From Lysobacteraceae bacterium (GTDB taxonomy: Bacteria; Pseudomonadota; Gammaproteobacteria; Xanthomonadales; Rhodanobacteraceae), in assembly GCA_004143945.1 (NCBI GenBank), contig SEHB01000011.1, positions 20,070 to 84,069 of the forward strand: a DNA stretch of 64,000 bases, given 5' to 3'. The notes under the pieces are model-generated. The model made no database searches. It had not been told where the DNA came from and worked only from the letters and a program-made list of their open reading frames with translations. Shown one piece after another: positions 1 through 64,000 of this stretch; position 1 is the stretch's first letter, and each line of letters starts with the position of its first letter. Both the position numbers and the translations under genes were made by a program.

Positions 1-23
1 CGGAATTCACGTGTGGAGGGGAC

Positions 24-641
24 ATGGACGTCACGTTGAACGCAATGATCGACCGCTATCTGTTGCACGCACTGGAATCGGAACGCGGCGCGGTCGAGGT
101 GTATGCGACATCGCTTTCGACGACGCCGAACTCGGGCTGGCGACGCGAGCTCACGCGGTTCCTCGACGACGCACGCAAGCACGAGCAGTGGATGACCTGC
201 GTTTGCGACCAGCTCGGCATGGATCCGGAGGAGCCGGTCGCCGGCCGCGACCTGATCGCGTTCCAGACCCTGTCGATGATCGAGGCGATCCGCGATGCGT
301 CGCGCAGCGGCGACGCCTTGCTGGTTCCGCTGGTCGCCTCCGAATGCATCGTCCTCGCTGAAACCCGCAACCAGCTGGCATGGGCTCCGTTCACGCGGAT
401 CGCCGCGAACGTCAGGCATGAATGTGTGCAGATCCTCTCCCGCTTCGCGACGGACGTGCGGAGCGAACACGCGCATCACCTCGCGCGGGCGATGCAACGC
501 TCGCGGCGCCTGTGGCGCCGCCGGCTCGGTCTCGACGCGCCGGGTCGCGCGCGCATCGTGCAGATCCCGCATACCGGACCCGCTGCGAACGCGGGGTCCG
601 ATACGGCACAGATGCAGGACCTCGCGGCGACGGCCGCATGA
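24..641 (+). CDS. Ferritin-like four-helix-bundle protein (stress-associated hypothetical family)
   Basis: 205 aa ORF with GGAGG RBS at 15-19; helical pattern ALESE...KHE...AET...HH resembles ferritin-like E/ExxH repeats. Confidence 0.55.
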   Translation: MDVTLNAMIDRYLLHALESERGAVEVYATSLSTTPNSGWRRELTRFLDDARKHEQWMTCVCDQLGMDPEEPVAGRDLIAFQTLSMIEAIRDASRSGDALLVPLVASECIVLAETRNQLAWAPFTRIAANVRHECVQILSRFATDVRSEHAHHLARAMQRSRRLWRRRLGLDAPGRARIVQIPHTGPAANAGSDTAQMQDLAATAA

Positions 642-916
642 GCCGGCGGGCCCGACTGCAAGCCACGCGTGCGCGCCGCGCCGAACAGCGCTCACGCGAG
701 GACGAACCGCCTACGCACCGCGCTGCACGCGCTGCCGGCCCCGCTCGCGTGCGCGCGCCGCGCATGGGCGTCGCGCGGCGTCGCGTCGGACGCCCGATCG
801 CACGCGCGACGTGAAAGAAGTACGCTGAACGGAAAGCGCAACGGAAACGTTTTCCCGTTGTCGAGGCAGGCGGGCCCGGCTAATTTGCGCTACCCGTTCG
901 ACTTCATGGAGTGGCC

Positions 917-1237
917 ATGTACGACATCCTCGACCCGCTCGTTTTGCCGCGTAAGCTCGGAACGATCTCGACCGCCCCGGCCCTGGTCGCGCGCGAAGCG
1001 AGCCGCGCGCTCAAGGCATTCGGCGTGCCGACCACGGTCTTCCTCGATCGCAATGGCGACGTGTACGCGCAGCCCGCGGTGTACGCTCACGACCATCCGG
1101 TGGACGAGATCGTCGGCATCTATTCGAGCGGCATCGACACCTCGGACATCGCCGAGGACCTCGGCATCACGCTTGGCGCACGCCTCGCGGCGATCGGCAT
1201 GCTCGAGAACTGGGGCGAGGCGCCTCGCGCGGCGTGA
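917..1237 (+). CDS. Hypothetical protein (106 aa)
   Basis: GGAG at 908-911 then ATG 917 (MYDILDP...); balanced amino-acid composition unlike the Arg/Ala-rich shadow ORFs. Confidence 0.65.
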   Translation: MYDILDPLVLPRKLGTISTAPALVAREASRALKAFGVPTTVFLDRNGDVYAQPAVYAHDHPVDEIVGIYSSGIDTSDIAEDLGITLGARLAAIGMLENWGEAPRAA

Positions 1238-1283
1238 GGGCTTGCCGACCGCGTCGAGCGGGAAGCCGGAACTCTCGAGACGC

Positions 1284-1428
1284 AGCTGCGTGGAAGGGCT
1301 TCAGCCCCGAGCTCTGCGCGCGATCCCTTGGGTCTTGCGGGAGGGACTTGAGCCTCGAGTTCTTCACCGATCGCTCAGGCCTTGTGGGAGGGGCTTCAGC
1401 CGCGAGCTCTTGGCTGGATCCCTGAGGC
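1284..1428 (+). repeat. Three tandem degenerate ~47 bp units, each containing one REP
   Basis: REP-like cores at 1290-1310, 1336-1358 and 1383-1405 (tgtgggaggggcttcagccgcga), period 47 bp. Confidence 0.7.
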
Positions 1429-1478
1429 CAGCTCACCTCAAACGACCCCTGCAGCCGGCCTCTGCACGCCATTGAGTG

Positions 1479-1562
1479 TGCCCGGACCCGGACTCGAACC
1501 GGGATGACCTTGCGGTCGAGGGATTTTAAGTCCCTTGCGGCTACCGATTTCGCCATCCGGGC
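1479..1562 (-). tRNA. tRNA-Leu(TAA), CCA not encoded
   Basis: Reverse complement folds as a cloverleaf: acceptor GCCCGGA/TCCGGGC, anticodon arm AGGGA-CTTAAAA-TCCCT, long variable arm, T-loop TTCGAGT. Confidence 0.97.
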
Positions 1563-1572
1563 AATGGCGTGG

Positions 1573-1601
1573 ATGGTAGCAGCCTGCCCTGGCCGCGCGA
1601 A
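1573..1601 (-). promoter_or_regulatory. Putative sigma70 promoter of tRNA-Leu
   Basis: TTCGCG-17bp-TACCAT with extended -10 TG and GC-rich discriminator just upstream of the tRNA 5' end. Confidence 0.5.
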
Positions 1602-1616
1602 TCGCGCAGCCAGGGC
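1586..1616. other. Stem-loop downstream of sodC (possible terminator or stabiliser)
   Basis: gccctggc-c-gcgcga-a-tcgcgc-a-gccagggc; no U-tract. Confidence 0.4.
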
Positions 1617-1624
1617 GATCACGC

Positions 1625-2164
1625 TCAGTTCGCCTCGATCACGCCGCACGCGATGCGCGCGCCGGAATTGCCGGCGGGCTGGGAGGTGTAGTCGTCGGGA
1701 TCGGCGTGGACGACGATCGCGCGGCCGATGATGTCGTTCGCGGCACCGAGCGACACGCCGGTGATGCGTGCATCCACCTGCGCGCTTCCGGATGCGTCGG
1801 CGCGTACGTTTGGAACGTCGCCCGCATGATGCGGACCCGACAACGGGTTGCCGTGTGCGCTCGACGTCGGGTTGTAGTGACCGCCCGCGCTGCTCGCATC
1901 GAGCGCGCTGCAGTCGCCCTTCTCGTGAACATGGAAGCCGTGCTCGGCGCCAGGCTTGAGGCCCTGCAGGGTCCCGCTCACGTGCACGCCGTCTGCAGCC
2001 TGGCGCAACTTCAACTCGCCCCGGGCGAGCTGGCCCTGGGTCGATGCGAGTGAAACGTGCGCGGCGCGTGCACCATCACGGGCATCACTAGCGCCATCGC
2101 GCGCGTGGGTACCGGCACAGGCGGAAAGTGCGAGTGCGAGCAGGCTCAGCGGCAACATGCGCAT
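1625..2164 (-). CDS. sodC: Cu/Zn superoxide dismutase, lipoprotein
   Basis: Lipobox LSAC; HGFHVH, GGHYNP, HGNP..HHAGD, HADPDD and GARIACG motifs; GAGGAG RBS. Confidence 0.95.
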   Translation of the reverse strand: MRMLPLSLLALALSACAGTHARDGASDARDGARAAHVSLASTQGQLARGELKLRQAADGVHVSGTLQGLKPGAEHGFHVHEKGDCSALDASSAGGHYNPTSSAHGNPLSGPHHAGDVPNVRADASGSAQVDARITGVSLGAANDIIGRAIVVHADPDDYTSQPAGNSGARIACGVIEAN

Positions 2165-2327
2165 CGGAGTACTCCTCTTTTCTTCGGATGTGGCGAACAG
2201 TGTGGTGCGCGCGGGGCTACCGCGGCTGAACTGGGCCAGCCTGTTCACTCGCGAGCAGGGCAACAGCCTGCAGCATGCCTGCACTGGCGGACGCCTGCAT
2301 CCGCCGCCAAACACGAGGTGGATCCCG

Positions 2328-2585
2328 ATGACCCTGCGACGCGACGAAGTGGAATCCATGCTGGATGAACTCGAGCGCGGGCTGCCGCGCATGATCGAAC
2401 GCTACGAAACGCCGGAGGCGTTCTGGCCGATCTTCGCCGGTTCCGTCGACGTGATCCTCGAGGGATGCGAAGCGAACGACTCCGTCTATGCGCGCGGCCG
2501 CGTCGAACGCCTGCGCGAACGCGCGCTGCAACTCGGCATGGCGGCGCCCGCCGGCGACGATCGATCGGGCGCCACCGCGGGCTGA
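2328..2585 (+). CDS. Small hypothetical protein (85 aa)
   Basis: GAGGTG RBS at 2315-2320, ATG 2328, MTLRRDEVESMLDELERGLP...; divergent from sodC. Confidence 0.7.
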   Translation: MTLRRDEVESMLDELERGLPRMIERYETPEAFWPIFAGSVDVILEGCEANDSVYARGRVERLRERALQLGMAAPAGDDRSGATAG

Positions 2586-2592
2586 CGGGGAG

Positions 2593-2949
2593 TCAGGCGG
2601 CTGCGTCGCGCGCACCTGCAGTGCAGCCGGCGTGGCCGCAGCCGCATCCGGAACCGGTATGGGCGCCGGCCGCAGTACGGCAATGTTCGCTGCACCACTG
2701 CTCGCCCGCAGTCACGCTGCACGCGCACGCGCCGTGTGCGCAGCGCGTCCCACCGCCCGTGTCCGAGTCCGACCTCACGGCGGGGACGAACGGCGACACC
2801 GGATCGCTGGTCGGGAAGGTTTCCTCGAGCGCTTCGTCGAGCGCAGCGCTTTCCTTCGCCTTGCGCGACGCGCGCTCATGCGCGGTTTCTTCCACCGGCG
2901 CGCCCGTCTCGGCGCGATGCGGCGGATCCTTGCGGTCTCTTGTAGTCAT
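2593..2949 (-). CDS. LDEALEETFPTSDP-motif protein fused to a Cys/His-rich metallothionein-like domain
   Basis: 118 aa; GAGG RBS; C-terminal CAHGACAC...WCSEHC...GCGCGHAGC with 8 Cys and 4 His. Confidence 0.7.
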   Translation of the reverse strand: MTTRDRKDPPHRAETGAPVEETAHERASRKAKESAALDEALEETFPTSDPVSPFVPAVRSDSDTGGGTRCAHGACACSVTAGEQWCSEHCRTAAGAHTGSGCGCGHAGCTAGARDAAA

Positions 2950-3075
2950 CGGATGGCTTCCTCGCTGAAATGGGGCTTGCATCTCATTGGAAGACGCCAC
3001 AGCCCAACGCCGACTGACTCGAGCGCTTCCTCGCAAGGTGTCGTTCAGAGCCCGAGTTGCATGCGCCGCGCGCGA

Positions 3076-3636
3076 TCAGCGGTTCTCCGCGGGCAGCCGG
3101 TGTGGTGAGCGGCGCGCCCGCAGCAACTCCTCGACGTAGGGACCCACTGAAAGCAGCGCCACTCCGACTGCGAGCGCAACGCCGTAGGCAGCCGGTGGCG
3201 CCTGCTCGTTCAGCACGGGATCGAACCGCGCAGCCTCGGTCCCGAGACCGAACAGCGCAAGGAACTGCGGCCACTCCGCCGTCGCGACCAGCATGAGGAT
3301 GACCATCGGGCACGCTTCGAGCACGCTGTGGATCATCTGCTCGAGCACCCCGATCCTGCGACTCGACGTCGCGATGCGCAGGTCGAACCACGTCGTCGCT
3401 TCGTGCAAGAGTGCCCCGACGATGAGCACGGCGAACACGAGCGCGTTCGCCTGCAAGTAGATCGCGGCCAGCAGCGGAATGCCCATTTCCGCGAGCAGCA
3501 GCAGGTGCAGGGCCGATTCGGTCGCGCCGCTGGTGCGCTCGATATGGCTGCGCCGGTGGCACAGCCAGTCCGCGAAGCCCGCGAGCAACCACACCGGCAC
3601 GACGACATACAGCAACAGCGAGTACTGGGGCATCAC
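3076..3636 (-). CDS. Conserved integral membrane protein (no GGDEF motif, though the family is often labelled diguanylate cyclase)
   Basis: About 4 hydrophobic segments; W-L-L-A-G-F-A-D-W-L-C-H-R-R, H..E and E...H motifs; start directly follows the upstream stop. Confidence 0.75.
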   Translation of the reverse strand: MMPQYSLLLYVVVPVWLLAGFADWLCHRRSHIERTSGATESALHLLLLAEMGIPLLAAIYLQANALVFAVLIVGALLHEATTWFDLRIATSSRRIGVLEQMIHSVLEACPMVILMLVATAEWPQFLALFGLGTEAARFDPVLNEQAPPAAYGVALAVGVALLSVGPYVEELLRARRSPHRLPAENR

Positions 3637-3637
3637 G

Positions 3638-4108
3638 TCAGGGTCCTCCCGGCTTCGCGACCATCAGGTAGAAGATCGCGAGGAATGCGAGCAGCGCGGG
3701 CACGCCGAGCGCGAACCATGCGAGGAAGCAGCGATGGAACGCGCTCGGAAGCACCGCGCCCTTGCGCGCGGCCTGCACGGCGAGATCGCGCATGCGGATC
3801 TGCAGCCAGACCACGGGCAGCCAGCACGCGACCGCGAGCACGTAGAGCACGATCGACACCTCGAGCCACCAGGCATCGATCGGAAGCCGGGCGATGCGCA
3901 TGAGCCACCATCCCGTCACCGGTTGCAGCACGATGGTGGTCGCGGTGAACAGCCAGTCTGCGCGCACGACCCAGGCGGCGACACGCGCGACGAGGCGCGC
4001 ATCGCGCGAGAGGCTCGCACACAACAGGTAGAACGCCGATCCGATGCCGGTGCCGAACAGGATCGTCGAGGACACGATGTGCAGCCATTTGACCAGCAGG
4101 TAGCTCAT
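3638..4108 (-). CDS. DUF2269-family integral membrane protein
   Basis: YLLVKWLHIVSSTILFGTGIGSAF, ADWLFT, C-terminal FYLMVAKP; ATGA overlap with upstream gene. Confidence 0.85.
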   Translation of the reverse strand: MSYLLVKWLHIVSSTILFGTGIGSAFYLLCASLSRDARLVARVAAWVVRADWLFTATTIVLQPVTGWWLMRIARLPIDAWWLEVSIVLYVLAVACWLPVVWLQIRMRDLAVQAARKGAVLPSAFHRCFLAWFALGVPALLAFLAIFYLMVAKPGGP

Positions 4109-5388
4109 GCGCGTTCGCTCCAGCGCAGCAGCACGAGTGCCGCGAGCATCGGCAGGTTCTTGACGATCGGCGCGAACGGATGCAGCAACAGCTCGGGCAG
4201 GAACATGCCGATCAGCAGCGTATAGCCCGCGATCAGCACCATCTGGGCCTCGTAGAGCCGCCTCAGCGGCGCGCCGGCGAGGACCAGCGTACCGATGCCG
4301 AACGCGATGTCGAGCGCGGCCGCTCCATATAGCGCGACTGACGCGAGGCTGCCATGGAGTCCGACCCGCGCGAGCATCGCGAGGCTTTGCTCGATAGGCC
4401 AGAGGCCGAGCGAAACGACTCCCGAGACGATCCAGACCAGCGCGAGGCTCCAGCGAAGCCACGTGGTCGCGAACTGCACGCGTTGCTCGCGCAGCAGGCG
4501 TTCGGCCTCCGGGCGGGGAATGAAGGCCGAAGCCGCGCGCGGCGAACGGCCGAGCAGCGCGATGATCGGCCCCGCGTCCGCGCAGTTGCCGCGCTCGAGC
4601 ATCGCGAGGCGCTCGCTGTCGATCGGCATCCGCGCGAAGCGGTCGCCTATGCGCGCAATCACGCGCATCAGCGAGACCGGCACCCGGAGCTGCCACGCAC
4701 GCCCTGCCCCGAGCGCCGCGCGAAGCAGGGACAGGTACTGCCGGAGTTCAAGGCACTGCGGGCCCACCGCCGCGATTCGCGGCGGCATGCGATCGACCTC
4801 GATCAGACCCGCGATCGCGTCGCAGAGATCATCGACGTGGATCGGCTGCACCCGCTGGCGCCCCTGGCCGGGCAGCATTTGAACCGGCGCCGCGGCCATG
4901 CGCAGGAAAAGCCGAGCGCTCTGCCCGCCCGCACCGAAGACGAGCGACGGCTGAACGATCACCGCATGCGAATGACGCGACGCGAGCGCCTCGTCGGCTT
5001 CGCGCTTGCTGCGATGGTAGGCTGAAACAGCGCCCGCGTCGGCGCCGAGCGCGGACACCTGGATGAACCGCTCGACCCCGGCTGCCGACGCGGCGTCGAA
5101 CAATGCGACGGGAGCCTCGACATGCAGGTTGCGAAAGGTCTGGCCGCGCGCCTCGCGAATGATGCCGACCGTGTTCACGACCGCGCCGACGCCCTCGAGC
5201 AGCGGCCTCCAGGCATCGGGCCGTGTCGCGCTCGCGAAGTCCACCGCCCGTGCGTCGATGCCGGGCCAACGCGCGAGCGCGGCCGCAGGATCGCGTACGG
5301 CGACGCGCAGCGCGTGACCGCCATGCTGCAGGCGCTCCACCAGCGCCGAGCCGATGAACCCGGTCGCGCCCGTCACGAGGATCAGCAT
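4105..5388 (-). CDS. NAD(P)-binding SDR/epimerase-family protein with C-terminal DoxX-like membrane domain
   Basis: TGATGFIG Rossmann motif, YHRSK catalytic motif, C-terminal TM region ending HPFAPIVKNLPML. Confidence 0.88.
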   Translation of the reverse strand: MLILVTGATGFIGSALVERLQHGGHALRVAVRDPAAALARWPGIDARAVDFASATRPDAWRPLLEGVGAVVNTVGIIREARGQTFRNLHVEAPVALFDAASAAGVERFIQVSALGADAGAVSAYHRSKREADEALASRHSHAVIVQPSLVFGAGGQSARLFLRMAAAPVQMLPGQGRQRVQPIHVDDLCDAIAGLIEVDRMPPRIAAVGPQCLELRQYLSLLRAALGAGRAWQLRVPVSLMRVIARIGDRFARMPIDSERLAMLERGNCADAGPIIALLGRSPRAASAFIPRPEAERLLREQRVQFATTWLRWSLALVWIVSGVVSLGLWPIEQSLAMLARVGLHGSLASVALYGAAALDIAFGIGTLVLAGAPLRRLYEAQMVLIAGYTLLIGMFLPELLLHPFAPIVKNLPMLAALVLLRWSERA

Positions 5389-5420
5389 CGCGCGCGCCCC
5401 GCAACACACGGGGCGCGCGC

Positions 5421-5963
5421 ATGACGCGCGCATCCGCGCGCGGCCTGCACGCGCTCTTTACGGGGAGCCTCGCAAGCCTCGCGTCGAGCGTGGTGATCGT
5501 CGCCGAAAGCCAGCGGCTCACGCGCAATGCGGCTGCCGCGACGAATGCGACGAGCCAGTGGGTCTGGGGCGACGAAGCGCATCGCCGCCCTCATGCGAGC
5601 CTGCGCCATACCGCGGTCGGCTACCTGATCCACCATGCGAGTTCCGTCTTCTGGGCCGTGCAGTTCGAATCGCGCACGCTGGGGCGGCTCGTCCGCGGCG
5701 ACGCTGCGCGCGCCGCGCTCGTCGCATCCGCCGCGGCGGTGGTCGATTATGGCCTGATGCCGCGCCGCTTCACGCCCGGATTCGAACATCGGCTGCCGCT
5801 GCGATCGATCGCAGCCATTTATGCCGCATTCGGCGTCGGGCTCTGGATCGCGGCGCGCATCCATCGCAGGCCGGCTCAGTCCGGGACTTCGAGTCGTTCG
5901 AGTCCGCGCGCCGCGGGACCGTTGAGCACGCGCCCGTCGCGCGGATCGAAGCGCGAGCCGTGA
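5421..5963 (+). CDS. Hypothetical membrane protein (paralog of 7383-7913)
   Basis: N.TSQW.WGDEA, IHHAS, DY...P.RFTPGFE motifs shared with 7383-7913; 3' end overlaps convergent gene by 88 bp. Confidence 0.7.
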   Translation: MTRASARGLHALFTGSLASLASSVVIVAESQRLTRNAAAATNATSQWVWGDEAHRRPHASLRHTAVGYLIHHASSVFWAVQFESRTLGRLVRGDAARAALVASAAAVVDYGLMPRRFTPGFEHRLPLRSIAAIYAAFGVGLWIAARIHRRPAQSGTSSRSSPRAAGPLSTRPSRGSKREP

Positions 5964-7390
5964 CACGGACAGTCCCAGGTCCGTTCGACCGCATTCCAGC
6001 GCACGATGCAGCCCAGATGCGGGCAGACCGCCGAGTAGGCGCAGAGTGCGCCGTCCTCGCGGCGGCACACGGCGATGCGATGCACGCCCTGGCGCACGAT
6101 AGTGCCGTCGAGCGGATCGAGCGGGCGCTCGTCGCCGGGCGCGATCCAGTCGCGGTACTGCGCGACGACGTTCGCGTTCTCCGAGGCCCAGGTCGCGAGC
6201 GCATGCACGGGTTTGCGGCGCGGATCGTAGAGCGATTCGCAGGCGTTGGCATTGCCGAGGATCAGGTCCGGTATCAGTTCGGCAGCGACCGTCGCATGCG
6301 TGAGGCCGTTGCCGGAGTCTCCGGTCACGACGAAGACGTTCTCCTTGCCGCCGGGGTCGCGCCCGATGAACGCGAGTCCATCGACGGGTTCGAGCACCTG
6401 CCCGGACCAGCTCCACTCGGGTGATCCGGTCGACGGGATGCGTTCGCGTGTCCAGTCGAGCAACGCCTCGAAGCTCGCGTGGTCAGGTCCCTGTCCGGTC
6501 TTGTGGTCTGCGCCCCCTACGATGAGCCAGCTGCGCTCCCCGCTTTGGTCATCGACTCGGCGCAGATAGTGGTAGGGGTCCCCCATGTCCCAGAGCAGGA
6601 TGTCGGGGAACGCATCGCGCGCGATCGGACACGCGATCACGTAAGTGCGATACGGCGCCTGCTTGGTGTGGACCGCGACGGCTTCGTGGAACGGCACGTT
6701 GCTCGCGAGCACGACTGCATGCGCGGCGATCTCCTCGCCGCCGGCAGTACGGATCCTCGCGACCGGCCCGCCTTCCAACCCGCCGACGTCGGCCCGCAAC
6801 CACTCGCCGCCGCGCTCTCGCACGGCGCGTGCGAGGCCGGCGAGGTAGCGCGCGGGGTCGAAGCGCGCCTGCGCGCCGAAGCGCAGCGCGCGGCCTTCTC
6901 CCTCGATGGGCGCGCGCTCGCACAACTCGACCTCGAGTCCCGCGCGCAGCGCCGCGGCGTATTCGCGGTCTATTTCGTCCTCGCTGGAAGCGCCCTCCTC
7001 GATCAGCCAGCCGTCGACGCGCGCGAACGCACAGTCGATCGCGTAGTCCCGGCACCAGCATTCGATGCGCTCGATCGCGCGCGCATGGCTCTGCGCGGCT
7101 TCGCGCGCGCCTTCGAGACCGTGCCAGCGCTCGAGCGCGTGGAAGCGATCATCGAGCGCGCTCGCGAGATGCGCGCTCGTGCGCAGGGTCTGGCCCGCGC
7201 CGATCGCCTCGCGCTCGACCACGAGCACGCGGCGCCCGCGTTCGAGCAGCGCGAGCGCGACCGATAGGCCGGCGATACCCGCGCCGACGACGACGACATC
7301 CTCGATCGCCGTCGATACCCGCGTGGACATGGGCGGAATCTCCGGCAGCGCGGCCCGGGTGCGCATCCAGAAGGAAGTCGTCTCATTCAT
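5876..7390 (-). CDS. FAD-dependent oxidoreductase with C-terminal Rieske [2Fe-2S] domain (YhfW-like)
   Basis: GAGIAG FAD motif; CPHLGC and CPCHGS Rieske motifs; GGAGAGG RBS before ATG 7390. Confidence 0.92.
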   Translation of the reverse strand: MNETTSFWMRTRAALPEIPPMSTRVSTAIEDVVVVGAGIAGLSVALALLERGRRVLVVEREAIGAGQTLRTSAHLASALDDRFHALERWHGLEGAREAAQSHARAIERIECWCRDYAIDCAFARVDGWLIEEGASSEDEIDREYAAALRAGLEVELCERAPIEGEGRALRFGAQARFDPARYLAGLARAVRERGGEWLRADVGGLEGGPVARIRTAGGEEIAAHAVVLASNVPFHEAVAVHTKQAPYRTYVIACPIARDAFPDILLWDMGDPYHYLRRVDDQSGERSWLIVGGADHKTGQGPDHASFEALLDWTRERIPSTGSPEWSWSGQVLEPVDGLAFIGRDPGGKENVFVVTGDSGNGLTHATVAAELIPDLILGNANACESLYDPRRKPVHALATWASENANVVAQYRDWIAPGDERPLDPLDGTIVRQGVHRIAVCRREDGALCAYSAVCPHLGCIVRWNAVERTWDCPCHGSRFDPRDGRVLNGPAARGLERLEVPD

Positions 7391-7913
7391 GCGCCTCTCC
7401 ATGGGCGATCGGAAGCTGGCGCAACCGGTGTGCAATGTGCGCCGCAAGCCGTTTGGGCGGATGCTGGATGGACGAACCGATCGCAAGGCCGGCCGCGAGC
7501 GAGGCAAACACGAGCGCGATGCCGCCGCGAGACAACTGACCTTCATAGCCAGGTGAAAGTCGGCGCGGCAGAATCCCGTAATCGAGCAGGGCAGCGAACA
7601 TCATGACCGCGCCTGCGCGCACCGCTGGCCTGGGCATCGCCGCCGCGAGTCGCGGGTGCTCATGCACGGCTGCCCACCAATGCGCGCTCGCGTGATGGAT
7701 CAGCAGCGCCGGCAACGTGAAGCGAGCGCGCAGGCGTCGTTCGCGAAGCGCCTCGTCCCCTCGCAGGAGCTGACTCGATCCGTTGAGCGCCGCGACTGCG
7801 GAGCCTGCCTCGCACCTGGAAACGAGCAGCAGCGCCAGGAGCCCGGCGGCACTCGTGATGCAGCCCGTCACGAGCGTGCGCTTCGCGTAGATCACCCGTT
7901 CCAGTGGTGCCAT
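7383..7913 (-). CDS. Hypothetical membrane protein (paralog of 5421-5963)
   Basis: LNGSSQLLRGDEA, IHHAS, DYGILPRRLSPGYE; stop overlaps the start of the oxidoreductase (ATGAATGA). Confidence 0.7.
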   Translation of the reverse strand: MAPLERVIYAKRTLVTGCITSAAGLLALLLVSRCEAGSAVAALNGSSQLLRGDEALRERRLRARFTLPALLIHHASAHWWAAVHEHPRLAAAMPRPAVRAGAVMMFAALLDYGILPRRLSPGYEGQLSRGGIALVFASLAAGLAIGSSIQHPPKRLAAHIAHRLRQLPIAHGEAHE

Positions 7914-7976
7914 GTTCGCCTCGCTTCCTGCAGAGTTCGTCGATGAGGCGAGTTCGGCGCAGTCGCCGACCCTTCG

Positions 7977-8426
7977 TCAGGACGTGCGGCGTGCGCGCGT
8001 CCGCGCGGCCTTTTTCGCCGCGGCAGAGCGCTTCGCGCTGTTGCTCGCACGCGTGGCTGCGGCCTTCTTCGCGGCCGACTTGCGCGTGGCGGACTTCTTG
8101 GCGGGGGAGGTCCTGCCGGAGGATCTCGTCGACGAGCGCTTCGATGCGGCTCGTTTCGTCGCCGCCTTGCGTACGGGTTTCCTTGCGGCGGATTTCTTCG
8201 CGGGCGACTTCCTCGCGCCCGACGAGGTGGACGTGGCCTTCTTGCGCGCGGGTTTCTTCTTCGCGGCCCCGGGCCCCTTGGCCCCGCCATCCTGCTTGTT
8301 GACCGTGGCCCACGCGCGCTTGGCCGCGGTCTTCTTCGATACGCCCTTCTTCTCGTAGCCTTCCTCGATGTGCTCGGCCTGCCGCTTCTGCTTGCTCGAA
8401 TACGAGGACTTGTCTCCGCGGGGCAT
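7977..8426 (-). CDS. Lys/Ala/Ser-rich histone H1-like protein with conserved N-terminal MPRGDKSSY domain
   Basis: MPRGDKSSYSSKQKRQAEHIEEGYEKKG...AWATVNK followed by PAKK/AAKK repeats; GGAG RBS. Confidence 0.85.
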   Translation of the reverse strand: MPRGDKSSYSSKQKRQAEHIEEGYEKKGVSKKTAAKRAWATVNKQDGGAKGPGAAKKKPARKKATSTSSGARKSPAKKSAARKPVRKAATKRAASKRSSTRSSGRTSPAKKSATRKSAAKKAAATRASNSAKRSAAAKKAARTRARRTS

Positions 8427-8619
8427 GGCGTTCTCCGATCCGGGCGTGGTCGCCGATCGGGTCAGGCTAGGCTTGCGGCATCAACTGCACGTGAACGGCC
8501 AGGCACACTCTCGATGCCGTTCAGCGGATGCGAAACAGTTCACCCCGGGTACACCGCACTCGGCCCAGCGTCCACGCACGACCCGTCAAGTCGGGTCGAA
8601 CCCCAAAACGGAGCCCATC

Positions 8620-9111
8620 ATGTCTCGCATTGCATGGATTGTCGCAGCCACGCTGCTCGGAGCATCGATCGCGCACGGCGCATCCGACGACCAGTCGTTC
8701 GTCACCAAGGCCAGCCAGGGTGGCGTCGCCGAAGTCGAGCTCGGCCAACTCGCGTTGTCACGCGGTAATTCGCAGGAAGTGAAGGCGTTCGCACAGAAGA
8801 TGGTGGACGACCACTCGAAGGCGAACGCGGAACTGGCCGCTGTCGCGACCGCGGCCGGGGCTTCGGTCGCCGCCGCCCCCTCGGCGGAACAGAAGGCGGT
8901 GGCGGCGAAGCTCGAAGCCCTCTCTGGCGCCGCGTTCGACCGCGCCTATGCGAGCCAGATGGTCGCGGACCACGAAAAGACCGTCGCGCTGTTCGAGCAG
9001 GAAGCCGAAAGTGGCGGCAACGCGGGCATCAAGGCATTCGCGGCGAAGACCCTTCCGACGCTGCGCACGCACCTCGAACACGCACGACAGCTCGCGATTG
9101 AAGGCACATGA
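8620..9111 (+). CDS. DUF4142-domain exported protein (ferritin-like fold)
   Basis: Signal peptide; AEVELGQLA, MVDDH, FDRAY..QMV.DH, LPTL..HLEHA motifs; GGAG RBS. Confidence 0.9.
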   Translation: MSRIAWIVAATLLGASIAHGASDDQSFVTKASQGGVAEVELGQLALSRGNSQEVKAFAQKMVDDHSKANAELAAVATAAGASVAAAPSAEQKAVAAKLEALSGAAFDRAYASQMVADHEKTVALFEQEAESGGNAGIKAFAAKTLPTLRTHLEHARQLAIEGT

Positions 9112-9146
9112 CGGGCAGAACGGATGCGCCTGCGGGCGACATCGCG

Positions 9147-9176
9147 CGCGTCGGGCTGGACCGCGTCGGGCTGGAC
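9147..9176. repeat. Perfect 15 bp tandem duplication just 3' of tRNA-Cys
   Basis: cgcgtcgggctggac at 9147-9161 and 9162-9176. Confidence 0.85.
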
Positions 9177-9177
9177 T

Positions 9178-9251
9178 TGGAGGCCTGGGTCGGAATCGAA
9201 CCGGCGTACGCGGATTTGCAGTCCGCTGCATGACCACTCTGCCACCAGGCC
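9178..9251 (-). tRNA. tRNA-Cys(GCA)
   Basis: 74 nt GGCCTGG...CTGCAAA anticodon loop...TTCGATT...CCAGGCCTCCA. Confidence 0.98.
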
Positions 9252-9315
9252 GGTGACGACTTGCATCGCGCGCCTCGCGGCGGGCGCTGTACCTGCATCT
9301 TCCGACGTCGGCCGG

Positions 9316-9348
9316 AAAAACGAAACCCCGGCATGCCGGGGTTTCGTC
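9316..9348 (-). terminator. Rho-independent terminator between tRNA-Gly and tRNA-Cys
   Basis: GACGAAACCCCGGC-AT-GCCGGGGTTTCG followed by TTTTT on the minus strand. Confidence 0.85.
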
Positions 9349-9356
9349 GCAGATCC

Positions 9357-9432
<76 letters not shown>

Positions 9433-9443
9433 GTGGGACGCGC

Positions 9444-9471
9444 ATATTACGTGTTGGCGCGCGGGTGTCAA
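9444..9471 (-). promoter_or_regulatory. Sigma70 promoter of tRNA-Gly
   Basis: TTGACA-16bp-TAATAT followed by GC-rich discriminator. Confidence 0.8.
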
Positions 9472-9503
9472 CCCTCCCGCGCATGCCCGCGCGCGCGCCG
9501 GCC

Positions 9504-10064
9504 TCAGCGCTGCTGCCGCAGGATCGGCCACGCGGCCCTGACGTAGAGCAGGCCCGACCAGATCGTGAGCCCGGCCGCGACCACGAGCAGGGCTTCGCCG
9601 ACGCGGTACAACCGCAGTTCCTCGAGGTCGTGCTGGTGCAGCAGCACGACGATCGCGAAGATCTGCATCGCGGTCTTGACCTTGCCGATCATCGCGACGC
9701 GCACGGTCGCACGCTGTCCGATCTCGGCCATCCATTCGCGCAGCGCGGAGATGCTGATCTCGCGTCCGACGATCACCGCGCTGGTGACCGCGAGCAGCGG
9801 CGTCGGGTTGCTCTGGACGAGCAGGAACAGCGTCACCGCGACCATCAGCTTGTCGGCGACCGGGTCGAGGAACGCGCCGAACGCCGAGCTCATGTTCCAG
9901 CGCCGCGCGACCCAGCCGTCGAGCCAGTCGGTCACGGCCGCGGCGATGAAGATGCCGGCGGCCGCGATGTTGGCGCCGCGGAACGGCGCATAGAACACGA
10001 CCACCATCACCGGCAGCAGCGCGATGCGGAACAGGGTCAATGCGGTCGGTATCGTGATGGTCAT
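9504..10064 (-). CDS. pgsA: CDP-diacylglycerol--glycerol-3-phosphate 3-phosphatidyltransferase
   Basis: TDWLDGWVARR...GAFLDPVADK motif; position between uvrC and tRNA-Gly. Confidence 0.96.
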   Translation of the reverse strand: MTITIPTALTLFRIALLPVMVVVFYAPFRGANIAAAGIFIAAAVTDWLDGWVARRWNMSSAFGAFLDPVADKLMVAVTLFLLVQSNPTPLLAVTSAVIVGREISISALREWMAEIGQRATVRVAMIGKVKTAMQIFAIVVLLHQHDLEELRLYRVGEALLVVAAGLTIWSGLLYVRAAWPILRQQR

Positions 10065-10080
10065 CGAGGCAGTCGTCGCT

Positions 10081-12003
10081 TCATCCGTGGAAGGTCGCGT
10101 AGATCCGTTCGGCCAGTTCCCTGCTGATCCCTTTCACCTGCATGAGTTCCTCGATGCCGGCCTTGGACAGGCCGCCGAGGCCGCCGAAGTGCCTGAGCAG
10201 CGCCGATCGCCGGCGCGCACCGACGCCCGCGATGTCCTCGAGCGTACTCGCCTCGCGTGCCTTTTCGCGACGACCGCGATGGCCGGTGATCGCGAACCGG
10301 TGCGCCTCGTCGCGCACCGCCTGCACCAGGTGCGAGGCCGGCGAGGCCGGACCCGGGAACAGGGTGCGGCCGCTGCCGGCCACGATCAAGGTCTCGTCGC
10401 CGGCGCGCCGCGCCTCGCCCTTGGCGACGCCGACGATCGGCACGCCCTCGATGCCGAGCTCGTTGAGCACGTCCACCGCCTGTTGCAGCTGCGCCTTGCC
10501 GCCATCGATGAGCAGCAGGTCGGGCAGGTGTCCCCACTTCATCCCTGCCGCGGCGTCTTCGCCCTGCACGGCCGGAAGCGCCGCGATCTCCGCCTGCGCA
10601 CGCTTGAACCGGCGCTCGAGTGCCTGGCGCATCGCCGCGTAGTCGTCGCCGGGCGTGATGCCGGTGATGTTGAAGCGGCGATACTGCGACTTTTCCGGCC
10701 CTTCCGGCCCGAATACGACGCAGGACGCGACCGTCGCCTCGCCCATCGTGTGGCTGATGTCGAAGCACTCGATTCGCTGCGGGGTCTCGTCGAGGCCGAG
10801 CAGGTCGCGCAGCGCCTCGAACCGCAGCAACAGGTTCTGGCGGCTCGCGAGGCGCGCGGCCAGCGCGGCCTCCGCATTGCGCCGCGCGAGATCGAGGAAG
10901 CGCGCGCGCTCCGCGCGCACGCGCGTCTTGATCGCGACCTCGCGTCCGGCGCGCATCGACAGCGCTTCGGCGAGGGCCGCGCCATCCTCCGGCGCCGGGC
11001 TCGCCACCAGTTCCGACGGCACCGGGCGCTCGAGATAGTACTGCGCGATGAACGAGTCGAGCACCGCGGGCTCGTCGACGACGCCCGCGAGGCGCGGGAA
11101 GAAGTCGCGCGAACCGAGACTGACCCCGTTGCGGAAGAACAGCACGCTGACGCATGCGACGCCGCCGCTGATCGTGCACGCGATCACGTCCATGTCGGCG
11201 CTCGCGCCCTGCACGTAGTGATGCGCCTGCACGCGCTTGACCGCGCCGATCTGGTCGCGGATCCGCGCCGCCTGCTCGAACGCGAGCCGCGCGCTCGCGT
11301 CTTCCATCGCGGCGACGAGTTCGTCCATCACGAGCCCGCCGCGGCCGTCGAGGAACATTTCCGCGTGGCGCACGTTCTCGGCATAGTCGCCGACGCGGAC
11401 GAGGCCGACGCAGGGCGCGGTGCAGCGCCGGATCTGGTATTGCAGGCACGGGCGAGACCGGTTGCGGAAGTAGCCATCCTCGCAGTTGCGGATCAGGAAC
11501 AGCTTCTGGATCAGGTCGAGGCTTTCGCGCACCGCGCCGGCACTCGGGAACGGGCCGAAATAGCGCCCGCTGCCGCTGCGCGCGCCGCGGTGGAACGCGA
11601 GCCTCGGGTAGGCTTCGGGGCGCGGCGGATCCGCGTCGATGTCCGCCTCGGCGGTGCCGCGCGGCGCACCGGTCAGGTGGATGTAGGGGTAGCTCTTGTC
11701 GTCGCGCAGCACGATGTTGTAGCGCGGCTTGAGCGTCTTGATCAGCTGCGCCTCGAGCAGCAGCGCCTCGGCCTCGGTGCGCGTGACCGTGGTCTCCATG
11801 CGCGCGATCTGGCCGACCATCGCGGCGATGCGCGGATCCATCTTCGGCTTCAGGAAATAGCTGCCGACGCGCTTCCTGAGGTTGCGCGCCTTGCCGACGT
11901 AGAGCAGCTCGTCGCGCGCGCCGAACATGCGGTACACGCCGGGCGCGCCGGTCAGGGTCTGGACGAACAGCTTGCCGTCGAACGGCAGCGGGGTTTCTTG
12001 CAT
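10081..12003 (-). CDS. uvrC: Excinuclease ABC subunit C
   Basis: GIY-YIG-like PGVY..LYVGKA, IECFDISH, IDGGKAQ, RDEAHRFA and C-terminal HhH. Confidence 0.98.
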   Translation of the reverse strand: MQETPLPFDGKLFVQTLTGAPGVYRMFGARDELLYVGKARNLRKRVGSYFLKPKMDPRIAAMVGQIARMETTVTRTEAEALLLEAQLIKTLKPRYNIVLRDDKSYPYIHLTGAPRGTAEADIDADPPRPEAYPRLAFHRGARSGSGRYFGPFPSAGAVRESLDLIQKLFLIRNCEDGYFRNRSRPCLQYQIRRCTAPCVGLVRVGDYAENVRHAEMFLDGRGGLVMDELVAAMEDASARLAFEQAARIRDQIGAVKRVQAHHYVQGASADMDVIACTISGGVACVSVLFFRNGVSLGSRDFFPRLAGVVDEPAVLDSFIAQYYLERPVPSELVASPAPEDGAALAEALSMRAGREVAIKTRVRAERARFLDLARRNAEAALAARLASRQNLLLRFEALRDLLGLDETPQRIECFDISHTMGEATVASCVVFGPEGPEKSQYRRFNITGITPGDDYAAMRQALERRFKRAQAEIAALPAVQGEDAAAGMKWGHLPDLLLIDGGKAQLQQAVDVLNELGIEGVPIVGVAKGEARRAGDETLIVAGSGRTLFPGPASPASHLVQAVRDEAHRFAITGHRGRREKAREASTLEDIAGVGARRRSALLRHFGGLGGLSKAGIEELMQVKGISRELAERIYATFHG

Positions 12004-12046
12004 GCGCGCATGGTACGGGACTGGCGACCCTTGCGCGCCTTCGCGC

Positions 12047-13480
12047 TCAGGTATCGCCGATCGCGACGCGCCGCAGGTGACCGGCCGCGAGCTCGATGCA
12101 CGCGATCTCGTGCAGGTTCGTGTTGGCGATCCACAGCTGCCCGTCGCAGAGACCGAGTCCGTGCGGCTCCTCGAGCCGGTACGGCATGCGCAGCGGACGC
12201 GTCTCGCCGGTGCGCCGGTTCATCATCTTGATCGTGCCGTTGTAGCTGTCGGCGACGTGGATCACGCCGCGCGGATCGACCGCGACCGCGAGCGGATGCT
12301 GGAAGCGCACGTCGCCGCGCTGCCCGCAGGCATCACCGTATTCATACGGTCCCGCACCGGCGAGCGTCTCCACGCGACCGTCGTCGATCGAGACCGCGCG
12401 CAGCGCATTGGCCTGTGCATCGGCAACGACCAGCTGGCGACCCGCGAGCGCGAGGCCCGCAGGCGCCCCGAACGCGGCGGCGGTCCCGATCCCGTCGACG
12501 AGGCCCTGCTCGCCGCTGCCCGCAAGCGTCCACACCCTGCCCGTCGGCAGGTCGAGCCGCCACACCTGCTGCTGGCCGGCGACCGAGACGAACAGGTCGT
12601 CGCCCACCGCGAGGATGTCGACCGGCGTGTTCAGGGCAGTCGCGCGCGCGTCCGCGCCGTCGGGACGCGCGCGCCCCGCGCGGCCGGTGCCGAGCACGGT
12701 TTCGACGCTGCCGTCGGCGAGGTCGATGCGACGCACGCTGTGGTTCCCGCGGTCGGCGACATAGAGCGAGCCGTTGTGGCGCGCGAGCCCGCGCGGATCG
12801 TCGAAGCAGGCCTGCGACGACACGCCGTCGACGTGGCCCGGGTCGCCGCTGCCGAACTGGCGCAGCACGCGCCCGTCGTGCTGGCATTCGAGCACGCGAT
12901 GATGGCCGCTGTCGGCGATGTACAGCAGTTCGCGCTCTGGCAACACCTTGCCCGGGAACAGCAGCGTGCCGCGCGGCTCGCGGCGCTGGGCCGGCGGCGT
13001 CGGCTCGAACACGCGCAGGTCCTTCATCGCCGCTTCGTCGAGCAGCTCGGCGATGCGCGCATCCACCTGCGCCCTCGCGCCCTCGCCGGTGTAGGCGGCC
13101 GCGAGGCGACCTTCGACATCGATCAGCACGAGCGTCGGCCACGCCTCGACCGCGTAGTCCTGCCAGACGCGGAAATCGTCGTCGCTCGCGACCGCATGGC
13201 GCACGCCGAGCCGGTTCACCGCGCGCAGCACCGCGCTCGCGTTGCGATGGTGCGGATATTTCGGGCAATGGATGCCGATCACCGCGAGGCCGTCGTGGTA
13301 GCGATCTTCGAGCTGGCGCAACGCGGGCACGAGGTTCCAGCAGTGGATCGAGTCGCCGCTCCAGAACCAGAGCAGCACGACGCGTCCGCGCAGCGCCGCG
13401 ATACGCGGCGGCGCATCGGTATTGACCCAGGCGAGGTCGATCGGAAGTTCGGGAGCGGGCTTGCGCGGCGTCTGCATCAT
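12047..13480 (-). CDS. Thioredoxin-like plus NHL-repeat beta-propeller protein (NHLRC2-like)
   Basis: WFWSGDSIHC, VIGIHCPKY, WPTLVLID, then repeated LYIADSGHHRV / P.GLA / YVAD.GNH. Confidence 0.85.
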   Translation of the reverse strand: MMQTPRKPAPELPIDLAWVNTDAPPRIAALRGRVVLLWFWSGDSIHCWNLVPALRQLEDRYHDGLAVIGIHCPKYPHHRNASAVLRAVNRLGVRHAVASDDDFRVWQDYAVEAWPTLVLIDVEGRLAAAYTGEGARAQVDARIAELLDEAAMKDLRVFEPTPPAQRREPRGTLLFPGKVLPERELLYIADSGHHRVLECQHDGRVLRQFGSGDPGHVDGVSSQACFDDPRGLARHNGSLYVADRGNHSVRRIDLADGSVETVLGTGRAGRARPDGADARATALNTPVDILAVGDDLFVSVAGQQQVWRLDLPTGRVWTLAGSGEQGLVDGIGTAAAFGAPAGLALAGRQLVVADAQANALRAVSIDDGRVETLAGAGPYEYGDACGQRGDVRFQHPLAVAVDPRGVIHVADSYNGTIKMMNRRTGETRPLRMPYRLEEPHGLGLCDGQLWIANTNLHEIACIELAAGHLRRVAIGDT

Positions 13481-13950
13481 CGTTCCTCCGGGCGCCGCGC
13501 GCGCAGCCGCGCCGCGAGCGCGGCGACGCCCGTGCGCGCAAGCTCGATCACGCGCAGGAAATCCGCGTCGCCGCCATAGTAGGGATCGGGCACTTCATCG
13601 TCGCCGAGGAACAGCAGCGGCTCGCGCGACGCGCGCGCGGGCACGAAGCGCGCGAGGTCCTCGAGGTTGCGCCGATCCATCGCGAGCACGAGGTCGTAGG
13701 TCTCGAAGTCCGCGCGCTGCACCTGTCGCGCTCGATGCGCGGAGAGTTCGTAACCATGCGCCTTCGCGAACGCGATCGCGCGCCGGTCGGCGCCCTGCCC
13801 GACGTGGTAGTCCTCGGTACCCGCGGACGCGACGACGGCATCGAGTCCCGCCCGCGCGAATTCCGCGCGTGCAACCGCCTCCACCGTCGGAGAGCGGCAG
13901 ATGTTGCCCATGCAGATGAACAGGATCGCCGGTGTGCGTTGGCCTTCCAA
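13477..13950 (-). CDS. Low molecular weight protein-tyrosine phosphatase
   Basis: FICMGNICRS P-loop and VPDPYYG; TTG start uncertain. Confidence 0.93.
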   Translation of the reverse strand: MEGQRTPAILFICMGNICRSPTVEAVARAEFARAGLDAVVASAGTEDYHVGQGADRRAIAFAKAHGYELSAHRARQVQRADFETYDLVLAMDRRNLEDLARFVPARASREPLLFLGDDEVPDPYYGGDADFLRVIELARTGVAALAARLRARRPEER

Positions 13951-14027
13951 GCCCTGGACTCCCCATCCGAAGGCGCGGTGCTGCGCGGAGGGAGCCTAGC
14001 AGAACCCGGGGCGTCGCCCGAAGGCGC

Positions 14028-14681
14028 CTACTGCGTATGGTTGTGCTGCACCGTGGTCTGGCACGCGCCCGCGTTGCAGAAGTAGTCTTCCACCTCGGGA
14101 TCGCTGAGCCGGATGTTGACGTAGTACGTCTGCCCGGGCTGCAGCTTGCACGCGACGCCAGGGAACCCGGGCATGCCCCATACACCCATGCGCTGGCCAA
14201 CGCCGGTCGAGCGCATCTGGCAGAACTGGCCGGATGGATTGAAGTCCCCGCACCGCGGGCTGATCGCCATGTCGGTGGCCGGACCCGGCAGCGTCTCGCC
14301 GTGGGTGAACATGCCCCAGGCCCATGCGGGCATGTCCATCGGCACCTCGAATCGCGCCGCGACGTAACCGTGGCGCGGAAAACTCCAGAACACCGCGAAG
14401 ACATTCATCCACGGAAACGGGACGGTCGCGCCGCCGGCGTGGGCGCGTCCCCAGATGTTCTCGGCCTGCGTGACGTCGACGATGCGACGTCCGATGCCGT
14501 CGTAGCGCCACGACATCATCGTCGACTCGATGCGACCTCGCGGGCAGTCGCCCTGCATGTCGTATCCGTCGAAGTAGATGCCGTTGGCGAGTGGCTGCGT
14601 CTGCGCCTGTGCCGCGCTCGCGAAGGCCACGCCGAGCGAGCCCGTGAACAGGGCGGCTGCGATGCCGAATGTGTTCTTCAC
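14028..14681 (-). CDS. Secreted Cys-containing hypothetical protein with N-terminal NGIYFDGYD tag variant
   Basis: GTG start (alternative 14684) after GGAG; signal peptide ending AQA; 6 Cys in mature domain. Confidence 0.75.
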   Translation of the reverse strand: MKNTFGIAAALFTGSLGVAFASAAQAQTQPLANGIYFDGYDMQGDCPRGRIESTMMSWRYDGIGRRIVDVTQAENIWGRAHAGGATVPFPWMNVFAVFWSFPRHGYVAARFEVPMDMPAWAWGMFTHGETLPGPATDMAISPRCGDFNPSGQFCQMRSTGVGQRMGVWGMPGFPGVACKLQPGQTYYVNIRLSDPEVEDYFCNAGACQTTVQHNHTQ

Positions 14682-14923
14682 CACACGATCTCCCGCGCCG
14701 CGCGAACGGCGTCGTGGTTCCGGCGCCGCAGGGCGCGCAGGGTGGACAGGGGCAACTGGCGACGGGACGCGCTCTGGGGCGCCTTGCCCGGCAACAGAAG
14801 GTTCGACGCATGCATCCGGGCGATCGAAACGTATCGACGGGTCCTTCACGCCGATCGGCCGGCGTCGGATCCTTGCTCGCGGCGGCCGCTGCATTCTAGG
14901 CAGCCGCGACGCGTCCCGTGTTA

Positions 14924-15724
14924 TCAAAACGTTGGTCGACCGCCACGAATCGTGTCGTGCGCGAGCAGGCGCTCGACGCGCTCGAGGTCGTCGCGCGTGT
15001 CCACGCCAGCCGGGAATGGCTCGGGCGCGAGGCGCACCGCGATCGCATGCCCGTGCTCGAGTGCACGCAACTGCTCGAGCGCCTCGATGCGCTCGAGCGG
15101 CGTCGGCGACAGCGCCGCGAAGCGACGCAGGAATCCCGCGCGGTACGCGTAGATCCCGATATGCCGGAGGAACGGAACGCCCGCGGGCAGCGTCGCGCGG
15201 TCCCGCGCGAACGCGTCGCGCGGCCACGGCAGCGGCGCGCGGCTGAAGTAGAGCGCGCGGCCGCGCGCGTCGCGCACGAGCTTGACGCAGTTCGGGTCGA
15301 ACAGTTCACGGGCATCGAGCAGTGGCGTCGCGAGCGTCGCCATCGGTGCGTCGTCGTCGGCGAGCGCACGCGCGACTTCGCGGATGCCGCTGGCCGGCGC
15401 GAGGGGTTCGTCGCCCTGGAGGTTCACGACGATCGCGTCGTCGGGCCATTCGAGCAGGGTTGCCGCTTCGGCAAGCCGGTCGCTGCCCGAGGCATGCTCG
15501 GCGCGCGAACGCAGCACGCGCACGCCGCTGCCCGCGAGCGCCGCCTCGATGCGCGCGTCATCGGTCGCGACCACCACGTCCACCGCACCGGCCGCGCGCG
15601 CGCGGCGCGCGACATGCAGGATCATCGGCTCGCCTGCGAGCGGCAGCAACGGCTTGCCCGGCAGCCGGGTGGAGCCGTGGCGCGCGGGGATCGCGACGAT
15701 GAAATCGGGCTGGTCTCGGGGCAT
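14924..15724 (-). CDS. kdsB: 3-deoxy-manno-octulosonate cytidylyltransferase
   Basis: [50 protein letters not shown]. Confidence 0.96.
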
Positions 15725-15851
15725 GGCACTCGCTTCGCGCGAAAACCGCGGCAGCGTACCGGACGGCGCGACCGCGCGACAGGCCGACGCGCGCCCGCTG
15801 AACGCCGCGCGACTGCACGCGCGCGGGAGGTCCGGGACGCTGCATGCGCAA

Positions 15852-15860
15852 TGCTAGAAT
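15852..15860 (+). promoter_or_regulatory. Extended -10 element upstream of DMT transporter
   Basis: TGCTAGAAT, 33 bp before GTG 15893. Confidence 0.5.
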
Positions 15861-15892
15861 GCGGCGCCCCGCGTCCCCTGCCTCGAGCGTCC

Positions 15893-16825
15893 GTGAGTCC
15901 ACCCGCCCCTGCCGCGACCGCTGCGGCCGCGCTGCCCCTGCGCGCGGCCCTGATGATGGTCGCGAGCGCATGCCTGTTCGGGTTCATGGCGATCCTGATC
16001 CGCCATGTATCGGCCTCGCTGCACCCGTTCGAGATCGCGTTCTTCCGCAGCTTCTTCGGCGCGCTCGCGGCCCTGCCGCTGCTGCTGCCGACCGGCCTTC
16101 ATGCCTTGCACACCGACCGGCTCGGCTTCTACGTCGTGCGCTGCGCGATCGGGGCGGTGTCGATGCTCGCGGGCTTCTGGGCGATCGCGCACCTGCCGCT
16201 CGCGCAGGCGATCTCGCTGTCGTATTCGTCCCCCCTGTTCGTGACGATCGGCGCGGTGCTGTTCCTCGGCGAGGTCGTGCGCCTGCGTCGCTGGAGCGCC
16301 GTGATCGCGGGCTTCATCGGCGTGCTCGTGATCGTGCGGCCCGGCACCGATGCATTCACGGCCGCGAGCCTGATCGCGGTATTCGCGGCCGCGCTGAGCG
16401 GCGCGGTGACGATCAGCATCAAGTTCCTGTCGCGTTCGGATCCGGCCAATACGATCGTGCTGCTGACGACGCTGCTGTGGGTGCCGCTGTCGCTGCCGGC
16501 CGCGCTCGCGGTCTGGCAGTGGCCGGCTGCGACGACCTGGCCGTGGCTCGTGCTGATCGGCATGCTGGGCACGGGCGGCCAGTATTTCTGGACGAACGCA
16601 CTGCGACTCGCCGACGCGTCGGTGATCGCGCCGTTCAGTTACCTGCAGCTCGTGATCGTCGCGGTGCTTGCATGGATCGTGTTCGGCGAGCAGCCCGACG
16701 CCTGGACCGCGGCCGGTGCCGCGATCGTGATCGGCGCGAGCCTCTACATCGCGCGACGCGAGGCCGTGCTCGCGCGCCAGCGGCGCGCGGAGGCGATCGC
16801 CGCCAAGGGCGAGCCGCAGATCTGA
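15893..16825 (+). CDS. EamA/DMT family transporter
   Basis: About 10 TM helices, two EamA repeats, FLGEVV..RRW motif. Confidence 0.88.
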   Translation: MSPPAPAATAAAALPLRAALMMVASACLFGFMAILIRHVSASLHPFEIAFFRSFFGALAALPLLLPTGLHALHTDRLGFYVVRCAIGAVSMLAGFWAIAHLPLAQAISLSYSSPLFVTIGAVLFLGEVVRLRRWSAVIAGFIGVLVIVRPGTDAFTAASLIAVFAAALSGAVTISIKFLSRSDPANTIVLLTTLLWVPLSLPAALAVWQWPAATTWPWLVLIGMLGTGGQYFWTNALRLADASVIAPFSYLQLVIVAVLAWIVFGEQPDAWTAAGAAIVIGASLYIARREAVLARQRRAEAIAAKGEPQI

Positions 16826-16867
16826 CGCGGATGCGCGCGGTCGACGCGCGCGCGAGGTTCGCCCGTA

Positions 16868-17587
16868 TCAGGTCCGATCGGCCGCAGCCGACGTCCCTCG
16901 TGCCGGACCACGATGGAACACGATCAACCACATCGCGACCGTCCACGCGACCGCGGCGGTCCATCCGGCGAGGATGTCGGACGGATAGTGCACGCCGAGG
17001 TAGACGCGCGACATCCCGACCAGGACGACGAACACGATGCCGGCTGCGAGCGCGGGCCAGCGCAGCCGCGTGCGCCACGCGAGCAGCACGAGCACGCACG
17101 CCAGCGTCATCGAGCCCATCGCGTGGCCGCTCGGGAAGCTGTAATTGTCCTCGGGCGCGATCGATTCCCACAGCGACGGCCGCTCGCGCCCGAACATCGG
17201 CTTCGCCGCGAGGTTCAGCAGCGCCGAACCGACGATCGCGAGTCCGGCGAACAGGCCCTCGCGCAGGCGCCGCGCGAACCCGAGGCCAAGCACGAGCGCG
17301 ATGTCGACCGGCACCACGCCGAACTGGTAGCCGGCCATCGCGACCGCGACGAAGAACGCATCCAGGCGCGGGCCGTGCACGGCCTGCGCGGCATGCAGCA
17401 GCGGGATGTCGAACGCGAATCCCTCGTCCTCGCGCACTTCGTCGACCAGCATGCCGAAGCCCGCGAGCGGCAGCAGCACGCCGAAGAACACCAGCGCGAC
17501 CGCGATCCAGTGCCGGCGCAGGAACCCGAGGCCGTAGCGCGCTTCCTCGAGCGCGACGCGCGCGAGGCGCGCGAGCTCAATCCGCAT
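16868..17587 (-). CDS. PAP2-family phosphatase (possible lipid or undecaprenyl-phosphate phosphatase)
   Basis: K...R.RP, SFPSGH and [12 protein letters not shown] motifs. Confidence 0.92.
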
Positions 17588-18827
17588 GCAGGCGCCGCCC
17601 GTAGCGCCGCTCGACGTAGTCTTCGATCACGCCGACGAAATCCGACGCGATGTGCTCGCCGCGCAGGGTCATCGCCTTCTCGCCGTCGATGAACACCGGC
17701 GCGGCCGGCGCCTCGCCGGTGCCCGGCAGCGAGATGCCGATGTCGGCGTGTCGCGATTCGCCCGGTCCGTTGACGATGCAGCCCATCACCGCGAGCGTGA
17801 GGTTCTCGACGCCGTCGTACTTGAGGCGCCACTCGGGCATGCGCGCGCGCACGTGTTCCTGCACCGTGTGCGCGAGTTCCTGGAACAGCGTGCTGGTCGT
17901 GCGACCGCAGCCGGGGCACGCCGTGACGAGCGGCGTGAACGCGCGCAGGCCCATCGTCTGCAGCAGTTCCTGCGCGACGATCACCTCGCGCGTGCGCGAT
18001 TCACCCGGCTCGGGCGTCAGCGATATGCGGATCGTGTCGCCGATGCCTTCCTGCAGCAGCACCGCGAGCGCGGCGCTCGATGCGACGATGCCCTTCGAGC
18101 CCATGCCGGCCTCGGTGAGCCCGAGGTGCAGCGCATGGTCGCTGCGCGCGGCGAGGTCGCGATAGACGGCGATGAGCTCCTGCACACCCGAGACCTTGCA
18201 CGAGAGGATGATGCGGTCGCGCGCGAGCCCGAGCGATTCGGCGCGCGCGGCCGATTCGAGCGCCGAGCGGATCAGCGCCTCGCGCGCGACGCGCGACGCG
18301 CTCCAGGGCTGCGGGCGCGCATGGTTCTCGTCCATCAGCGCGGCGACCATCGACTGGTCGAGGGAGCCCCAGTTCGCGCCGATCCGCACCGGCTTGTCGT
18401 GGCGCAGCGCGGTCTCGATGATCGCGGCGAACTGCGTGTCCTTCTTGCGACCGAACCCGACGTTGCCGGGATTGATGCGGTACTTCGCGAGCGCGACCGC
18501 GCACGCCGGCTCGTGCTCGAGCAGGGTGTGGCCGTTGTAGTGGAAGTCGCCCACCAGCGGCACCGCGCAGCCCATCATGTCGAGCCGCTCGCGGATGCGC
18601 GGCACCGCGGCCGCGGCTTCGGTCGTGTTGACCGTGATGCGCACGAGTTCGGAACCCGCGCGCGCGAGTTCGGCCACCTGCTTCGCGGTGCCGACGATGT
18701 CGGCGGTGTCGGTATTGGTCATCGACTGCACGACGACCGGCGCACCCGCGCCGACCGTCACCGCACCGATGCGGACGGCAACGCTGGCGCGACGCGGCAG
18801 CGGCGCGTCGAGGATGGAATCGGACAT
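17577..18827 (-). CDS. ispG: (E)-4-hydroxy-3-methylbut-2-enyl-diphosphate synthase
   Basis: [46 protein letters not shown]. Confidence 0.97.
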
Positions 18828-18919
18828 GTCGGAGCTCGTTCGGGCGCCTGGCGCGGCGCAGACGAAGATTATAGCGGTGGAAGGGTCCGGCCTCGGCCGC
18901 GCTGCCTCCGAGCCTTACC

Positions 18920-19021
18920 TGTGGGAGGGCTTCAGCCCCGAGCCCTTCGCGCGATCGATCGGGACTGAAGTCCCTCCCACACGGCTGCGATCCGCTTGTG
19001 TGGGAGGAGCTTCAGCCCCGA
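18920..19021. repeat. REPIN plus extra REP
   Basis: Forward REP 18920-18941, inverted REP tcgggactgaagtccctcccaca 18959-18981, forward REP 18999-19021. Confidence 0.9.
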
Positions 19022-19091
19022 GCGCCTGGCGCTGCGCGAACACGTCCGAGTTTCCGTGGTAGAACTTGTACACATTCGGGGAGGACCGACC

Positions 19092-20783
19092 ATGCGGACT
19101 TTCGTTTCATCCTGGCTGCTCGCCGCCGCGGCGGGCCTCGCGCCGCTCGCCGCCGGCGCCGCTCCGGCGCACTACCTCGTGCTCGAAATCGGCGAGGATG
19201 CGCTCGCCCATCCGCTGTACTACAGCCGGGTGGAGAGGGCGACGGAAGCGGATCGCGCACCCGCGGTCCTGCCGTCCCGCTCGAGCGACGCGATCGCGTG
19301 GCGCAGCATCGGCCCGCGCGGCGCGGGCGCGCTGAGCACGATCCCGATGCCCCAGGTCCTGCACGCGGAGTTCGCGCGCGACCCCGATGCGGCCACCAGC
19401 GCGATCGATTCGGTCGCGGTGCCGAACACGCAGCGCAGCTTCGTCGTGCGCGCGCCGGTCGTCGACGGTGACGCGATCGAACTGATCCTGCCGTCCGGCG
19501 CGACGCAGCGCATCGACATCGCGGCGATCGCGGCGAATGCAGCGCGGCTGCCGCTCGCTGGATTCGTGCCGGAGGTCGCGGCGCCCGCGATGCGCGGCGG
19601 CAACCCGGGCAACCGGCTCGACATCCTCGTGTTCGGCGACGGCTACACGGCCGGCGAACAGGCACTCTTCGAGGCGCATGCGCAGGCCCTGCGCGAGTCG
19701 ATGTTCGACATCACGCCGTACCGCGAGTACGAGAGCTACGTGAACTGGATGCCCGCGTTCGTGGCGTCCGCGCAGTCGGGTTCGACCCATCCGCCCTACC
19801 AGGCGGGCTGCACGACCAACGCATGCTGCTCGGACACCGCCGCGCAGACCGATCCCCTGGCGGGCCAGGCGCGCACCACGGCATTCCAGTCGCGCTTCTG
19901 CGCATTCCAGATCCATCGCCTTCTCGTCGCGAACAACGGCCTCGTGCTCGCGGCGGCCGCATCGATCCCGGACTGGGACGTGATCCTCGTGTCGGTCAAC
20001 GATCCGATCTACGGCGGCTCGGGCGGAGAAATCGGCGTGATGTCGCAGCATGGCGCGGCGGTCGAAGTCACGATCCACGAGTTCGGCCACACGTTCACCG
20101 GACTCGCCGACGAATACGACAGCCCCTATCCCGGCTATCCGACCTGCAGCGATACCGGCGGTGGACCCGCATGCGAGGCGAACGTCACGAACCAGACACT
20201 CGCGGCCGCGGTGAAGTGGCGCGACCTGTTCTCGCCGGGCATCTCGATCCCGACGCCCCCCGGCACGCCGGGCACCGGACTGTTCGAGGGCGCGCGCTAC
20301 TTCACGACCGGCATGTACCGCCCCGCGAACCAGTGCGAAATGCGCCAGCTCGGCGTCGAGTTCTGCGCGGTCTGCCGCCAGGAATACATCAAGCACCTCT
20401 ACCGCGGCGGCTGGGGCGCGCCGGCGGGCGGCATCGACCCGATCGAACCCGATAGCGAGTCGCCCGCCCCCGGGGTACCGGTCGTGGTCCAAGCCGGCGT
20501 CGACCAGTCCTTCAGCGCAAGCCTGCTGCAGCCGAGCGTCGGCGCGCACGCGGTCGAATGGCGGCTCGATGGCGTGCCGATCGCGGGCGCGAGCCAGGCG
20601 ACCTACGTGTTCAACCAGGCGACCACGACGCCGGCGCTGCACACGCTCGAGCTGCGCGTATCGGATCCGACCTCGCTCGTGATCCCGTCGATGGCGGACG
20701 GACTGCTGGTGTCCTCGCGCAGCTGGACGATCGAGGTCGTCGAAGCCGACGTCATCTTCGCCGACGGCTTCGACGCGCCCTGA
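19092..20783 (+). CDS. Secreted M64-family zinc metallopeptidase with C-terminal DVIFADGFD tag
   Basis: Signal peptide; LDILVFGDGYT, HEFGHTFTGLADEY, GLFEGA.Y..GMYRP...CEM, FCAVC; ends DVIFADGFDAP. Confidence 0.85.
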   Translation: MRTFVSSWLLAAAAGLAPLAAGAAPAHYLVLEIGEDALAHPLYYSRVERATEADRAPAVLPSRSSDAIAWRSIGPRGAGALSTIPMPQVLHAEFARDPDAATSAIDSVAVPNTQRSFVVRAPVVDGDAIELILPSGATQRIDIAAIAANAARLPLAGFVPEVAAPAMRGGNPGNRLDILVFGDGYTAGEQALFEAHAQALRESMFDITPYREYESYVNWMPAFVASAQSGSTHPPYQAGCTTNACCSDTAAQTDPLAGQARTTAFQSRFCAFQIHRLLVANNGLVLAAAASIPDWDVILVSVNDPIYGGSGGEIGVMSQHGAAVEVTIHEFGHTFTGLADEYDSPYPGYPTCSDTGGGPACEANVTNQTLAAAVKWRDLFSPGISIPTPPGTPGTGLFEGARYFTTGMYRPANQCEMRQLGVEFCAVCRQEYIKHLYRGGWGAPAGGIDPIEPDSESPAPGVPVVVQAGVDQSFSASLLQPSVGAHAVEWRLDGVPIAGASQATYVFNQATTTPALHTLELRVSDPTSLVIPSMADGLLVSSRSWTIEVVEADVIFADGFDAP

Positions 20784-20807
20784 CCCGGGCGGACGGCCGC
20801 CGGCGAC

Positions 20808-22493
20808 TCAGCCGGCGGCCTCGAGCTCCGCATGCGGCGCCGCGTCCGGCAACGCGAAGTGCTGGAAGATGCCGGTCGCCTCGACCACGCGCAATCCGAG
20901 CGCACGCGCCGACCGTGCCGGCAGCGGCGGACCGCGCAGGTCGGTGGGGACCGCGAGGTCGACTTCGGTGGTCAGGCGGTCGAGCTCGGTCGCGGTCACG
21001 AGGGCGGCGTAATCGGCGCCCTCCTCGGCCGCGAGCGGCGTCAGCAGCAAGCCGCGCAGCGGCACCGGCGCCTGCTTGCGATCGAGCGCTCGCACGCCGA
21101 CCGGCAGCGCGCGTCGCGCGAGCAGTTCCACGCCGGCGTCGACGCGGCCCTGGTCATCGATGCGGATCCAGCGGATCACGCCGATCATCCATTCGACATC
21201 GCCGTCGCCCGGATCGGGCAGCGCGAGGCCGACGAGTTCGGACACGCGCGCACGCGCCGCCGCGCCACCCTCCCCGCGATCCCAGAGCAGGCGATAACCG
21301 CCGAGGCCCTGGTCGACCACTCGCACGGGCAGGCGCGTCGCGCGCGCGAACTCGCTCGCGCCGGTGCGCCAGCTCGATGCGCGATCGGCTTCGCTGAGGC
21401 TGATCGCCTGTCCGCGCACGCGTTGCATGAACGCATCGAATCCCTCGCCGCCCGCGAGCACATAATGCAGGTCGTGCAGGCCGAGCACGCTGTCGAGCAT
21501 GTAGCCGCCACCGAGGCGCTCGTGGCCACGCGTCGCGCGCGCACCCCAGGCCGACGCGACCTTGCGCAGCAGTGCCGCATCGACCTGCAGCGCGGTACCG
21601 CCACGTTGCGGCACCGGCACGCTCGCAGCGTCCGACTGCATCGAGGCGAGCTGGCGATCGACCAGATCGAGCGCGGGACCGATGTCGAGCGCGAGGCGCA
21701 CCGCGACACCGGCGAGGCGTTCGTCGGGCAGGTAGCCGGGACCCGCGTCCGCGTCGGCGTCGATCGGCACGTCGTGGCCGCCTTGGTTGCCTGCGTGCAG
21801 GCGCGCCAGCGGCGCGACCGCGCGCACCAGCGCGATCAGGTCGCCCTGCTCGCGCTGCGTATGGCGATAGGGATTGGCGAGCGCGAGCAGCAGCGCCTGC
21901 GCGTAGACGCCGCGCGCGTCGTCCCCGTCGATCGCGCGATCGTCGAGGCGCAGCGATGCGGCGAAACGGTAGACGTCGTGCAGCGCGCGCCACGCCCCGA
22001 GCGGCGGCGTGCGATAGATCTGGTAGCCGCCCGCGAGCCAGTCGCTGCCGTGCTGAAGCGCGCGCACCGCGGCCAGCGCGACCTGGCGACCGCGCATGAA
22101 CGGCACCGCGCCGTTCGGCTTGCACAGCTCGGCGAGGGCGATCCGGTATCCGGTCGCGAATTCGCCACGGAACTGCAGCGCGAGTTCGCCGAGCTCGGCC
22201 TTCTGCCGCGGCAGAGGGAAACTCGCACCGACGATCTGGCGATCGGCCGAGGCCAGAAGTTGCGTGGCCGATTCGCGCAACACCTCGAGGCCTTCGAGCC
22301 GCTGCGCGCCGTCGAACGCCTGCGTGTTGAGTGCCTGCAGCGCTTCGAGCAGCTTGCGCAGGGCGACGCCGAAATTCGCCATCGGCAAGGCCTCGAGGAT
22401 CGCGCGCAGCGCGCGCGGATCGGCATTGGCGCCGCGCGCGGCAGCGGCACGTGGCGGCAGGTGTTCGACCAATCGGCCATAGGCTTCGCTCAT
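20808..22493 (-). CDS. FimW-like putative c-di-GMP receptor (degenerate PilZ-type motifs)
   Basis: LALANPY, RGHER (RxxxR) and VVDQGLGGY (DxSxxG-like), W.IGVIRW..GVELL. Confidence 0.6.
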   Translation of the reverse strand: MSEAYGRLVEHLPPRAAAARGANADPRALRAILEALPMANFGVALRKLLEALQALNTQAFDGAQRLEGLEVLRESATQLLASADRQIVGASFPLPRQKAELGELALQFRGEFATGYRIALAELCKPNGAVPFMRGRQVALAAVRALQHGSDWLAGGYQIYRTPPLGAWRALHDVYRFAASLRLDDRAIDGDDARGVYAQALLLALANPYRHTQREQGDLIALVRAVAPLARLHAGNQGGHDVPIDADADAGPGYLPDERLAGVAVRLALDIGPALDLVDRQLASMQSDAASVPVPQRGGTALQVDAALLRKVASAWGARATRGHERLGGGYMLDSVLGLHDLHYVLAGGEGFDAFMQRVRGQAISLSEADRASSWRTGASEFARATRLPVRVVDQGLGGYRLLWDRGEGGAAARARVSELVGLALPDPGDGDVEWMIGVIRWIRIDDQGRVDAGVELLARRALPVGVRALDRKQAPVPLRGLLLTPLAAEEGADYAALVTATELDRLTTEVDLAVPTDLRGPPLPARSARALGLRVVEATGIFQHFALPDAAPHAELEAAG

Positions 22494-22744
22494 CGGATTG
22501 CTCCATCCGGCGCAGGGACGCGCGGACCTCGGAACGGGTGTAGCAAGTTCCGGGCCGGCCCTGGCCGGAGCCTGGCGCGGACCCGCAATGCCCAGCGACT
22601 ACACTGGGCGCCTTCCCTTCCCCAAGCCCGACTACACCCGATGATGTCCCCAATTTCCGCGCGATGCGAGTCCCGTGCCCCCTGTGCGACCGGGCTGCCA
22701 CCCGGCGTTCGCCGCCGCGCGGCCCGCGTGCCGGGGATGGCCAG

Positions 22745-24190
22745 GTGACGCAGGCTGTCAACAAGTTGCCGATGTCGCGCCTGCTGGCCGAGCAGGCGTT
22801 CAGCCGCGCCGCGGGCGCGCCACTGGTGGCCGGCAACGCGGTCGAGCTGCTGGTCGACTGCCGCGCGAACTTCGACGCCTGGCTCGCGGCGATCGCGGGC
22901 GCGCGCCATGCGGTGCTGTTCGAGAACTACATCTTCCGCGACGACGCGACCGGGCGTTCGTTCCGCGATGCACTGGTCGAGCGTGCGCGCGCCGGCGTGC
23001 GCGTGTTCGTGCTGCGCGACTGGCTCGGCTGCCTCGGCCAATCTTCGACTGCGTTCTGGACCCCGCTCGTCGAAGCCGGTGGCGAGGTGCGTACCTACAA
23101 CCCGTTGCGGTTCGCCAATCCGTTCGGCTGGCTCTCGCGCGATCACCGCAAGCTGCTCGTGGTCGATTCCGAGGTCGGATTCGTCGGTGGCATCTGCGTC
23201 AGCGGCAAGTGGCTCGGCGATCCCGCGCGCGACATCGCGCCCTGGCGCGACACGGCTGTCGCAGTGCGCGGGCCGGTGCTGCGCGACCTCGTGCAGGTAT
23301 TCGCGGACAGTTGGGCGCAGGTCGGCGAACCGCTGTCCGCCGAACTGCTGGACCAGTGGCCGCAGGCGGAGCCGGCGGGCCACGTCGACCTGCGCGTGGT
23401 CGCCACGGTGCCCAACGTCGGCGGCCTCTACCGCGTCGACCAGTTGATCGCCTCGATGGCGCGCACCAACCTGTGGCTGACCGACGCGTACTTCGTCGGC
23501 GTCGCGCCGTACGTGCAGGCGCTCGCCGCGGCTGCGCGCGACGGCGTCGACGTGCGCCTGCTGGTTCCGGGCAGCAGCGACCTGCCAGCGGTCGGTGCGC
23601 TCTCGCGATCGGGCTACCGGCCGCTGCTCGAGGCCGGAGTGCGCGTGTTCGAGTGGAACGGATCGATGCTGCACGCGAAGACCGCGGTCGCGGACGGCCG
23701 CTGGGCGCGTGTCGGCTCGAGCAACCTCAACGTGTCGAGCTGGATCGGCAATTGCGAGATCGACCTCGCGATCGAGGACGAAGCGTTCGCGCGCCGGATG
23801 GAGGCGCAGTACCGCGAGGATCTCGCGAACGCGACCGAGATCGTGCTCAGGATGCCGCGCCGACGGCGCGCGCACGGCGAGGAGGCTGGCCGCGGTCGTC
23901 GCGCGGGCGGCGGCGGCAGTTCGAGCCGCGCGGCCGCAGGTGCGCTGCGCATCGCGAACTCGATCGGAGCGGCGATCACCAATCGCCGCGTGCTCGGCCC
24001 CGCCGAGACCGCGCCGCTGCTGATCGGCGGCGCTCTGCTGCTCGCGCTCGCGACCGTCGGCATCTTGTGGCCGCGCGTGCTCGCCTGGCCACTCGCGTTG
24101 TTCGCGACGTGGATCGGCGCGAGCCTGGTCTTTCGCTATGTCCTGGCCTGGCGCGCACGGCCGCGCCGCAAGGCGCGGCCGGAAGACTGA
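22745..24190 (+). CDS. cls: Cardiolipin synthase / phospholipase D family (ClsB-like)
   Basis: Two HKD motifs (DHRKLLVVD, LHAKTAVAD); alternative start ATG 22772. Confidence 0.88.
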   Translation: MTQAVNKLPMSRLLAEQAFSRAAGAPLVAGNAVELLVDCRANFDAWLAAIAGARHAVLFENYIFRDDATGRSFRDALVERARAGVRVFVLRDWLGCLGQSSTAFWTPLVEAGGEVRTYNPLRFANPFGWLSRDHRKLLVVDSEVGFVGGICVSGKWLGDPARDIAPWRDTAVAVRGPVLRDLVQVFADSWAQVGEPLSAELLDQWPQAEPAGHVDLRVVATVPNVGGLYRVDQLIASMARTNLWLTDAYFVGVAPYVQALAAAARDGVDVRLLVPGSSDLPAVGALSRSGYRPLLEAGVRVFEWNGSMLHAKTAVADGRWARVGSSNLNVSSWIGNCEIDLAIEDEAFARRMEAQYREDLANATEIVLRMPRRRRAHGEEAGRGRRAGGGGSSSRAAAGALRIANSIGAAITNRRVLGPAETAPLLIGGALLLALATVGILWPRVLAWPLALFATWIGASLVFRYVLAWRARPRRKARPED

Positions 24191-24215
24191 CGATGCCGGG
24201 CATGTCCGCACGCGG

Positions 24216-24339
24216 CCGGGACTGAAACACCGAGCACACGGAAGGACAGCGACGCAGGGCGATGCTCGGGAGACGCCCCTGGACACTGTGCGACGGAGGG
24301 CTGCGGCTCGCACGCATCGGAACTGAAGCCCCTCCCGCG
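24216..24339. repeat. Decayed REP cluster
   Basis: ccgggactgaaacaccgagcaca at 24216-24238 and tcggaactgaagcccctcccgcg at 24317-24339. Confidence 0.55.
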
Positions 24340-24463
24340 GGACCGGCCGCCTCTCGATGCGCTCCGCATCCTCGGGGTTCCGATCCTTGCCGGAATCGCT
24401 GCAGGCGTTCAGGCAGCGCGGCGCGGATGCGGTACTCTGGCCGGCCGATCTTGCGCCGTCGTC

Positions 24464-25828
24464 ATGTCCGATTCGCCCCTCAAGCCCGCCGCGCGCGAGG
24501 TGTACACGCCGAGTGCACTGACGCGGTTCGTGCGCGACCTGCTCGAGGACGCGCTGCCGCTGATCTGGATCGAAGGCGAGCTGTCCAACTGCTCGCGCCC
24601 GGCCTCGGGCCACCTCTACTTCACGCTCAAGGACGCGGGCGCGCAGGTGCGCTGCGCGATGTTCAAGCCGCGCAGCACCTGGTTGCGGTTCCGCCCGGTC
24701 GACGGCCTGCGCGTACTCGCGCGGGCGCGCGTGAGCCTGTACGAGGCGCGCGGCGAGTTCCAGCTCGTGGTCGAGTCGCTCGAGGAAGGCGGCGAAGGCG
24801 CGCTGCGCCGCGCGTTCGAGGAGCTCAAGGCGAAGCTGCTCGCCGAAGGCCTGTTCGATGCCTCGCTCAAGCGCGCCCTCCCGCGCATGCCGCGCCGCAT
24901 CGCGGTCGTGACATCGGCCACCGGCGCGGCGGTCCGCGACGTGCTCAGCGTGCTTGCGCGACGCTTCCCGCTGGCCGAGGTCGAGGTGCTGCCGGTCCCC
25001 GTGCAGGGCAAGGACGCGCCGCCCGCGATCGTCGCGGTGCTCGCGGCTGCCTCGCGCGCGGGGCGCCACGACGTGATCGTGCTCACGCGCGGCGGCGGTT
25101 CGCTCGAAGACCTGTGGGCATTCAACGACGAAGCGGTCGCGCGTGCGATCCGCGCGAGCGCGATACCCGTGGTGTCCGCGATCGGACACGAAGTCGATTT
25201 CACGATCGCCGACTTCGCGGCCGACCTGCGCGCGCCGACGCCTTCGGCTGCGGCGGAATTGCTCGTACCCGATGCGGGTGAACTCCTCGCGACGCTGCGT
25301 CGCCAGGCGACGCGCCTCGCGCAGTTCCAGCGCCGCATGCTCGAGCTGCGCGCGCAGCGCCTCGACCACCTGCTCGCGCGGCTCAACGCGCAGCGTCCGC
25401 AGGCGCGACTGTCGCGCGCGGGCGAACGCCTGCAGCAGTTGCACCGGCGACTCGCCGCGTGTGGGCATGCGGCGGTCGAACGCCGTGACGCGCGCGTCGC
25501 GCTGCTGCGCACGCGCCTGCTTGCGCAACACCCGCTCGCTCGGCTCGAACGCGGCGCCGAGCGCGCACGCGGCCTGCGCGCGCGCCTCGAAGCCGGCACG
25601 CGCACAGGGATCGAACGGCGCCGTTCGCGCCTCGCCGAACTCGCGCGCACGCTGCATGCGGTCAGTCCGCTCGCGACGCTCGATCGCGGCTATGCGATCC
25701 TGCTCGAGCGCGAAACGGGGCAAGTCGTGCGTTCGACCGCGCAGGTGCGTGCCGGCATGAGGATGCAGGCGCGCGTTTCCGATGGGCTGATCCCGCTGCA
25801 GGCGGATCTGCGCGGCGACCTTCCCTGA
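24464..25828 (+). CDS. xseA: Exodeoxyribonuclease VII large subunit
   Basis: IEGELSN..SGHLYFTLKD, RGGGSLEDLWAFNDE, GHEVDFTIADFAAD.RAPTPSAAAE, L.RGY. Confidence 0.97.
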   Translation: MSDSPLKPAAREVYTPSALTRFVRDLLEDALPLIWIEGELSNCSRPASGHLYFTLKDAGAQVRCAMFKPRSTWLRFRPVDGLRVLARARVSLYEARGEFQLVVESLEEGGEGALRRAFEELKAKLLAEGLFDASLKRALPRMPRRIAVVTSATGAAVRDVLSVLARRFPLAEVEVLPVPVQGKDAPPAIVAVLAAASRAGRHDVIVLTRGGGSLEDLWAFNDEAVARAIRASAIPVVSAIGHEVDFTIADFAADLRAPTPSAAAELLVPDAGELLATLRRQATRLAQFQRRMLELRAQRLDHLLARLNAQRPQARLSRAGERLQQLHRRLAACGHAAVERRDARVALLRTRLLAQHPLARLERGAERARGLRARLEAGTRTGIERRRSRLAELARTLHAVSPLATLDRGYAILLERETGQVVRSTAQVRAGMRMQARVSDGLIPLQADLRGDLP

Positions 25829-25842
25829 CCCGGAACCCGGTG

Positions 25843-27267
25843 ATGACCGACGACCATCCGCTCTACCTCGCGAACAAGCCGACGCGGCGTGCGGACCGGC
25901 TCGATGTCATCGACAAGTTCTCGGGCGAAATCGCGGCGCAGGTCAGCCTCGCGGACGCCCGCACGGTCGACGAGGCGATCGCGGCCGCCGTCGCGGCCGA
26001 GGCACCGATGCGGCGCTTCCCGCCGCATGCGCGGCAGGCGGTGCTCGATCATTGCGTCACGCGCTTCCGCGAACGCTTCGACGAACTCGCGCTCGCGCTC
26101 TGCGTCGAAGCCGGCAAGCCGATCGGGGATGCCGAAGGCGAAGTCACGCGCCTGATCGATACGTTCCGCGTCGCGGCCGAGGAAGCCGTGCGCATCGACG
26201 GCGAGATGCCGAACCTCGACATCTCCGCGCGCGCGGCAGGCTATCGCGGCTTCGTGCAGCGCGTGCCGGTCGGTGCCTGTTCGTTCATCACGCCGTTCAA
26301 CTTCCCGCTCAACCTCGTCGCGCACAAGGTCGCGCCCGCGATCGCGGCCGGTTGCCCGTTCGTGCTGAAGCCGTCGGAGAAGACGCCGCTCGGCGCGCTG
26401 ATCATCGGCGGCATCCTCGCGGAGACCGACTTGCCCGAAGGCGCGTTCTCGATCCTGCCGTGTCGCGTCGAGGACGCGGCGGCGCTGGTGGAGGACGATC
26501 GACTGAAACTGCTTTCCTTCACCGGCGGCCAGGTCGGCTGGAAGCTCAAGGCGCAGGCCGGGCGCAAGAAGGTCGTGCTCGAACTCGGCGGCAACGCGGC
26601 CTGCATCATCGACGCGGACCAGCGCGACCAGCTCGACCACGTGGTCGAACGCCTCGTGTTCGGCGCGTATTACCAGTCGGGCCAGAGCTGCATCAAGGTG
26701 CAGCGCGTGTTCGCGCACGCGTCGCTCTACGAGGACCTGCGCGAACGCTTCGTCGCGGCGACCCGGACATTGAAGGCCGGCGATCCGAAGCAGCGCGACA
26801 CCTTCCTCGGCCCGCTCATCGACGAGGCCTCGGCGAAGCGCCTCGAACGCTGGATCGGCGAAGCCGTCGACGGCGGTGCACGCCTGTTGTGCGGCGGTGG
26901 CCGCGAGGCCAACCGGCTCGAGGCCAGCGTGCTCGAAGATGTGCCGCGCGGCGCGAAGCTCGACGCGGAGGAAGCCTTCGGTCCCGTCACCGTGCTCGCG
27001 CCGTTCACGGCGTTCGACGAGGCGATCGCACGCGTCAACGACTCGAACTATGGCTTGCAGGCCGGCGTGTTCACGCACGACATCCGCCACGCGATGCGCG
27101 CATGGGACGAACTCGAGGTCGGCGGCGTGATCGTCAACGACATCCCGAGCTTCCGCGTCGACAACATGCCGTATGGCGGCGTCAAGCATTCGGGCTTCGG
27201 CCGCGAAGGCATCCGTTACGCGATCGCGGACATGACCGAACAGCGCCTGCTGGTGCTGCGCGGCTGA
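25843..27267 (+). CDS. Aldehyde dehydrogenase family protein
   Basis: ITPFNFP, KPSEKT, SFTGG, LELGGN, QSCI (catalytic Cys), EEAFGP, YGGVKHSGFGREG. Confidence 0.93.
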   Translation: MTDDHPLYLANKPTRRADRLDVIDKFSGEIAAQVSLADARTVDEAIAAAVAAEAPMRRFPPHARQAVLDHCVTRFRERFDELALALCVEAGKPIGDAEGEVTRLIDTFRVAAEEAVRIDGEMPNLDISARAAGYRGFVQRVPVGACSFITPFNFPLNLVAHKVAPAIAAGCPFVLKPSEKTPLGALIIGGILAETDLPEGAFSILPCRVEDAAALVEDDRLKLLSFTGGQVGWKLKAQAGRKKVVLELGGNAACIIDADQRDQLDHVVERLVFGAYYQSGQSCIKVQRVFAHASLYEDLRERFVAATRTLKAGDPKQRDTFLGPLIDEASAKRLERWIGEAVDGGARLLCGGGREANRLEASVLEDVPRGAKLDAEEAFGPVTVLAPFTAFDEAIARVNDSNYGLQAGVFTHDIRHAMRAWDELEVGGVIVNDIPSFRVDNMPYGGVKHSGFGREGIRYAIADMTEQRLLVLRG

Positions 27268-27270
27268 ACC

Positions 27271-27972
27271 TCAGGTTCGCGGCGCGCGCCACGCCGCGCG
27301 GGGACGGCCGCGCGGCCTCGCCGCCGCGACGCGCGCGGAGCGCAATTCGACCTCACGCCGGAATTCGCGTGTGCCCCACGCCCTCTGCTGGCGCGTGTGC
27401 AGCCGCAGCTCGAACGTCTCGCGCGGATCCGCACCCGCATCGACATAGCGCCGCCAGGCATCGGCGCGGGCCTGCGCGTCGGCGCCGAGGCGCGCATGCT
27501 CCGGATGCAGGATCACGCAGGCATCCTCGGTGCCGCAGCCGCTGCAGGCATGGCTGCTCCAGCGCCACTCGCGCGCGCTCGCCACGAGGCCTGCGCGCAC
27601 CGGATGCGCCTCGATGTGGCGGGAGCACGCGAGCACGTGCGGTCCGTCGGCGATCAGCGCCGCGACATAGCGTCGCCACAGCGGGCCGCTGGCGCGATGG
27701 CGCCGGTTGAAGTGGGCGACGTAGCGCCGGCCCAGGGCCTGCATCATGCGCGGCACGCCGGTTTCGTCGCGCGGCGTCGCGAGCAAGTGCACGTGGTCCG
27801 GCATCAGCACGTAGGCATGGATCGCGCAGCGGAATCGCAGCGCCGCGGCACCCAGTTCGCGCAGGTACGCGCGGCGGTCATCGTCGTCGCGGAAGCAGGC
27901 GCTCCCGATGCGGGCGCGCTGCACCACGTGCTGCGCGATGCCCGCAAGATTGTATCGGCCCTGCCGCGCCAC
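27271..27972 (-). mobile_element. REP-associated tyrosine transposase (RAYT, Y1 HUH) homolog, apparently catalytically degenerate
   Basis: H.VQR, AYVLMPDHVHLL (HUH), PVRAGLV, WRWSS, RPRGRP tail; expected YIxxNP reads HIEAHP. Confidence 0.85.
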
Positions 27973-27982
27973 GCAGCTGCCT

Positions 27983-28384
27983 TCAGCGCGGCGCGGTCGC
28001 GACCGGCGCAGGCGCGAGCCAGGCGCGATACGCGGCCTCGTCGTAGCCGACGATGCGCCAGCGCGGCGTCACCAGCACCGGCACGCCACCGACGTCGAGT
28101 TGCGCGTACAACGCACGCGCGCGCGCCGACGCATCGATGTCGAGCTCGGCGTAGTCGACGCCGAGCGTCGCGAGCAGCACGCGCGCCTTCTCGCAGAAGC
28201 CGCAGGTCCGGGTCGCGAACAACACGACCGGGCGGCTCGTCGTCGCCACGATCGGGCCGTAGTCCCCGGCGAGCGCCGCCGGCGCGGGCCGCAACTGGCG
28301 CACTGCAAGCGTGCCGAACCAGCCGATCGCCGCAGCGGCCGTGGCCAGCGCCATCGCGGGCAGGATGCGCCGAAGAAATCGCAT
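27983..28384 (-). CDS. Membrane-anchored glutaredoxin (NrdH-like)
   Basis: N-terminal hydrophobic anchor, TCGFC CxxC, GGVPVL, IVGYD; GGGAG RBS. Confidence 0.85.
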   Translation of the reverse strand: MRFLRRILPAMALATAAAAIGWFGTLAVRQLRPAPAALAGDYGPIVATTSRPVVLFATRTCGFCEKARVLLATLGVDYAELDIDASARARALYAQLDVGGVPVLVTPRWRIVGYDEAAYRAWLAPAPVATAPR

Positions 28385-28396
28385 GTCGAACTCCCG

Positions 28397-28426
28397 GTCC
28401 GCGGCGGCCTCCATGCCACCGCGGAC
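28397..28426. other. Stem-loop between peptide gene and glutaredoxin RBS
   Basis: gtccgcggcggc-ctccat-gccaccgcggac, 12 bp stem with one wobble or mismatch. Confidence 0.55.
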
Positions 28427-28470
28427 GCACCGTGCGGATCCCTCGCCGTCCGTGGCGCGGGCCGCTTCGC

Positions 28471-28674
28471 TCAGAGGCCGTAGATCCAGCAGCAGATGCT
28501 GCTGCCGAGCCAGTCGAGGCAAGAGAGGTAGCTGCCCGTGTCGGCCGGATCGATCATGCACACGCCACCGCCACCGCCGCCGCCGGGCGGCAGCGCCCAT
28601 GCGGAAGCGCTGGCGATTCCGAGCACGAGAGCGGAAAGGAGGACGCGCGCGCGTCCGTTGCGAGACTTGTTCAT
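28471..28674 (-). CDS. Small secreted Cys-rich peptide (67 aa precursor)
   Basis: GGAG RBS; signal peptide MNKSRNGRARVLLSALVLGIASASAWA; mature LPPGGGGGGGVCMIDPADTGSYLSCLDWLGSSICCWIYGL. Confidence 0.7.
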   Translation of the reverse strand: MNKSRNGRARVLLSALVLGIASASAWALPPGGGGGGGVCMIDPADTGSYLSCLDWLGSSICCWIYGL

Positions 28675-28864
28675 CGTCGAATGCTCCATTCAAGCGGGCG
28701 CGCAGGATCGCGACCCATGCTGAAGAACGCCGGTGCGCGCCCGCCTGCGTCAAAAAGGGGACAGGTTGCGCGGGCCGCTGCGCGGCGCGTCGCCGAGACG
28801 GCGATGGAAGTGGCACGCGCGATGCTGCAGACTCCGCGCCGATCCATCACCAAGGGGAACACGC

Positions 28865-29389
28865 ATGAATCCACGCATCGCCGCGGTCCTTGCCACGGGT
28901 TTGTTCGTCGCTGGCGTCGGCGTCGGCTATGCCGCGCAGAAGCTCTCGCCCGCGCTCTACCACGGCAAGGCTGCGCCGGAAGCCGCGCGCGCCCTGCTCG
29001 AGGCCGCGCTCGAGCAGGCCGGCGACGAAGGCAGCTGGGAGCGGATCGGCATCGCGCGCATCCACTACCTCGCCGGCCACAAGACCGAGGCCCAGGCGAT
29101 CTTCGACTCGCTGCTGGCCGGCGACGCCGACGACAGCGATGTGTTCCGAATCGCGCGCGTGTACCGCGAAGCCGGTGAATGGGCGAAGGCGAAACCGCTG
29201 TTCGACCGCTACCTGGCGAGCAATCCGAAGGACGAAAAGGCACTCGCAGAAGTCGGCGCGTTCTACCTGCTGAACGGTGATCGCGAAGGCGCAGAGCGGC
29301 TGTTCGACCGCTCGTTTGCGGTCACGTCCGAGGTGTGGGCGACGATCGCCGCGGCGGGCGCCTACCTCGGCGTCGCGCCGCAGGAGTAG
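28865..29389 (+). CDS. Exported tetratricopeptide-repeat protein
   Basis: Signal-like N-terminus; helical repeats ARIHYLAG..EA, ARVYREAGEWAKA, GAFYLLNGDREGA. Confidence 0.75.
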   Translation: MNPRIAAVLATGLFVAGVGVGYAAQKLSPALYHGKAAPEAARALLEAALEQAGDEGSWERIGIARIHYLAGHKTEAQAIFDSLLAGDADDSDVFRIARVYREAGEWAKAKPLFDRYLASNPKDEKALAEVGAFYLLNGDREGAERLFDRSFAVTSEVWATIAAAGAYLGVAPQE

Positions 29390-29413
29390 GCGGCGCGCGA
29401 CGGCGCGATCCCA

Positions 29414-29449
29414 CCTTCGTCGTCCCGGTGGACGCCGGGATGGCGAAGG
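29414..29449. terminator. Hairpin between convergent genes (possible bidirectional terminator)
   Basis: ccttcgtcgtcccgg-tggacg-ccgggatggcgaagg; no U-tract. Confidence 0.4.
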
Positions 29450-29490
29450 CCTGGGGACGCCGCCGGCCACCGTGGCCCGCGGCGTGCAGG

Positions 29491-29895
29491 TCAACGCGAC
29501 GCAAGCCGATCCGGCGGTGTTTCGTTGGTCTGCGCGAACGCGCTCGCGCGCACCGATTCGATCGGACGCAGCTCGAAGAACAGTCCGAGCTGGATGCACG
29601 GATTGCGCGCGATGATCGCCTGCGCTTCGTCGAGGTCGCGCGCGAGAATGAACCAATAGCCGCCGATGATCTCCTTGGACTCGCCGAACGGACCGTCGCT
29701 GATGAATCCGCGCCCGACGGTGCGACCCGCCGTACCGAGCCGCTGCCCGGTGCGCATCCTGCCCGCCGCAATCTCCTGCTCGAGCCACGCGTAGAACGCG
29801 TCGATCCCCTTCTGGATGCGCTCGGGCGGTGCATCCTCGTCCCAGCGGCCGCGCGAGAGTACGAGGAATTCCGACGGCGCCGCTGCATCGCTCAT
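29491..29895 (-). CDS. YciI-family protein
   Basis: DGPFGESKEIIGGYWFI...LDEA...P..ELRPI; GGGAG RBS. Confidence 0.88.
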   Translation of the reverse strand: MSDAAAPSEFLVLSRGRWDEDAPPERIQKGIDAFYAWLEQEIAAGRMRTGQRLGTAGRTVGRGFISDGPFGESKEIIGGYWFILARDLDEAQAIIARNPCIQLGLFFELRPIESVRASAFAQTNETPPDRLASR

Positions 29896-29989
29896 GCAAT
29901 CTCCCGGTGGCGGCCGCGCGTCGGGCGCGACCTTCAGGTCGCGCATCCTCGCCTGTCGCGCGCAGGCGTGCAACGGACCGTCCGGAGGC

Positions 29990-30550
29990 TCAGCGGATGG
30001 CTTGCGCGCAGGTCGCGGGCAGCGACGCCACGAGCTTCAAGACCTCTTCGCGCGTCGCGGGCTTCGGCGGCGTTCCACCGTCGAACAGCACGCGCCACTC
30101 GCCATCGGCATCGCGCTTCCAGACCGAGTTGAAGCGACTGATCGTGTAGCGGTGCTTCGCCGACGGGTCGAAGATCTCGGTCCACGCCGGCCCCGACGAC
30201 ACGGCCACATCGGGATCGGCTCCGATCGAGACGAACTGCGGGTGCCAGCGCAGCGCGAACTCCTTGCCTTCGATGATCGGCTTCCAGTCCGCGACCACCG
30301 CCGCGCGACCACGCACCGGCTGCGGGCTCGCCGCGTTGAAGACGGTGTCCGCGACCAGATGGCCGGCGAACGCCGCCGCATCGTGGGACGCGACGCTGTT
30401 GGCGAAACTGCGCTCGCGCATCCACACGTCGCATTCGGCCGCGGTCATCGCGACGACGGGTGGAACCGGCGCGGCGAACGCGGAAGAGGCATGCAGCAGG
30501 GCGCTCGATGCGAGCGAGAGTGCGAACGGGAGCAACGGGAGGGTCTTCAT
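29990..30550 (-). CDS. Exported NTF2-like / DUF4440 protein
   Basis: Signal peptide; ERSFA...HD..AF, FNSVWKRDADGEWRVLFDGG. Confidence 0.8.
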   Translation of the reverse strand: MKTLPLLPFALSLASSALLHASSAFAAPVPPVVAMTAAECDVWMRERSFANSVASHDAAAFAGHLVADTVFNAASPQPVRGRAAVVADWKPIIEGKEFALRWHPQFVSIGADPDVAVSSGPAWTEIFDPSAKHRYTISRFNSVWKRDADGEWRVLFDGGTPPKPATREEVLKLVASLPATCAQAIR

Positions 30551-30690
30551 CGGGAATTCCTGGTCGGCGAAACGTCCCGGCAGAGCCCCGGGATCGGATG
30601 GGCCGCATGATGGACCGACGGCGATCCGGATCAAGATCGCCGGCGCGCGATTGCGATGAAGCGCTGCCGCTGCGCGCCGACCCGCGCACG

Positions 30691-31227
30691 TCAGTCGCCT
30701 GCGGACGGCGCCTTCGGCACGCCCAGCTCGAGCGTCATGAACGTGCTGTGCGGGTCATCGCGATACGGCGGGAATGGCGCGCACTCGACGAAGCCGTGAC
30801 GCGCATACAGCCTTCGCGCGGGCTCGAACGCGGCCATCGATCCGGTCTCGAGGCTGAGACGCCGGTACCCGCGACGGCCCGCCTCGCCGATGATGTGCGC
30901 GAGCATCGCGGCGGCGACGCCTTTGCGCAGGTGTGCCGTCGCCGTTCGCATCGACTTGACCTCGCCGTGCGCGGGATCGAGCTCGCGCAGCGCACCGCAA
31001 CCGAGCAGTCCGAGCTCGTCCCAGGCGCTCCAGAACGTGATGTCGGGCGCGCGCAACGCGACGAGGTCGAGCGCATGCACGCTGCCGGGTGGCGACAGCG
31101 CGTGGCAGTCGCGCAGGTGTTCGTGCAGCAGCTCGATCACCGCGCCGCCTTCGAGGGCGTCGCGCACGATGCGCAGGTCGCCGCCGACGGCCTGCCCCGC
31201 CGCGGGCACCTCACGCGCGTGCGTCAT
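30691..31227 (-). CDS. GNAT N-acetyltransferase (YsnE/YedL-like)
   Basis: SPPGSVHALDL, GEVKSMRT..HLRKGVA, LSLETGS, YARHGF. Confidence 0.88.
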   Translation of the reverse strand: MTHAREVPAAGQAVGGDLRIVRDALEGGAVIELLHEHLRDCHALSPPGSVHALDLVALRAPDITFWSAWDELGLLGCGALRELDPAHGEVKSMRTATAHLRKGVAAAMLAHIIGEAGRRGYRRLSLETGSMAAFEPARRLYARHGFVECAPFPPYRDDPHSTFMTLELGVPKAPSAGD

Positions 31228-32687
31228 GCGTAGCGCGCGAGCGTTGCCGCCGCATCGGGCGCGCCGAACGTCTCGCTCCAGTCTTCCATCAGCGCGATCA
31301 GCAGCAGCTTCTCGAACTCCCCCGCGAAGCGCTGCACGATCGCGTCCGGGTCGCGCACGCGCTTGTGGTCGCCGATCACGCCGAAGTGCACGTTGCCGTT
31401 GTAGCTGAGGATCGAGATGCCGAGCGCGATCGAACCCGTCTGCGGCACCCAGAACATGAGTTCGCGCACCTCGACGCCGGCGAGGAACAACGGCTGCTGC
31501 GGTCCCGGCACATTGGTCGCGACCGCGCTCGCCTTGCGGCTGAACAGCTCCAGCGCGGGGCCCTGCAGAGCGGCCGGCGCCATCCCGAGCGCCGCGAGCA
31601 GGCCGAACGCGACGACGGCCTGACGACGGCCCTTGAGGTCGCGCATGCAGGCCGCGACGCGCTCGAGCCGGCGCAGCGGATTCGGCTCGCCGATCGGGAG
31701 GTCGAGGAACACGAGTCCGAAATGGTTGCCGAGCTTCTTCGCATGCTCGAGCGGGCGCAGGTTGACCGGCACGGTCGCGCGGATCGTGACGCCGTCGACA
31801 TCGCCGCCTTCGTCGCGCAGGTAGCCGCGGATCGCGCCGGCTGCGCACGCGAGCAGCACGTCGTTGACCGTGCAGCCGAGCGCCTTGCCGAGCACCTTGA
31901 CCTCGGCCAGCGGGAGCGGGTCGGCCCAGGCCACGCGCTTGGCGACGCCGAGTCGCCCCTTGAGCGCTGTCTCCGGATCGTCGGGCAGCGTCAGCGCGAT
32001 CGCGAGTTCGCGCGTGATCTCGCTGCCTTCGTGCGCGATGCTCGCGGCGATCGCGGGGTCGGCGAGCATCTGCGCGAACTTCTCCCAGGTCTTGCCGCCC
32101 GCGGCGATGGCCTTCTGCATGCCGCCCTGCATCGGCTCGAGCAGACGCTCGAGCACGCTGCCGCGGTCGCGACGCAGCCAGGTGCTCGCGAGTTCGGCCT
32201 GGGCCTCGGGCTGCGGCGCGGTGTCGGTCAACGACAGCAGCACCTGCACCAGCGCGAGGCCGTCGGCATAGGAATGGTGGATGCGCGCGACCAGCGCGCT
32301 CGCGCCGCGGTAGTTCTCGACGAGGTGGAACTGCCAGAGCGGACGCGCGGTATCGAGCGGCGAGGACGCGAGGTCGCTGACGAATGCCTCGAGTTCGCGC
32401 TTGCCCGGATCGCCCGCGAGCGCGGCGACGCGCACGTGCCAGTCGAGGTCGAAGTCCTCGTCCTCGACCCAGTGCGCACCGTTGACACCGACGACCGCCT
32501 TCTGGCGAAAGCGCCGGTAGGCGAGGAAGCGTTCGGCGAGCAGCGCCTTGAGGCGCGCATGCGAGAGCGTGCCCGCGAGCACGAGTACGCCGGTGATCAT
32601 CATGCGGTTGGTCGGCCGTTCCATGCGCAACCAGGCCGTATCGACCTTCGACATCGACTCGCGTTGCGGCTGCGCGCGTGCTGCCAT
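31224..32687 (-). CDS. Wax ester synthase / diacylglycerol acyltransferase (WS/DGAT)
   Basis: DTAWLRME, RPLWQFHLVE, HHSYADG, TVNDVLL, PVNLR, TNVPGP; alternative start 32654. Confidence 0.93.
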   Translation of the reverse strand: MAARAQPQRESMSKVDTAWLRMERPTNRMMITGVLVLAGTLSHARLKALLAERFLAYRRFRQKAVVGVNGAHWVEDEDFDLDWHVRVAALAGDPGKRELEAFVSDLASSPLDTARPLWQFHLVENYRGASALVARIHHSYADGLALVQVLLSLTDTAPQPEAQAELASTWLRRDRGSVLERLLEPMQGGMQKAIAAGGKTWEKFAQMLADPAIAASIAHEGSEITRELAIALTLPDDPETALKGRLGVAKRVAWADPLPLAEVKVLGKALGCTVNDVLLACAAGAIRGYLRDEGGDVDGVTIRATVPVNLRPLEHAKKLGNHFGLVFLDLPIGEPNPLRRLERVAACMRDLKGRRQAVVAFGLLAALGMAPAALQGPALELFSRKASAVATNVPGPQQPLFLAGVEVRELMFWVPQTGSIALGISILSYNGNVHFGVIGDHKRVRDPDAIVQRFAGEFEKLLLIALMEDWSETFGAPDAAATLARYA

Positions 32688-32849
32688 GCTGGACCCCGGT
32701 GCGGCGCCGGCGGATCGCGCGGACGCATTCGTGTAGCATCGACGCTCACATCGCAAAAGGCAACGCGCCGGCGACAGCGGCCTGCCACCCGTGCCTGCAT
32801 GCGCGCGCGGCTGCGCGCCACGCCGGCCGCCCGACCACAGGAAACCCCG

Positions 32850-34040
32850 ATGCACCACGGCACCGACATCCTGCTCGCGTTGTTCGCGATCTTCATCGCC
32901 GCACAGGTCGGCGCTGAACTCGCGCAGCGCCTGAAGCTGCCCGGGGTCGTCGGCGAGATCGTCGCGGGCTGCGTGATCGGTCCGTCCGCCCTCGGGCTCA
33001 TCCACCTCGAACAGATCGCCTCCGGTACGCCGCTCAGCGTGCTCGCCGAGATCGGCGTGGTGCTGCTGCTGTTCTCGGTCGGTCTCGAGACCCGCCTCGA
33101 GGAAATCGGCAAGGTCGGCCGCAGTGCGTTCCTCGTCGGTGTGCTCGGCGTGCTGGTGCCGTTCGGCGCCGGCGCGTTGTGGGCGCACGGGAGCGGTTTC
33201 GAGTGGGCCAAGTCGATGTTCGTCGCGGCCGCATTCGTCGCGACATCCGCCGGCATCACCGCGCGCGTGCTGCAGGAGCTCGGCGTGCTCTCGCGCATCG
33301 AGAGTCGCGTGATCCTCGGCGCCGCGGTCATCGACGACATCCTCGCGATGCTGCTGCTCGGCGTGGTGGTGTCGATCCAGGACGGCAGCGTCAACATCGG
33401 CAGCCTGCTGTTCGTGCTGCTGCAGGCGGTGGGCTTCGTCGCGGTGATCGGCTGGGTCGGCACGCGCCTGATGCGCAAGCGCTCGCACTGGCTCGACGGC
33501 CCGGTCAATCCCGAGTCGCCACTCGCGATCGCGCTCGCGATCTGCCTCGGGCTCGCCTACCTGTCGACGCAGTTCGGACTCGCCGCGATCATCGGCGCGT
33601 TCCTCGCCGGCATGATCGCGTCGGAGATGCACCAGCGCGACCAGTTGCACAAGCAGATGCAGCCGTTGCTGGTGCTGCTGACGCCGTTCTTCTTCGTCGT
33701 GACGGGGGCGAAGATCGACCTCGCCGTGTTCGCGAGCGCCGATGCGCTCTGGATGCTGCTGGTCGCGACCGTGATCGCGATCCTGTCCAAGCTCGTCGGC
33801 GGTTTCCTCGGTGCGCTCTCGCTCGGCAGGCTCGGTGCGACGATCGTCGGCGTCGGCATGATCCCGCGCGGCGAAGTCGGCGTCGTGATCGCGAGCCTTG
33901 GGCTCGCGGCCGGCATCTTCACCGACCAGATCTACGCGGTGATCGTCGCGATGTCGCTGCTGACCTCGATCGTGACGCCGCCGATCCTCGCGATGCTGCT
34001 CAAGCGCGCTGCCCCGCCGGGCGGCGCGCCGCCTGCCTAG
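32850..34040 (+). CDS. Cation:proton antiporter (CPA2/NapA-like)
   Basis: P.VVGEI.AG, LFSVGLET, ATSAGIT, AAVIDDI, GAFLAG, GMIPRGEV. Confidence 0.92.
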   Translation: MHHGTDILLALFAIFIAAQVGAELAQRLKLPGVVGEIVAGCVIGPSALGLIHLEQIASGTPLSVLAEIGVVLLLFSVGLETRLEEIGKVGRSAFLVGVLGVLVPFGAGALWAHGSGFEWAKSMFVAAAFVATSAGITARVLQELGVLSRIESRVILGAAVIDDILAMLLLGVVVSIQDGSVNIGSLLFVLLQAVGFVAVIGWVGTRLMRKRSHWLDGPVNPESPLAIALAICLGLAYLSTQFGLAAIIGAFLAGMIASEMHQRDQLHKQMQPLLVLLTPFFFVVTGAKIDLAVFASADALWMLLVATVIAILSKLVGGFLGALSLGRLGATIVGVGMIPRGEVGVVIASLGLAAGIFTDQIYAVIVAMSLLTSIVTPPILAMLLKRAAPPGGAPPA

Positions 34041-34082
34041 CATGGCCTCGCAAGCGACGCGCCTCGGCTATGATCGAACGCG

Positions 34083-34601
34083 ATGAGCGCCCGCCGCCGA
34101 CCGTCGACACCCCCGCCCGCTCGGTGCCTGGCCATCGTGCTCGCCACGCTCGCGCTCGGCGCCTGCGCGACACCGGTGTTCAGGCAGGTGCCGACGGCCC
34201 CGGTCACGCCGCTTGAGGCGGCGCACGAACCGCAGCGCCATGCCGGAACGGCCGTCGTCTGGGGCGGCAAGATCCTCGACGTGCGCAACCTCGCGGATGA
34301 AACCGAAGTCCAGCTCGCGGTCCATCCGCTCGATGCCGCGCAGCGCCCGCAGCAATCCGAACCCGTGCTCGGCCGCGCCCTCGTCGTGTTGCCCGGATTC
34401 GTCGATCCGCTCGACTTCCCGCCCGGGCGCTTCGTGACCGTGCTCGGGCACCTCGACGGCACGCGCACGCGCCGCATCGGCGACGCCGAGCGCGCGCTGG
34501 CCGTATTGCAGCGCGATGCGCTGCACCTGTGGCCAGTCAACTTCCCGCGCGAGCGCTCGCGCGTGAGCTTCGGCGTCGGATTCGGCGTCGGCATCCGCTG
34601 A
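34083..34601 (+). CDS. Slp-family outer-membrane lipoprotein
   Basis: Lipobox LGAC; VVWGGKI, P.GRFVTVLG, LHLWP, C-terminal FGVGFG. Confidence 0.85.
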   Translation: MSARRRPSTPPPARCLAIVLATLALGACATPVFRQVPTAPVTPLEAAHEPQRHAGTAVVWGGKILDVRNLADETEVQLAVHPLDAAQRPQQSEPVLGRALVVLPGFVDPLDFPPGRFVTVLGHLDGTRTRRIGDAERALAVLQRDALHLWPVNFPRERSRVSFGVGFGVGIR

Positions 34602-34619
34602 GCCGGCGCCGCGCGCGCC

Positions 34620-36590
34620 TCACTTCGCCGGCAAGGCGAACGCGAGCAGGTGATCGCCGATCGTCGTGCCGAGTTTCGCGTGCCCGCCCGCGGCGACGAC
34701 GATGAACTGGCGACCGCCGGCCTCGTAGCTCATCGGCGTCGCCTGCGCGCCCGCGGGCAATCGCATCGTCCACAGCTCGGCGCCTGTCGTGATGTCGAAT
34801 GCGCGCAGGAAGTCGTCGGAGGTCGCGCCGATGAACACGAGTCCGCCCGCGGTGGTCAGCGGTCCACCCATGTTCGGCGCGCCTTGCGTGTACCAGAACG
34901 GCCACGGCGCCTTGTCGCGCGAAGTGCCGAGCGGGCGTTCCCATGCGATCGTGCCGCTGGATAGATCGAGCGCGACGAGCTTGCCCCACGGAGGCGGCGT
35001 GCACGGCGCGCCGAGTGGCGACTTCAGCAGGGTGCGGCGCATGCCGTACGGCGTTCCGCGCTGCGACGCGAATTCCCAGCCCTCGTAGTCGCCCGACTCG
35101 TACTGCGCTTCGAGCTCGGCACGCGGGATCAGCGCGACCACCATCGGGATGTCCATCACGTTTGCGACGAGCAGGCGCCGGCGCGGATCCCACGCGCCGC
35201 CGCCCCAGTTGGAGCCGCCCGCGTAGCTCGGGCGCATGATCGTGCCCTCGCGGCTCGGTGGCGTGTAGATGCCCTCGCTGCGCAGCGCGGCGATCCGCTT
35301 GCGACACGCATTGCGGTCCCAGAACGTGAGTCCCCAGGCGTCGTCGGGCGTCACCGGTTCGTGCGAAACCAGTGGCGGCAGCGACGAGAATGGCTGCGTC
35401 GGCGACGGCGTCTCGCCCGCGACCACACGCCGGGGCACCGTGCGTTCCTCGACCGGGAACACCGGTTCACCGGTTTCACGGTGGAACACGAACACCTGGC
35501 CGGACTTGGTCAGCTGCACGACCGCGGGCAACTCGGTGCCATCGCGCGCGAGGTCGACGAGCATCGGCTGCGAAGCGACGTCGTAGTCCCACAGGTCGTG
35601 ATGCACGAGCTGGCGGCCCCAGGCGAACGCGCCGGTGGACGCGCGCAGCGCGACCAGCGAATTGGCCCACTCGGTGTTTCCGCTGCGCTCGCCGCCGTAG
35701 AAGTCGGGGCTCGCGGAACCGGTCGGAATGAACACGAGGTCACGCTCGGCATCGACGGCGAGCGGGGCCCAGGCATTCGCGGCGCCGGTCCAGCGCGCCT
35801 GCTGCGCGTCGACTTCGGTGAACTCGGGATTGGCTGCGTCGGCGGGCACGATCGCGCGGCGCGGGATCGGGTCCCAGTGCCATGCGAGCCGCCCGCTGCG
35901 CACGTCGTATGCGCGCACGACACCGAGTTCGAGCGCGGTGCCGCCGTTGTCGCCAATCGACGAGCCGATGATCGCGAGATCGCCCGCGATCGCGGGCGGC
36001 GACGTCGCCTGGTACTGGCCGAGTCGCCGCTCGGTCGCACGCACGCCCTTGCCGAGGTCGACTTCGCCATCGCGCCCGAAGTCCGCGCAGCGCTTGCCGT
36101 CCATCGCGTCGAGCGCGAACAGGCGCGCGTCGAGCGAGGCGAACAGGATGCGTTGCGCGCAGCGTGCGCCGGGCTCGGCCTGCGCGTCGCGCCACCAGCT
36201 CACGCCGCGCGTCGCCATTTCCGAATAGTCGCGGCCACGGTCGACCTCGGCATCGAAACGCCAGCGCAAGTGGCCATCGGCCGCATCCAGCGCGAACACC
36301 TTGCCGGTCGCGGTGTTGAAATACAGCGTGCCGCCGACGAGCAGCGGCGTCGCCTCGAACGTCAGCGCGTCGTCCGCGCGCGCGAAGCCCTGTCCGAGTT
36401 CGCCGGTGCGAAAGCTCCAGGCGAGTTCGAGTTCGCCGACATTGGCCGGCGTGATCTGCGCGAGCGGCGCGTGGCGCTGGCCATGTCCGTCGCCGCCGTA
36501 GGCGGTCCATTCGAACGCCGAAGGTTCCGCGGCGAACGCGAGCGCGAAAAGCGGCAACATGAGGCGCAGCAGGACTGGCGATCGGCGCAT
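34620..36590 (-). CDS. PQQ-dependent dehydrogenase (glucose/quinate family, soluble exported form)
   Basis: Signal peptide; WTAYGGD, FEATPL, HHDLWDYDV, PPWGKL, GGPLTTAGGLVF, ATPMSY; GGAGG RBS. Confidence 0.92.
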   Translation of the reverse strand: MRRSPVLLRLMLPLFALAFAAEPSAFEWTAYGGDGHGQRHAPLAQITPANVGELELAWSFRTGELGQGFARADDALTFEATPLLVGGTLYFNTATGKVFALDAADGHLRWRFDAEVDRGRDYSEMATRGVSWWRDAQAEPGARCAQRILFASLDARLFALDAMDGKRCADFGRDGEVDLGKGVRATERRLGQYQATSPPAIAGDLAIIGSSIGDNGGTALELGVVRAYDVRSGRLAWHWDPIPRRAIVPADAANPEFTEVDAQQARWTGAANAWAPLAVDAERDLVFIPTGSASPDFYGGERSGNTEWANSLVALRASTGAFAWGRQLVHHDLWDYDVASQPMLVDLARDGTELPAVVQLTKSGQVFVFHRETGEPVFPVEERTVPRRVVAGETPSPTQPFSSLPPLVSHEPVTPDDAWGLTFWDRNACRKRIAALRSEGIYTPPSREGTIMRPSYAGGSNWGGGAWDPRRRLLVANVMDIPMVVALIPRAELEAQYESGDYEGWEFASQRGTPYGMRRTLLKSPLGAPCTPPPWGKLVALDLSSGTIAWERPLGTSRDKAPWPFWYTQGAPNMGGPLTTAGGLVFIGATSDDFLRAFDITTGAELWTMRLPAGAQATPMSYEAGGRQFIVVAAGGHAKLGTTIGDHLLAFALPAK

Positions 36591-36700
36591 GGATTCCTCC
36601 TGGAGGGGCCGATTCGAACGCGGCGCCGGTCCGCTCGCAAGCCCGATGTGACGAACGGGTCCGCGCGTGACGCGAGCGGGACCGCCAGGCCGTTCGCAGT

Positions 36701-37085
36701 TGTGGGGGGGCTTCAGCCCCCGAGCTTCTCGCCCGATCGATCGGGACTGAAGTCCCTCCCACACCACATCGACTGCCGGCCTCGACAGCGTCGACTTGCT
36801 GTTGTGGGAGGGGCTTCAGCCCTGAGCTCTTCGCCAGATCCATCGGGACTGAAGTCCCTCCCACACCACATCGACTGCCAGCCTCGACAGCGCCGACTTG
36901 CTGTTGTGGGAGGGGCTTCAGCCCCGAGCTCTTCGCCAGATCGACCGGAACTGGACTGCCCCCCCACACGACATCGACTGCCGGCCTCGACAGCACCGAC
37001 TTCGCTGTTGTGGGAGGGGCTTCAGCCCCGAGCGCTTCGCCAGATCGATCGAGCTGGAGTGCCTCCCAAACGACATCGACTGCCG
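36701..37085. repeat. Tandem REPIN array (BIME-like), about 3.7 units of 102-104 bp
   Basis: Units start at 36701, 36803, 36905 and 37009; each is a forward REP, ~18 bp, an inverted REP and the linker cacatcgactgccggcctcgacagc. Confidence 0.92.
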
Positions 37086-37103
37086 CGGTCGCCGTACGGG
37101 CCT

Positions 37104-37883
37104 TCAGTCACCCAGCGCGCCGGCGGGCAGCAGCGCGCGATAGCGCCGGCTCAACAGCACTTCGCCGCCGTCGCGCAGCGAGAGCCGCAGGTCACCGTGC
37201 CCGCACGGCGTCGTCGCGACGATGCGGTCCGCGCGCACGAGGTGCGAGCGGTGCACGCGCAGGAACTCGCCCGGGTCCAGCCGCTGCGCGAGGCGCGACA
37301 GCGTCGCACGCACGAGGTGGCGCGCACCTGCCGTGTGCACGACGACATAGTTGCCGGCCGCCTCGAGACGCTGCACGTCGCCGATCGGGACGATCAGCGA
37401 ACGTCCCTGCTCGTGCACGACGATCCGGTCGAGGCGCGGCACGCGCGCGAGCCCGCCCGCAAGCCGGCGCAGCGATTCCTCGTGCGCGTCGGCGTCGCCG
37501 CGCGGCAGCGTGCGGCGCTCGGACAGCCGTGCGGCGACGCGCTCGAGGCACTGCGCGAAGCGCGCGCGATCGAAGGGTTTCAGCAGGTAGTCGAGCGCCG
37601 CGACCTCGAACGCCCGTACCGCGTGCTCGTGATAGGCGGTCGTGAACACGATGAGCGGATACGGCGGCGACGCGCGCGCGAGCAGGTCGAAGCCGTCGTC
37701 GCTGCCGAGCCGGATGTCGAGGAACAGCAGGTCCGGCGCGTGCGCACGCAGGATCGCGAGGCCTCCGGCAAGGTCGTCGGCCTCGGCGACGATGTGCCAG
37801 CCCGGATGCTGCGACAGCAGGCGGCGCAGGCGCGCGCGCGCGGGCGGTTCGTCCTCGACGATCGCGACGCGCGCGTCAGTCAT
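37104..37883 (-). CDS. LytTR-family response regulator
   Basis: Receiver EDEPP..LFLDI..FTTAY..ALDYLLKP; LytTR F.RVHRSHLV. Confidence 0.93.
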   Translation of the reverse strand: MTDARVAIVEDEPPARARLRRLLSQHPGWHIVAEADDLAGGLAILRAHAPDLLFLDIRLGSDDGFDLLARASPPYPLIVFTTAYHEHAVRAFEVAALDYLLKPFDRARFAQCLERVAARLSERRTLPRGDADAHEESLRRLAGGLARVPRLDRIVVHEQGRSLIVPIGDVQRLEAAGNYVVVHTAGARHLVRATLSRLAQRLDPGEFLRVHRSHLVRADRIVATTPCGHGDLRLSLRDGGEVLLSRRYRALLPAGALGD

Positions 37884-38961
37884 CGGTCGCGATCGGGAGG
37901 TCGAGTCGCACGCATGTTCCGCCACCGGGGCGCGCGAGGATGTCCAGCGCATGCGCGCCGGGATGGAGGATCGCGAGCCGGCTGCGCACGTTCGCGAGGC
38001 CTGTGCCATCGGCGGATCCGGCGGCGAAACCGGCGCCGTCGTCGTCGACCGTGCACAGCAGGCGTGCGCCTTCGCGCCGGATCGTCACCACCACGCTGCC
38101 GCGTCCCGACGCAAGGCCGTGCTGGAACGCGTTCTCGACCAGCGGCTGCAGCAGCAGGCGGGGAATGCGCAGCGCGCACGCCGCCGGATCGACCTCGATG
38201 CGCGTCTCGAGCTTGCCGCGGAACCGCTCGCGCATGAGGTCGAGATAGCGCTCGAGCCACGCGACCTCCTCGGCCACCGACACCCGCGTGGCACCCGACT
38301 CGACGAGCGCCGCGCGCATGAGGCCCGCGAACGCGGCGATCATGCGGTCGGCCGCCTCGACGTCCTCGTGCATCCGGTTCGCGATCGCATTGAGCGTGTT
38401 GAACATGAAATGCGGCTCGATCTGCGCGGTGAGCTGGGCCAGTCGCGCGTCGACGAGGTCTCGCTCGAGCCGCAGCATCGCGAGTTCGCGCTCGCGCCGC
38501 CGACGCAGCGCGCGGAGGCCGACGCACGCGGCGGCGATGAGCCCGTAGCTGATCAGGTCCTTCTGCAGTTCGTAGGCGTAGCCGAGCAGCGGATCGCCGA
38601 AGTCGTAGGTGCGTGACTGGAGCAGGTACACGCCCTTGCGGATCGCGACCATGCCGACGGTATGCAGCAGCGAGAACACCGGCACCGCGAGCAGGTGCGG
38701 CCACAGCCGGCGCGTCCAGCCCGCGCCCGAGAGCGGGAAGCGCCGCTCGAACGCCGCGAGCGCGAGCGCGAGCAGCGCCATCACGGCCGCGCTGCTGAGT
38801 TCCCAGGTCATCGGCTCCCATGGCGGGATCGTCTCGCCGCTGTTGCGGTGGCCGACGACGACGTTGATGCCGAGCCAGAGTCCGATCGCGAGCCAGGCCG
38901 CCGCATAGGCGAGCCAGCCGCGCCAGTGCCGGCCGCGCGATCGTCCGGATTCGCCCGTCAT
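37876..38961 (-). CDS. LytS/YehU-type membrane sensor histidine kinase
   Basis: About 4 TM helices; QIEPHFMFNTLN, LLQPLVENAFQHG, DDGAG, GTGLANV; GAGGAG RBS. Confidence 0.92.
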   Translation of the reverse strand: MTGESGRSRGRHWRGWLAYAAAWLAIGLWLGINVVVGHRNSGETIPPWEPMTWELSSAAVMALLALALAAFERRFPLSGAGWTRRLWPHLLAVPVFSLLHTVGMVAIRKGVYLLQSRTYDFGDPLLGYAYELQKDLISYGLIAAACVGLRALRRRRERELAMLRLERDLVDARLAQLTAQIEPHFMFNTLNAIANRMHEDVEAADRMIAAFAGLMRAALVESGATRVSVAEEVAWLERYLDLMRERFRGKLETRIEVDPAACALRIPRLLLQPLVENAFQHGLASGRGSVVVTIRREGARLLCTVDDDGAGFAAGSADGTGLANVRSRLAILHPGAHALDILARPGGGTCVRLDLPIATDD

Positions 38962-39072
38962 CGGCGACGCTCCTCGCGGCGGCGTGGAGGGATCGCGCGC
39001 ATCACCGGTCGCGCGGTCACGCTCCATCGTCGGCACGCGGCAACGACGCGCCACGGGACGCCACGCAGGCCT

Positions 39073-39453
39073 TCACGCCGGCGGATCGGCGAGCGTCGCC
39101 TGCAATTTCTTCGACAGGTTCGCGCGAACGAGTTCGTAGGAACGGCGCACGTACGCCGCGAGTTCGGCGCGGTCGAAGCGCTCGGGTTCGGTCACGCTGA
39201 TCCAGAACGCGCGCGCCATGTAGTGCGCGGGCGCCATGCCGGGCTGGTCGCCGAGTTCAAGGAAGCGTTCGGGATCGACCTTGAACGACAGGCGCCCGCG
39301 TTCGGGTCCGATCGTGCACATCACCGCGAACATCGTGTTCGCGACGCTGTAGACGAGGTCGACTTCCCACTTGACCGAGTGCGTGACGCCGGGCCAGCCG
39401 CCGCACAGTGCCTCGAGGTCGGCCTCGCCCATGCCCGTCACCGGCTGCTCCAT
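39073..39453 (-). CDS. MmcQ/YjbR-family protein
   Basis: KWEVDLVYSV..MFA, SFKV, PAHYMARAFWISV, SYELV. Confidence 0.88.
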   Translation of the reverse strand: MEQPVTGMGEADLEALCGGWPGVTHSVKWEVDLVYSVANTMFAVMCTIGPERGRLSFKVDPERFLELGDQPGMAPAHYMARAFWISVTEPERFDRAELAAYVRRSYELVRANLSKKLQATLADPPA

Positions 39454-39533
39454 CCCACCCCCGTTCAGCTGCCGGCTTGCGGCGCTCCGCGACGCGCCGT
39501 CGCATTGGCGATGCCGATCTGCGGCATCATGTC

Positions 39534-39547
39534 CTGATCCAGGTCAA
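39534..39547 (+). promoter_or_regulatory. Putative FNR/ANR box upstream of ccoN
   Basis: CTGAT-CCAG-GTCAA, 8/10 match to TTGAT-N4-ATCAA, 54 bp before ccoN ATG. Confidence 0.65.
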
Positions 39548-39600
39548 TCCGCGATCGAGCGAATTGGCCGAAAATACGCGGTCAACAGCCCTGGTGCAGC

Positions 39601-41067
39601 ATGCCGAACACCGAAACCTACAACGACCACGTGGTCCGACTGTTCCTGCTCGCCGCGGCGATCTGGGGCATCGTCGGCATGGGCCTCGGCGTCTTCGTCG
39701 CGGCCCAGCTCGCCTGGCCCGCGCTCAATTTCGACCAGCCCTGGCTCACGTTCAGTCGCCTGCGCCCGGACCACACCTTCGGCGTGATCTTCGCGTTCGG
39801 CGGTTCGGCGCTGATGGGCACCTGCTACTACATCGTGCAACGCACGGGCCACACGCGACTCGCGCTGCCGCGCCTCGCCAACCTCACGTTCTGGGGATGG
39901 CAGCTCGCCTGCGTGCTCGCGATGGTGACCATACCGCTCGGGTTCACCCAGAGCAAGGAATACGCCGAGGCCGAGTGGCCCATCGACGTGCTGATCGCGG
40001 TGGTCTGGGTCAGTTTCGGCACGGTCTTCTTCGGCACGCTGCGGCGCCGGCGCATCCAGCACATCTACGTCGCGAACTGGTACTACGGCGCGTTCATCAT
40101 CGCGGTCGGCCTCCTGCACATCGTGAACAACCTCGTGCTGCCGGTGTCGCTGTTCAAGTCGTACCCGATCTACTCGGGCACCGTCGATGCGATGGTGCAA
40201 TGGTGGTACGGCCACAACGCGGTCGCGTTCTTCCTGACCGCGGGCTTCCTCGGGATGATGTACTACTTCGTGCCGCGCCAGGCGCAGCAGCCGCTCTGGA
40301 GCTACCGCTTCTCGATCGTCAATTTCTGGGCGCTGATCTCGGTCTACATGTGGGCCGGCTCGCACCACCTGATGTACACCGCGCTGCCCGACTGGGTGCA
40401 GTCGGTCGGCATGGCGTTCTCGCTCGTGCTTCTGATGCCGAGCTGGGGCTCGGCCGCCAACGGCCTGCTCACGTTCAATGGCTCCTGGCACAAGCTCAAG
40501 ACCGACCCGGCCGCGAAGTTCATGGTGCTCGCGCTGGTGTTCTACGCAGCCTCGACGCTCGAAGGCTCGATGATGGCGATCAAGTCGGTCAATGCGCTTT
40601 CGCACTACACCGACTGGACCATCGCGCACGTGCACGCGGGCTCGATCGGCTGGGTCGCGATGATCACGATCGGATCGCTGTACGCGATGGCGCCGCGCGC
40701 GCTCGGCAAGCCCGAGATGCACTCGCGCGGCGCGATGGAATGGCATTTCTGGCTGCACACCTCGGGCCTGCTGCTGTACGTGATCTCGATGTGGGCGGCG
40801 GGCGTGACCGAAGCGCTGATGTGGCGCGCAACCGGCGACGACGGCTCGCTGACGTACGCGTTCATCGACAGCCTGATCGCGGTCAAGCCGCTGTACCTCG
40901 TGCGCTTCCTCGGCGGCGTGCTGATCGTCACCGGCATGGTCGTGATGGCATGGAACCTGTGGCACACCGCTTCGGATGCGCGCAAGCACCTGATCTCGCC
41001 GATCCCGGTGCCGATCCCCGAGCCCGTGCCGCACCAGGTCCCGGCGCCGCTGCCGGTGGCGGGCTGA
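39601..41067 (+). CDS. ccoN: cbb3-type cytochrome c oxidase subunit I
   Basis: [31 protein letters not shown] His ligands. Confidence 0.97.
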
Positions 41068-41077
41068 GGAGGACACG

Positions 41078-41737
41078 ATGGCCAAGGGCTACCAGTATTT
41101 CGAGGCGATCGAGAAGCATGCCGGCAAGCTCGGCATCGCGATCGCGATCATGGTGTCGCTCGGCGGACTCGCCGAGATCACGCCGCTGTTCATGCGCGCG
41201 CACGCGATCGCGCCGACCGCCGACGTCGTGCCGTACGACCCGCTGCGGCTCGCCGGCAAGGACATCTACGTGCGCGAGGGCTGCTACCTCTGCCACACCC
41301 AGATGATCCGTGCGCTGCGCGCGGAGACGCAGCGCTACGGCCACTACTCGGTCGGCGAAGAGTCGGTCTACGACCGCCCGCACCAGTGGGGTTCCAAGCG
41401 CACCGGCCCCGATCTCGCGCGCATCGGCGGCAAGTACTCCGACGAGTGGCAGCGCCTGCACCTGATCGATCCGCGCAAGGTCGTCCCGGAATCGAACATG
41501 CCGGGCTACCCGTGGCTCGAGAACGAGCCGATCGACGCGGACGACATCATGGCGCGCATGCGCACGCTGCGCACGCTCGGCGATCCGTACGCCGACGCGG
41601 ACATCGCATCGGCGCCGAAGGCGCTCGAAGGCAAGACCGCGCTCGACGCGCTGGTCGCGTACCTGCAGGGACTCGGCACCGCGCGCGGCGCGCAGCCCGG
41701 CATCGTGCAGCCGACCCACGCAGGCGCGACGCCATGA
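41078..41737 (+). CDS. ccoO: cbb3 oxidase monoheme subunit II
   Basis: GKDIYVREGCYLCH, WGSKRTGPDL, SNMPGY. Confidence 0.97.
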   Translation: MAKGYQYFEAIEKHAGKLGIAIAIMVSLGGLAEITPLFMRAHAIAPTADVVPYDPLRLAGKDIYVREGCYLCHTQMIRALRAETQRYGHYSVGEESVYDRPHQWGSKRTGPDLARIGGKYSDEWQRLHLIDPRKVVPESNMPGYPWLENEPIDADDIMARMRTLRTLGDPYADADIASAPKALEGKTALDALVAYLQGLGTARGAQPGIVQPTHAGATP

Positions 41738-41889
41738 ACCCGATCTGGGGCCACGTGGCAGGCGTGATCACCGTGATCCTGATGCTGAGCTTCATCGGCA
41801 CCTGGATCTGGGTCTGGAACAAGCGCCACAAGAAGAAGTACGACGCGCTCGCGCGCATCCCGATGAAGGACGGAGAAGACGAGCCATGA
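41734..41889 (+). CDS. ccoQ: cbb3 oxidase small subunit
   Basis: 51 aa MNPIWGHVAGVITVILMLSFIGTWIWVWNKRHKKKYDALARIP; ATGA overlaps on both sides. Confidence 0.9.
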   Translation: MNPIWGHVAGVITVILMLSFIGTWIWVWNKRHKKKYDALARIPMKDGEDEP

Positions 41890-42785
41890 GCCTCGGCTGG
41901 TCGTTGTGGGTGATGTTCCTCGTGGTGCTCAACATGGGCATCACGTTCTTCCTGTTCATCTGGGGACAGCGCGTCGAGATCCCGGTGCAGCCCGACGGCA
42001 CCAGCGGCCACGTCTGGGCGCACGGCGTGCTGCGCGAGGGCGTGCGCAAGCTGCCACGCTGGTGGGTGTTCCTGTCGGCGAGCATGTTCGCCTGGGGCCT
42101 CGCCTACCTCGCGCTGTATCCGGGCTTCGGCAATTCGAAGGGACTGCTCGGCTGGACCTCGCACGGCCAGCTCGCCGACGACATCGCGGCGATGAACTCG
42201 CGCATCGGCGAGTACAAGCAGTTCTACCTGTCGCTGCCGATCTCCAAGCTCTCGACCAATCCGTCGGCGGTGCGCATCGGCGAACGCATGTTCGTCGACA
42301 ACTGCGCGGGCTGCCACGGCCGCACCGCGCAGGGCAACGTGCTGCTCGGTGCACCCGATCTCACCGACACCGACTGGCTGTACGGCGGCGACGAGGAGGC
42401 GATCCGCGCGAGCATCCTCGAAGGACGCCACGGCACGATGCCGCCGCTCGGTCCCGCGCTCGGCGAAGGCGGCACCGACAAGCTCGCGAACTACGTGCTG
42501 AGCCTGTCCGGGGCGCCGCACGACAAGGCGGCCGCGGCGGCGGGCCAGGTGCAGTTCCCGGTCTGCGCGGCGTGCCATGGCGTCGACGGCAAGGGCAACA
42601 CGGCGCTCGGTGCACCCGACCTCACCGATTCGATCTGGCTCTACGGTGGCGACCTCGAGACGATCCGGCACACGATCGACCACGGTCGCGGCGGACGGAT
42701 GCCCGCGTGGAAGTCGCGTCTCGACGATGCCGAGGTGCACGTGATCATGGCCTGGCTGCACGCGCAGTCGAAAGGCAGGGGCTGA
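41886..42785 (+). CDS. ccoP: cbb3 oxidase diheme subunit III
   Basis: GHVW, LPRWW, CAGCH and CAACH heme motifs. Confidence 0.96.
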   Translation: MSLGWSLWVMFLVVLNMGITFFLFIWGQRVEIPVQPDGTSGHVWAHGVLREGVRKLPRWWVFLSASMFAWGLAYLALYPGFGNSKGLLGWTSHGQLADDIAAMNSRIGEYKQFYLSLPISKLSTNPSAVRIGERMFVDNCAGCHGRTAQGNVLLGAPDLTDTDWLYGGDEEAIRASILEGRHGTMPPLGPALGEGGTDKLANYVLSLSGAPHDKAAAAAGQVQFPVCAACHGVDGKGNTALGAPDLTDSIWLYGGDLETIRHTIDHGRGGRMPAWKSRLDDAEVHVIMAWLHAQSKGRG

Positions 42786-42798
42786 GGCCGCCACCACG

Positions 42799-43020
42799 AT
42801 GGCCCGCGATCCGACAGCGCGCGGCGGCTGGTACCGGCAACCGGTCGCCTGGCTCGGCCTCGCGATCCTCGTCGCGTCGCTCGCAGGCTGCATCTGGATG
42901 ATCGTGCTCGGTGCGCGGCATGCGGACGAACCGGTGCCCACCGGCGCGCGCGTGTTCAAGGTGCCGACGACCGCACCCGCCGACGCGCCGCCCGAGCGAC
43001 CACCCGAGCCCGCGCAATGA
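42799..43020 (+). CDS. Short FixH/CcoH-like membrane peptide (73 aa)
   Basis: WYRQPVAWL.....one TM helix, typical FixH N-terminus only; position in the cco operon. Confidence 0.65.
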   Translation: MARDPTARGGWYRQPVAWLGLAILVASLAGCIWMIVLGARHADEPVPTGARVFKVPTTAPADAPPERPPEPAQ

Positions 43021-45461
43021 CCAAGGACGCGCACGCGTGCTGGCACTGCGGCGAGGCGCTGCCCGAGCGCGACGCGCCGGTCGCGATGATCGCCGGACAG
43101 CCGCGCGCGATGTGCTGCCAGGGCTGCCGCGCCGCAGCCGAGTGGATCGAACACCTCGGCCTCGCCGACTACTACCGCCTGCGCAGCGAACCCGCGCAAC
43201 GCCCTTCCGCGGCGCCCGCGCCCGGACAGGCATGGTCGCGTCCGGGCATCGAACGCCACCTCGTGCGCGATGCCGCCGACGGCACGCGCGAAGCCGTGCT
43301 GCTCGTCGACGGCATCCGCTGCAGCGCCTGCGTCTGGCTCATCGAACGCTCGCTCGGCGCGCTGCCCGGCATCGAGCGCGTGCAGGTCAACGCGACCGCG
43401 CGCCGCGCGCGCGTGGTGTGGCGCCCCGACCTCGCCTCGCTCGAGCAGGTGGTCGAGGCGCTCGCACGCACCGGCTACGAAGCGCTGCCGCTCGACGCCG
43501 AAGCGATCGACGACGCGCGCCAGCGCGAATCGCGCGCGGCGCTCAAGCGCCTGGTCGTCGCGGGCTTCGGCGCGATGCAGGCGATGATGTACGCGACCGG
43601 ACTCTATCTCGGTGCATTCCACGGCATCGATGACAGCACGCGCGACCTGCTGCGCTGGTTCGGACTGCTCGTCGCGACGCCGGTGGTGTTCTACTCCGCG
43701 CGCCCGTTCTTCGAAGGCGCGCGCCGCGCGCTGCGCGCGCGCGTCCTCGGCATCGACGTACCGGTCGCGCTCGCGATCGCGCTGATCTACGCGGCGAGCG
43801 TGTTCGAAGCGCTGCGCGGCGGCGTCGAGGTGTACTTCGACTCGGTCAGCATGTTCGTGTTCATCCTGCTGGTCGGGCGCCATCTCGAGATGCGCGCGCG
43901 TCATCGCGCGGGCGACCTCACCGACGCACTCGCGCGACTCGCGCCGCGCTTTGCCGACCGCATCCGCGACGACGGCTCGCTCGAACGCGTCGGCGCGGCG
44001 GAACTGAAGCCCGGCGATCGCGTGCACGTCGCCGAAGGCAGCGGCGTACCCGCGGATGGCACGCTCGCGAGCGCAGCTTGCCGCGTCGACGAGGCGCTGC
44101 TCTCGGGCGAGTCGGCGCCGGTGCGCAAGCGCCGCGGCGATCCGCTCGTCGCGGGCAGCCTGCTCGTCGAAGGCCCGGCCGAGCTGCTCGTCGAGCGCGT
44201 CGGCTCCGAGACGGTGCTCGCCGGCATCGCGCTGCTCGTCACGCGCGCGGCGACGACGCGGCCGCGCCTCGCGCAGGCCGGCGAACGCGCGGCCGCCGGT
44301 TTCGTCGCGCGCGTGCTCGTGCTCGCGGCGCTGACCGCGATCGGCTGGATCCTCGTCGACCCGTCGCGCGCGTTCGCGGCGACGCTCTCGGTGCTCGTCG
44401 TGTCCTGCCCGTGCGCGTTCGCGCTCGCGGTGCCCGCCGCGCTGACGCGCGCACTCGCCGTGCTCGCGGGCTCGGGCGTGCTCGTGGTGAAGCCCGATGC
44501 GATCGAACACCTCGCGGGCGCGACGCACGTGGTGTTCGACAAGACCGGCACGCTGACCGAACCCGAACTCGATCTCGACCGCATCGAAACCGCCCCCGGC
44601 ATCGACCGCGACGAAGCACTTGCGCTCGCGACCGCACTCGCGCGCGGCAGCCGCCATCCGGCCTCGCGCGCGATCGCGCTGCACGGCGCCGAACTCGCGC
44701 CGCGCAACGCGACCGATGTCGCGGCCGAAGCCGGCGGCGGCCTCTCCGGAACCATCGATGCACGGCGCCTCCGGCTCGGTCGCGCCGACTACGCACTGCC
44801 CGATCGCGTGATCGCCGACGAACACGAGGACGCAGTCGTGCTCGCCGACGAGCGCGGCCTTGTCGCGGCGTTCCACCTCTCCGAGCGCGTGCGCGCGGGC
44901 GCGCAGGACGCGGTGGCCGCGCTGCGCGCCTCGGGACTGTCGCTCGAGATCGCGAGCGGCGACGCGCCTTCGAAGGTCGCCGCGGTCGCCACGCGTCTCG
45001 GCATCGACGCATGGCACGCGCGCCTGCGGCCCGCCGACAAGCTCGCGCGGCTCGCCGACCTGCGCGAACACGGCGCGCGCGTCGTCGCGGTCGGCGACGG
45101 CATCAACGACGCACCGGTGCTCGCGGGCGCCGACGTCGCGGTCGCGCTCGCGAGCGGCGCCGAACTGGCGCAGGCCGCGAGCGACATCGTGCTCGCGGGC
45201 GAACGCCTCGACGCCCTTGCGGGCGCGCGCGCGACCGCGCGCGAAACGATGGCGATCCTGCGCCAGAACCAGCGCTGGGCGCTCGGCTACAATCTCGTCG
45301 CCGTACCGTTCGCCGCATTCGGCTTCGTGCCGCCGTGGCTCGCCGCGATCGGCATGTCGCTGAGCTCGCTCGTCGTCGTGCTCAACGCGCTGCGCATCGG
45401 CCGGCGCGCGCAGGCTGGCCCGGCGATCGCCGCGCCGACACGCCGCGAGGTGGCCGCATGA
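43017..45461 (+). CDS. ccoI: Cu-translocating P1B-type ATPase for cbb3 assembly (CcoI/FixI)
   Basis: CWHC...CCQGC, CSAC, TGES-like LSGES, SCPC, DKTGT, GDGIND. Confidence 0.95.
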   Translation: MTKDAHACWHCGEALPERDAPVAMIAGQPRAMCCQGCRAAAEWIEHLGLADYYRLRSEPAQRPSAAPAPGQAWSRPGIERHLVRDAADGTREAVLLVDGIRCSACVWLIERSLGALPGIERVQVNATARRARVVWRPDLASLEQVVEALARTGYEALPLDAEAIDDARQRESRAALKRLVVAGFGAMQAMMYATGLYLGAFHGIDDSTRDLLRWFGLLVATPVVFYSARPFFEGARRALRARVLGIDVPVALAIALIYAASVFEALRGGVEVYFDSVSMFVFILLVGRHLEMRARHRAGDLTDALARLAPRFADRIRDDGSLERVGAAELKPGDRVHVAEGSGVPADGTLASAACRVDEALLSGESAPVRKRRGDPLVAGSLLVEGPAELLVERVGSETVLAGIALLVTRAATTRPRLAQAGERAAAGFVARVLVLAALTAIGWILVDPSRAFAATLSVLVVSCPCAFALAVPAALTRALAVLAGSGVLVVKPDAIEHLAGATHVVFDKTGTLTEPELDLDRIETAPGIDRDEALALATALARGSRHPASRAIALHGAELAPRNATDVAAEAGGGLSGTIDARRLRLGRADYALPDRVIADEHEDAVVLADERGLVAAFHLSERVRAGAQDAVAALRASGLSLEIASGDAPSKVAAVATRLGIDAWHARLRPADKLARLADLREHGARVVAVGDGINDAPVLAGADVAVALASGAELAQAASDIVLAGERLDALAGARATARETMAILRQNQRWALGYNLVAVPFAAFGFVPPWLAAIGMSLSSLVVVLNALRIGRRAQAGPAIAAPTRREVAA

Positions 45462-45655
45462 CGATCCTCATCGTGATGATCCCACTGTCGATCCTGCTGC
45501 TGATCGGCGCGGGCATCGCATTCTTCTGGGCGGTCGACCACGACCAGTTCGACGACATGAAGACGCCCGCGTTGCTGCCGCTGCTGGATCCGCCCGATGC
45601 ATCGGAAGCGCAGCACGCAACCGGGCACCGCGACGACGCGGAAACGCGCGAGTGA
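45458..45655 (+). CDS. ccoS: cbb3 oxidase maturation protein CcoS/FixS
   Basis: MTILIVMIPLSILL...FFWAVDHDQFDD; ATGA overlap with ccoI. Confidence 0.9.
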   Translation: MTILIVMIPLSILLLIGAGIAFFWAVDHDQFDDMKTPALLPLLDPPDASEAQHATGHRDDAETRE

Positions 45656-46383
45656 ACAACGGCCTGACCCTGTTCGCCGCGCTGCTGCTCGGGCTTGCCG
45701 CGAGCGGCCACTGCCTCGTGATGTGCGGCGGCATTTCGGGCGCGCTCGGCATCGCGACCGCGAAGCGCGCGGACGGCCGGCCGCGACCCGGCCTGCTCGC
45801 GGGTTACCAGGCCGGTCGCATCCTTTCCTACACGCTCGCGGGGCTGCTCTCCGGCGGCGTGCTCGGCGGCGCGATCGCACTGCTCGACGTCGACGCCGTC
45901 CGCAATGGCCTGCGCGTGCTGTCCGCGTGCGCGCTGCTGCTCGGCGCATTCGTCGCGTTCGGCCGCGTGCGCGATCCCGGCTTCGGCATCGGCCGGCGCA
46001 TCTGGCCCAAGCTCGCGCCGCTCGGACGCAAGCTGCTGCCGGTCGACACCCTGCCGCGCGCACTCGGCTTCGGCATGGTCTGGGGCTGGATGCCCTGCGG
46101 CTTCGTCTACACCGTGCTGCTGATCGCGGCGCTGCAACTCGATCCATGGCGCGCGGCCGCGACGATGGCTGCGTTCGGCCTCGGCACCGCACCTGCGATG
46201 CTCGCGACCGCATTCGGCGCGCAGCGCTGGTTCGGCTTCGCCGCGCGCCCGGGCGGCCGCCGCCTCGCGGGCGCGGTGCTGCTCGCGAGCGCCGCGCTGA
46301 CGCTCGCGGGACCGTGGCTGGTCGGTCATGCGCCGTGGTTGCATGGGTGGCTGCCGTTCGATTGCGGCGTGCCGGGGCACTGA
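45652..46383 (+). CDS. DsbD_2 / TauE-SafE-like cbb3 assembly membrane protein
   Basis: HCLVMCGGI, GRILSY, GWMPCGFVY, FGLGTAP. Confidence 0.88.
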   Translation: MNNGLTLFAALLLGLAASGHCLVMCGGISGALGIATAKRADGRPRPGLLAGYQAGRILSYTLAGLLSGGVLGGAIALLDVDAVRNGLRVLSACALLLGAFVAFGRVRDPGFGIGRRIWPKLAPLGRKLLPVDTLPRALGFGMVWGWMPCGFVYTVLLIAALQLDPWRAAATMAAFGLGTAPAMLATAFGAQRWFGFAARPGGRRLAGAVLLASAALTLAGPWLVGHAPWLHGWLPFDCGVPGH

Positions 46384-46448
46384 CGCACGCGCGTTCCGGG
46401 CTGGCGCGCGGCGTACACTCCTGGCATGAGCCTTCCACGCGCCCTTCA

Positions 46449-47018
46449 ATGAATACCAAGCGCACGCGCCGCCCGCGCAGCAAGCGCCTCGTGCTCGCCG
46501 ACGGCTTCGTGCTGCACGTGCGTCCGATCCGTCCCGACGACGTCGACGCGCTGCGGCGCGGCTTCGCGCGGCTGACGCCGGAGCAGGTGCGGCTGCGCGT
46601 GTTCCATCGCATGAACGATCTTTCCGAGGAGATCGCGGAGCGGCTCTGCAACGTGCGCGAGGAGCATGGCGCGGCGTTCGTGGCGACCGATGCGGACGGC
46701 GAGATCCGCGCCGAGGCGCGCCTCTACATCGGGCCGACGCCCGATCGCGCGGAGTTCGCGCTCGTCGTCGATCCCGCGCTCGTCGGCAAGGGCGCAGGGC
46801 GCGCGCTGATGCAGCGGCTGCTCGATGAGGCGCGGCGGCGCGGGCTCGTCGATCTCTGGGGCGCGGTGCTGACCGAGAACGTCAACATGCTCGATCTCGC
46901 ACAGCATCTCGGCGCGACGCGCGAGGCCGTTCCGGGTGAACCCGGCCTCGTGCATGTGCGCTTCGACCTCGAAGATGCGCGGGTGGGCGCGGCGCCGCGA
47001 GCGTCCGATCGGGACTGA
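46449..47018 (+). CDS. GNAT acetyltransferase (Pat-like GNAT domain, stand-alone)
   Basis: VRPIRPDD, RLRVF, AEFALVV..GKGAG..LM, VLTEN..ML.LA. Confidence 0.85.
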   Translation: MNTKRTRRPRSKRLVLADGFVLHVRPIRPDDVDALRRGFARLTPEQVRLRVFHRMNDLSEEIAERLCNVREEHGAAFVATDADGEIRAEARLYIGPTPDRAEFALVVDPALVGKGAGRALMQRLLDEARRRGLVDLWGAVLTENVNMLDLAQHLGATREAVPGEPGLVHVRFDLEDARVGAAPRASDRD

Positions 47019-47181
47019 CGTTCCTCCCGCAAGAATGGCGCGAGCCCGTGGGCCTTGTGGGAGGGGCTTCAGCCCCGAGCGCTTCGCCTGATCCATCGGG
47101 ACTGAAGTCCCTCCCACAAGACTCCGACCATCAGCCTCCACAGCGCCGGCTTCGCTGCCATGGGAGGGACCTCAACCCCGA
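47009..47181. repeat. REP cluster (one intact REPIN with degenerate flanking REPs)
   Basis: Inverted REP 47009-47031, forward 47056-47078, inverted 47096-47118, degenerate forward 47159-47181. Confidence 0.88.
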
Positions 47182-47216
47182 GCGCTTCGCGCGAAGCATC
47201 GCCGCTCGGGCGCCGC

Positions 47217-47225
47217 TGGTACAAT
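47217..47225 (+). promoter_or_regulatory. Extended -10 upstream of mfd
   Basis: TGGTACAAT. Confidence 0.55.
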
Positions 47226-47281
47226 CGATGCTTTCGCGCCGCGCATTCGTCAGCCGCGACGCCGACGCCGTTCCGATCCCG

Positions 47282-50200
47282 ATGACCCCGATCCTGCCGA
47301 CTCCCCCGATTCCGACCGCGACGCGCCGGCGACGCGGATGGACTGCGCCGCATGGCGCGGCACTCGCGCTCGCGCTCGCCGAAACCGGTCGCCGACATCC
47401 GGGCATCGTCGTCGCAGTCGCGCACGACACGCATGCGGCGCATGCGCTCGAAACCGAACTCGGCGTGTTCGCCGGCAGCGACCTCGACGTGCTGCAGTTC
47501 CCGGACTGGGAAACCCTGCCCTACGACCTGTTCTCGCCGCATCCGGAAATCGTCTCGCAGCGCGTCGCGGCGCTCTACCGCCTGCCTGCGCTGAAGCGCG
47601 GCGTGCTCGTGGTGCCGGTCGCGACGTTGATGCAGCGACTCGCGCCGCGCAGCTACATCACGGGTTCGGGCCTCGTGCTCGAACGCGCGCAGAAGCTCGA
47701 CATCGCCTCCGAGCAGCGCCGCCTGGAAGCCTCGGGTTACCGCAACGTGCCGCAGGTCGCCGAGCCCGGCGACTTCGCGGTGCGCGGCGCGCTGCTCGAC
47801 ATCTTCCCGATGGGCAGTCCGGCGCCCTACCGCATCGAACTGTTCGACGACGAGATCGACTCGATCCGCACCTTCGATCCCGAGACGCAGCGCTCGGAGC
47901 AGAAGGTCGATTCGGTGCGGCTGCTGCCCGCGCGCGAGTTCCCGTTGACCGAGGAATCGGCGAAGGCATTCCGCAACTCATTGCGCGAGCGTTTCCCGAT
48001 CGATCCGCGCCGCTGCCCGCTGTACCAGGACATCAAGGAAGGCGTGACGCCGGCGGGCATCGAGTACTACCTGCCGATGTTCTTCGAGCACACCGAGACG
48101 CTGTTCGACTACCTGCCCGACGACGTGCTGTTCGTGCTCGGCGAAGGCACGCTCGAAGCAGCCGAGGCGTTCTGGAACGCGACGCTCGCGCGCCACGAGC
48201 AGCGCGCGCACGACGTCGAACGGCCCGTGCTGCCGCCGGTCGAGCTGTACCTGACGCCGCAGCAGCTGCGCGAGCGGCTCAACCAGGGCCTGCGCATCGA
48301 CATCGTCGCGCGCGCGCTCGCGGCCGACACCGATGCGACACCCGCGCGCAAGGACGTGGCCGACCTCGGCACGCAACCCGCCCCGAACCTGCCGCTCGCG
48401 CGCAAGGGCGAGGAACCCGCGGAAGGCCTCAAGCGTTTCCTCGCCGCACATCCGGGTCGCGTGCTGCTGACGGTCGATTCGGCCGGGCGTCGCGAGGCGC
48501 TGCTCGAGCAGCTCGCGGCGGCGCAGCTGCGACCGCTGCCGGTCGCGTCATGGCAGGCGTTCGCGGGCGAGGAGGTGCGGTTCGCGATCACCGTCGCGAC
48601 GCTCGATCAGGGCTTCGCGCTGACGCGTCCTCCGCTCGTCGTGCTGACCGAGCGCGAGCTCTCGGGCGAGCGCGCGCAGCAGGCGCGCCGGCGCAAGCGT
48701 GCCGCGCGCGATCCCGAAGCGGTGCTGCGCGACCTGTCCGAACTCACGATCGGCGCACCGATCGTGCACGTCGACCACGGCGTCGGGCGCTACCAGGGAC
48801 TGCTCAAGCTCGACGTCGGCGGCAGCAACGCGGAATTCCTCGCGATCGGATACGCGAAGGGCGACAAGCTCTACGTGCCGGTCGCGCAGCTGCAGCTGGT
48901 CTCGCGCTACTCCGGCGCGGCGCCCGAGTTCGCGCCGCTGCATGCGCTCGGCGGCGACGCCTGGGAGCGCGCGAAGAAGAAGGCCGCGACCAAGGTGCGC
49001 GACGTCGCGGCCGAGCTGCTCGCGATCCACGCGCAGCGCGAAGCGCGCCGCGGCACCGCGATGCAGGTCGACCACGACCTCGTCGCGCAGTTCGCGGCCG
49101 CGTTCCCGTTCGAGGAAACGCCGGACCAGTCCACTGCGATCGAGGCGGTGATCGCCGACCTCGCCGCGCCGCGCCCGATGGACCGCGTGATCTGCGGCGA
49201 CGTCGGCTTCGGCAAGACCGAGGTCGCGTTGCGCGCCGCGTTCGTCGCCGCGACCGCGGGCCGGCAGGTCGCGCTGCTCGCGCCGACGACGCTGCTTGCG
49301 CAGCAGCACTTCCAGAACTTCAGCGACCGCTACGCGGACTGGCCCGTGCGCGTGGAGGTGCTGTCGCGCTTCAAGTCGAAGAAGGAGATCGAGGACGCGC
49401 TCTCGAAGCTCGCCGACGGGCGCATCGACGTGATGATCGGCACGCACAAGCTGCTGCAGCCCGACGTGCGCTTCAAGGACCTCGGCCTCGTGATCATCGA
49501 CGAGGAGCAGCGCTTCGGCGTGCGCCAGAAGGAAGCGCTGAAGAAACTGCGCGCGGAAGTCGACCTGCTGACGCTGACCGCGACGCCGATCCCGCGCACG
49601 CTGAACATGGCGATGTCGGGGCTGCGCGACCTCTCGATCATCGCGACGCCGCCCGCGCACCGGATGGCGATCAAGACCTTCATCGGCCAGTACGACAGCG
49701 CGCTCGTGCGCGAGGCGCTGCAGCGCGAGCTCGCGCGCGGCGGCCAGGCCTACTTCCTGCACAACGACGTCGACACGATCGAGAAGACCGCGCGCGAACT
49801 CGCCGAGCTGATGCCCGAGGCGCGCGTGCGCCACGCGCACGGCCAGATGCCCGACCGCGAACTCGAGCAGATCATGCTCGACTTCTACCGCCAGCGCTTC
49901 AACGTGCTCGTCGCGACCACGATCATCGAATCGGGCATCGACGTTCCGAGCGCGAACACGATCATCATCAACCGCGCCGATCGCTTCGGGCTCGCGCAGC
50001 TGCACCAGTTGCGCGGGCGCGTCGGGCGCTCGCACCACCGCGCGTACGCGTACCTGTTGCTGCCGCCGGACCGCCAGGTGACCGCGGACGCCGAGAAGCG
50101 CCTCGAGGCGCTCGCCTCGCTCGAGGACCTCGGCGCGGGCTTCACGCTCGCGACGCACGACCTCGAGATCCGCGGCGCCGGCGAACTGCTCGGCGAGGAA

Positions 50201-50761
50201 CAGTCGGGCCAGATCGAGGAGATCGGCTTCTCGCTCTACACCGAGATGCTCGACCGCGCGGTGCGCGCGCTCAAGAACGGCAAGGTGCCGGACTTCGACC
50301 TCACGAGCGACCACGAGGCCGAGGTCGAGCTGCACCTGCCCGCGCTGATCCCGGACGACTACCTGCCCGACGTCAACACGCGCCTCACGCTGTACAAGCG
50401 CATCGCGAGCGCGCGCGACGAGGACGCGCTGCGCGAACTGCAGGTCGAGATGATCGACCGCTTCGGGCTGCTGCCGGACCCGGTCAAGAACCTGTTCGCG
50501 GTGACCTCGCTCAAGCTCGCGGCGACGCCGCTCGGCATCCGCAAGCTCGAGGTCGGCGCCAACGGCGGGCGCGTCGTGTTCCGGCCGCAGCCCGCGATCG
50601 AACCGCTGACCGTGATCCGGCTGATCCAGGCGCAGCCGCGCGTGTACGCGCTCGACGGCCAGGACAAGCTGAAGTTCAAGATGCCGCTCGAGGGCGCCAG
50701 CGAGCGCCTGCGCGCGGCCGGCGACCTGCTCGCGAGCCTCGGCGCGCGCCGCGCGGCGTGA
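47282..50761 (+). CDS. mfd: Transcription-repair coupling factor
   Basis: FPDWETLPYD, RGALLDIF, GDVGFGKT, DEEQRFG, TATPIPRT, QLRGRVGR, DLEIRGAG; alternative start 47228. Confidence 0.98.
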   Translation: MTPILPTPPIPTATRRRRGWTAPHGAALALALAETGRRHPGIVVAVAHDTHAAHALETELGVFAGSDLDVLQFPDWETLPYDLFSPHPEIVSQRVAALYRLPALKRGVLVVPVATLMQRLAPRSYITGSGLVLERAQKLDIASEQRRLEASGYRNVPQVAEPGDFAVRGALLDIFPMGSPAPYRIELFDDEIDSIRTFDPETQRSEQKVDSVRLLPAREFPLTEESAKAFRNSLRERFPIDPRRCPLYQDIKEGVTPAGIEYYLPMFFEHTETLFDYLPDDVLFVLGEGTLEAAEAFWNATLARHEQRAHDVERPVLPPVELYLTPQQLRERLNQGLRIDIVARALAADTDATPARKDVADLGTQPAPNLPLARKGEEPAEGLKRFLAAHPGRVLLTVDSAGRREALLEQLAAAQLRPLPVASWQAFAGEEVRFAITVATLDQGFALTRPPLVVLTERELSGERAQQARRRKRAARDPEAVLRDLSELTIGAPIVHVDHGVGRYQGLLKLDVGGSNAEFLAIGYAKGDKLYVPVAQLQLVSRYSGAAPEFAPLHALGGDAWERAKKKAATKVRDVAAELLAIHAQREARRGTAMQVDHDLVAQFAAAFPFEETPDQSTAIEAVIADLAAPRPMDRVICGDVGFGKTEVALRAAFVAATAGRQVALLAPTTLLAQQHFQNFSDRYADWPVRVEVLSRFKSKKEIEDALSKLADGRIDVMIGTHKLLQPDVRFKDLGLVIIDEEQRFGVRQKEALKKLRAEVDLLTLTATPIPRTLNMAMSGLRDLSIIATPPAHRMAIKTFIGQYDSALVREALQRELARGGQAYFLHNDVDTIEKTARELAELMPEARVRHAHGQMPDRELEQIMLDFYRQRFNVLVATTIIESGIDVPSANTIIINRADRFGLAQLHQLRGRVGRSHHRAYAYLLLPPDRQVTADAEKRLEALASLEDLGAGFTLATHDLEIRGAGELLGEEQSGQIEEIGFSLYTEMLDRAVRALKNGKVPDFDLTSDHEAEVELHLPALIPDDYLPDVNTRLTLYKRIASARDEDALRELQVEMIDRFGLLPDPVKNLFAVTSLKLAATPLGIRKLEVGANGGRVVFRPQPAIEPLTVIRLIQAQPRVYALDGQDKLKFKMPLEGASERLRAAGDLLASLGARRAA

Positions 50762-50819
50762 GGCGCCACCTGGCGCGCGACCGCGGCTTGTGCCGCCCCC
50801 CGGCGGCTTGTCGAAAAGC

Positions 50820-50869
50820 TCGCGACTGAAGTCCCTCCCACGAGACCTGGGGACGGGCTTCGGCCCCGA
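50820..50869. repeat. Degenerate REP pair
   Basis: tcgcgactgaagtccctcccac at 50820-50841 and tggggacgggcttcggccccga at 50848-50869. Confidence 0.75.
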
Positions 50870-50955
50870 CGGCATGTCCCTGGTGAGCCGATCCGGCACC
50901 GGACGACGCATGCATCGGTGGGCCGCGACGAACGCGGCGATCGAGGGTGAACCCC

Positions 50956-52374
50956 ATGCATGCCGCACGTTTCGCCGCGCTGTTCGCCGGGCTCGCGCTC
51001 GCGCTGCCTGCACACGCCGACCGCCTGTATGCGACCGGTTTCGAAATCGCCGCGATCGAGCCGCTGTTCCCGCTCGTCGACGGACGCTACGACCTCGGCA
51101 ACGGAGCGGCGGCGGAGCAGCTCGAGTGGATCCTCGCCGAACTCGCGTCCGGCCAAACCACCACGCCCGCGGAGATCGCCGCGCATTTCGACGCGACGTG
51201 GACGGTGCCGGTCGCCGAGACGCAGGCCTTCTTCGCCTCGCTGCGCGTGCAGTTCCCGGATGCCGTGGTGCTCGACGTCGTGACGATGACGCCGGTGCAG
51301 GCTGTCGTCGTCATCGATGACGACGGCAGCGGCCCGCCGTACGGCTACCTCAGCCTGCGCGTGCGCCATGCGGCGCCGCAGGGCATCGTGCAGCTCGGTG
51401 TCTCGAACTTCAACGGCCAGTTGCAATACCCGGCCGACCAGACGCTCGACCTCGCGCAGGCGGTCGCGCGCTTCCATGCGCTGTCCGGCGATCCCGCGCT
51501 GCTGGTCGGCAGGATCACGCCCGACGGCGAGTGCGGCGTGGTCGCCGGCGACGCCGAAGGCGAGCTGCGCGCGACCGCATCGATCTTCAAGACCTGGGTG
51601 CTCGGCGGCGTCGCGCGCGCGGTCGCGCAAGGCCTGCTCGCGGTCGACGACGTGATCCCGCTGGCCGCGTCCGAACTCGCACCGGGTGGCGCGATCAACG
51701 TCGAACCGATCGGCACGCCGTTCACGCTCGACGAGCTCGCGAGGCTCATGATCGGCATCAGCGACAACACCGCGACCGACCTGCTGCACGAGGCGGTCGG
51801 GCGCGAACGCATCGGCCTGTTCATCGATGCGACCGCCGAGGATCCGACGGTGTTGCGACCGCTGCTCGGGATCAGCGAGCAGTTCCACCTGTTCCACTCG
51901 TTCCCGCTCGACGTGTCGCTCGCCTACGTCGAGGGCACCGAGGCCTGGCAGCAGCAGTTCCTCGCGCAGTCGATCGAACCGCTCGGCCCGCTCGTCACCG
52001 GTCCGTACTTCCATGCGAGCCTGCTCACGCGGGGCAGCTGGCGCGCGAGTCCGCTCGATGTCTGTGCCGCGTTCGCGGCATTGCGCCGGCTGCCGCAAGG
52101 CTCCGATGCGATCGCGCTCGCCGACCGCGCGCTCGGCGCATCGGTCGCGCAGCCCGGCGTGCGCGGCGCCTGGGACCGCGCCTGGTACAAGGGCGGCAGC
52201 CTCGCGTCGGCCGCGGGCTTGCACGTGCTCACGCATGCGTGGATGCTCGAGGACCGCGGTGGCGATCCATGGGTGGTCGTCGCGATGTCGAACAGCGACG
52301 GCGGCGGCATCGACGCCTACCAGGTGCAGTCGGTCACCAACCGGATCCTCCAACTCGTGGCGGAGTCGCGCTGA
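50956..52374 (+). CDS. Secreted serine beta-lactamase-like hydrolase (Cpe/LpqF-like) with N-terminal DRLYATGFE tag
   Basis: Signal peptide ending AHA; SIFK (SxxK), SDN and KGG motifs; GAGGG RBS. Confidence 0.8.
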   Translation: MHAARFAALFAGLALALPAHADRLYATGFEIAAIEPLFPLVDGRYDLGNGAAAEQLEWILAELASGQTTTPAEIAAHFDATWTVPVAETQAFFASLRVQFPDAVVLDVVTMTPVQAVVVIDDDGSGPPYGYLSLRVRHAAPQGIVQLGVSNFNGQLQYPADQTLDLAQAVARFHALSGDPALLVGRITPDGECGVVAGDAEGELRATASIFKTWVLGGVARAVAQGLLAVDDVIPLAASELAPGGAINVEPIGTPFTLDELARLMIGISDNTATDLLHEAVGRERIGLFIDATAEDPTVLRPLLGISEQFHLFHSFPLDVSLAYVEGTEAWQQQFLAQSIEPLGPLVTGPYFHASLLTRGSWRASPLDVCAAFAALRRLPQGSDAIALADRALGASVAQPGVRGAWDRAWYKGGSLASAAGLHVLTHAWMLEDRGGDPWVVVAMSNSDGGGIDAYQVQSVTNRILQLVAESR

Positions 52375-52400
52375 GGCGCGCGGGCCTGCGACAATGGGCG

Positions 52401-53303
52401 ATGCCCACGCCTCCCGCCACGCCCGTTTCCAACGACTTCCTGCACCGCTTCCACCTCGAGCGCGCCGGCGTGCGCGGCGCACTCGTGCGCCTCGAACACG
52501 GGTGGCGACGCATCCTCGAGAACGGCGCGTACGCCGCGCCCCTCGCTTCGCTGCTCGGCGAAACCGTCGCGGCGAGCGCGCTGTTCACGAGCACGATCAA
52601 GTTCGAGGGTCGCCTGTCGATCCACCTGCGCGACAGCGGCGCGCTGCGCCTGCTGTTCGCCGACTGCACGCATGACGGCCACGTGCGCGGGATCGTGCGC
52701 TGGGACGGCATGCCGCCGCAGGCCGCGGTGCAGCTCGATCCGGCCGCGCGCCTCGCGATCACGATCGAAAACACCACCACCGACTCGCGCTACCAGGGCC
52801 TGGTGCCCGTGCAGGGCACGACGCTCGCGCAGGCGTTCGAAGGCTACTTCGAGCGCTCCGAACAGTTGCCGACGCGGATCATGCTCGCGAGCCACGCCAA
52901 CCGCTGCGGCGGCATCCTGCTGCAGCAGATCGCCGGCGCGGGCGGCACCGCGAGCGGCGATGCCGACGGCTGGAACCGCGTGGGCCACCTGCTCGCGACG
53001 CTCGATGATGCCGAACTGCTCGGCCTGCCACCCGAGCAGGTGCTGCTGCGCCTGTTCCACGAGGAAGGCGTGCGCCTGCAACCGGCGCAGCCGCTCGCGT
53101 TCGGATGCACCTGCTCGCGCGCGCGCGTCGCCGACATGCTGCGCTCGCTCGGCCGTGCCGAAAGCGATTCAGTGCTCGCCGAACAAGGCTCGGTGGACGT
53201 CACCTGCGAGTTCTGCAACCGCCGCTACGTGTTCGACGAGGCCGACATCGCGGAGGTGTTCGCCGACCATCCGCCCGAAGCCGACGGCTCGACGCGCCAC
53301 TGA
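52401..53303 (+). CDS. hslO: Hsp33 redox-regulated chaperone
   Basis: VRGALVRL, YQGLVP, YFERSEQLPT, CTCS...CEFC Zn motif. Confidence 0.95.
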   Translation: MPTPPATPVSNDFLHRFHLERAGVRGALVRLEHGWRRILENGAYAAPLASLLGETVAASALFTSTIKFEGRLSIHLRDSGALRLLFADCTHDGHVRGIVRWDGMPPQAAVQLDPAARLAITIENTTTDSRYQGLVPVQGTTLAQAFEGYFERSEQLPTRIMLASHANRCGGILLQQIAGAGGTASGDADGWNRVGHLLATLDDAELLGLPPEQVLLRLFHEEGVRLQPAQPLAFGCTCSRARVADMLRSLGRAESDSVLAEQGSVDVTCEFCNRRYVFDEADIAEVFADHPPEADGSTRH

Positions 53304-53349
53304 CGTCGCGCGCGCTGCCCTTCGGCGCAGCATGCGTGTGCGGCTCGCT

Positions 53350-54045
53350 TCAGCGCGGGCCCGCGGAATCCTCGACCCGGCGCCGCAGCTCGGCCAGCTC
53401 CGCGCGCAGTTCGCGCAGGTCGGCCTCGAGCCCGTCGATGCGCTCGTGCAGGTCGGCGCGCGCGGGCGAGTCGCTGCGCGCGGACGCGCTGGGCGCCGCC
53501 GCGAAGGCTTCGACATCCACCTCGCCACACAGGAGGTGCATGTAGCGGTCCTCGCGCTGTCCCGCGGCGCGCCCGATGCACGCGACCAGCGGCGGTTCGC
53601 GCGCGACGAGTCGATCGAGCGTGTCGCGGACATCGTCCTGCCCCGGGAACGCGCCGATGCGCTCGGTGCGCGTGAGCAGTTCGGCGATCGTCTGCGGACC
53701 TCGCAGCAGCATCACGCAGAGCACCGCGCGCTGGCGCGCCGTGGTGCCATAGGCCGCGTCGAAGCGATGCTCGTAGCGCAGTGCGCGCTGCGACACCGGT
53801 GCGACGCGCACGAGCCCCCTGCCCTCCATCGCGCGCAACGCATGTGCGACGGCGCCCGGTTCAAGCTGCATCAGGGGCTCGCGGCTGGTCTTCTGGTTGC
53901 ACGCGGCGACGATCGCGTTTTCAGTCAGCGGATAGGCTTCCGGCGTGACCGCGGCCTTCTCGACGAGGCACCCGAGGATGCGCGCCTCGATCGGGTCGAG
54001 CGGCGGCCATGCGGCGACAGGGGGCACATCGGTTTCGGGCAGCAC
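53350..54045 (-). CDS. YceH / DUF480 family protein
   Basis: EARILGCLVEK..TPEAYPLT.N...ACNQKTSREP, LLRGPQT, GQREDRYMHLL; GTG start after GGAGAG. Confidence 0.9.
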   Translation of the reverse strand: MLPETDVPPVAAWPPLDPIEARILGCLVEKAAVTPEAYPLTENAIVAACNQKTSREPLMQLEPGAVAHALRAMEGRGLVRVAPVSQRALRYEHRFDAAYGTTARQRAVLCVMLLRGPQTIAELLTRTERIGAFPGQDDVRDTLDRLVAREPPLVACIGRAAGQREDRYMHLLCGEVDVEAFAAAPSASARSDSPARADLHERIDGLEADLRELRAELAELRRRVEDSAGPR

Positions 54046-54191
54046 GTCGGCTCTCCTGCAGCGGAAAGGACGCGAGTTTACCTGTCCACTGGCTCGCGTC
54101 GCGGTCCGCAACGCGCCGGGTCATCGCGCGAAAGACCGCCGGCGGAGCTGAGCGCGGCCAGCCCGCGCGCCCGTCGCACGCTTGCGATCGA

Positions 54192-54899
54192 TCAGTGGGC
54201 CGGTGCGGGATCGAAGCCGTCGGCGAAGATGACGTCGCTGCCCGCGCCGCGCGTGATGCGCAGGTTGTCCATGCGCGCATCGAAGATCGTGAAGCCGTAG
54301 AACATGCCCGGCTCGAATGTCGTGAAGGCGAGTTCGTCGACATTCGCCATCACGTCCGCGAACGTCACGCCATCGGGCAGCATCGGCTCGAACGTCACCG
54401 GGTCTTCCGCCCCGTAGCCGCCCCAGCCTGCAGGCATGTCCGTCGACGAAGGATCGAAACTCACGCTGTAGGCATGCCATTCCGGATCGGCCTGGATCGT
54501 TCCGAGCACGACCCACACCGACGACCACGGATACCCGTCCTGCCCGAGCGCACGGCTGCGGAACTCGACGACGACATTGCGCGAGACCTCGTTGCCGAGG
54601 AACGTGATCGAGTCCGCCTTCGCATCGAGGCCGACCGTCACCGTGTCGCTGCCCGTCATGTCGCCCACGAAAGCGGCATTGGAATCATTGCGCAATTCGA
54701 TCCCGAACGTCTCGAGCAGGAAGCGCATGTTCGCGCCCGGATGGCCGCCTTCGGTCTCGAGCAACGCATTGCCGTTCCAGCCTTCTTCGCCCGCGTCGAA
54801 CGTGGTCACCGTCTCCTGCGCGACGAGCGGAGCCGCGAACAGGCAGGTGGCCAATGCGATCGCGATCTTCGGCACGTGCTGGAACAGGTTCGTCTGCAT
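54192..54899 (-). CDS. Secreted beta-rich protein with C-terminal DVIFADGFD tag
   Basis: Signal peptide ending LVA; TTFD.G.EGW start and DNLRIT end suggest a lectin or laminin-B-like beta-sandwich; GGAGA RBS. Confidence 0.8.
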   Translation of the reverse strand: MQTNLFQHVPKIAIALATCLFAAPLVAQETVTTFDAGEEGWNGNALLETEGGHPGANMRFLLETFGIELRNDSNAAFVGDMTGSDTVTVGLDAKADSITFLGNEVSRNVVVEFRSRALGQDGYPWSSVWVVLGTIQADPEWHAYSVSFDPSSTDMPAGWGGYGAEDPVTFEPMLPDGVTFADVMANVDELAFTTFEPGMFYGFTIFDARMDNLRITRGAGSDVIFADGFDPAPAH

Positions 54900-55012
54900 G
54901 GGTGATTCTCCGTGGCGGGATGAGGCAAGGACGATGGTCGACGGGGCTGAGTCGCAGCCGGTCCGCACGCATGCGACGCGGCGCACGCGGGATGCGCCGC
55001 GCCGCGCGCGCG

Positions 55013-56977
55013 TCAGTCGAAGCCGTCGGCGAAGATCGCGTCGCCACGCGCAGCCTCGAACACGAAGGTACCCGCTTCCCCCGCGAATGCGAACACGCGA
55101 CCGTCGGGCGCGAGCGCGACCTTGCGCACCGGATAGCCGATCGGGTGGCGCGCGACCTGGACCGGCGTCGCGGGTTCGGAGATGTCGATCTCGTCGACGC
55201 CGTACTCGTGGCCGACGTAGGCCGTGGTGCCGGACACGACGACCGAATGCGCGACGTTGTACTCCGGCAGCTGCGCGCTGCCGGCGAGCACGTGGCTGCC
55301 GAGCACGAGCGGCTGCGCCTTGTCCGTCACGTCGACGATGCGCAGCTCGCTCGCGAACGTCTCGTTGGACGCGCACGCGATGTAGACGGTGTTGCCGTCC
55401 GCCGACGCGTCGATGCCCATCGCGTACGCGCAACCGGTGTCCTGGCCGAGCAGCGCCGGCATCGCGGGATTCGATACATCGACGACGCGCAGTCCGCCGT
55501 CGCCGAAGTCGGCGCCGTCGGCGAGGAACGCATGGCTGCCGCGCACGGCGAGGTCGTAGGTCTGGCTCGTCGCGAGCGAACCGAGTTCCAGCGGCTGCGC
55601 CGGATCGGCCACGTCGAGGATCCGGAAGTACCCGCCATTGGTCGTGCTCGAGGCGTACACGCGGTCACCATGTGCCTCGATCGCGCTGGCGTACGGGAAC
55701 TCGAAGCGCCCGAGCTCGACCGGCGCCGCAGGATCGGCGACGTCGACGACGAGCACGCCGTATCCCCAGGCGGCGAGGTAGGCGCGGCCGCCGTCGAGCG
55801 AGATGTCTTCCATGTCGCGCGCCTGCAGGTAGGGCGGCAGGTCTGCGTCGAAGCGGCCGATCGACTGCAGCGAGGCCGAGTCGAGCACGCCGAGGCCGTA
55901 GGCTTCCTGCGCCAGGTAGACGTGGCTCGCATCGAACGCGGCGGCATGCGCGTTGACGCCGAACGGCAGCGTGAAACCCGCGGCGAGCACCGGATGCGGT
56001 GGATCGGCGACGTCGAGCAGCATCCCGCGATCGGCATGCGTGAGGACGAGCGGTCCGAACGGCGTGTCGGCGGCCTGGTCGGGCGCGAACGCGTCCATCG
56101 CGACCGTGCGCAGCAATGCAGGTTGCGTCGGGTCGTTGAAATCCCAGACCTGGATGCCAGACGCGCCGACGAGATAGAGCATGTCGCCGCGCAGGATCGC
56201 GTGCGTGGCCATGTCGATCGAGGTGCCGAACACCTGGCTGATGTTGGCGGGATCGTGCAGGTCGTGCACCTGCAGTTCGAGGCCGACCCCGATCGCGTAG
56301 CCGTCGACGAGCACCGCGCGCAGCAGCACGTTGCCGTCGAGCGAGGTGCTGCCGGCCAGCACCGGCGCGGCCGGGTCGCCGATGTCGACGACGTTGACGA
56401 TGCGACCGCCGATCCAGCTGTTGCCGGTGGTCAGCAGCTGGCCACCGTGCACGCCCATCGCATCGAACTCGCCGACGCCGGCGACCGTACCGATCGCGAC
56501 CGGAGCCACCGGATCGGCGGCATCGAGCACGATCAGCCCGTTCTCCGCATCGCCGACGTAGAGATACTGGCCAGCCGCCGCGAGGCCGTTCGGCCGCTTG
56601 AACTCCGACGCGACGTAATCGTCGATCTCGGCCACCGGCTCGGGATCGGCGGGGTCGGCGAGCGAGTACACCGTGATGCCGCCCTCGCCCGACGGGTTGT
56701 TCCATGCCGCATACAGATGATCGCCGAGCGTCGCGAGCGCGCGCACGACGCCGCCCGCGGGGGCGCTGCGGTCGACGACCACGGGCGCGCCGGGATCGGC
56801 GAAGCTCCAGACGGTCAACGTCGCGCCGGTGCCGACATACAGGTAGTCGCCATGCACGGCCGGCGGCGACAGCGCGCCGCCCCCGGCATCGACGGGTGTG
56901 AGGTCCTGCGCATGCGCGGCGCAGGCGAACGACAGCAGGCACGGCAACAGCAGGCCGCGGGCACTCGCAAAGGTCAT
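55013..56977 (-). CDS. Secreted LVIVD-repeat beta-propeller protein with C-terminal DAIFADGFD tag
   Basis: Signal peptide ending AHA; more than 10 repeats of [YL]AY.A...GL.VVDVSDPA.P; GAGGA RBS. Confidence 0.85.
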   Translation of the reverse strand: MTFASARGLLLPCLLSFACAAHAQDLTPVDAGGGALSPPAVHGDYLYVGTGATLTVWSFADPGAPVVVDRSAPAGGVVRALATLGDHLYAAWNNPSGEGGITVYSLADPADPEPVAEIDDYVASEFKRPNGLAAAGQYLYVGDAENGLIVLDAADPVAPVAIGTVAGVGEFDAMGVHGGQLLTTGNSWIGGRIVNVVDIGDPAAPVLAGSTSLDGNVLLRAVLVDGYAIGVGLELQVHDLHDPANISQVFGTSIDMATHAILRGDMLYLVGASGIQVWDFNDPTQPALLRTVAMDAFAPDQAADTPFGPLVLTHADRGMLLDVADPPHPVLAAGFTLPFGVNAHAAAFDASHVYLAQEAYGLGVLDSASLQSIGRFDADLPPYLQARDMEDISLDGGRAYLAAWGYGVLVVDVADPAAPVELGRFEFPYASAIEAHGDRVYASSTTNGGYFRILDVADPAQPLELGSLATSQTYDLAVRGSHAFLADGADFGDGGLRVVDVSNPAMPALLGQDTGCAYAMGIDASADGNTVYIACASNETFASELRIVDVTDKAQPLVLGSHVLAGSAQLPEYNVAHSVVVSGTTAYVGHEYGVDEIDISEPATPVQVARHPIGYPVRKVALAPDGRVFAFAGEAGTFVFEAARGDAIFADGFD

Positions 56978-57173
56978 GGTCCGGTGTTCCTCGATCGACA
57001 AGTGGGGTGCAACCGCCAGGCCCCGAGCCCCGCTGGACGGTCCCCGATTGTCGGCATGCCGCCACGACGGACGCATGCGCCATCGATGTGCACTCGATGC
57101 GGATTGCATGGTCGAACGGCGCCATTGCGCGGTTCGGCCGCCACGGGCGCCGTTTCGCGGCCGCGCGGACGCT

Positions 57174-59552
57174 TCAATCCGGCGCGAGCCGCGCCATCGC
57201 CTGCTCGGCCTTGTGCGCCGCAGCATGTTCGCCGATCGCGCGGTACAACTTCGCCATCGCATCCGCCGCGTGCCAGTCGACGTCGACCCAGCGCGCGATG
57301 CGACCGCCGACTGCGCGCGCGGTGTCGAGCTGGCTCGCCTCGATCAGCGGCGCCACGTAGACGGCAGCAATGTCGACGAGGTCCCGTGCGGTGCCGACGC
57401 GCCCCGCGTTCTGCCACGCGCGTTCGAACCGTTCGAGCGCGGGCTCGCGGCGGCCTTCGGACCAGGCTTGCTCGCCCTCGGCGAGATCGGCCTGCATCGT
57501 CAGCCACTCGTCGGTGCCGGCCGAGTCGCGCAGGCTGCGCACCTCCTCCGCCGCGCGCGCGCCTTCGCCCGCGGCCCGCAGCGCACGCAGATGCACGAGG
57601 CGCGTGCGCAGATGCGCGATCGGCGCGGCCGCCTGCAACGCGGGCAGCAACGCGGCTGCCGCCGCCTCGCGCGCGGCGGCTGCGTCGCCCTGTGCCCACG
57701 CGAGGCGCGCTGCCAGCGCCTGTGCGCCTGCGCGTACGCCCGCGTCGCGACGCGGGTCCGCCGTGTCACGCACCTGGGCCAGCAGTTCGCGCGCCGCGCT
57801 TGCCTGGCCGGATGCCGCGAGTGCTTCGGCACGCGCGAGCACCAGCACCCAGCGCATGCGCAGGTTGCTCGTATGCGATTCGGGCGGCCACGCACGTTCG
57901 CTGGCGGCGAGCGCCGCTGCGGGATCGACGCGCTCGAGCTGCGCCGCGACTTGTTGTGCGAGCGCATGCGCGAGACCTTCCCGCGCGCCGAGCCTCGCGA
58001 ACGCATCGGCCGCCTCGACCAGCATCGCGAGCGCATCGGCGGGCCGGTGGCGCATGAGCTGGAAATCGCCGACGTTGACGTCGACGCTGGCGACCCCGAG
58101 GCTGTCGCCGACGGTTTCGAGTTCGATCCGCGCGCGCGCGAGTTCGCCGAGCGCCTCGTCGATGCGTCCCGCCTGCGCGAGCACGACGCCGCGACCGAGC
58201 AAGGCGACGCCGAGCGCCTCATGGTCACCTGCGTCGCGACGCAGCGCGATGGCTTCCTCGTACAGTTCGCCCGCGCGCGCGGGCTGGTCCTGGCGCACCA
58301 GCGCCGCCGCCAGCGTGATCAGCACGCGCGCGCGCAGCGCGCCGTCACGCGCGGGATCGAGGCCGTCGAGCAACGCATGCAGGCGTTGCTCGACGGCCGG
58401 GTAGTCGCCGCGGCGCAGGTCGATCTGCGCAATGCGCTGCTGCGCGCGCGGTGCCTGCCGCAGGGCTGCCGGCGCCGCGTCGATCAGCGCGCGCGCCTCG
58501 TCGAGCTGGTCGGCCAGCATCGCCGCGCCGGCATGTTGCAGCAGGTGCTCGAGCTCGATCGACCCGACCTGCGCGCCGGACCCGGGCGCGCGCCCGAGCT
58601 CGTGCAGCAGGCGATCGGCCGCTTCGCGCGCGGCCATCACCGCATCCGCATGGCGGGCCGTCACGTCGAGTTCGCGCTGGGCGCCGAATGCGTCCAGCCG
58701 GACTTCCCAGCCCGCATCGGCGAGGCGCACGCGCGGTTGCACGCGCAGCGCGGCGACCTGCGCGAGCGTCGCGTCATGCAACGCGTCGGGTGCGGCCGGA
58801 TCGCGCGTGCGCAACAGTGCGACGACCGACTCGCTCGACATCGTCGGCAGCGCGCCCGCGCGCAGGCGCGTCGCGACGAGATCCATGAGGCCAAGGCGCA
58901 GCCAGCGCCAGTCTTCGGGCGCGTCGATCTCGGCCGGCAACACCAGCGCAGGCGCCGCGAGCGCGACGTTCGCACGCGGCGGCACGGCGTCCGCCGTCGG
59001 CGCGTCATGCGCGCTCGGGCGCCACCACGAGGCGAGCGCGAGCAACACTGCGAGCGCGACCAATGCGCCCGCGCCGGCGAGTGCACGCAGCTTCCGTCGC
59101 CGAGGCTCCGGTGCCGCCATCGCACCCGCGCTCGCGGTCGCGGTCGGTGCGCGCTCGATCGGCGCATCGCCTGCCGGCGCCGCCGGCGCAGGTTCGACCA
59201 GCGCCGATTTGAACGGCACGGATCCGACCGCCGGGGATTCGACCAGCGTGATCGCGCCGGTCCAGCGATAGCCGAAACGCGGCACGGTGCGGATCAGGCG
59301 CTGCTCGCTGCCGGTATCGCCGAGGCTCCTGCGCAGCTTCACGATCGTGTGGCTCAGCAGCGCTTCGCTGACCTCGACGCGCCCCCAGACGGCCGCGATC
59401 AGTTCGTCGCGCCCGACCGCGCGGTCGCGGTGCTCGACGAGGTAGGCGAGGCAGTCGAATGCGCGCGCCGGCAGCGCGACGAGTTCGCCGCGCTCGTGCA
59501 GTTCGCGCGTGGCCGGGTCCAGCAGGAAGTCATTGAAACGGTACATCGCCAT
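57174..59552 (-). CDS. Membrane-spanning transcriptional regulator: OmpR/CadC-type winged helix, TM helix, TPR sensor domain
   Basis: YRFNDFLLD, FDCLAYLV, LIAAVW, LRRSLGD..IRTVPRFGYRW; TM ALAGAGALVALAVLLALASWW; long TPR-like region; start could be 59546 or 59558. Confidence 0.85.
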   Translation of the reverse strand: MAMYRFNDFLLDPATRELHERGELVALPARAFDCLAYLVEHRDRAVGRDELIAAVWGRVEVSEALLSHTIVKLRRSLGDTGSEQRLIRTVPRFGYRWTGAITLVESPAVGSVPFKSALVEPAPAAPAGDAPIERAPTATASAGAMAAPEPRRRKLRALAGAGALVALAVLLALASWWRPSAHDAPTADAVPPRANVALAAPALVLPAEIDAPEDWRWLRLGLMDLVATRLRAGALPTMSSESVVALLRTRDPAAPDALHDATLAQVAALRVQPRVRLADAGWEVRLDAFGAQRELDVTARHADAVMAAREAADRLLHELGRAPGSGAQVGSIELEHLLQHAGAAMLADQLDEARALIDAAPAALRQAPRAQQRIAQIDLRRGDYPAVEQRLHALLDGLDPARDGALRARVLITLAAALVRQDQPARAGELYEEAIALRRDAGDHEALGVALLGRGVVLAQAGRIDEALGELARARIELETVGDSLGVASVDVNVGDFQLMRHRPADALAMLVEAADAFARLGAREGLAHALAQQVAAQLERVDPAAALAASERAWPPESHTSNLRMRWVLVLARAEALAASGQASAARELLAQVRDTADPRRDAGVRAGAQALAARLAWAQGDAAAAREAAAAALLPALQAAAPIAHLRTRLVHLRALRAAGEGARAAEEVRSLRDSAGTDEWLTMQADLAEGEQAWSEGRREPALERFERAWQNAGRVGTARDLVDIAAVYVAPLIEASQLDTARAVGGRIARWVDVDWHAADAMAKLYRAIGEHAAAHKAEQAMARLAPD

Positions 59553-59612
59553 CCGCATAGGGTAACGTGGGCGCGCCGCAGGCGCGTCGCGCCGCTCGAT
59601 GCCGGAGAGCCG

Positions 59613-60293
59613 ATGGACGATCCGCTGCAGACTGCGTTCCTGTTCGACCTCGACGGCACGCTCGTCGACAGCGTCTACCAGCACGCGCTGGCCTGGCACG
59701 AAGCGCTGTCCAGCGAAGGCATCGAACTGTCGATGTGGCGCATCCACCGGCGCATCGGCATGAGCGGCGGCCTGATGGCGAACATCCTGCTGCGCGAGAG
59801 CGGCGTCGAACTCGACGACGCGCGCGCGCAGCGCCTGCGCGTCCTGCATGTAGAGGCGTACCGCGCGCGCGCAGCGCAGATCCGCCCTCTGCCGGGTGCG
59901 CGCGAACTGCTCGCGCAGCTCGACGCCTCCGGCTGCGCGTGGGCGATCGCGACGAGCGGGCGCATCGAAACCGCCGGCCCCGTGCTCGAGATGCTCGGCG
60001 TCGACGCGGCGCGCGTGCCGATCATCACGCGCGACCAGGTGCGGCGCGCGAAGCCCGACCCCGACCTGTTCGTCGCCGCGGCCAGTCGACTCGGCGTTCC
60101 GATCGCGCAGTCGACCGTCGTCGGCGACGCGGTCTGGGACATGCTCGCGGCGACGCGCGCGCGTGCGCTCGGCATCGGCCTGCTGTCCGGCGGCGCATCG
60201 GCCGGCGAACTCGCGCGCGCAGGGGCCTATCGGGTGTTCGAGGACCCGGCCGACCTGCTCGACCATCTCGACGAAGTCGGCGGGCGACGCTGA
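59613..60293 (+). CDS. HAD-superfamily hydrolase
   Basis: FDLDGTLVDS, IATSG, KPDPD, VGDAVWD; GGAGAG RBS. Confidence 0.92.
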   Translation: MDDPLQTAFLFDLDGTLVDSVYQHALAWHEALSSEGIELSMWRIHRRIGMSGGLMANILLRESGVELDDARAQRLRVLHVEAYRARAAQIRPLPGARELLAQLDASGCAWAIATSGRIETAGPVLEMLGVDAARVPIITRDQVRRAKPDPDLFVAAASRLGVPIAQSTVVGDAVWDMLAATRARALGIGLLSGGASAGELARAGAYRVFEDPADLLDHLDEVGGRR

Positions 60294-60388
60294 ACGCGAG
60301 CCCGCCTCCATCGGCCCTGCGACGGGCTTCGCTAGGCGATGCGCCCGGACCTCGCTAGCATTCGCACCCTGATTCCGGAACGCGCCGA

Positions 60389-61060
60389 ATGCCCCCTGCG
60401 ATGACCGACCACGGCGCACCTGCGCTGCGCCTCGCCGATGCCACGCCGATCGCATCCGGCCAGATCCGGCGCATCTTCGAGCACCCGCTCGATCCGCGCC
60501 TGCTGATCAAGATCCTGCGTCGCGATTCGATCGAACGCCGCTGGAGCGGGCGGCTGCGCGCCTACAAGCGGCTCGCGCGCGCGCTGCATTACGGCGGCCA
60601 CGTGCGCGAGCTCAAGGAATACATCACGGTCTGCGCGCGCCATCCCGATCGGATCGCGCCGATCGCGCGCACGATCGGCGTGGTCGAAACCGACCTCGGG
60701 CTCGGTCTCGTGGCCGAGAAGGTGGTCGGTCCTGACGCGATGCTCGCTCCGACGCTCGCGACGCGCTACGCCGCCGAAGGGGGATTCAGCGACGGGCTCG
60801 AACGCGACCTCGAGGCGCTGCTCGAGAGCCTGCTCGCGTGCAACGTGATCGTCGGCGACATGCACGCGTGGAACATCGTCTACGGCAGCGACTCGCGCGG
60901 CGGTCCGCGCTTCGTGCTGATCGACGGTTTCGGCGAGAAGCTCGCGATCCCGCTGACCTCGATGAGCACGCGCTTCAACGCGCACAACACGCGCAGGCTC
61001 TATCGCCGCATGCGCGCGCAGTTGCAGCAGCTGGTGCCGCTGGAACAACCGGCCGGCTGA
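60389..61060 (+). CDS. YrbL / PhoP-regulatory-network family protein (kinase-like fold)
   Basis: IASG..R.IFEHP..LLIKI, VETDLGLGLV, N.I.GDMHAWNIV, LIDGFG; alternative start 60401. Confidence 0.75.
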   Translation: MPPAMTDHGAPALRLADATPIASGQIRRIFEHPLDPRLLIKILRRDSIERRWSGRLRAYKRLARALHYGGHVRELKEYITVCARHPDRIAPIARTIGVVETDLGLGLVAEKVVGPDAMLAPTLATRYAAEGGFSDGLERDLEALLESLLACNVIVGDMHAWNIVYGSDSRGGPRFVLIDGFGEKLAIPLTSMSTRFNAHNTRRLYRRMRAQLQQLVPLEQPAG

Positions 61061-61114
61061 GCCGACGGCGCGCGACGGATGCACCGCCACGCACGGCCGC
61101 ACGTCGAATCGGCG

Positions 61115-62848
61115 CTAGCCGCCGTCGCCGTCTCCGTCGTCCGGCGCGTCCTCGTCCACCGGCAGCGGCGGCACGCAGCCGGGTACGCGCGCGTCGGAGC
61201 GGAACATCCACCATTGGCGGCGGTTCGCGTTCGCGACGAAGGTCGCCTTCGACGTGTCCACGCAGTCGCCCATCGCCTCGTCGAGGATGAACACCCAGCG
61301 CCCCGTCGCCTGGTCCTGCCACGCCACCGCCTCGAGGTACTGCTGCGGCCATTTCTTGCGGAAACCGAACTCGCGGACGGGGCCCACGGCCATCAGCAGG
61401 TTCTGTTCCTTCCACGCGACCATGCCGAATTCGACGCCGGGTCCCGCGATCTCGCGCGCCTTGCGCATCGCACCCGCCGCGGAACTCGAATCATTGAGCA
61501 GCGGATAGGCCCACAGGCTCCACAGCAGCCACAATCCCGTGATGCCCGCGAGCAACGCGTGCACGCCGCGGCGCGGGCGGAACACGAGCGCGGCGAGCAC
61601 GAACGACAGCCCCATCGCGATGACCATGCCCCACACCACGTGATCGAGCCCGACCAGCTCGCGCCGGCGCAGGAAGTCCTCGGCCGCGCTCGAATGCCCG
61701 AGCAGCGCCCATGCGCCGGCGCCGAGGACTACGAGGCCGCCGACGAGCGCGAGCGTGAACGCAGTGAAGCGCATCCAGCGCGTCGCGACGATGCGCTCGA
61801 GGAACGGTGCCATCGCGAGCGCGACCATCGGCGTCGCCGGCATCAGGTAGACGTCGCGCTTGCCGACCGGGATGCTGAAGAACACGATCACGAGCACCGC
61901 CCACGCGAGCGGCAGCATCACGCGCGCCTCGCGCGCGCGCAGCGCCTGGAGCCAGAGCGGGATCGCGCCGATGTAGGCGAGCGACATCGGGAACCAGTTG
62001 AACAGCAGGATCGGACCGTAGTACCAGAACGGCTGCGGATGCGACCAGGAACCCGCATAGCGACCCGCGGTCTGGCGGAAGAACAGATCGTCGACATAGG
62101 CCGCGTATTCGGGCGAACCACTCGCCTTCGCGACCAGCAGCACCGACAGGCCCCAGCCGAGGATCGGCGCGAGGAACGCGAGTGGGCCCGCGAGCCAGCG
62201 CAGCGTCGATCCGCTCGTGCGCGTGACGCCTTCCCAGCCGCGCCAGCGCGCGTAGAGGTAGGGCACCACCATCAGCAACGCGAGGATGCCGACACCCTTC
62301 GTGATCACGCCGAGCCCGGCTGCGAAGCAGCCGAGCCAGTACGCGCGCCAGTTCGGCCCACGCAGGAAATGCAGCAGCAGGCCCCAGTTCGCGAGCGTGA
62401 TCCATCCCATGATCAACGGATCGATCTGCGCGCGCTTGACCTGGTAGACGAACTGGAACACGAACAGCAGCGCGATCGCCGCGTACAGGCCCGCGCGATG
62501 GTTCCACAATCGGCGGCCGAGATCCCAGGTCAGGCCGAGCGTGAGCAGGCCCGCGAGCAGCGAGGGCAGCAGGAACGCGACGCGCCAGCTGCCGATGACC
62601 TGGTAGGCGAGCCCCTGCAGCCAGAACAGCATCGGCGGCTTGTCCGAATACAGCTCGTGGCCGCGATGCGGGAACAGCCAGTCGCCGGACTCGACCATGT
62701 GCCGCGCGACGAGCACGAAACGCGGTTCGTCCGACGGCCACGGATCGCGCAGGCCGATGCCCGCGCCGAGCAGCACGAGCGCGAACAGCATGAACCACAG
62801 GAACTCGCGCCGTTCGTGCGCGGCCAGCGGCGGGGTCGAGGTCTGCAT
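61115..62848 (-). CDS. ArnT/PMT-family (GT83/GT39-like) membrane glycosyltransferase
   Basis: DEPRF..ARHMVESGDW, YSDKPP, AQIDP, GVITKG, HPQPFWYY, KRDVYLMP. Confidence 0.88.
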   Translation of the reverse strand: MQTSTPPLAAHERREFLWFMLFALVLLGAGIGLRDPWPSDEPRFVLVARHMVESGDWLFPHRGHELYSDKPPMLFWLQGLAYQVIGSWRVAFLLPSLLAGLLTLGLTWDLGRRLWNHRAGLYAAIALLFVFQFVYQVKRAQIDPLIMGWITLANWGLLLHFLRGPNWRAYWLGCFAAGLGVITKGVGILALLMVVPYLYARWRGWEGVTRTSGSTLRWLAGPLAFLAPILGWGLSVLLVAKASGSPEYAAYVDDLFFRQTAGRYAGSWSHPQPFWYYGPILLFNWFPMSLAYIGAIPLWLQALRAREARVMLPLAWAVLVIVFFSIPVGKRDVYLMPATPMVALAMAPFLERIVATRWMRFTAFTLALVGGLVVLGAGAWALLGHSSAAEDFLRRRELVGLDHVVWGMVIAMGLSFVLAALVFRPRRGVHALLAGITGLWLLWSLWAYPLLNDSSSAAGAMRKAREIAGPGVEFGMVAWKEQNLLMAVGPVREFGFRKKWPQQYLEAVAWQDQATGRWVFILDEAMGDCVDTSKATFVANANRRQWWMFRSDARVPGCVPPLPVDEDAPDDGDGDGG

Positions 62849-62877
62849 CCGGCTTCCGGCTTGGGGCGAAGCAGGGA

Positions 62878-62886
62878 ATTCTAGCA
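62878..62886 (-). promoter_or_regulatory. Extended -10 upstream of ArnT-like gene
   Basis: TGCTAGAAT on the minus strand, ~30 bp before ATG 62848. Confidence 0.5.
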
Positions 62887-63090
62887 GTGCCGCCCTGCCC
62901 CGAGCCCGACCTGCGGGTACGGCCGAGGCGAACCCCGGAGCACGCAGCACGCGCGGCGCACGCGGGCGCAGTCCGGCGCCGAACGGATTCGCGCTTCGAA
63001 CGCGTTGCAGCGCCACGGCGCGGATTCGATCGCACGCCGGGCCGCAGCGATCGCAGCTAGGATACGCCGAGTTGCCGACCGGGTACCCGC

Positions 63091-64000
63091 ATGACCGACC
63101 GTCCCGATCCGCTCGCAGCGCAGGCACTCGAGGTCGCGCATGCGCTGCCGGCCGAGTACTACCACGGAACCGCCGCGACCGAGCGCGACCGGCGCGCGGT
63201 GTTCGCGCGCAGCTGGCAACTGGTCGCGCGCGATGCGCAGCTCGAAGGCCCGGGCGACCATGCCGTCGCCGACATCGCCGGCGTGCCGCTGCTGCTCGTG
63301 CGCGGTGAGGATCGCGTGCTGCGCGCACTCCACAACGTGTGCCGCCATCGCGCGGGGCCGCTCGCACTGTGCGACGGGCGCGCCGCGAAGCGCCTGCGCT
63401 GCCTCTACCACGGCTGGACCTACGCGCTCGATGGCCGGCTCTCGAGCGCGCCCGAGATGCAGTCGGCCGAAGGCTTCGACGTCGCAGACGTACGCCTGCC
63501 GGAGGCGGCGGTCGCGGCGTGGCGCGGGCTCGTGTTCGCCGCAGTCGGCCCGGCGCCGCCGCTCGCCGCGCTCCTCGCGGGCATCGACGAGCGCGTCGGC
63601 GCACGCGCGCTCGCGGGTTACCAGTGGCATGGACGCACGAGCTACGACATCGGCTGCGACTGGAAGGTCTACGTCGACAATTATCTCGAGGGCTACCACG
63701 TCCCGCACATCCATCCCGAACTCAACCGCATGCTCGACTACCGCAGCTACCGCACCGAATGCGCGCGGTGGCATTCATTGCAATGGAGCCCGCTCGAAAG
63801 CGCCGGCGACCTCTACGGAGACGGCGAGGCGCTCTACTACTGGCTGTGGCCGAACACGATGCTGAACATCCTGCCCGGTCGCGTGCAGACCAACCGCGTG
63901 CTGCCGCTCGGCGACGGGCGCTGCCGCGTCGAGTTCGATTTCTGGTACGCGCCCGGCATCGAACCCGCGCGCGCCGTGCGCGACCTCGAGTTCAGCGACC
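63091..64000 (+). CDS. Rieske aromatic ring-hydroxylating oxygenase alpha subunit (choline monooxygenase-like), 3' truncated by window end
   Basis: Open frame from ATG 63091: ALPAEYY, NVCRHRAG, CLYHGWTY, DWKVYVDNYLEGYHVPHIH; absent from the ORF track because no stop occurs in the window. Confidence 0.9.
   Translation, partial: MTDRPDPLAAQALEVAHALPAEYYHGTAATERDRRAVFARSWQLVARDAQLEGPGDHAVADIAGVPLLLVRGEDRVLRALHNVCRHRAGPLALCDGRAAKRLRCLYHGWTYALDGRLSSAPEMQSAEGFDVADVRLPEAAVAAWRGLVFAAVGPAPPLAALLAGIDERVGARALAGYQWHGRTSYDIGCDWKVYVDNYLEGYHVPHIHPELNRMLDYRSYRTECARWHSLQWSPLESAGDLYGDGEALYYWLWPNTMLNILPGRVQTNRVLPLGDGRCRVEFDFWYAPGIEPARAVRDLEFSD

Follow-up and report, generated by a model that had tools for sequence, protein, structure and literature searches.

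A short, apparently undescribed peptide tag on unrelated secreted proteins of Lysobacterales and other bacteria, probably a sorting or docking tag

Tripartite C-terminal sorting signals (PEP-CTERM/exosortase, IPTL-CTERM, GlyGly-CTERM/rhombosortase, MYXO-CTERM/myxosortase and LPXTG/sortase) place a short conserved C-terminal signature on many unrelated signal-peptide proteins of one genome, and homologues from other lineages lack the signature or carry a different signal. The peptide tag described here follows the same pattern and shares cargo families with these signals (choice-of-anchor proteins, M36 peptidases); among Haft's sorting-signal attributes, numbers 1 (mostly), 2, 3, 6, 7 and 8 are found in it. 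However, as the initial annotation of this DNA had recognized, the tag comes without a hydrophobic transmembrane segment and an Arg cluster; it is followed by 0-7 residues (12 in a long form) and also occurs at the mature N-terminus or between domains. It is therefore unable to keep a protein inserted in the inner membrane until an intramembrane sorting protease acts.

Type I dockerins (PF00404), the partners of cohesins, resemble the tag as modular, position-tolerant, mostly C-terminal appendages of diverse secreted enzymes, occupy the same position in homologues of one of the proteins described below (the jelly-roll protein) and mediate non-covalent display on a scaffold, which for the tag is proposed. 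The dockerin, however, is a folded Ca-binding module of about 60-70 residues, whereas the tag comprises 9-19 residues, is predicted to be unstructured, shows neither sequence similarity nor a Pfam match, and has no known cohesin-like partner. In chaperone-usher donor-strand complementation, an N-terminal extension is inserted in an incomplete Ig fold; by analogy, the tag might be a short terminal peptide that completes the beta-sandwich of another protein as a beta-strand. In the long form, the match is to the first strands of a jelly-roll domain, and at one locus a tailed peptidase adjoins a signal-peptide protein with a jelly roll from which those strands are missing. There is no homology between the two systems, however, the fold is a jelly roll instead of an Ig fold, and this is the single 'headless' acceptor candidate seen, with none in the window. 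[quoted passage not shown] That domain differs from the tag in that it folds as a beta-sandwich of 70-100 residues, is confined to Bacteroidota-type systems and undergoes cleavage by PorU, whereas the tag measures 9-19 residues and is found in Gammaproteobacteria, Acidobacteriota and Myxococcota.

No entry matching the tag was found in Pfam, NCBIfam, PDB or the literature, in agreement with the earlier statement that its function is undescribed, and a PDB profile search with the tag returned nothing relevant. The tag is apparently undescribed and widespread; because it occupies a site at which related proteins from other bacteria bear known signals for cell-surface anchoring, it probably serves as a new sorting or docking tag.

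Tagged proteins in the window

In the window, i.e. the whole stretch of 64,000 nucleotides from a Dokdonella-like bacterium analysed here, translation confirmed the sequence and coordinates of all five peptides listed in the initial annotation. A secreted M64-family metallopeptidase (19092-20783, + strand; 563 aa, with a signal peptide; Pfam Peptidase_M64, E = 2.9e-36) ends in ...EADVIFADGFDAP-stop, with the tag DVIFADGFD (20748-20774, + strand) separated from the stop codon by the two residues AP. A secreted LVIVD-repeat beta-propeller protein (55013-56977, - strand; 654 aa; Pfam LVIVD, E = 3.1e-36, with a weak match to NCBIfam choice_anch_B) ends in ...RGDAIFADGFD-stop, the stop codon immediately following the tag DAIFADGFD (55016-55042, - strand); 100 of 120 homologues of this protein have the tag at the end. 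Immediately downstream lies the gene for a secreted CBM/MAM-like jelly-roll protein, identified as such by AF2 and Foldseek, which matched it to generic CBM30/22/4/11 and MAM jelly rolls, and belonging to no Pfam or NCBIfam family; its C-terminus is ...GSDVIFADGFDPAPAH-stop, where the tag DVIFADGFD (54210-54236, - strand) precedes the stop codon by the five residues PAPAH. The initial annotation had correctly placed a tag on this 'beta-sandwich' protein, but its gene is corrected here to 54192-54899 (- strand; 235 aa).

The other two copies are N-terminal variants. In a secreted serine hydrolase of 472 aa (50956-52374, + strand), DRLYATGFE (51019-51045, + strand) starts at residue 1 past the predicted signal-peptidase site (LPAHA|DRLYATGFE); the tag stands as first reported, and the family is refined to the Beta-lactamase enzyme family (Pfam Beta-lactamase2, PF13354, E = 7.8e-16), with sub-threshold NCBIfam matches to class A beta-lactamases. 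A secreted Cys-rich protein of about 218 aa (14028-14684, - strand), for which Pfam and NCBIfam searches returned no known family, carries NGIYFDGYD (14559-14585, - strand), beginning six residues past the predicted AQA| cleavage site. These variants are true versions of the motif: L-[FY]-x-D-[GS]-F-[DE] begins 1-3 residues past the signal peptide in 103 of 120 serine hydrolase orthologues, and in the Cys-rich family (190 library representatives at E <= 0.001) the motif lies behind the signal peptide in 38 of the best 150, in which it was scored, and at the C-terminus in one.

In the six-frame translation of the 64-kb window, the core pattern [ILV][FY]xxG[FY][DE] has five matches, at precisely these five sites, compared to 0.03 expected from composition (mean of 0.03 and maximum of 1 in 300 residue shuffles); for the 9-mer D.[ILV][FY].[DNST]G[FY][DE], there are four matches vs 0.0002 expected. 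Three of the five copies are located 0-5 residues from the stop codon and two directly behind the signal peptide, and no cytoplasmic or internal match to the core pattern was found in any of the six frames. Both the restriction of the tag to signal-peptide proteins and its occurrence at either end (three C-terminal and two N-terminal copies), as initially claimed, hold in the window.

The three C-terminal copies share one identical 20-mer in DNA, as would be expected where codon bias is strong (70% G+C). This identity, along with locus L101, where a non-canonical tail stands beside an adjoining gene for the remainder of the jelly-roll domain discussed below, would fit an origin by chance or from a DNA artefact (codon bias, a repeated DNA element or frameshifted genes). 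Such an origin is hardly conceivable given the excess of matches in the window, the N-terminal copies, which differ in residues and therefore in DNA, the presence of the same tag in several phyla, and orthologue substitutions that are conservative in protein (I/V/L, D/N, D/E); the window statistics and these substitutions refute it.

Spread, conservation and relation to a jelly-roll domain

Using a 20-base probe, more than 119 tag loci were found outside the source genome. The short form seen in the window occurs in Lysobacterales and other Gammaproteobacteria, and a long form of 19 residues (IFADGFE-SGDTSAWSxxVP-stop) in Acidobacteriota and Myxococcota. Exactly 12 residues follow GFE in 36 of 59 long-form tails, 28 of these 36 having a final Pro. 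Sequence comparison shows that the longer Acidobacteriota/Myxococcota tail corresponds to the short form in Lysobacterales/Gammaproteobacteria. The tag is common in Dokdonella-like genomes, as initially stated; its extension beyond Xanthomonadales and the 19-residue form of Acidobacteriota and Myxococcota had been overlooked.

Coding-like ORFs from other genomes, roughly 235,000 residues in all, contain 21 matches once those that had selected the loci are set aside: 18 lie within 18 residues of the stop, three directly behind a signal peptide and none elsewhere. By a crude rule, signal peptides were present in 51 of 74 tagged and 113 of 357 untagged proteins. All five matches in Chloroflexota and Actinomycetes are internal: three open a jelly-roll domain, one precedes a related domain of ~190 aa, and one, at locus L019, looks like a chance match. 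The tail-only terminal form is found mainly in outer-membrane-bearing lineages.

The orthologue consensus is D-x-[IV]-F-x-[DN]-G-F-[DE], preceded by a variable linker. Among orthologues of the LVIVD and jelly-roll proteins (50-93% identity), D(-2) is conserved in 95-98%, both Phe in 100% and Gly in 92-100%, and the 4-6 residues ahead of the tag are free to vary, a pattern indicating that purifying selection acts on the tag and not on the linker. The N-terminal copies in orthologues of the serine hydrolase and the Cys-rich protein are conserved like the C-terminal ones. In the AF2 model of the LVIVD protein (mean pLDDT 93), tag residues 646-654 score below 50 and are ill-defined, and in that of the jelly-roll protein (mean pLDDT 90.6), the tail 219-236 is a coil at about 58. 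In these two predicted structures, the tag lies outside the fold and is not packed on its own domain.

Alignment of the long tails to the HMM of a ~190-aa jelly-roll domain covers its positions 2-22 (15-24 bits); in proteins from Chloroflexota, Actinomycetes and, in some cases, Acidobacteriota, this domain stands behind the same motif. Weak matches were obtained to CBM_4_9, Polysacc_lyase and the initial strands of the CBM22 structure PDB 4xup, and some Dokdonella homologues contain the tag along with a 193-aa domain. CBM4_9/CBM22/ConA-like jelly rolls share the pattern hydrophobic-F-x-D-G-F-E-x-G-...-W, but the remaining ~170 residues are missing in tag-only proteins, and the Lysobacterales tag retains only the first 7-9 residues. 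The match to the first jelly-roll strands, as well as the copies at domain junctions, had escaped the initial annotation.

The HMM alignment, the weak first-strand matches and the Dokdonella homologues are what one would see if the tag were the first strand of a ConA/CBM-like jelly roll, left over after domain loss or packed on a neighbouring domain, with no outside partner. This origin is improbable: a remnant should decay, yet conservation within the tail peaks at the tag in more than 170 orthologues, the long form has a fixed length, AF2 shows no packing on the preceding domain, the tag follows dozens of unrelated folds, and no hidden domain was found downstream of the tag in the window.

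Cargo, anchor replacement and possible function

The tagged proteins (n = 93) matched 57 Pfam and 50 NCBIfam families, among which choice-of-anchor families are frequent (Q, B, O and J); others are the NxxGxxAF repeat, sortase-dependent M36 peptidases, a MYXO-CTERM family and ExeM/NucH; the folds ahead of the tag are propellers, beta-helices, peptidases and others. The LVIVD homologue P0039 has IPTL-CTERM in place of the tag, and jelly-roll homologues have the tag, PEP-CTERM/VPLPA-like tails (TM and RRRR) or type I dockerins directly past the same last strand. Such replacement of anchors would also fit an export signal, or 'no anchor'.

We tentatively favour, at a little short of even confidence, an unstructured peptide bound by a shared envelope or surface partner that retains exported proteins non-covalently. 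The self-contained tag D-x-[IVL]-[FY]-x-[DN]-G-F-[DE] would be joined by a short variable linker to Sec-exported proteins, usually C-terminally, and at times N-terminally in the mature protein or where two domains meet. Following Sec export, it would be recognized by the common partner and not by its own protein, and the partner would hold unrelated exoenzymes and binding proteins on the cell surface, dockerin-like, with no covalent bond. Binding would likely occur by addition of the tag to the partner as a beta-strand or through a tight [DN]-G turn; against this, a short tag that ends in a free Asp or Glu can form hardly any strand. The sorting or docking idea of the initial annotation gains comparative support from anchors at the same position, choice-of-anchor cargo and the AF2-unstructured tag, whereas action through another protein, the retention or docking role and the binding mode, beta-strand docking included, are what we infer. 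Also against this reading, neither a receptor nor a processing enzyme was found, and no dedicated gene is conserved next to the tagged ones, where synteny extends to a regulator and housekeeping genes only; an experimental or structural precedent is likewise lacking.

The five tagged proteins of the window are exoprotein types, whereas its five signal-peptide proteins that have no tag are of periplasmic or lipoprotein types (DUF4142, SnoaL-like, Slp, PQQ dehydrogenase and Cu/Zn SOD), in a comparison of 10 proteins with families classed by our own reading. This contrast, which speaks for the docking tag too, would suit an export signal in place of a retention handle: folded periplasmic proteins would be selected for outer-membrane crossing either by the type II secretion system (T2SS), e.g. 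the GspC PDZ domain, or by an Omp85/POTRA-type translocon via beta-augmentation. So would the tail-only form of outer-membrane-bearing lineages, set against the internal copies in Chloroflexota and Actinomycetes, and an exposed, unstructured tag. Also in line with both readings, each polypeptide has a single tag: the split LVIVD and jelly-roll genes of the window hold one each, and fused homologues have the order LVIVD-tag-domain-stop and lack a further copy. The T9SS C-terminal domain and GlyGly-CTERM/T2SS cargo are precedents for C-terminal elements coupled to outer-membrane transit. Nevertheless, an export signal seems unlikely, if still worth serious consideration: we know of no linear T2SS signal in any organism, the present data do not link the tag to secretion genes, and the devices found instead of the tag in homologues (dockerin, PEP-CTERM, IPTL-CTERM) serve for anchoring and not as signals for outer-membrane export.

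The tag sits at whichever end is free, Pro-rich residues often follow it (GFDP, PAPAH and the final Pro of the long form), suggesting end protection, and [DN]-G is a strong former of tight turns. These features could mean that a processing protease recognizes the tag, or that the tag forms a compact cap protecting the floppy end of extracellular proteins from exopeptidases, with no receptor involved. We regard such a role in maturation or protection as quite unlikely: it leaves unexplained five positions that are near-invariant across phyla, the inter-domain copies and the anchoring modules at the same site in homologues. As to binding by a shared partner, placement at both termini and between domains is typical for binding modules and not for cleaved sorting signals, a point in its favour.

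The terminal peptide in the window and in orthologues

Translation of the window (G+C 70%), whose proteins have their nearest relatives in Dokdonella and other Lysobacterales, reproduced all five peptides claimed in the initial annotation, that is, the nine-residue tag D-x-[IVL]-[FY]-x-[DN]-G-F-[DE] or a variant of it on five unrelated secreted proteins. Three proteins carry it at the C-terminal end: the M64 peptidase (19092-20783, plus strand; ...EADVIFADGFDAP-stop), a 235-aa jelly-roll protein (54192-54899, minus strand; ...GSDVIFADGFDPAPAH-stop) and the LVIVD propeller (55013-56977, minus strand; ...RGDAIFADGFD-stop). In the serine hydrolase of the Beta-lactamase family (50956-52374, plus strand), DRLYATGFE follows the LPAHA that closes the signal peptide, and in the Cys-rich protein (14028-14684, minus strand) the mature chain starts, after AQA, with QTQPLANGIYFDGYD. 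The pattern [ILV][FY]..G[FY][DE] has exactly 5 matches in the six-frame translation of the window compared to 0.03 expected from composition (maximum of 1 match in 300 shuffles), and a stricter 9-mer has 4 matches compared to 0.0002 expected, such that the probability of an artefact is negligible. Within the window, cytoplasmic proteins lack the tag, as the initial annotation had stated, and so do internal positions.

All five tagged proteins have a signal peptide, and the tag is present on about half of the window's signal-peptide proteins. In this small sample of 10, the five tagged proteins are typical exoproteins, and the five untagged ones (DUF4142, SnoaL-like, Slp, PQQ dehydrogenase and Cu/Zn superoxide dismutase) are of kinds usually found in the periplasm or as lipoproteins. 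A hidden domain or frameshift 3' of the C-terminal tags is ruled out by the gene layout, the genes after the three tags being located on the other strand or having their own start and their own signal peptide. A well-scoring 561-aa ORF without a Pfam family (20808-22493, minus strand) comes immediately after the M64 gene, in the opposite orientation. An exact-protein look-up of the M64 protein, with a query one codon too long at the start, returned no record.

The tag is strongly conserved in orthologues. It forms the C-terminal end in 100 of 120 LVIVD homologues (37-93% identity) and in 75 of 120 homologues of the 235-aa protein, with the consensus D-x-[IV]-F-[ASV]-[DN]-G-F-[DE] followed by 0-7 residues; numbering from the first Phe, conservation is 95-98% for D(-2), 100% for F1, 92-100% for G4, 100% for F5 and about 99% for [DE]6, and the 4-6 residues ahead of the tag are freely variable. 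The N-terminal copies are as real as the C-terminal ones: x-x-L-[FY]-x-D-[GS]-F-[DE] opens the mature chain in 103 of 120 serine hydrolase orthologues, and, among the best 150 of 190 representatives of the Cys-rich family, the motif stands directly behind the signal peptide in 38 and at the C-terminus in 1.

Distribution across genomes

The 20-mer common to the three C-terminal copies of the window was used as a probe against one genome per species and matched more than 119 loci, several of them in one assembly in some cases (e.g. L006, L037, L071 and L088 in Dokdonella ginsengisoli). The classes given here rest on the in-frame translation of 122 sites among the matches listed. Of these sites, 41 are short C-terminal tags in which at most 8 residues follow IFADGF[DE]; 31 of them lie in Lysobacterales, the rest mostly in other Gammaproteobacteria and unclassified Pseudomonadota, with 1 in Gemmatimonadales. 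Long C-terminal tails (IFADGFE-SGDTSAWSxxVP-stop) account for 59 of the listed sites, in Acidobacteriota (Thermoanaerobaculia, Holophagae), Myxococcota and related lineages; exactly 12 residues follow GFE in 36 of the 59, and in these 36 the Trp is invariant and the final Pro is present in 28. Among the remaining listed sites, 17 are internal, 4 have an ORF start close upstream (3 truly N-terminal after a signal peptide, 1 by chance in a junk frame, L042) and 1 is unclassed because its ORF runs past the locus end. About 3 listed sites look like chance matches (L019, L036 and L042). In a Thermoanaerobaculia MAG (L021), a long-form tail (IFADGFESNDTDEWSATVP) reads on in frame without a stop codon into a sequence resembling a response-regulator receiver plus sigma-54 activator gene, which reflects either a lost stop codon or an assembly error.

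Of the 122 probe-selected sites listed, 100 lie within 25 residues of the stop codon. As an unbiased check, we considered those motif matches in these loci that had played no part in selecting them (approximately 235,000 coding-like residues): of 21 such matches, 18 lie within 18 residues of the stop, 3 just behind a signal peptide and none elsewhere. A crude rule assigned signal peptides to 51 of 74 tagged versus 113 of 357 untagged ORFs; in many tagged ORFs negative by this rule, a signal peptide is visible by eye. The tag is real and statistically secure, and it extends much further than the initial annotation had recognized. Lysobacterales, Acidobacteriota and Myxococcota are abundant in soil and wastewater, and most of their secreted proteins are uncharacterized; in all three groups, exoproteins bear the tag or its long form, which provides a simple predictor of surface or extracellular proteins in these genomes.

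Tagged families, anchors of their homologues and comparison with known signals

Matches to 57 Pfam and 50 NCBIfam families were obtained with 93 tagged proteins of other genomes; in the alignment of these proteins, the only invariant part is the probe-encoded IFADGF, the basis of their selection, and mean column identity is 8%. The families include choice-of-anchor Q (7 proteins), B (3), O (2) and J (2), the NxxGxxAF repeat (2), M36 peptidases (myxosortase-dependent, 6; rhombosortase-dependent, 5; T9SS-dependent, 1), a MYXO-CTERM-anchored family and the ExeM/NucH nuclease, all of which curators define by interchangeable C-terminal anchors. The strongest functional clue comes from the anchors that sequence comparison places at the same position in homologues. 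Members of the jelly-roll family share one conserved core (end ...FD.R.DN..I.R.), after the last strand of which Lysobacterales have the tag, Planctomycetota and others a PEP-CTERM/VPLPA-CTERM-like tail (hydrophobic segment plus RRRR), and a third group a type I dockerin. This sizeable family (the window gene and P0121-P0240) lacks a Pfam or NCBIfam model and, by its endings, behaves as a choice-of-anchor family. Similarly, among LVIVD homologues, the place of the tag is taken by an IPTL-CTERM signal in P0039 and by a PPC domain in P0117, and is empty in several others.

P0186, a jelly-roll homologue from a Rhodanobacter denitrificans MAG, is named 'PEP-CTERM sorting domain-containing protein' in its source and ends in ...VARVADPIFADGFETD, lacking both a hydrophobic segment and an Arg cluster; PEP-CTERM-bearing homologues are probably the origin of this name, and recognition of the tag corrects such annotation errors. 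In some Lysobacterales (P0118, P0120, L024, L026 and L028), LVIVD is fused to a C-terminal domain of about 190 residues with the tag at the junction; P0118 and P0120 have the order LVIVD, tag, 193-aa domain, stop, and the tag is not repeated. The window instead encodes the LVIVD and jelly-roll modules in two neighbouring genes, whose products have a signal peptide and one tag apiece, an arrangement that, set beside the fused proteins, hints at a functional link.

We compared the tag with known terminal signals using the eight attributes of the Haft checklist for small C-terminal sorting signals (bioRxiv 10.1101/2023.06.07.544157). Like the tripartite signals, the tag occurs in multiple copies per genome (5 in the 64-kb window), has at least three invariant residues, resides on mutually unrelated proteins with signal peptides, and has carriers whose homologues bear another signal or none. 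It is mostly C-terminal, with a steady minority of copies at the mature N-terminus or between domains. Unlike those signals, it lacks a transmembrane segment, being followed by 0-7 residues or by the 12 polar residues SGDTSAWSxxVP, and its tails end in D/E, P, G or similar without an Arg cluster, whereas the PEP-CTERM-like homologues end in RRRR. The transmembrane segment and the basic cluster are the attributes that define the mechanism of tripartite systems. The initial statement that the tag has neither a transmembrane helix nor a basic tail was therefore borne out, and, given also the N-terminal and inter-domain copies, the tag does not belong to the PEP-CTERM/LPXTG/GlyGly-CTERM class. Type I dockerin (PF00404) is a duplicated Ca-binding segment of about 60-70 residues compared to 9-19 for the tag, and tag-bearing tails had no Pfam match to it; the T9SS C-terminal domain is a folded beta-sandwich of 70-100 residues, a length incompatible with the tag, and Pfam and NCBIfam models of it had no match in window proteins, tag peptides or tails.

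As in the initial annotation, which named no described function or receptor, the tag appears to be undescribed. Pfam (2025) and NCBIfam (June 2026) yielded no tag model for the five window proteins, 24-/26-residue peptides or tag-bearing tails (E <= 10). Against the PDB, a profile of 14 tag columns matched only a designed protein and a polyketide synthase, internally and by chance, and the first strands of a CBM22 were all that a 45-residue query of the long form retrieved (E = 1.1). A literature search by motif string returned nothing relevant, and the 'choice-of-anchor' literature found does not mention the tag. Judging from sequence comparison, the tag would be a terminal sorting or anchoring signal without the tripartite architecture of the known ones; a nine-residue handle that lacks a membrane segment and is used at either end would represent a new sorting or docking class beside PEP-CTERM, LPXTG, T9SS and dockerins.

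Candidate mechanisms and genomic neighbours

Given the lack of a membrane segment, tagged proteins should reach the periplasm after signal-peptide cleavage, so that the tag would act there or beyond. We tentatively prefer the reading that a shared surface partner docks or retains the tagged proteins non-covalently. This reading fits best with the anchoring modules found in the tag's place, the occurrence of the tag at either terminus or at domain junctions, and the Pro-protected ends, which suggest that the tag persists in the mature protein. A sorting or docking role, as proposed in the initial annotation, is thus the best available reading, with good comparative support from the anchors at the same position; the partner that it calls for did not emerge from clustering of 756 neighbouring ORFs from 120 loci, which yielded no candidate sorting enzyme or receptor. 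Being small, the tag is a candidate tool for surface display. A signal for export across the outer membrane is a less probable function; if it were the true one, the tag would bear on the old question of substrate recognition in type II secretion. A processing site or a cap against exopeptidases, for which the same protected ends are relevant, appears doubtful.

The motif also has a counterpart in a folded domain of about 190 residues (IFADGFESGxLxxWS...GxxLxV...YRARFxFD...RLG...FDxFxSxR), which follows it in Chloroflexota, Actinomycetes and some Acidobacteriota and has only weak matches to Polysacc_lyase, CBM_4_9, NTTRR-F1 and the first strands of a CBM22 structure. Such full domains stand behind the motif only in the internal class; tail-only proteins lack a complete CBM4_9/ConA-like domain (about 130-200 residues), and their long tails align to positions 2-22 of the domain HMM (15-24 bits). 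Thus, in a ConA/CBM-type jelly roll, the short form of the tag corresponds to the first strand and the long form to the first hairpin.

This match would accord with a vestigial or structural strand. However, in AlphaFold2 models built with orthologue alignments, the tag is predicted to be unstructured both in the LVIVD propeller (mean pLDDT 93, pTM 0.90; tag residues 646-654 below 50) and in the 235-aa protein (mean pLDDT 90.6; residues 219-236 about 58), the latter being a generic CBM/MAM-like jelly roll by Foldseek. Packing of the strand on its own domain is rejected for these two proteins by the models, and the vestigial or structural reading is improbable overall. A strongly conserved terminal peptide that is modelled as unstructured would have the look of a linear motif recognized by another protein.

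A long shot, in our assessment, is that the tag represents a detached piece of a ConA/CBM-like jelly roll, the first strand in Lysobacterales and the first hairpin in Acidobacteriota/Myxococcota, and plugs into headless surface acceptors by donor-strand complementation. Such complementation needs an acceptor beta-sandwich short of the supplied strand, and an HMM search for jelly rolls without first strands found one case, in locus L101, and none in the window. On the minus strand of L101, a tailed S8 peptidase (subtilase; ORF 2029-3960; end ...IFADGFESGNTSAWTE-stop) is directly followed by a signal-peptide protein (ORF about 1146-2078) whose jelly roll starts at the third-strand position and therefore lacks exactly the piece that the peptidase tail would supply. 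By sequence, this single case is a possible donor/acceptor pair; a metagenome scan with the headless protein found no relatives. If donor-strand complementation were the mechanism, soil bacteria with an outer membrane would possess a cellulosome-like display of a large, interchangeable exoenzyme set via a handle of 9-19 residues.

Two tandem paralogues in a Chloroflexota MAG (L014; motif at 1986 and 5289) combine a Pro/Thr-rich linker, an IFADGFESG-type jelly-roll domain, an RHS/YD-like core end (...YDYRARFYDPLLGRFIQPDS...) and differing C-terminal regions, a layout that, by analogy, is that of polymorphic toxins.

The only recurrent neighbours in the clustering were the cargo families themselves and large winged-helix/TPR regulators, with or without a kinase domain. 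In the window, a large winged-helix (Trans_reg_C) plus TPR regulator (57174-60311, minus strand) lies just upstream of the LVIVD gene, and the neighbourhood of that region (winged-helix/TPR regulator, DUF480, Hsp33, hydrolase, Mfd) is syntenic in a 93%-identical contig. In about 14 of 120 loci (including L120, L025, L026, L028, L048, L052, L056, L017, L035, L047 and L063), such a regulator gene and a tagged gene are immediate neighbours with the same orientation, and the Acidobacteriota versions of the regulator have an extra Ser/Thr kinase domain. This adjacency may reflect regulatory coupling of tagged exoproteins or just a very large paralogous family. A PMT/ArnT-like glycosyltransferase (PMT_2) is also encoded near the LVIVD cluster (61115-62848, minus strand, and 60401-61060, plus strand). 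Lipid A or envelope modification is more likely for it than any role with the tag; its counterpart in the syntenic contig L120 adjoins a YrbL-PhoP_reg gene.

Follow-up and report, generated by a model that had tools for sequence, protein, structure and literature searches.

A candidate exported four-cysteine peptide paired with a membrane-anchored glutaredoxin in Dokdonella

The locus and its peptide gene

The window, that is, the whole 64,000-nucleotide stretch of GC-rich DNA that was analysed, carries on its minus strand two short genes and, between them, a conserved hairpin structure. Read from 28880 to 27980, the order is a promoter-like motif, a 5'UTR stem-loop, a GGAG Shine-Dalgarno (SD) sequence, a 67-codon ORF, an 86-nt spacer, and a 133-codon ORF that encodes a glutaredoxin-fold protein (Grx). 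The coordinates of these features are collected in Table 1.

Table 1. Features of the peptide-glutaredoxin locus in the window
Feature	Position	Strand	Basis or remarks
Promoter-like motif TGACGC-N17-CGTTCT	28724..28752	-	5' of the peptide gene; position and spacing kept in all clades
5'UTR stem-loop GGGTCGCG-ATCCTG-CGCGCCC	28696..28716	-	Predicted in nearly all family members
Peptide-gene SD sequence GGAG	28683..28686	-	9 nt before ATG 28674
Peptide ORF, 67 aa from MNKS	28471..28674	-	ORF and SD sequence
Predicted signal peptide, 27 aa, MNKSRNGRARVLLSALVLGIASASAWA	28594..28674	-	n/h/c regions and AxA site by inspection
Predicted mature peptide, 40 aa, and stop: LPP-Gly7 linker, 30-aa core VCMIDPADTGSYLSCLDWLGSSICCWIYGL	28471..28593	-	Core length and Cys conservation
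Intercistronic hairpin 1 CCCGCGCC-ACGGAC-GGCGAGGG	28440..28461	-	Pairing and compensatory changes
Intercistronic hairpin 2 GTCCGCGGTGGC-ATGGAG-GCCGCCGCGGAC, 12-bp stem, 6-nt loop	28397..28426	-	Pairing and compensatory changes
grx SD sequence GGGAG, contains third GGA	28391..28395	-	6 nt before ATG 28384, 1 nt after hairpin 2
Membrane-anchored glutaredoxin-fold protein, 133 aa	27983..28384	-	PF00462 and Grx3 (1fov) matches
Grx transmembrane (TM) helix, residues 7-28	28301-28366	-	Single hydrophobic helix
Grx CGFC, residues 61-64	28193-28204	-	Active-site motif

The first gene had originally been predicted to encode a 67-aa precursor with a ribosome-binding site and a signal peptide, and the ORF, its GGAG sequence and the signal features, the latter read by inspection, bear this out. 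The full precursor consists of the signal MNKSRNGRARVLLSALVLGIASASAWA followed by the 40-aa mature part LPPGGGGGGGVCMIDPADTGSYLSCLDWLGSSICCWIYGL, which matches exactly the pattern claimed for it, LPP-G7-VC-x12-C-x8-CC-WIYGL. Another in-frame ATG, at 28689 and five codons 5' of the MNKS start, is without an SD sequence and is missing in other clades, where AAGGAG occupies the corresponding SD place. By inspection, the n-region of the signal peptide contains K3, R5, R8, and R10; VLLSALVLGIA follows as the hydrophobic core, and a predicted cleavage site lies within ASAWA-LPP, with Ala at -3 and -1. W26, A27, P29, and P30 are invariant around this site, and AWA-[L/V/M]PP, likewise read by inspection, recurs in nearly all members of the family. 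These features predict a Sec-type signal, which in a Gram-negative cell would direct the product to the periplasm; the original description of the product as secreted is supported only as far as this signal.

The core, from VC to the C-terminus, is 30 aa long, and its four Cys are invariant among 21 distinct DNA variants. Length differences between members consist of whole codons and fall in the Gly tract only, which ranges from 0 to 7 residues. Pairwise dN/dS values of the core lie between 0.10 and 0.65, mostly 0.1-0.4 where synonymous divergence is substantial. In NCBI and UniProt, the D. fugitiva peptide is listed only as a hypothetical or uncharacterised protein, predicted by gene callers. 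Because the core length is fixed, the Cys are invariant, indels stay in frame, dN/dS is low, and gene callers predict the ORF, this comparative evidence identifies the small ORF as a real gene under purifying selection, with the conserved Cys spacing that had been anticipated.

With three Asp and neither Lys nor Arg in its sequence, the mature peptide is acidic. An AF2 model of the precursor (overall pLDDT 64, approx. 72 in the core) places, with moderate confidence, a signal helix at residues 5-25 and core helices at 43-55 and 58-65 after a disordered Gly linker. A Foldseek search with this low-confidence model returned only a meaningless match. Two disulfides among the four invariant Cys probably hold the core together as a hairpin of two helices.

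The family is confined to few organisms. A search by word index through 5.8 billion proteins brought up four relatives of the peptide, an HMM search over all 1.84 billion cluster representatives yielded two 50%-identity clusters, and a survey with one genome per species gave six loci, five of them in Dokdonella and one in an unclassified proteobacterial MAG. Every named source of the family is Dokdonella. The peptide had no match in Pfam, NCBIfam, the PDB profile search, or tblastn against plasmids, and a literature search on Dokdonella bacteriocins and on peptide-Grx pairing found nothing relevant. As far as these searches reach, the peptide is undescribed, as had been proposed, and its family is very narrow.

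Approx. 90 nt before the peptide start codon are conserved although the upstream genes differ between loci, which marks the 5' edge of the conserved unit. Across clades, the promoter-like motif reads TG[A/T]C[G/T]C-N17-CGTTCT, and the version TGACGC-N17-CGTTCT occurs once in the window. A scan gave no sigma-70 consensus at this motif; its CGT-containing -10 element presumably resembles those of ECF-sigma promoters. The stem of the 5'UTR stem-loop differs by clade (GGGCCGC...GCGGTCCC in others).

The membrane-anchored glutaredoxin and its linkage to the peptide gene

The second gene had been described as encoding a TM-anchored CGFC glutaredoxin on the same strand, and profile and structure matches agree. 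Residues 53-105 match PF00462 with 41.8 bits, above the cut-off of 22.9 (45-50 bits in relatives), and the closest solved structure is E. coli Grx3 (1fov, E=1.6e-5), with approx. 30% identity over 65 residues. The protein is laid out as one N-terminal hydrophobic helix, a short linker with a conserved GD[Y/F], and a glutaredoxin domain of approx. 75 aa; in an AF2 model (pLDDT 54), the helix spans residues 3-31. C61, C64, and V101-P102 are invariant and align with CPYC and TVP of Grx3. The CxxC motif varies across the family (CGFC, CGYC, CRYC, CPYC, and CPHC, with CPYC the commonest), and the cis-Pro motif [G/S]VP and a G[F/Y]DE motif, the counterpart of the GGYDD glutathione-site motif in Grx3, are retained. 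Named subfamilies were considered through NCBIfam (Grx3, GrxA, NrdH, YruB, and mycoredoxin), and all NCBIfam glutaredoxin models remained below their cut-offs (YruB-family 41.8 vs 88.55, Grx3 28.6 vs 90, NrdH 13.9 vs 85.75). Sixteen homologues with 47-92% identity were found, and all those with an organism name are from Dokdonella. The edge of this family is sharp: the 16 matches score at least 112 bits, and none lies between that score and the threshold.

The net charge of the N-flank of the Grx helix exceeds that of the C-flank in 33 of 37 sequences, by a small margin (mean K+R of 2.2 vs 1.7, with an invariant Arg directly after the helix). Since the N-flank is the more positive, the positive-inside rule predicts an N-in orientation with the catalytic domain in the periplasm. 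In the account that PMC10344953 gives of Eser et al. 2009, a glutaredoxin sent to the E. coli periplasm can use glutathione to make disulfides there (see also PMC12453122). Given that exported Grx3 can drive periplasmic disulfide formation in that species, a glutathione-coupled periplasmic oxidase or isomerase activity is plausible for the Dokdonella enzyme as well, and recycling by glutathione is plausible because the protein keeps the TVP-like and G[F/Y]DE motifs typical of Grx.

The TM-Grx gene lies directly 3' of the peptide gene in the window and in loci L001-L036 wherever both sides were sequenced (approx. 25 distinct pairs), at a distance of 47-119 nt (86 nt in the window). The linkage was checked in both directions. 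Loci fetched with the peptide all carry Grx, and loci fetched with Grx, from the homologue list and a metagenome scan, all carry the peptide gene. The synteny expected from the outset is therefore absolute in all loci with both sides sequenced, and a Grx without the peptide in relatives, which had been named as a sign against the pairing, did not appear among the Grx-fetched loci.

The pair was found in at least five genomic contexts. Its neighbours are TPR and Y1_Tnp genes in loci of the window type; AstE-like, DUF429, Gcw_chp, and KdpFA genes in D. fugitiva; PhyH, a Kelch protein, and a 263-aa protein in a third context; MAPEG and PhyH in a fourth; and Cu amine oxidase and radical SAM genes in L009. 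TPR and Y1_Tnp were rejected as parts of the module, being kept only in window-type clades. A dedicated exporter (ABC/C39), an immunity gene, or a conserved third gene was found in none of the contexts examined. A RiPP with modification beyond disulfides was likewise rejected, as no modifying enzyme (rSAM, YcaO, LanM, etc.) is conserved beside the precursor; the B12-binding radical SAM gene of L009 lies on the opposite strand and is absent elsewhere. Since the pair stays constant while the neighbours differ, and since the Grx family stops abruptly, comparison of the loci indicates that the peptide and TM-Grx genes are a two-gene module that has moved as one unit and is specific to Dokdonella (Rhodanobacteraceae; soil and water).

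It is highly improbable that the adjacency is without functional meaning and that Grx is a general envelope or cytoplasmic enzyme beside a lineage-specific small ORF. Shared ancestry could keep neighbours together, because all members come from one genus-level lineage, and the Grx topology is predicted by the charge rule only. However, the two genes stay together in at least five neighbourhoods with nothing else linked to them; the spacer RNA structures, the promoter-like motif, and the 5'UTR are conserved as a unit; and the peptide and Grx families are equally narrow.

The chemistry of the pair might also run in the reducing direction, which we consider quite unlikely. The TM-Grx would then be an immunity protein that reduces and disarms a disulfide peptide at the membrane of its producer, or the peptide would be rich in thiols and carry or buffer metals or oxidants in the periplasm, with the Grx keeping it reduced via glutathione. 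Glutaredoxins are typically reductases, and the classic CPYC is the commonest motif in the family; moreover, a Metal_resist gene (PF13801) lies near the pair in L010 and KdpFA in L022 and L029, and many members carry His-Val-Cys-Met before the core. These neighbours carry little weight, however, because they are not conserved between contexts, and the His is absent from the window clade. In addition, the module contains no DsbD- or CcdA-like supplier of reductant, and no known metal-binding family was matched.

The intercistronic hairpins

Two hairpins occupy the spacer in an alignment of 13 lineages. The loop of hairpin 1 reads A[C/G]GGA[C/G], with A, G, G, and A invariant in 13 sequences, and its stems differ by clade (CCGCGCC/GGCGxGG vs GGGCGAC/GTCGCCC). 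Hairpin 2, the 12-bp stem-loop of the original prediction and located exactly where it had been placed, keeps GGA in its loop in 15/15 aligned sequences (e.g., ATGGAG, AAGGAG, ACGGAC), again on stems that differ by clade (GGCGGC/GCCGCC, GGCCGCG/CGTGGCC, GACCGCT/GGCGGTC). In controls, the partner strand was slid out of register: 88.5% of cells are paired in hairpin 1 compared with 36-56% in the slid controls, and 89.7% in hairpin 2 compared with 22-64%. Three pairs of hairpin 1 and five of hairpin 2 show compensatory changes, which amount to few independent events because the sequences of the covariation set fall into few clades.

The loop GGAs are 35-48 nt apart, and a third GGA, that of the grx SD sequence, follows approx. 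20 nt further on. Most loops read CA-N-GGA-N-G when the closing pair is included. The arrangement of two ANGGAN loops and a GGA-containing SD sequence is kept in 12 of the 13 lineages; the exception is L009, the most divergent locus, where a single GC hairpin lacks GGA in its loop. ANGGAN hexaloop hairpins with a stem of at least 4 bp number 14 on both strands of the window, the two spacer hairpins among them, and hairpin 2 is the sole one in 64 kb with a stem of at least 6 bp. The sequence of hairpin 2 occurs once in the window when up to 3 mismatches are allowed, with none expected by chance. As it is present in a single copy in 64 kb, a REP element tied to the neighbouring Y1_Tnp/RAYT-like gene was rejected. 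A search of Rfam at E<=1 matched no known RNA family at the hairpins and gave only two chance-level matches elsewhere.

The hairpin had originally been thought to keep peptide mRNA in excess over that of the enzyme. The 12-bp structure itself is present; terminator-like attenuation finds no footing, as hairpin 2 is followed by CGGGAGUUCGAC, which contains no U-tract, and is the second of two GGA-loop hairpins. An intrinsic terminator was rejected because there is no U-tract and a scan of 27200-29400 detected no terminator-like site. ANGGAN hexaloop hairpins at several sites, one of them over the SD sequence, are the classic target of CsrA/RsmA/RsmE, and CsrA SELEX ligands mostly have stems of at most 4 bp (PMC7652899). 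In Xanthomonas, a related genus, RsmA has an established regulatory role (PMC3937308), and in the ColE7 bacteriocin operon the distal gene cel is repressed by CsrA (PMC2896534). The Dokdonella spacer has the sequence features of such a target, namely the loops ACGGAC and ATGGAG and the SD sequence GGGAG. It resembles the glgC leader, hcnA, and ColE7 cel in having hairpins with ANGGAN-type loops ahead of a GGA-containing SD sequence. Unlike the CsrA/RsmA sites of 5' leaders, the candidate sites are intercistronic, and their stems are longer and more GC-rich than those of typical SELEX ligands; the stability of hairpin 2 in particular far exceeds that of usual CsrA ligands. Taken together, these features point to the hairpins as candidate CsrA/RsmA sites that may provide translational control of grx, or mRNA stabilisation, rather than simple attenuation.

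Evidence from RNA is relevant both to the peptide gene and to a competing explanation. In close relatives, the peptide gene is covered by contigs of a soil metatranscriptome (X29, corresponding to 28527-28699) and of a sediment metatranscriptome (X30, 28631-28776), with no comparable contig over grx; these contigs are shallow (depth 2.5-6), and contig depth is a poor gauge of expression. Two runs of uncertain type ('RNA?') extend over both genes with even coverage and might include DNA. In the three metatranscriptomes of the window's own study, no peptide or grx contig was found, a result that is uninformative rather than negative; the divergent TPR gene was recovered there at 100% identity, and the gene pair was not assembled. 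These contigs hint that the pair is transcribed and that peptide RNA exceeds grx RNA.

A somewhat unlikely, though still live, possibility is that the hairpins act on RNA alone and that CsrA plays no part. Hairpin 2 would then stop transcription in part or block 3' exonucleases, so that a stable peptide-only mRNA exceeds the read-through peptide-grx mRNA, and GGA in the loops would either be incidental or be read by some other factor. Such a role would suit a very stable GC stem, 9-12 bp in the window clade, directly after the peptide gene, as well as the X29 and X30 contigs, from runs labelled RNA, and the strong hairpin that L009 keeps without a GGA loop. It fits less well with the lack of a U-tract and of any terminator-like site in the scan, and the RNA evidence consists of a few low-depth contigs. 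Moreover, stability alone leaves unexplained why GGA and the 5' A of the loop are invariant in two loops whose stems change. A role as 3'-end protector or partial stop could also coexist with control by CsrA.

A possible mechanism and its relation to known systems

We modestly favour a mechanism in which the disulfides of a Sec-exported peptide are handled by a dedicated, periplasm-facing Grx whose translation is set post-transcriptionally. The precursor encoded by the first gene would be exported by Sec and cut after AWA by signal peptidase I. The released peptide would be 33-40 aa long, acidic, and hydrophobic, with a Pro-Pro-(Gly)n tail before the 30-residue core. The product of the second gene would be held in the inner membrane by its one N-terminal helix, with the CxxC domain in the periplasm, and would serve as the dedicated thiol-disulfide enzyme of the peptide, most likely as an oxidase or isomerase, plausibly recycled by periplasmic glutathione. 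CsrA/RsmA bound at the two stem-loops and the SD sequence would gate the translation of Grx separately from that of the peptide, and the very stable hairpin 2 may also shield the 3' end of a peptide-only transcript. As for the role of the peptide, a bacteriocin-like or signalling function is a guess held with low confidence.

A more ambitious version of this mechanism is regarded as unlikely. It states that a membrane-tethered, naturally exported Grx uses periplasmic glutathione for the oxidative folding of a single genus-specific helical-hairpin peptide stapled by disulfides, which would represent a new class of Sec-dependent Gram-negative bacteriocins or signals, and that RsmA/CsrA gates the amount of enzyme via the two intercistronic ANGGAN hairpins.

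Several known systems pair a small Cys peptide with its own oxidoreductase. Sublancin with BdbB and thermophilin 9 with BlpG are disulfide bacteriocins with dedicated thiol-disulfide oxidoreductases. PedC has been put forward as the thiol-disulfide oxidoreductase dedicated to pediocin (PMC4919988). As with pediocin PA-1 and PedC, the Dokdonella locus encodes a small, predicted exported Cys peptide beside its own membrane-associated CxxC protein of the thioredoxin superfamily. Unlike the Dokdonella pair, pediocin-type systems are Gram-positive and employ double-glycine leaders, ABC exporters (or Sec), and immunity genes, and their enzymes are Trx/DsbA-like, whereas the Dokdonella enzyme is a PF00462 glutaredoxin. 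The pair lacks a transporter, an immunity gene, and sequence similarity to those systems, and belongs to a Gram-negative host.

With E. coli Grx3 (GrxC), the Dokdonella enzyme shares the fold, the CxxC motif (CPYC in most members), the cis-Pro VP, and a G-[F/Y]-D-E motif like GGYDD. Natural Grx3 is soluble and cytoplasmic, whereas the Dokdonella Grx has an N-terminal membrane helix and a GD[Y/F] linker. CcmG/DsbE, TlpA, ResA, and MauD have an N-terminal anchor and a periplasmic CxxC domain that serves one or few substrates; methylamine dehydrogenase, for example, requires MauD for its Cys-rich small subunit. The Dokdonella Grx is like these proteins in its predicted anchored periplasmic CxxC domain and putative private substrate. 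CcmG/TlpA-type enzymes, however, have larger TlpA/AhpC-TSA-type folds and are fed by DsbD/CcdA, in contrast to the minimal glutaredoxin of approx. 75 aa, which is without such a partner. The module works like dedicated peptide/oxidoreductase pairs and anchored periplasmic Trx-fold enzymes, yet it is a member of neither family.

Class IIa microcins (MccV, MccL) are peptides of Gram-negative bacteria that are 75-90 aa long, rich in Gly, hydrophobic, and in many cases anionic, and that contain one or two disulfides. They have double-glycine leaders and come with immunity genes and an ABC exporter of the C39-peptidase type. The Dokdonella product is similarly a Gly-rich, hydrophobic, anionic Cys peptide of a Gram-negative cell, but it shares neither the leader, exporter, and immunity features of these microcins nor their sequence. 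Its anionic character also sets it apart from most bacteriocins.

Of greatest interest in the module are a glutaredoxin that appears to be periplasmic by nature and the CsrA-like hairpins between the two cistrons. If the favoured mechanism is true, a periplasmic glutaredoxin, so far known mainly from engineered E. coli, would occur in nature and would inform the debate on what glutathione does in the periplasm; a new family of very small disulfide peptides would have a private folding enzyme, with no exporter or immunity gene; and a compact CsrA-type control between two cistrons would uncouple substrate from enzyme. If this reading is wrong, the locus is an ordinary lineage-specific hypothetical gene pair. 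The host genus is Gram-negative and common in soil, compost, and wastewater, and the module is directly testable because cultured D. fugitiva strains carry it.

Variable and invariant residues of the pair

The Gly tract that joins the LPP motif to the core of the predicted exported peptide differs in length between homologues, ranging from 0 to 7 residues, the underlying GGC/GGT repeat changing in whole codons; in one metatranscriptome contig, a 6-nt deletion lies within the tract. In Grx, the membrane-anchored glutaredoxin-fold protein encoded directly 3' of the peptide gene, most family members carry a Cys within the membrane helix (AAACGWFG). In the clade of the window, this helix Cys is replaced by Ile, Thr or Leu at residue 20. 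The Arg directly C-terminal to the helix and the GD[Y/F] motif of the linker are invariant in the family.

A candidate promoter upstream of the peptide gene

The motif TGACGC-N17-CGTTCT, which occurs once in the window, is common to all clades, although the genes upstream vary, and may represent a promoter of the ECF-sigma type.

Features in and around the peptide/grx locus
Feature	Position	Strand	Remark
Y1 transposase-like gene (IS200-like/RAYT-like), 233 aa	27271-27972	-	PF01797 match
Spurious long ORFs, e.g., 593 aa	27397-29178 and others	+	overlap the locus
Grx residue 20	28325-28327		
Gly tract	28564-28584	-	
TGACGC-N17-CGTTCT	28724-28752	-	conserved; 5' of peptide gene
TPR protein gene, 174 aa	28865-29389	+	transcribed divergently from the pair
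B12-binding radical SAM gene, 71-aa ORF, copper amine oxidase gene	L009 2085-3993	opposite to pair	just upstream
263-274-aa protein gene (coordinates jointly with 129-aa protein)	L026 4591-4980 and 2857-3648; L031 650-1474		conserved, flanks the pair in one clade

Genes flanking the pair

In the window, the Y1 transposase-like gene starts 10 nt past the grx stop codon. Its product matches PF01797 with 32 bits and scores 65 against the NCBIfam model REP_Tyr_transpos, under the cut-off of 80. The trio of peptide, grx and Y1 genes is confined to the window-type, L010 and L015 clades. Upstream, the TPR protein has a hydrophobic N-terminal anchor; its gene is found in X23, a metatranscriptome from the window's own study, at 100% identity and a depth of 12-21, whereas the peptide/grx pair has no coverage there.

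Neighbours differ at other loci. The radical SAM, 71-aa ORF and copper amine oxidase set occurs at no locus other than L009, the most divergent one. The 263-274-aa protein, whose family is unassigned, has a hydrophobic stretch at its N-terminus and is probably secreted, and a 129-aa basic protein with a hydrophobic N-terminal segment is encoded downstream of the pair in L026-L028.

The long plus-strand ORFs over the locus, of a kind expected in GC-rich DNA, are not genes; they could nevertheless misguide automatic annotation.
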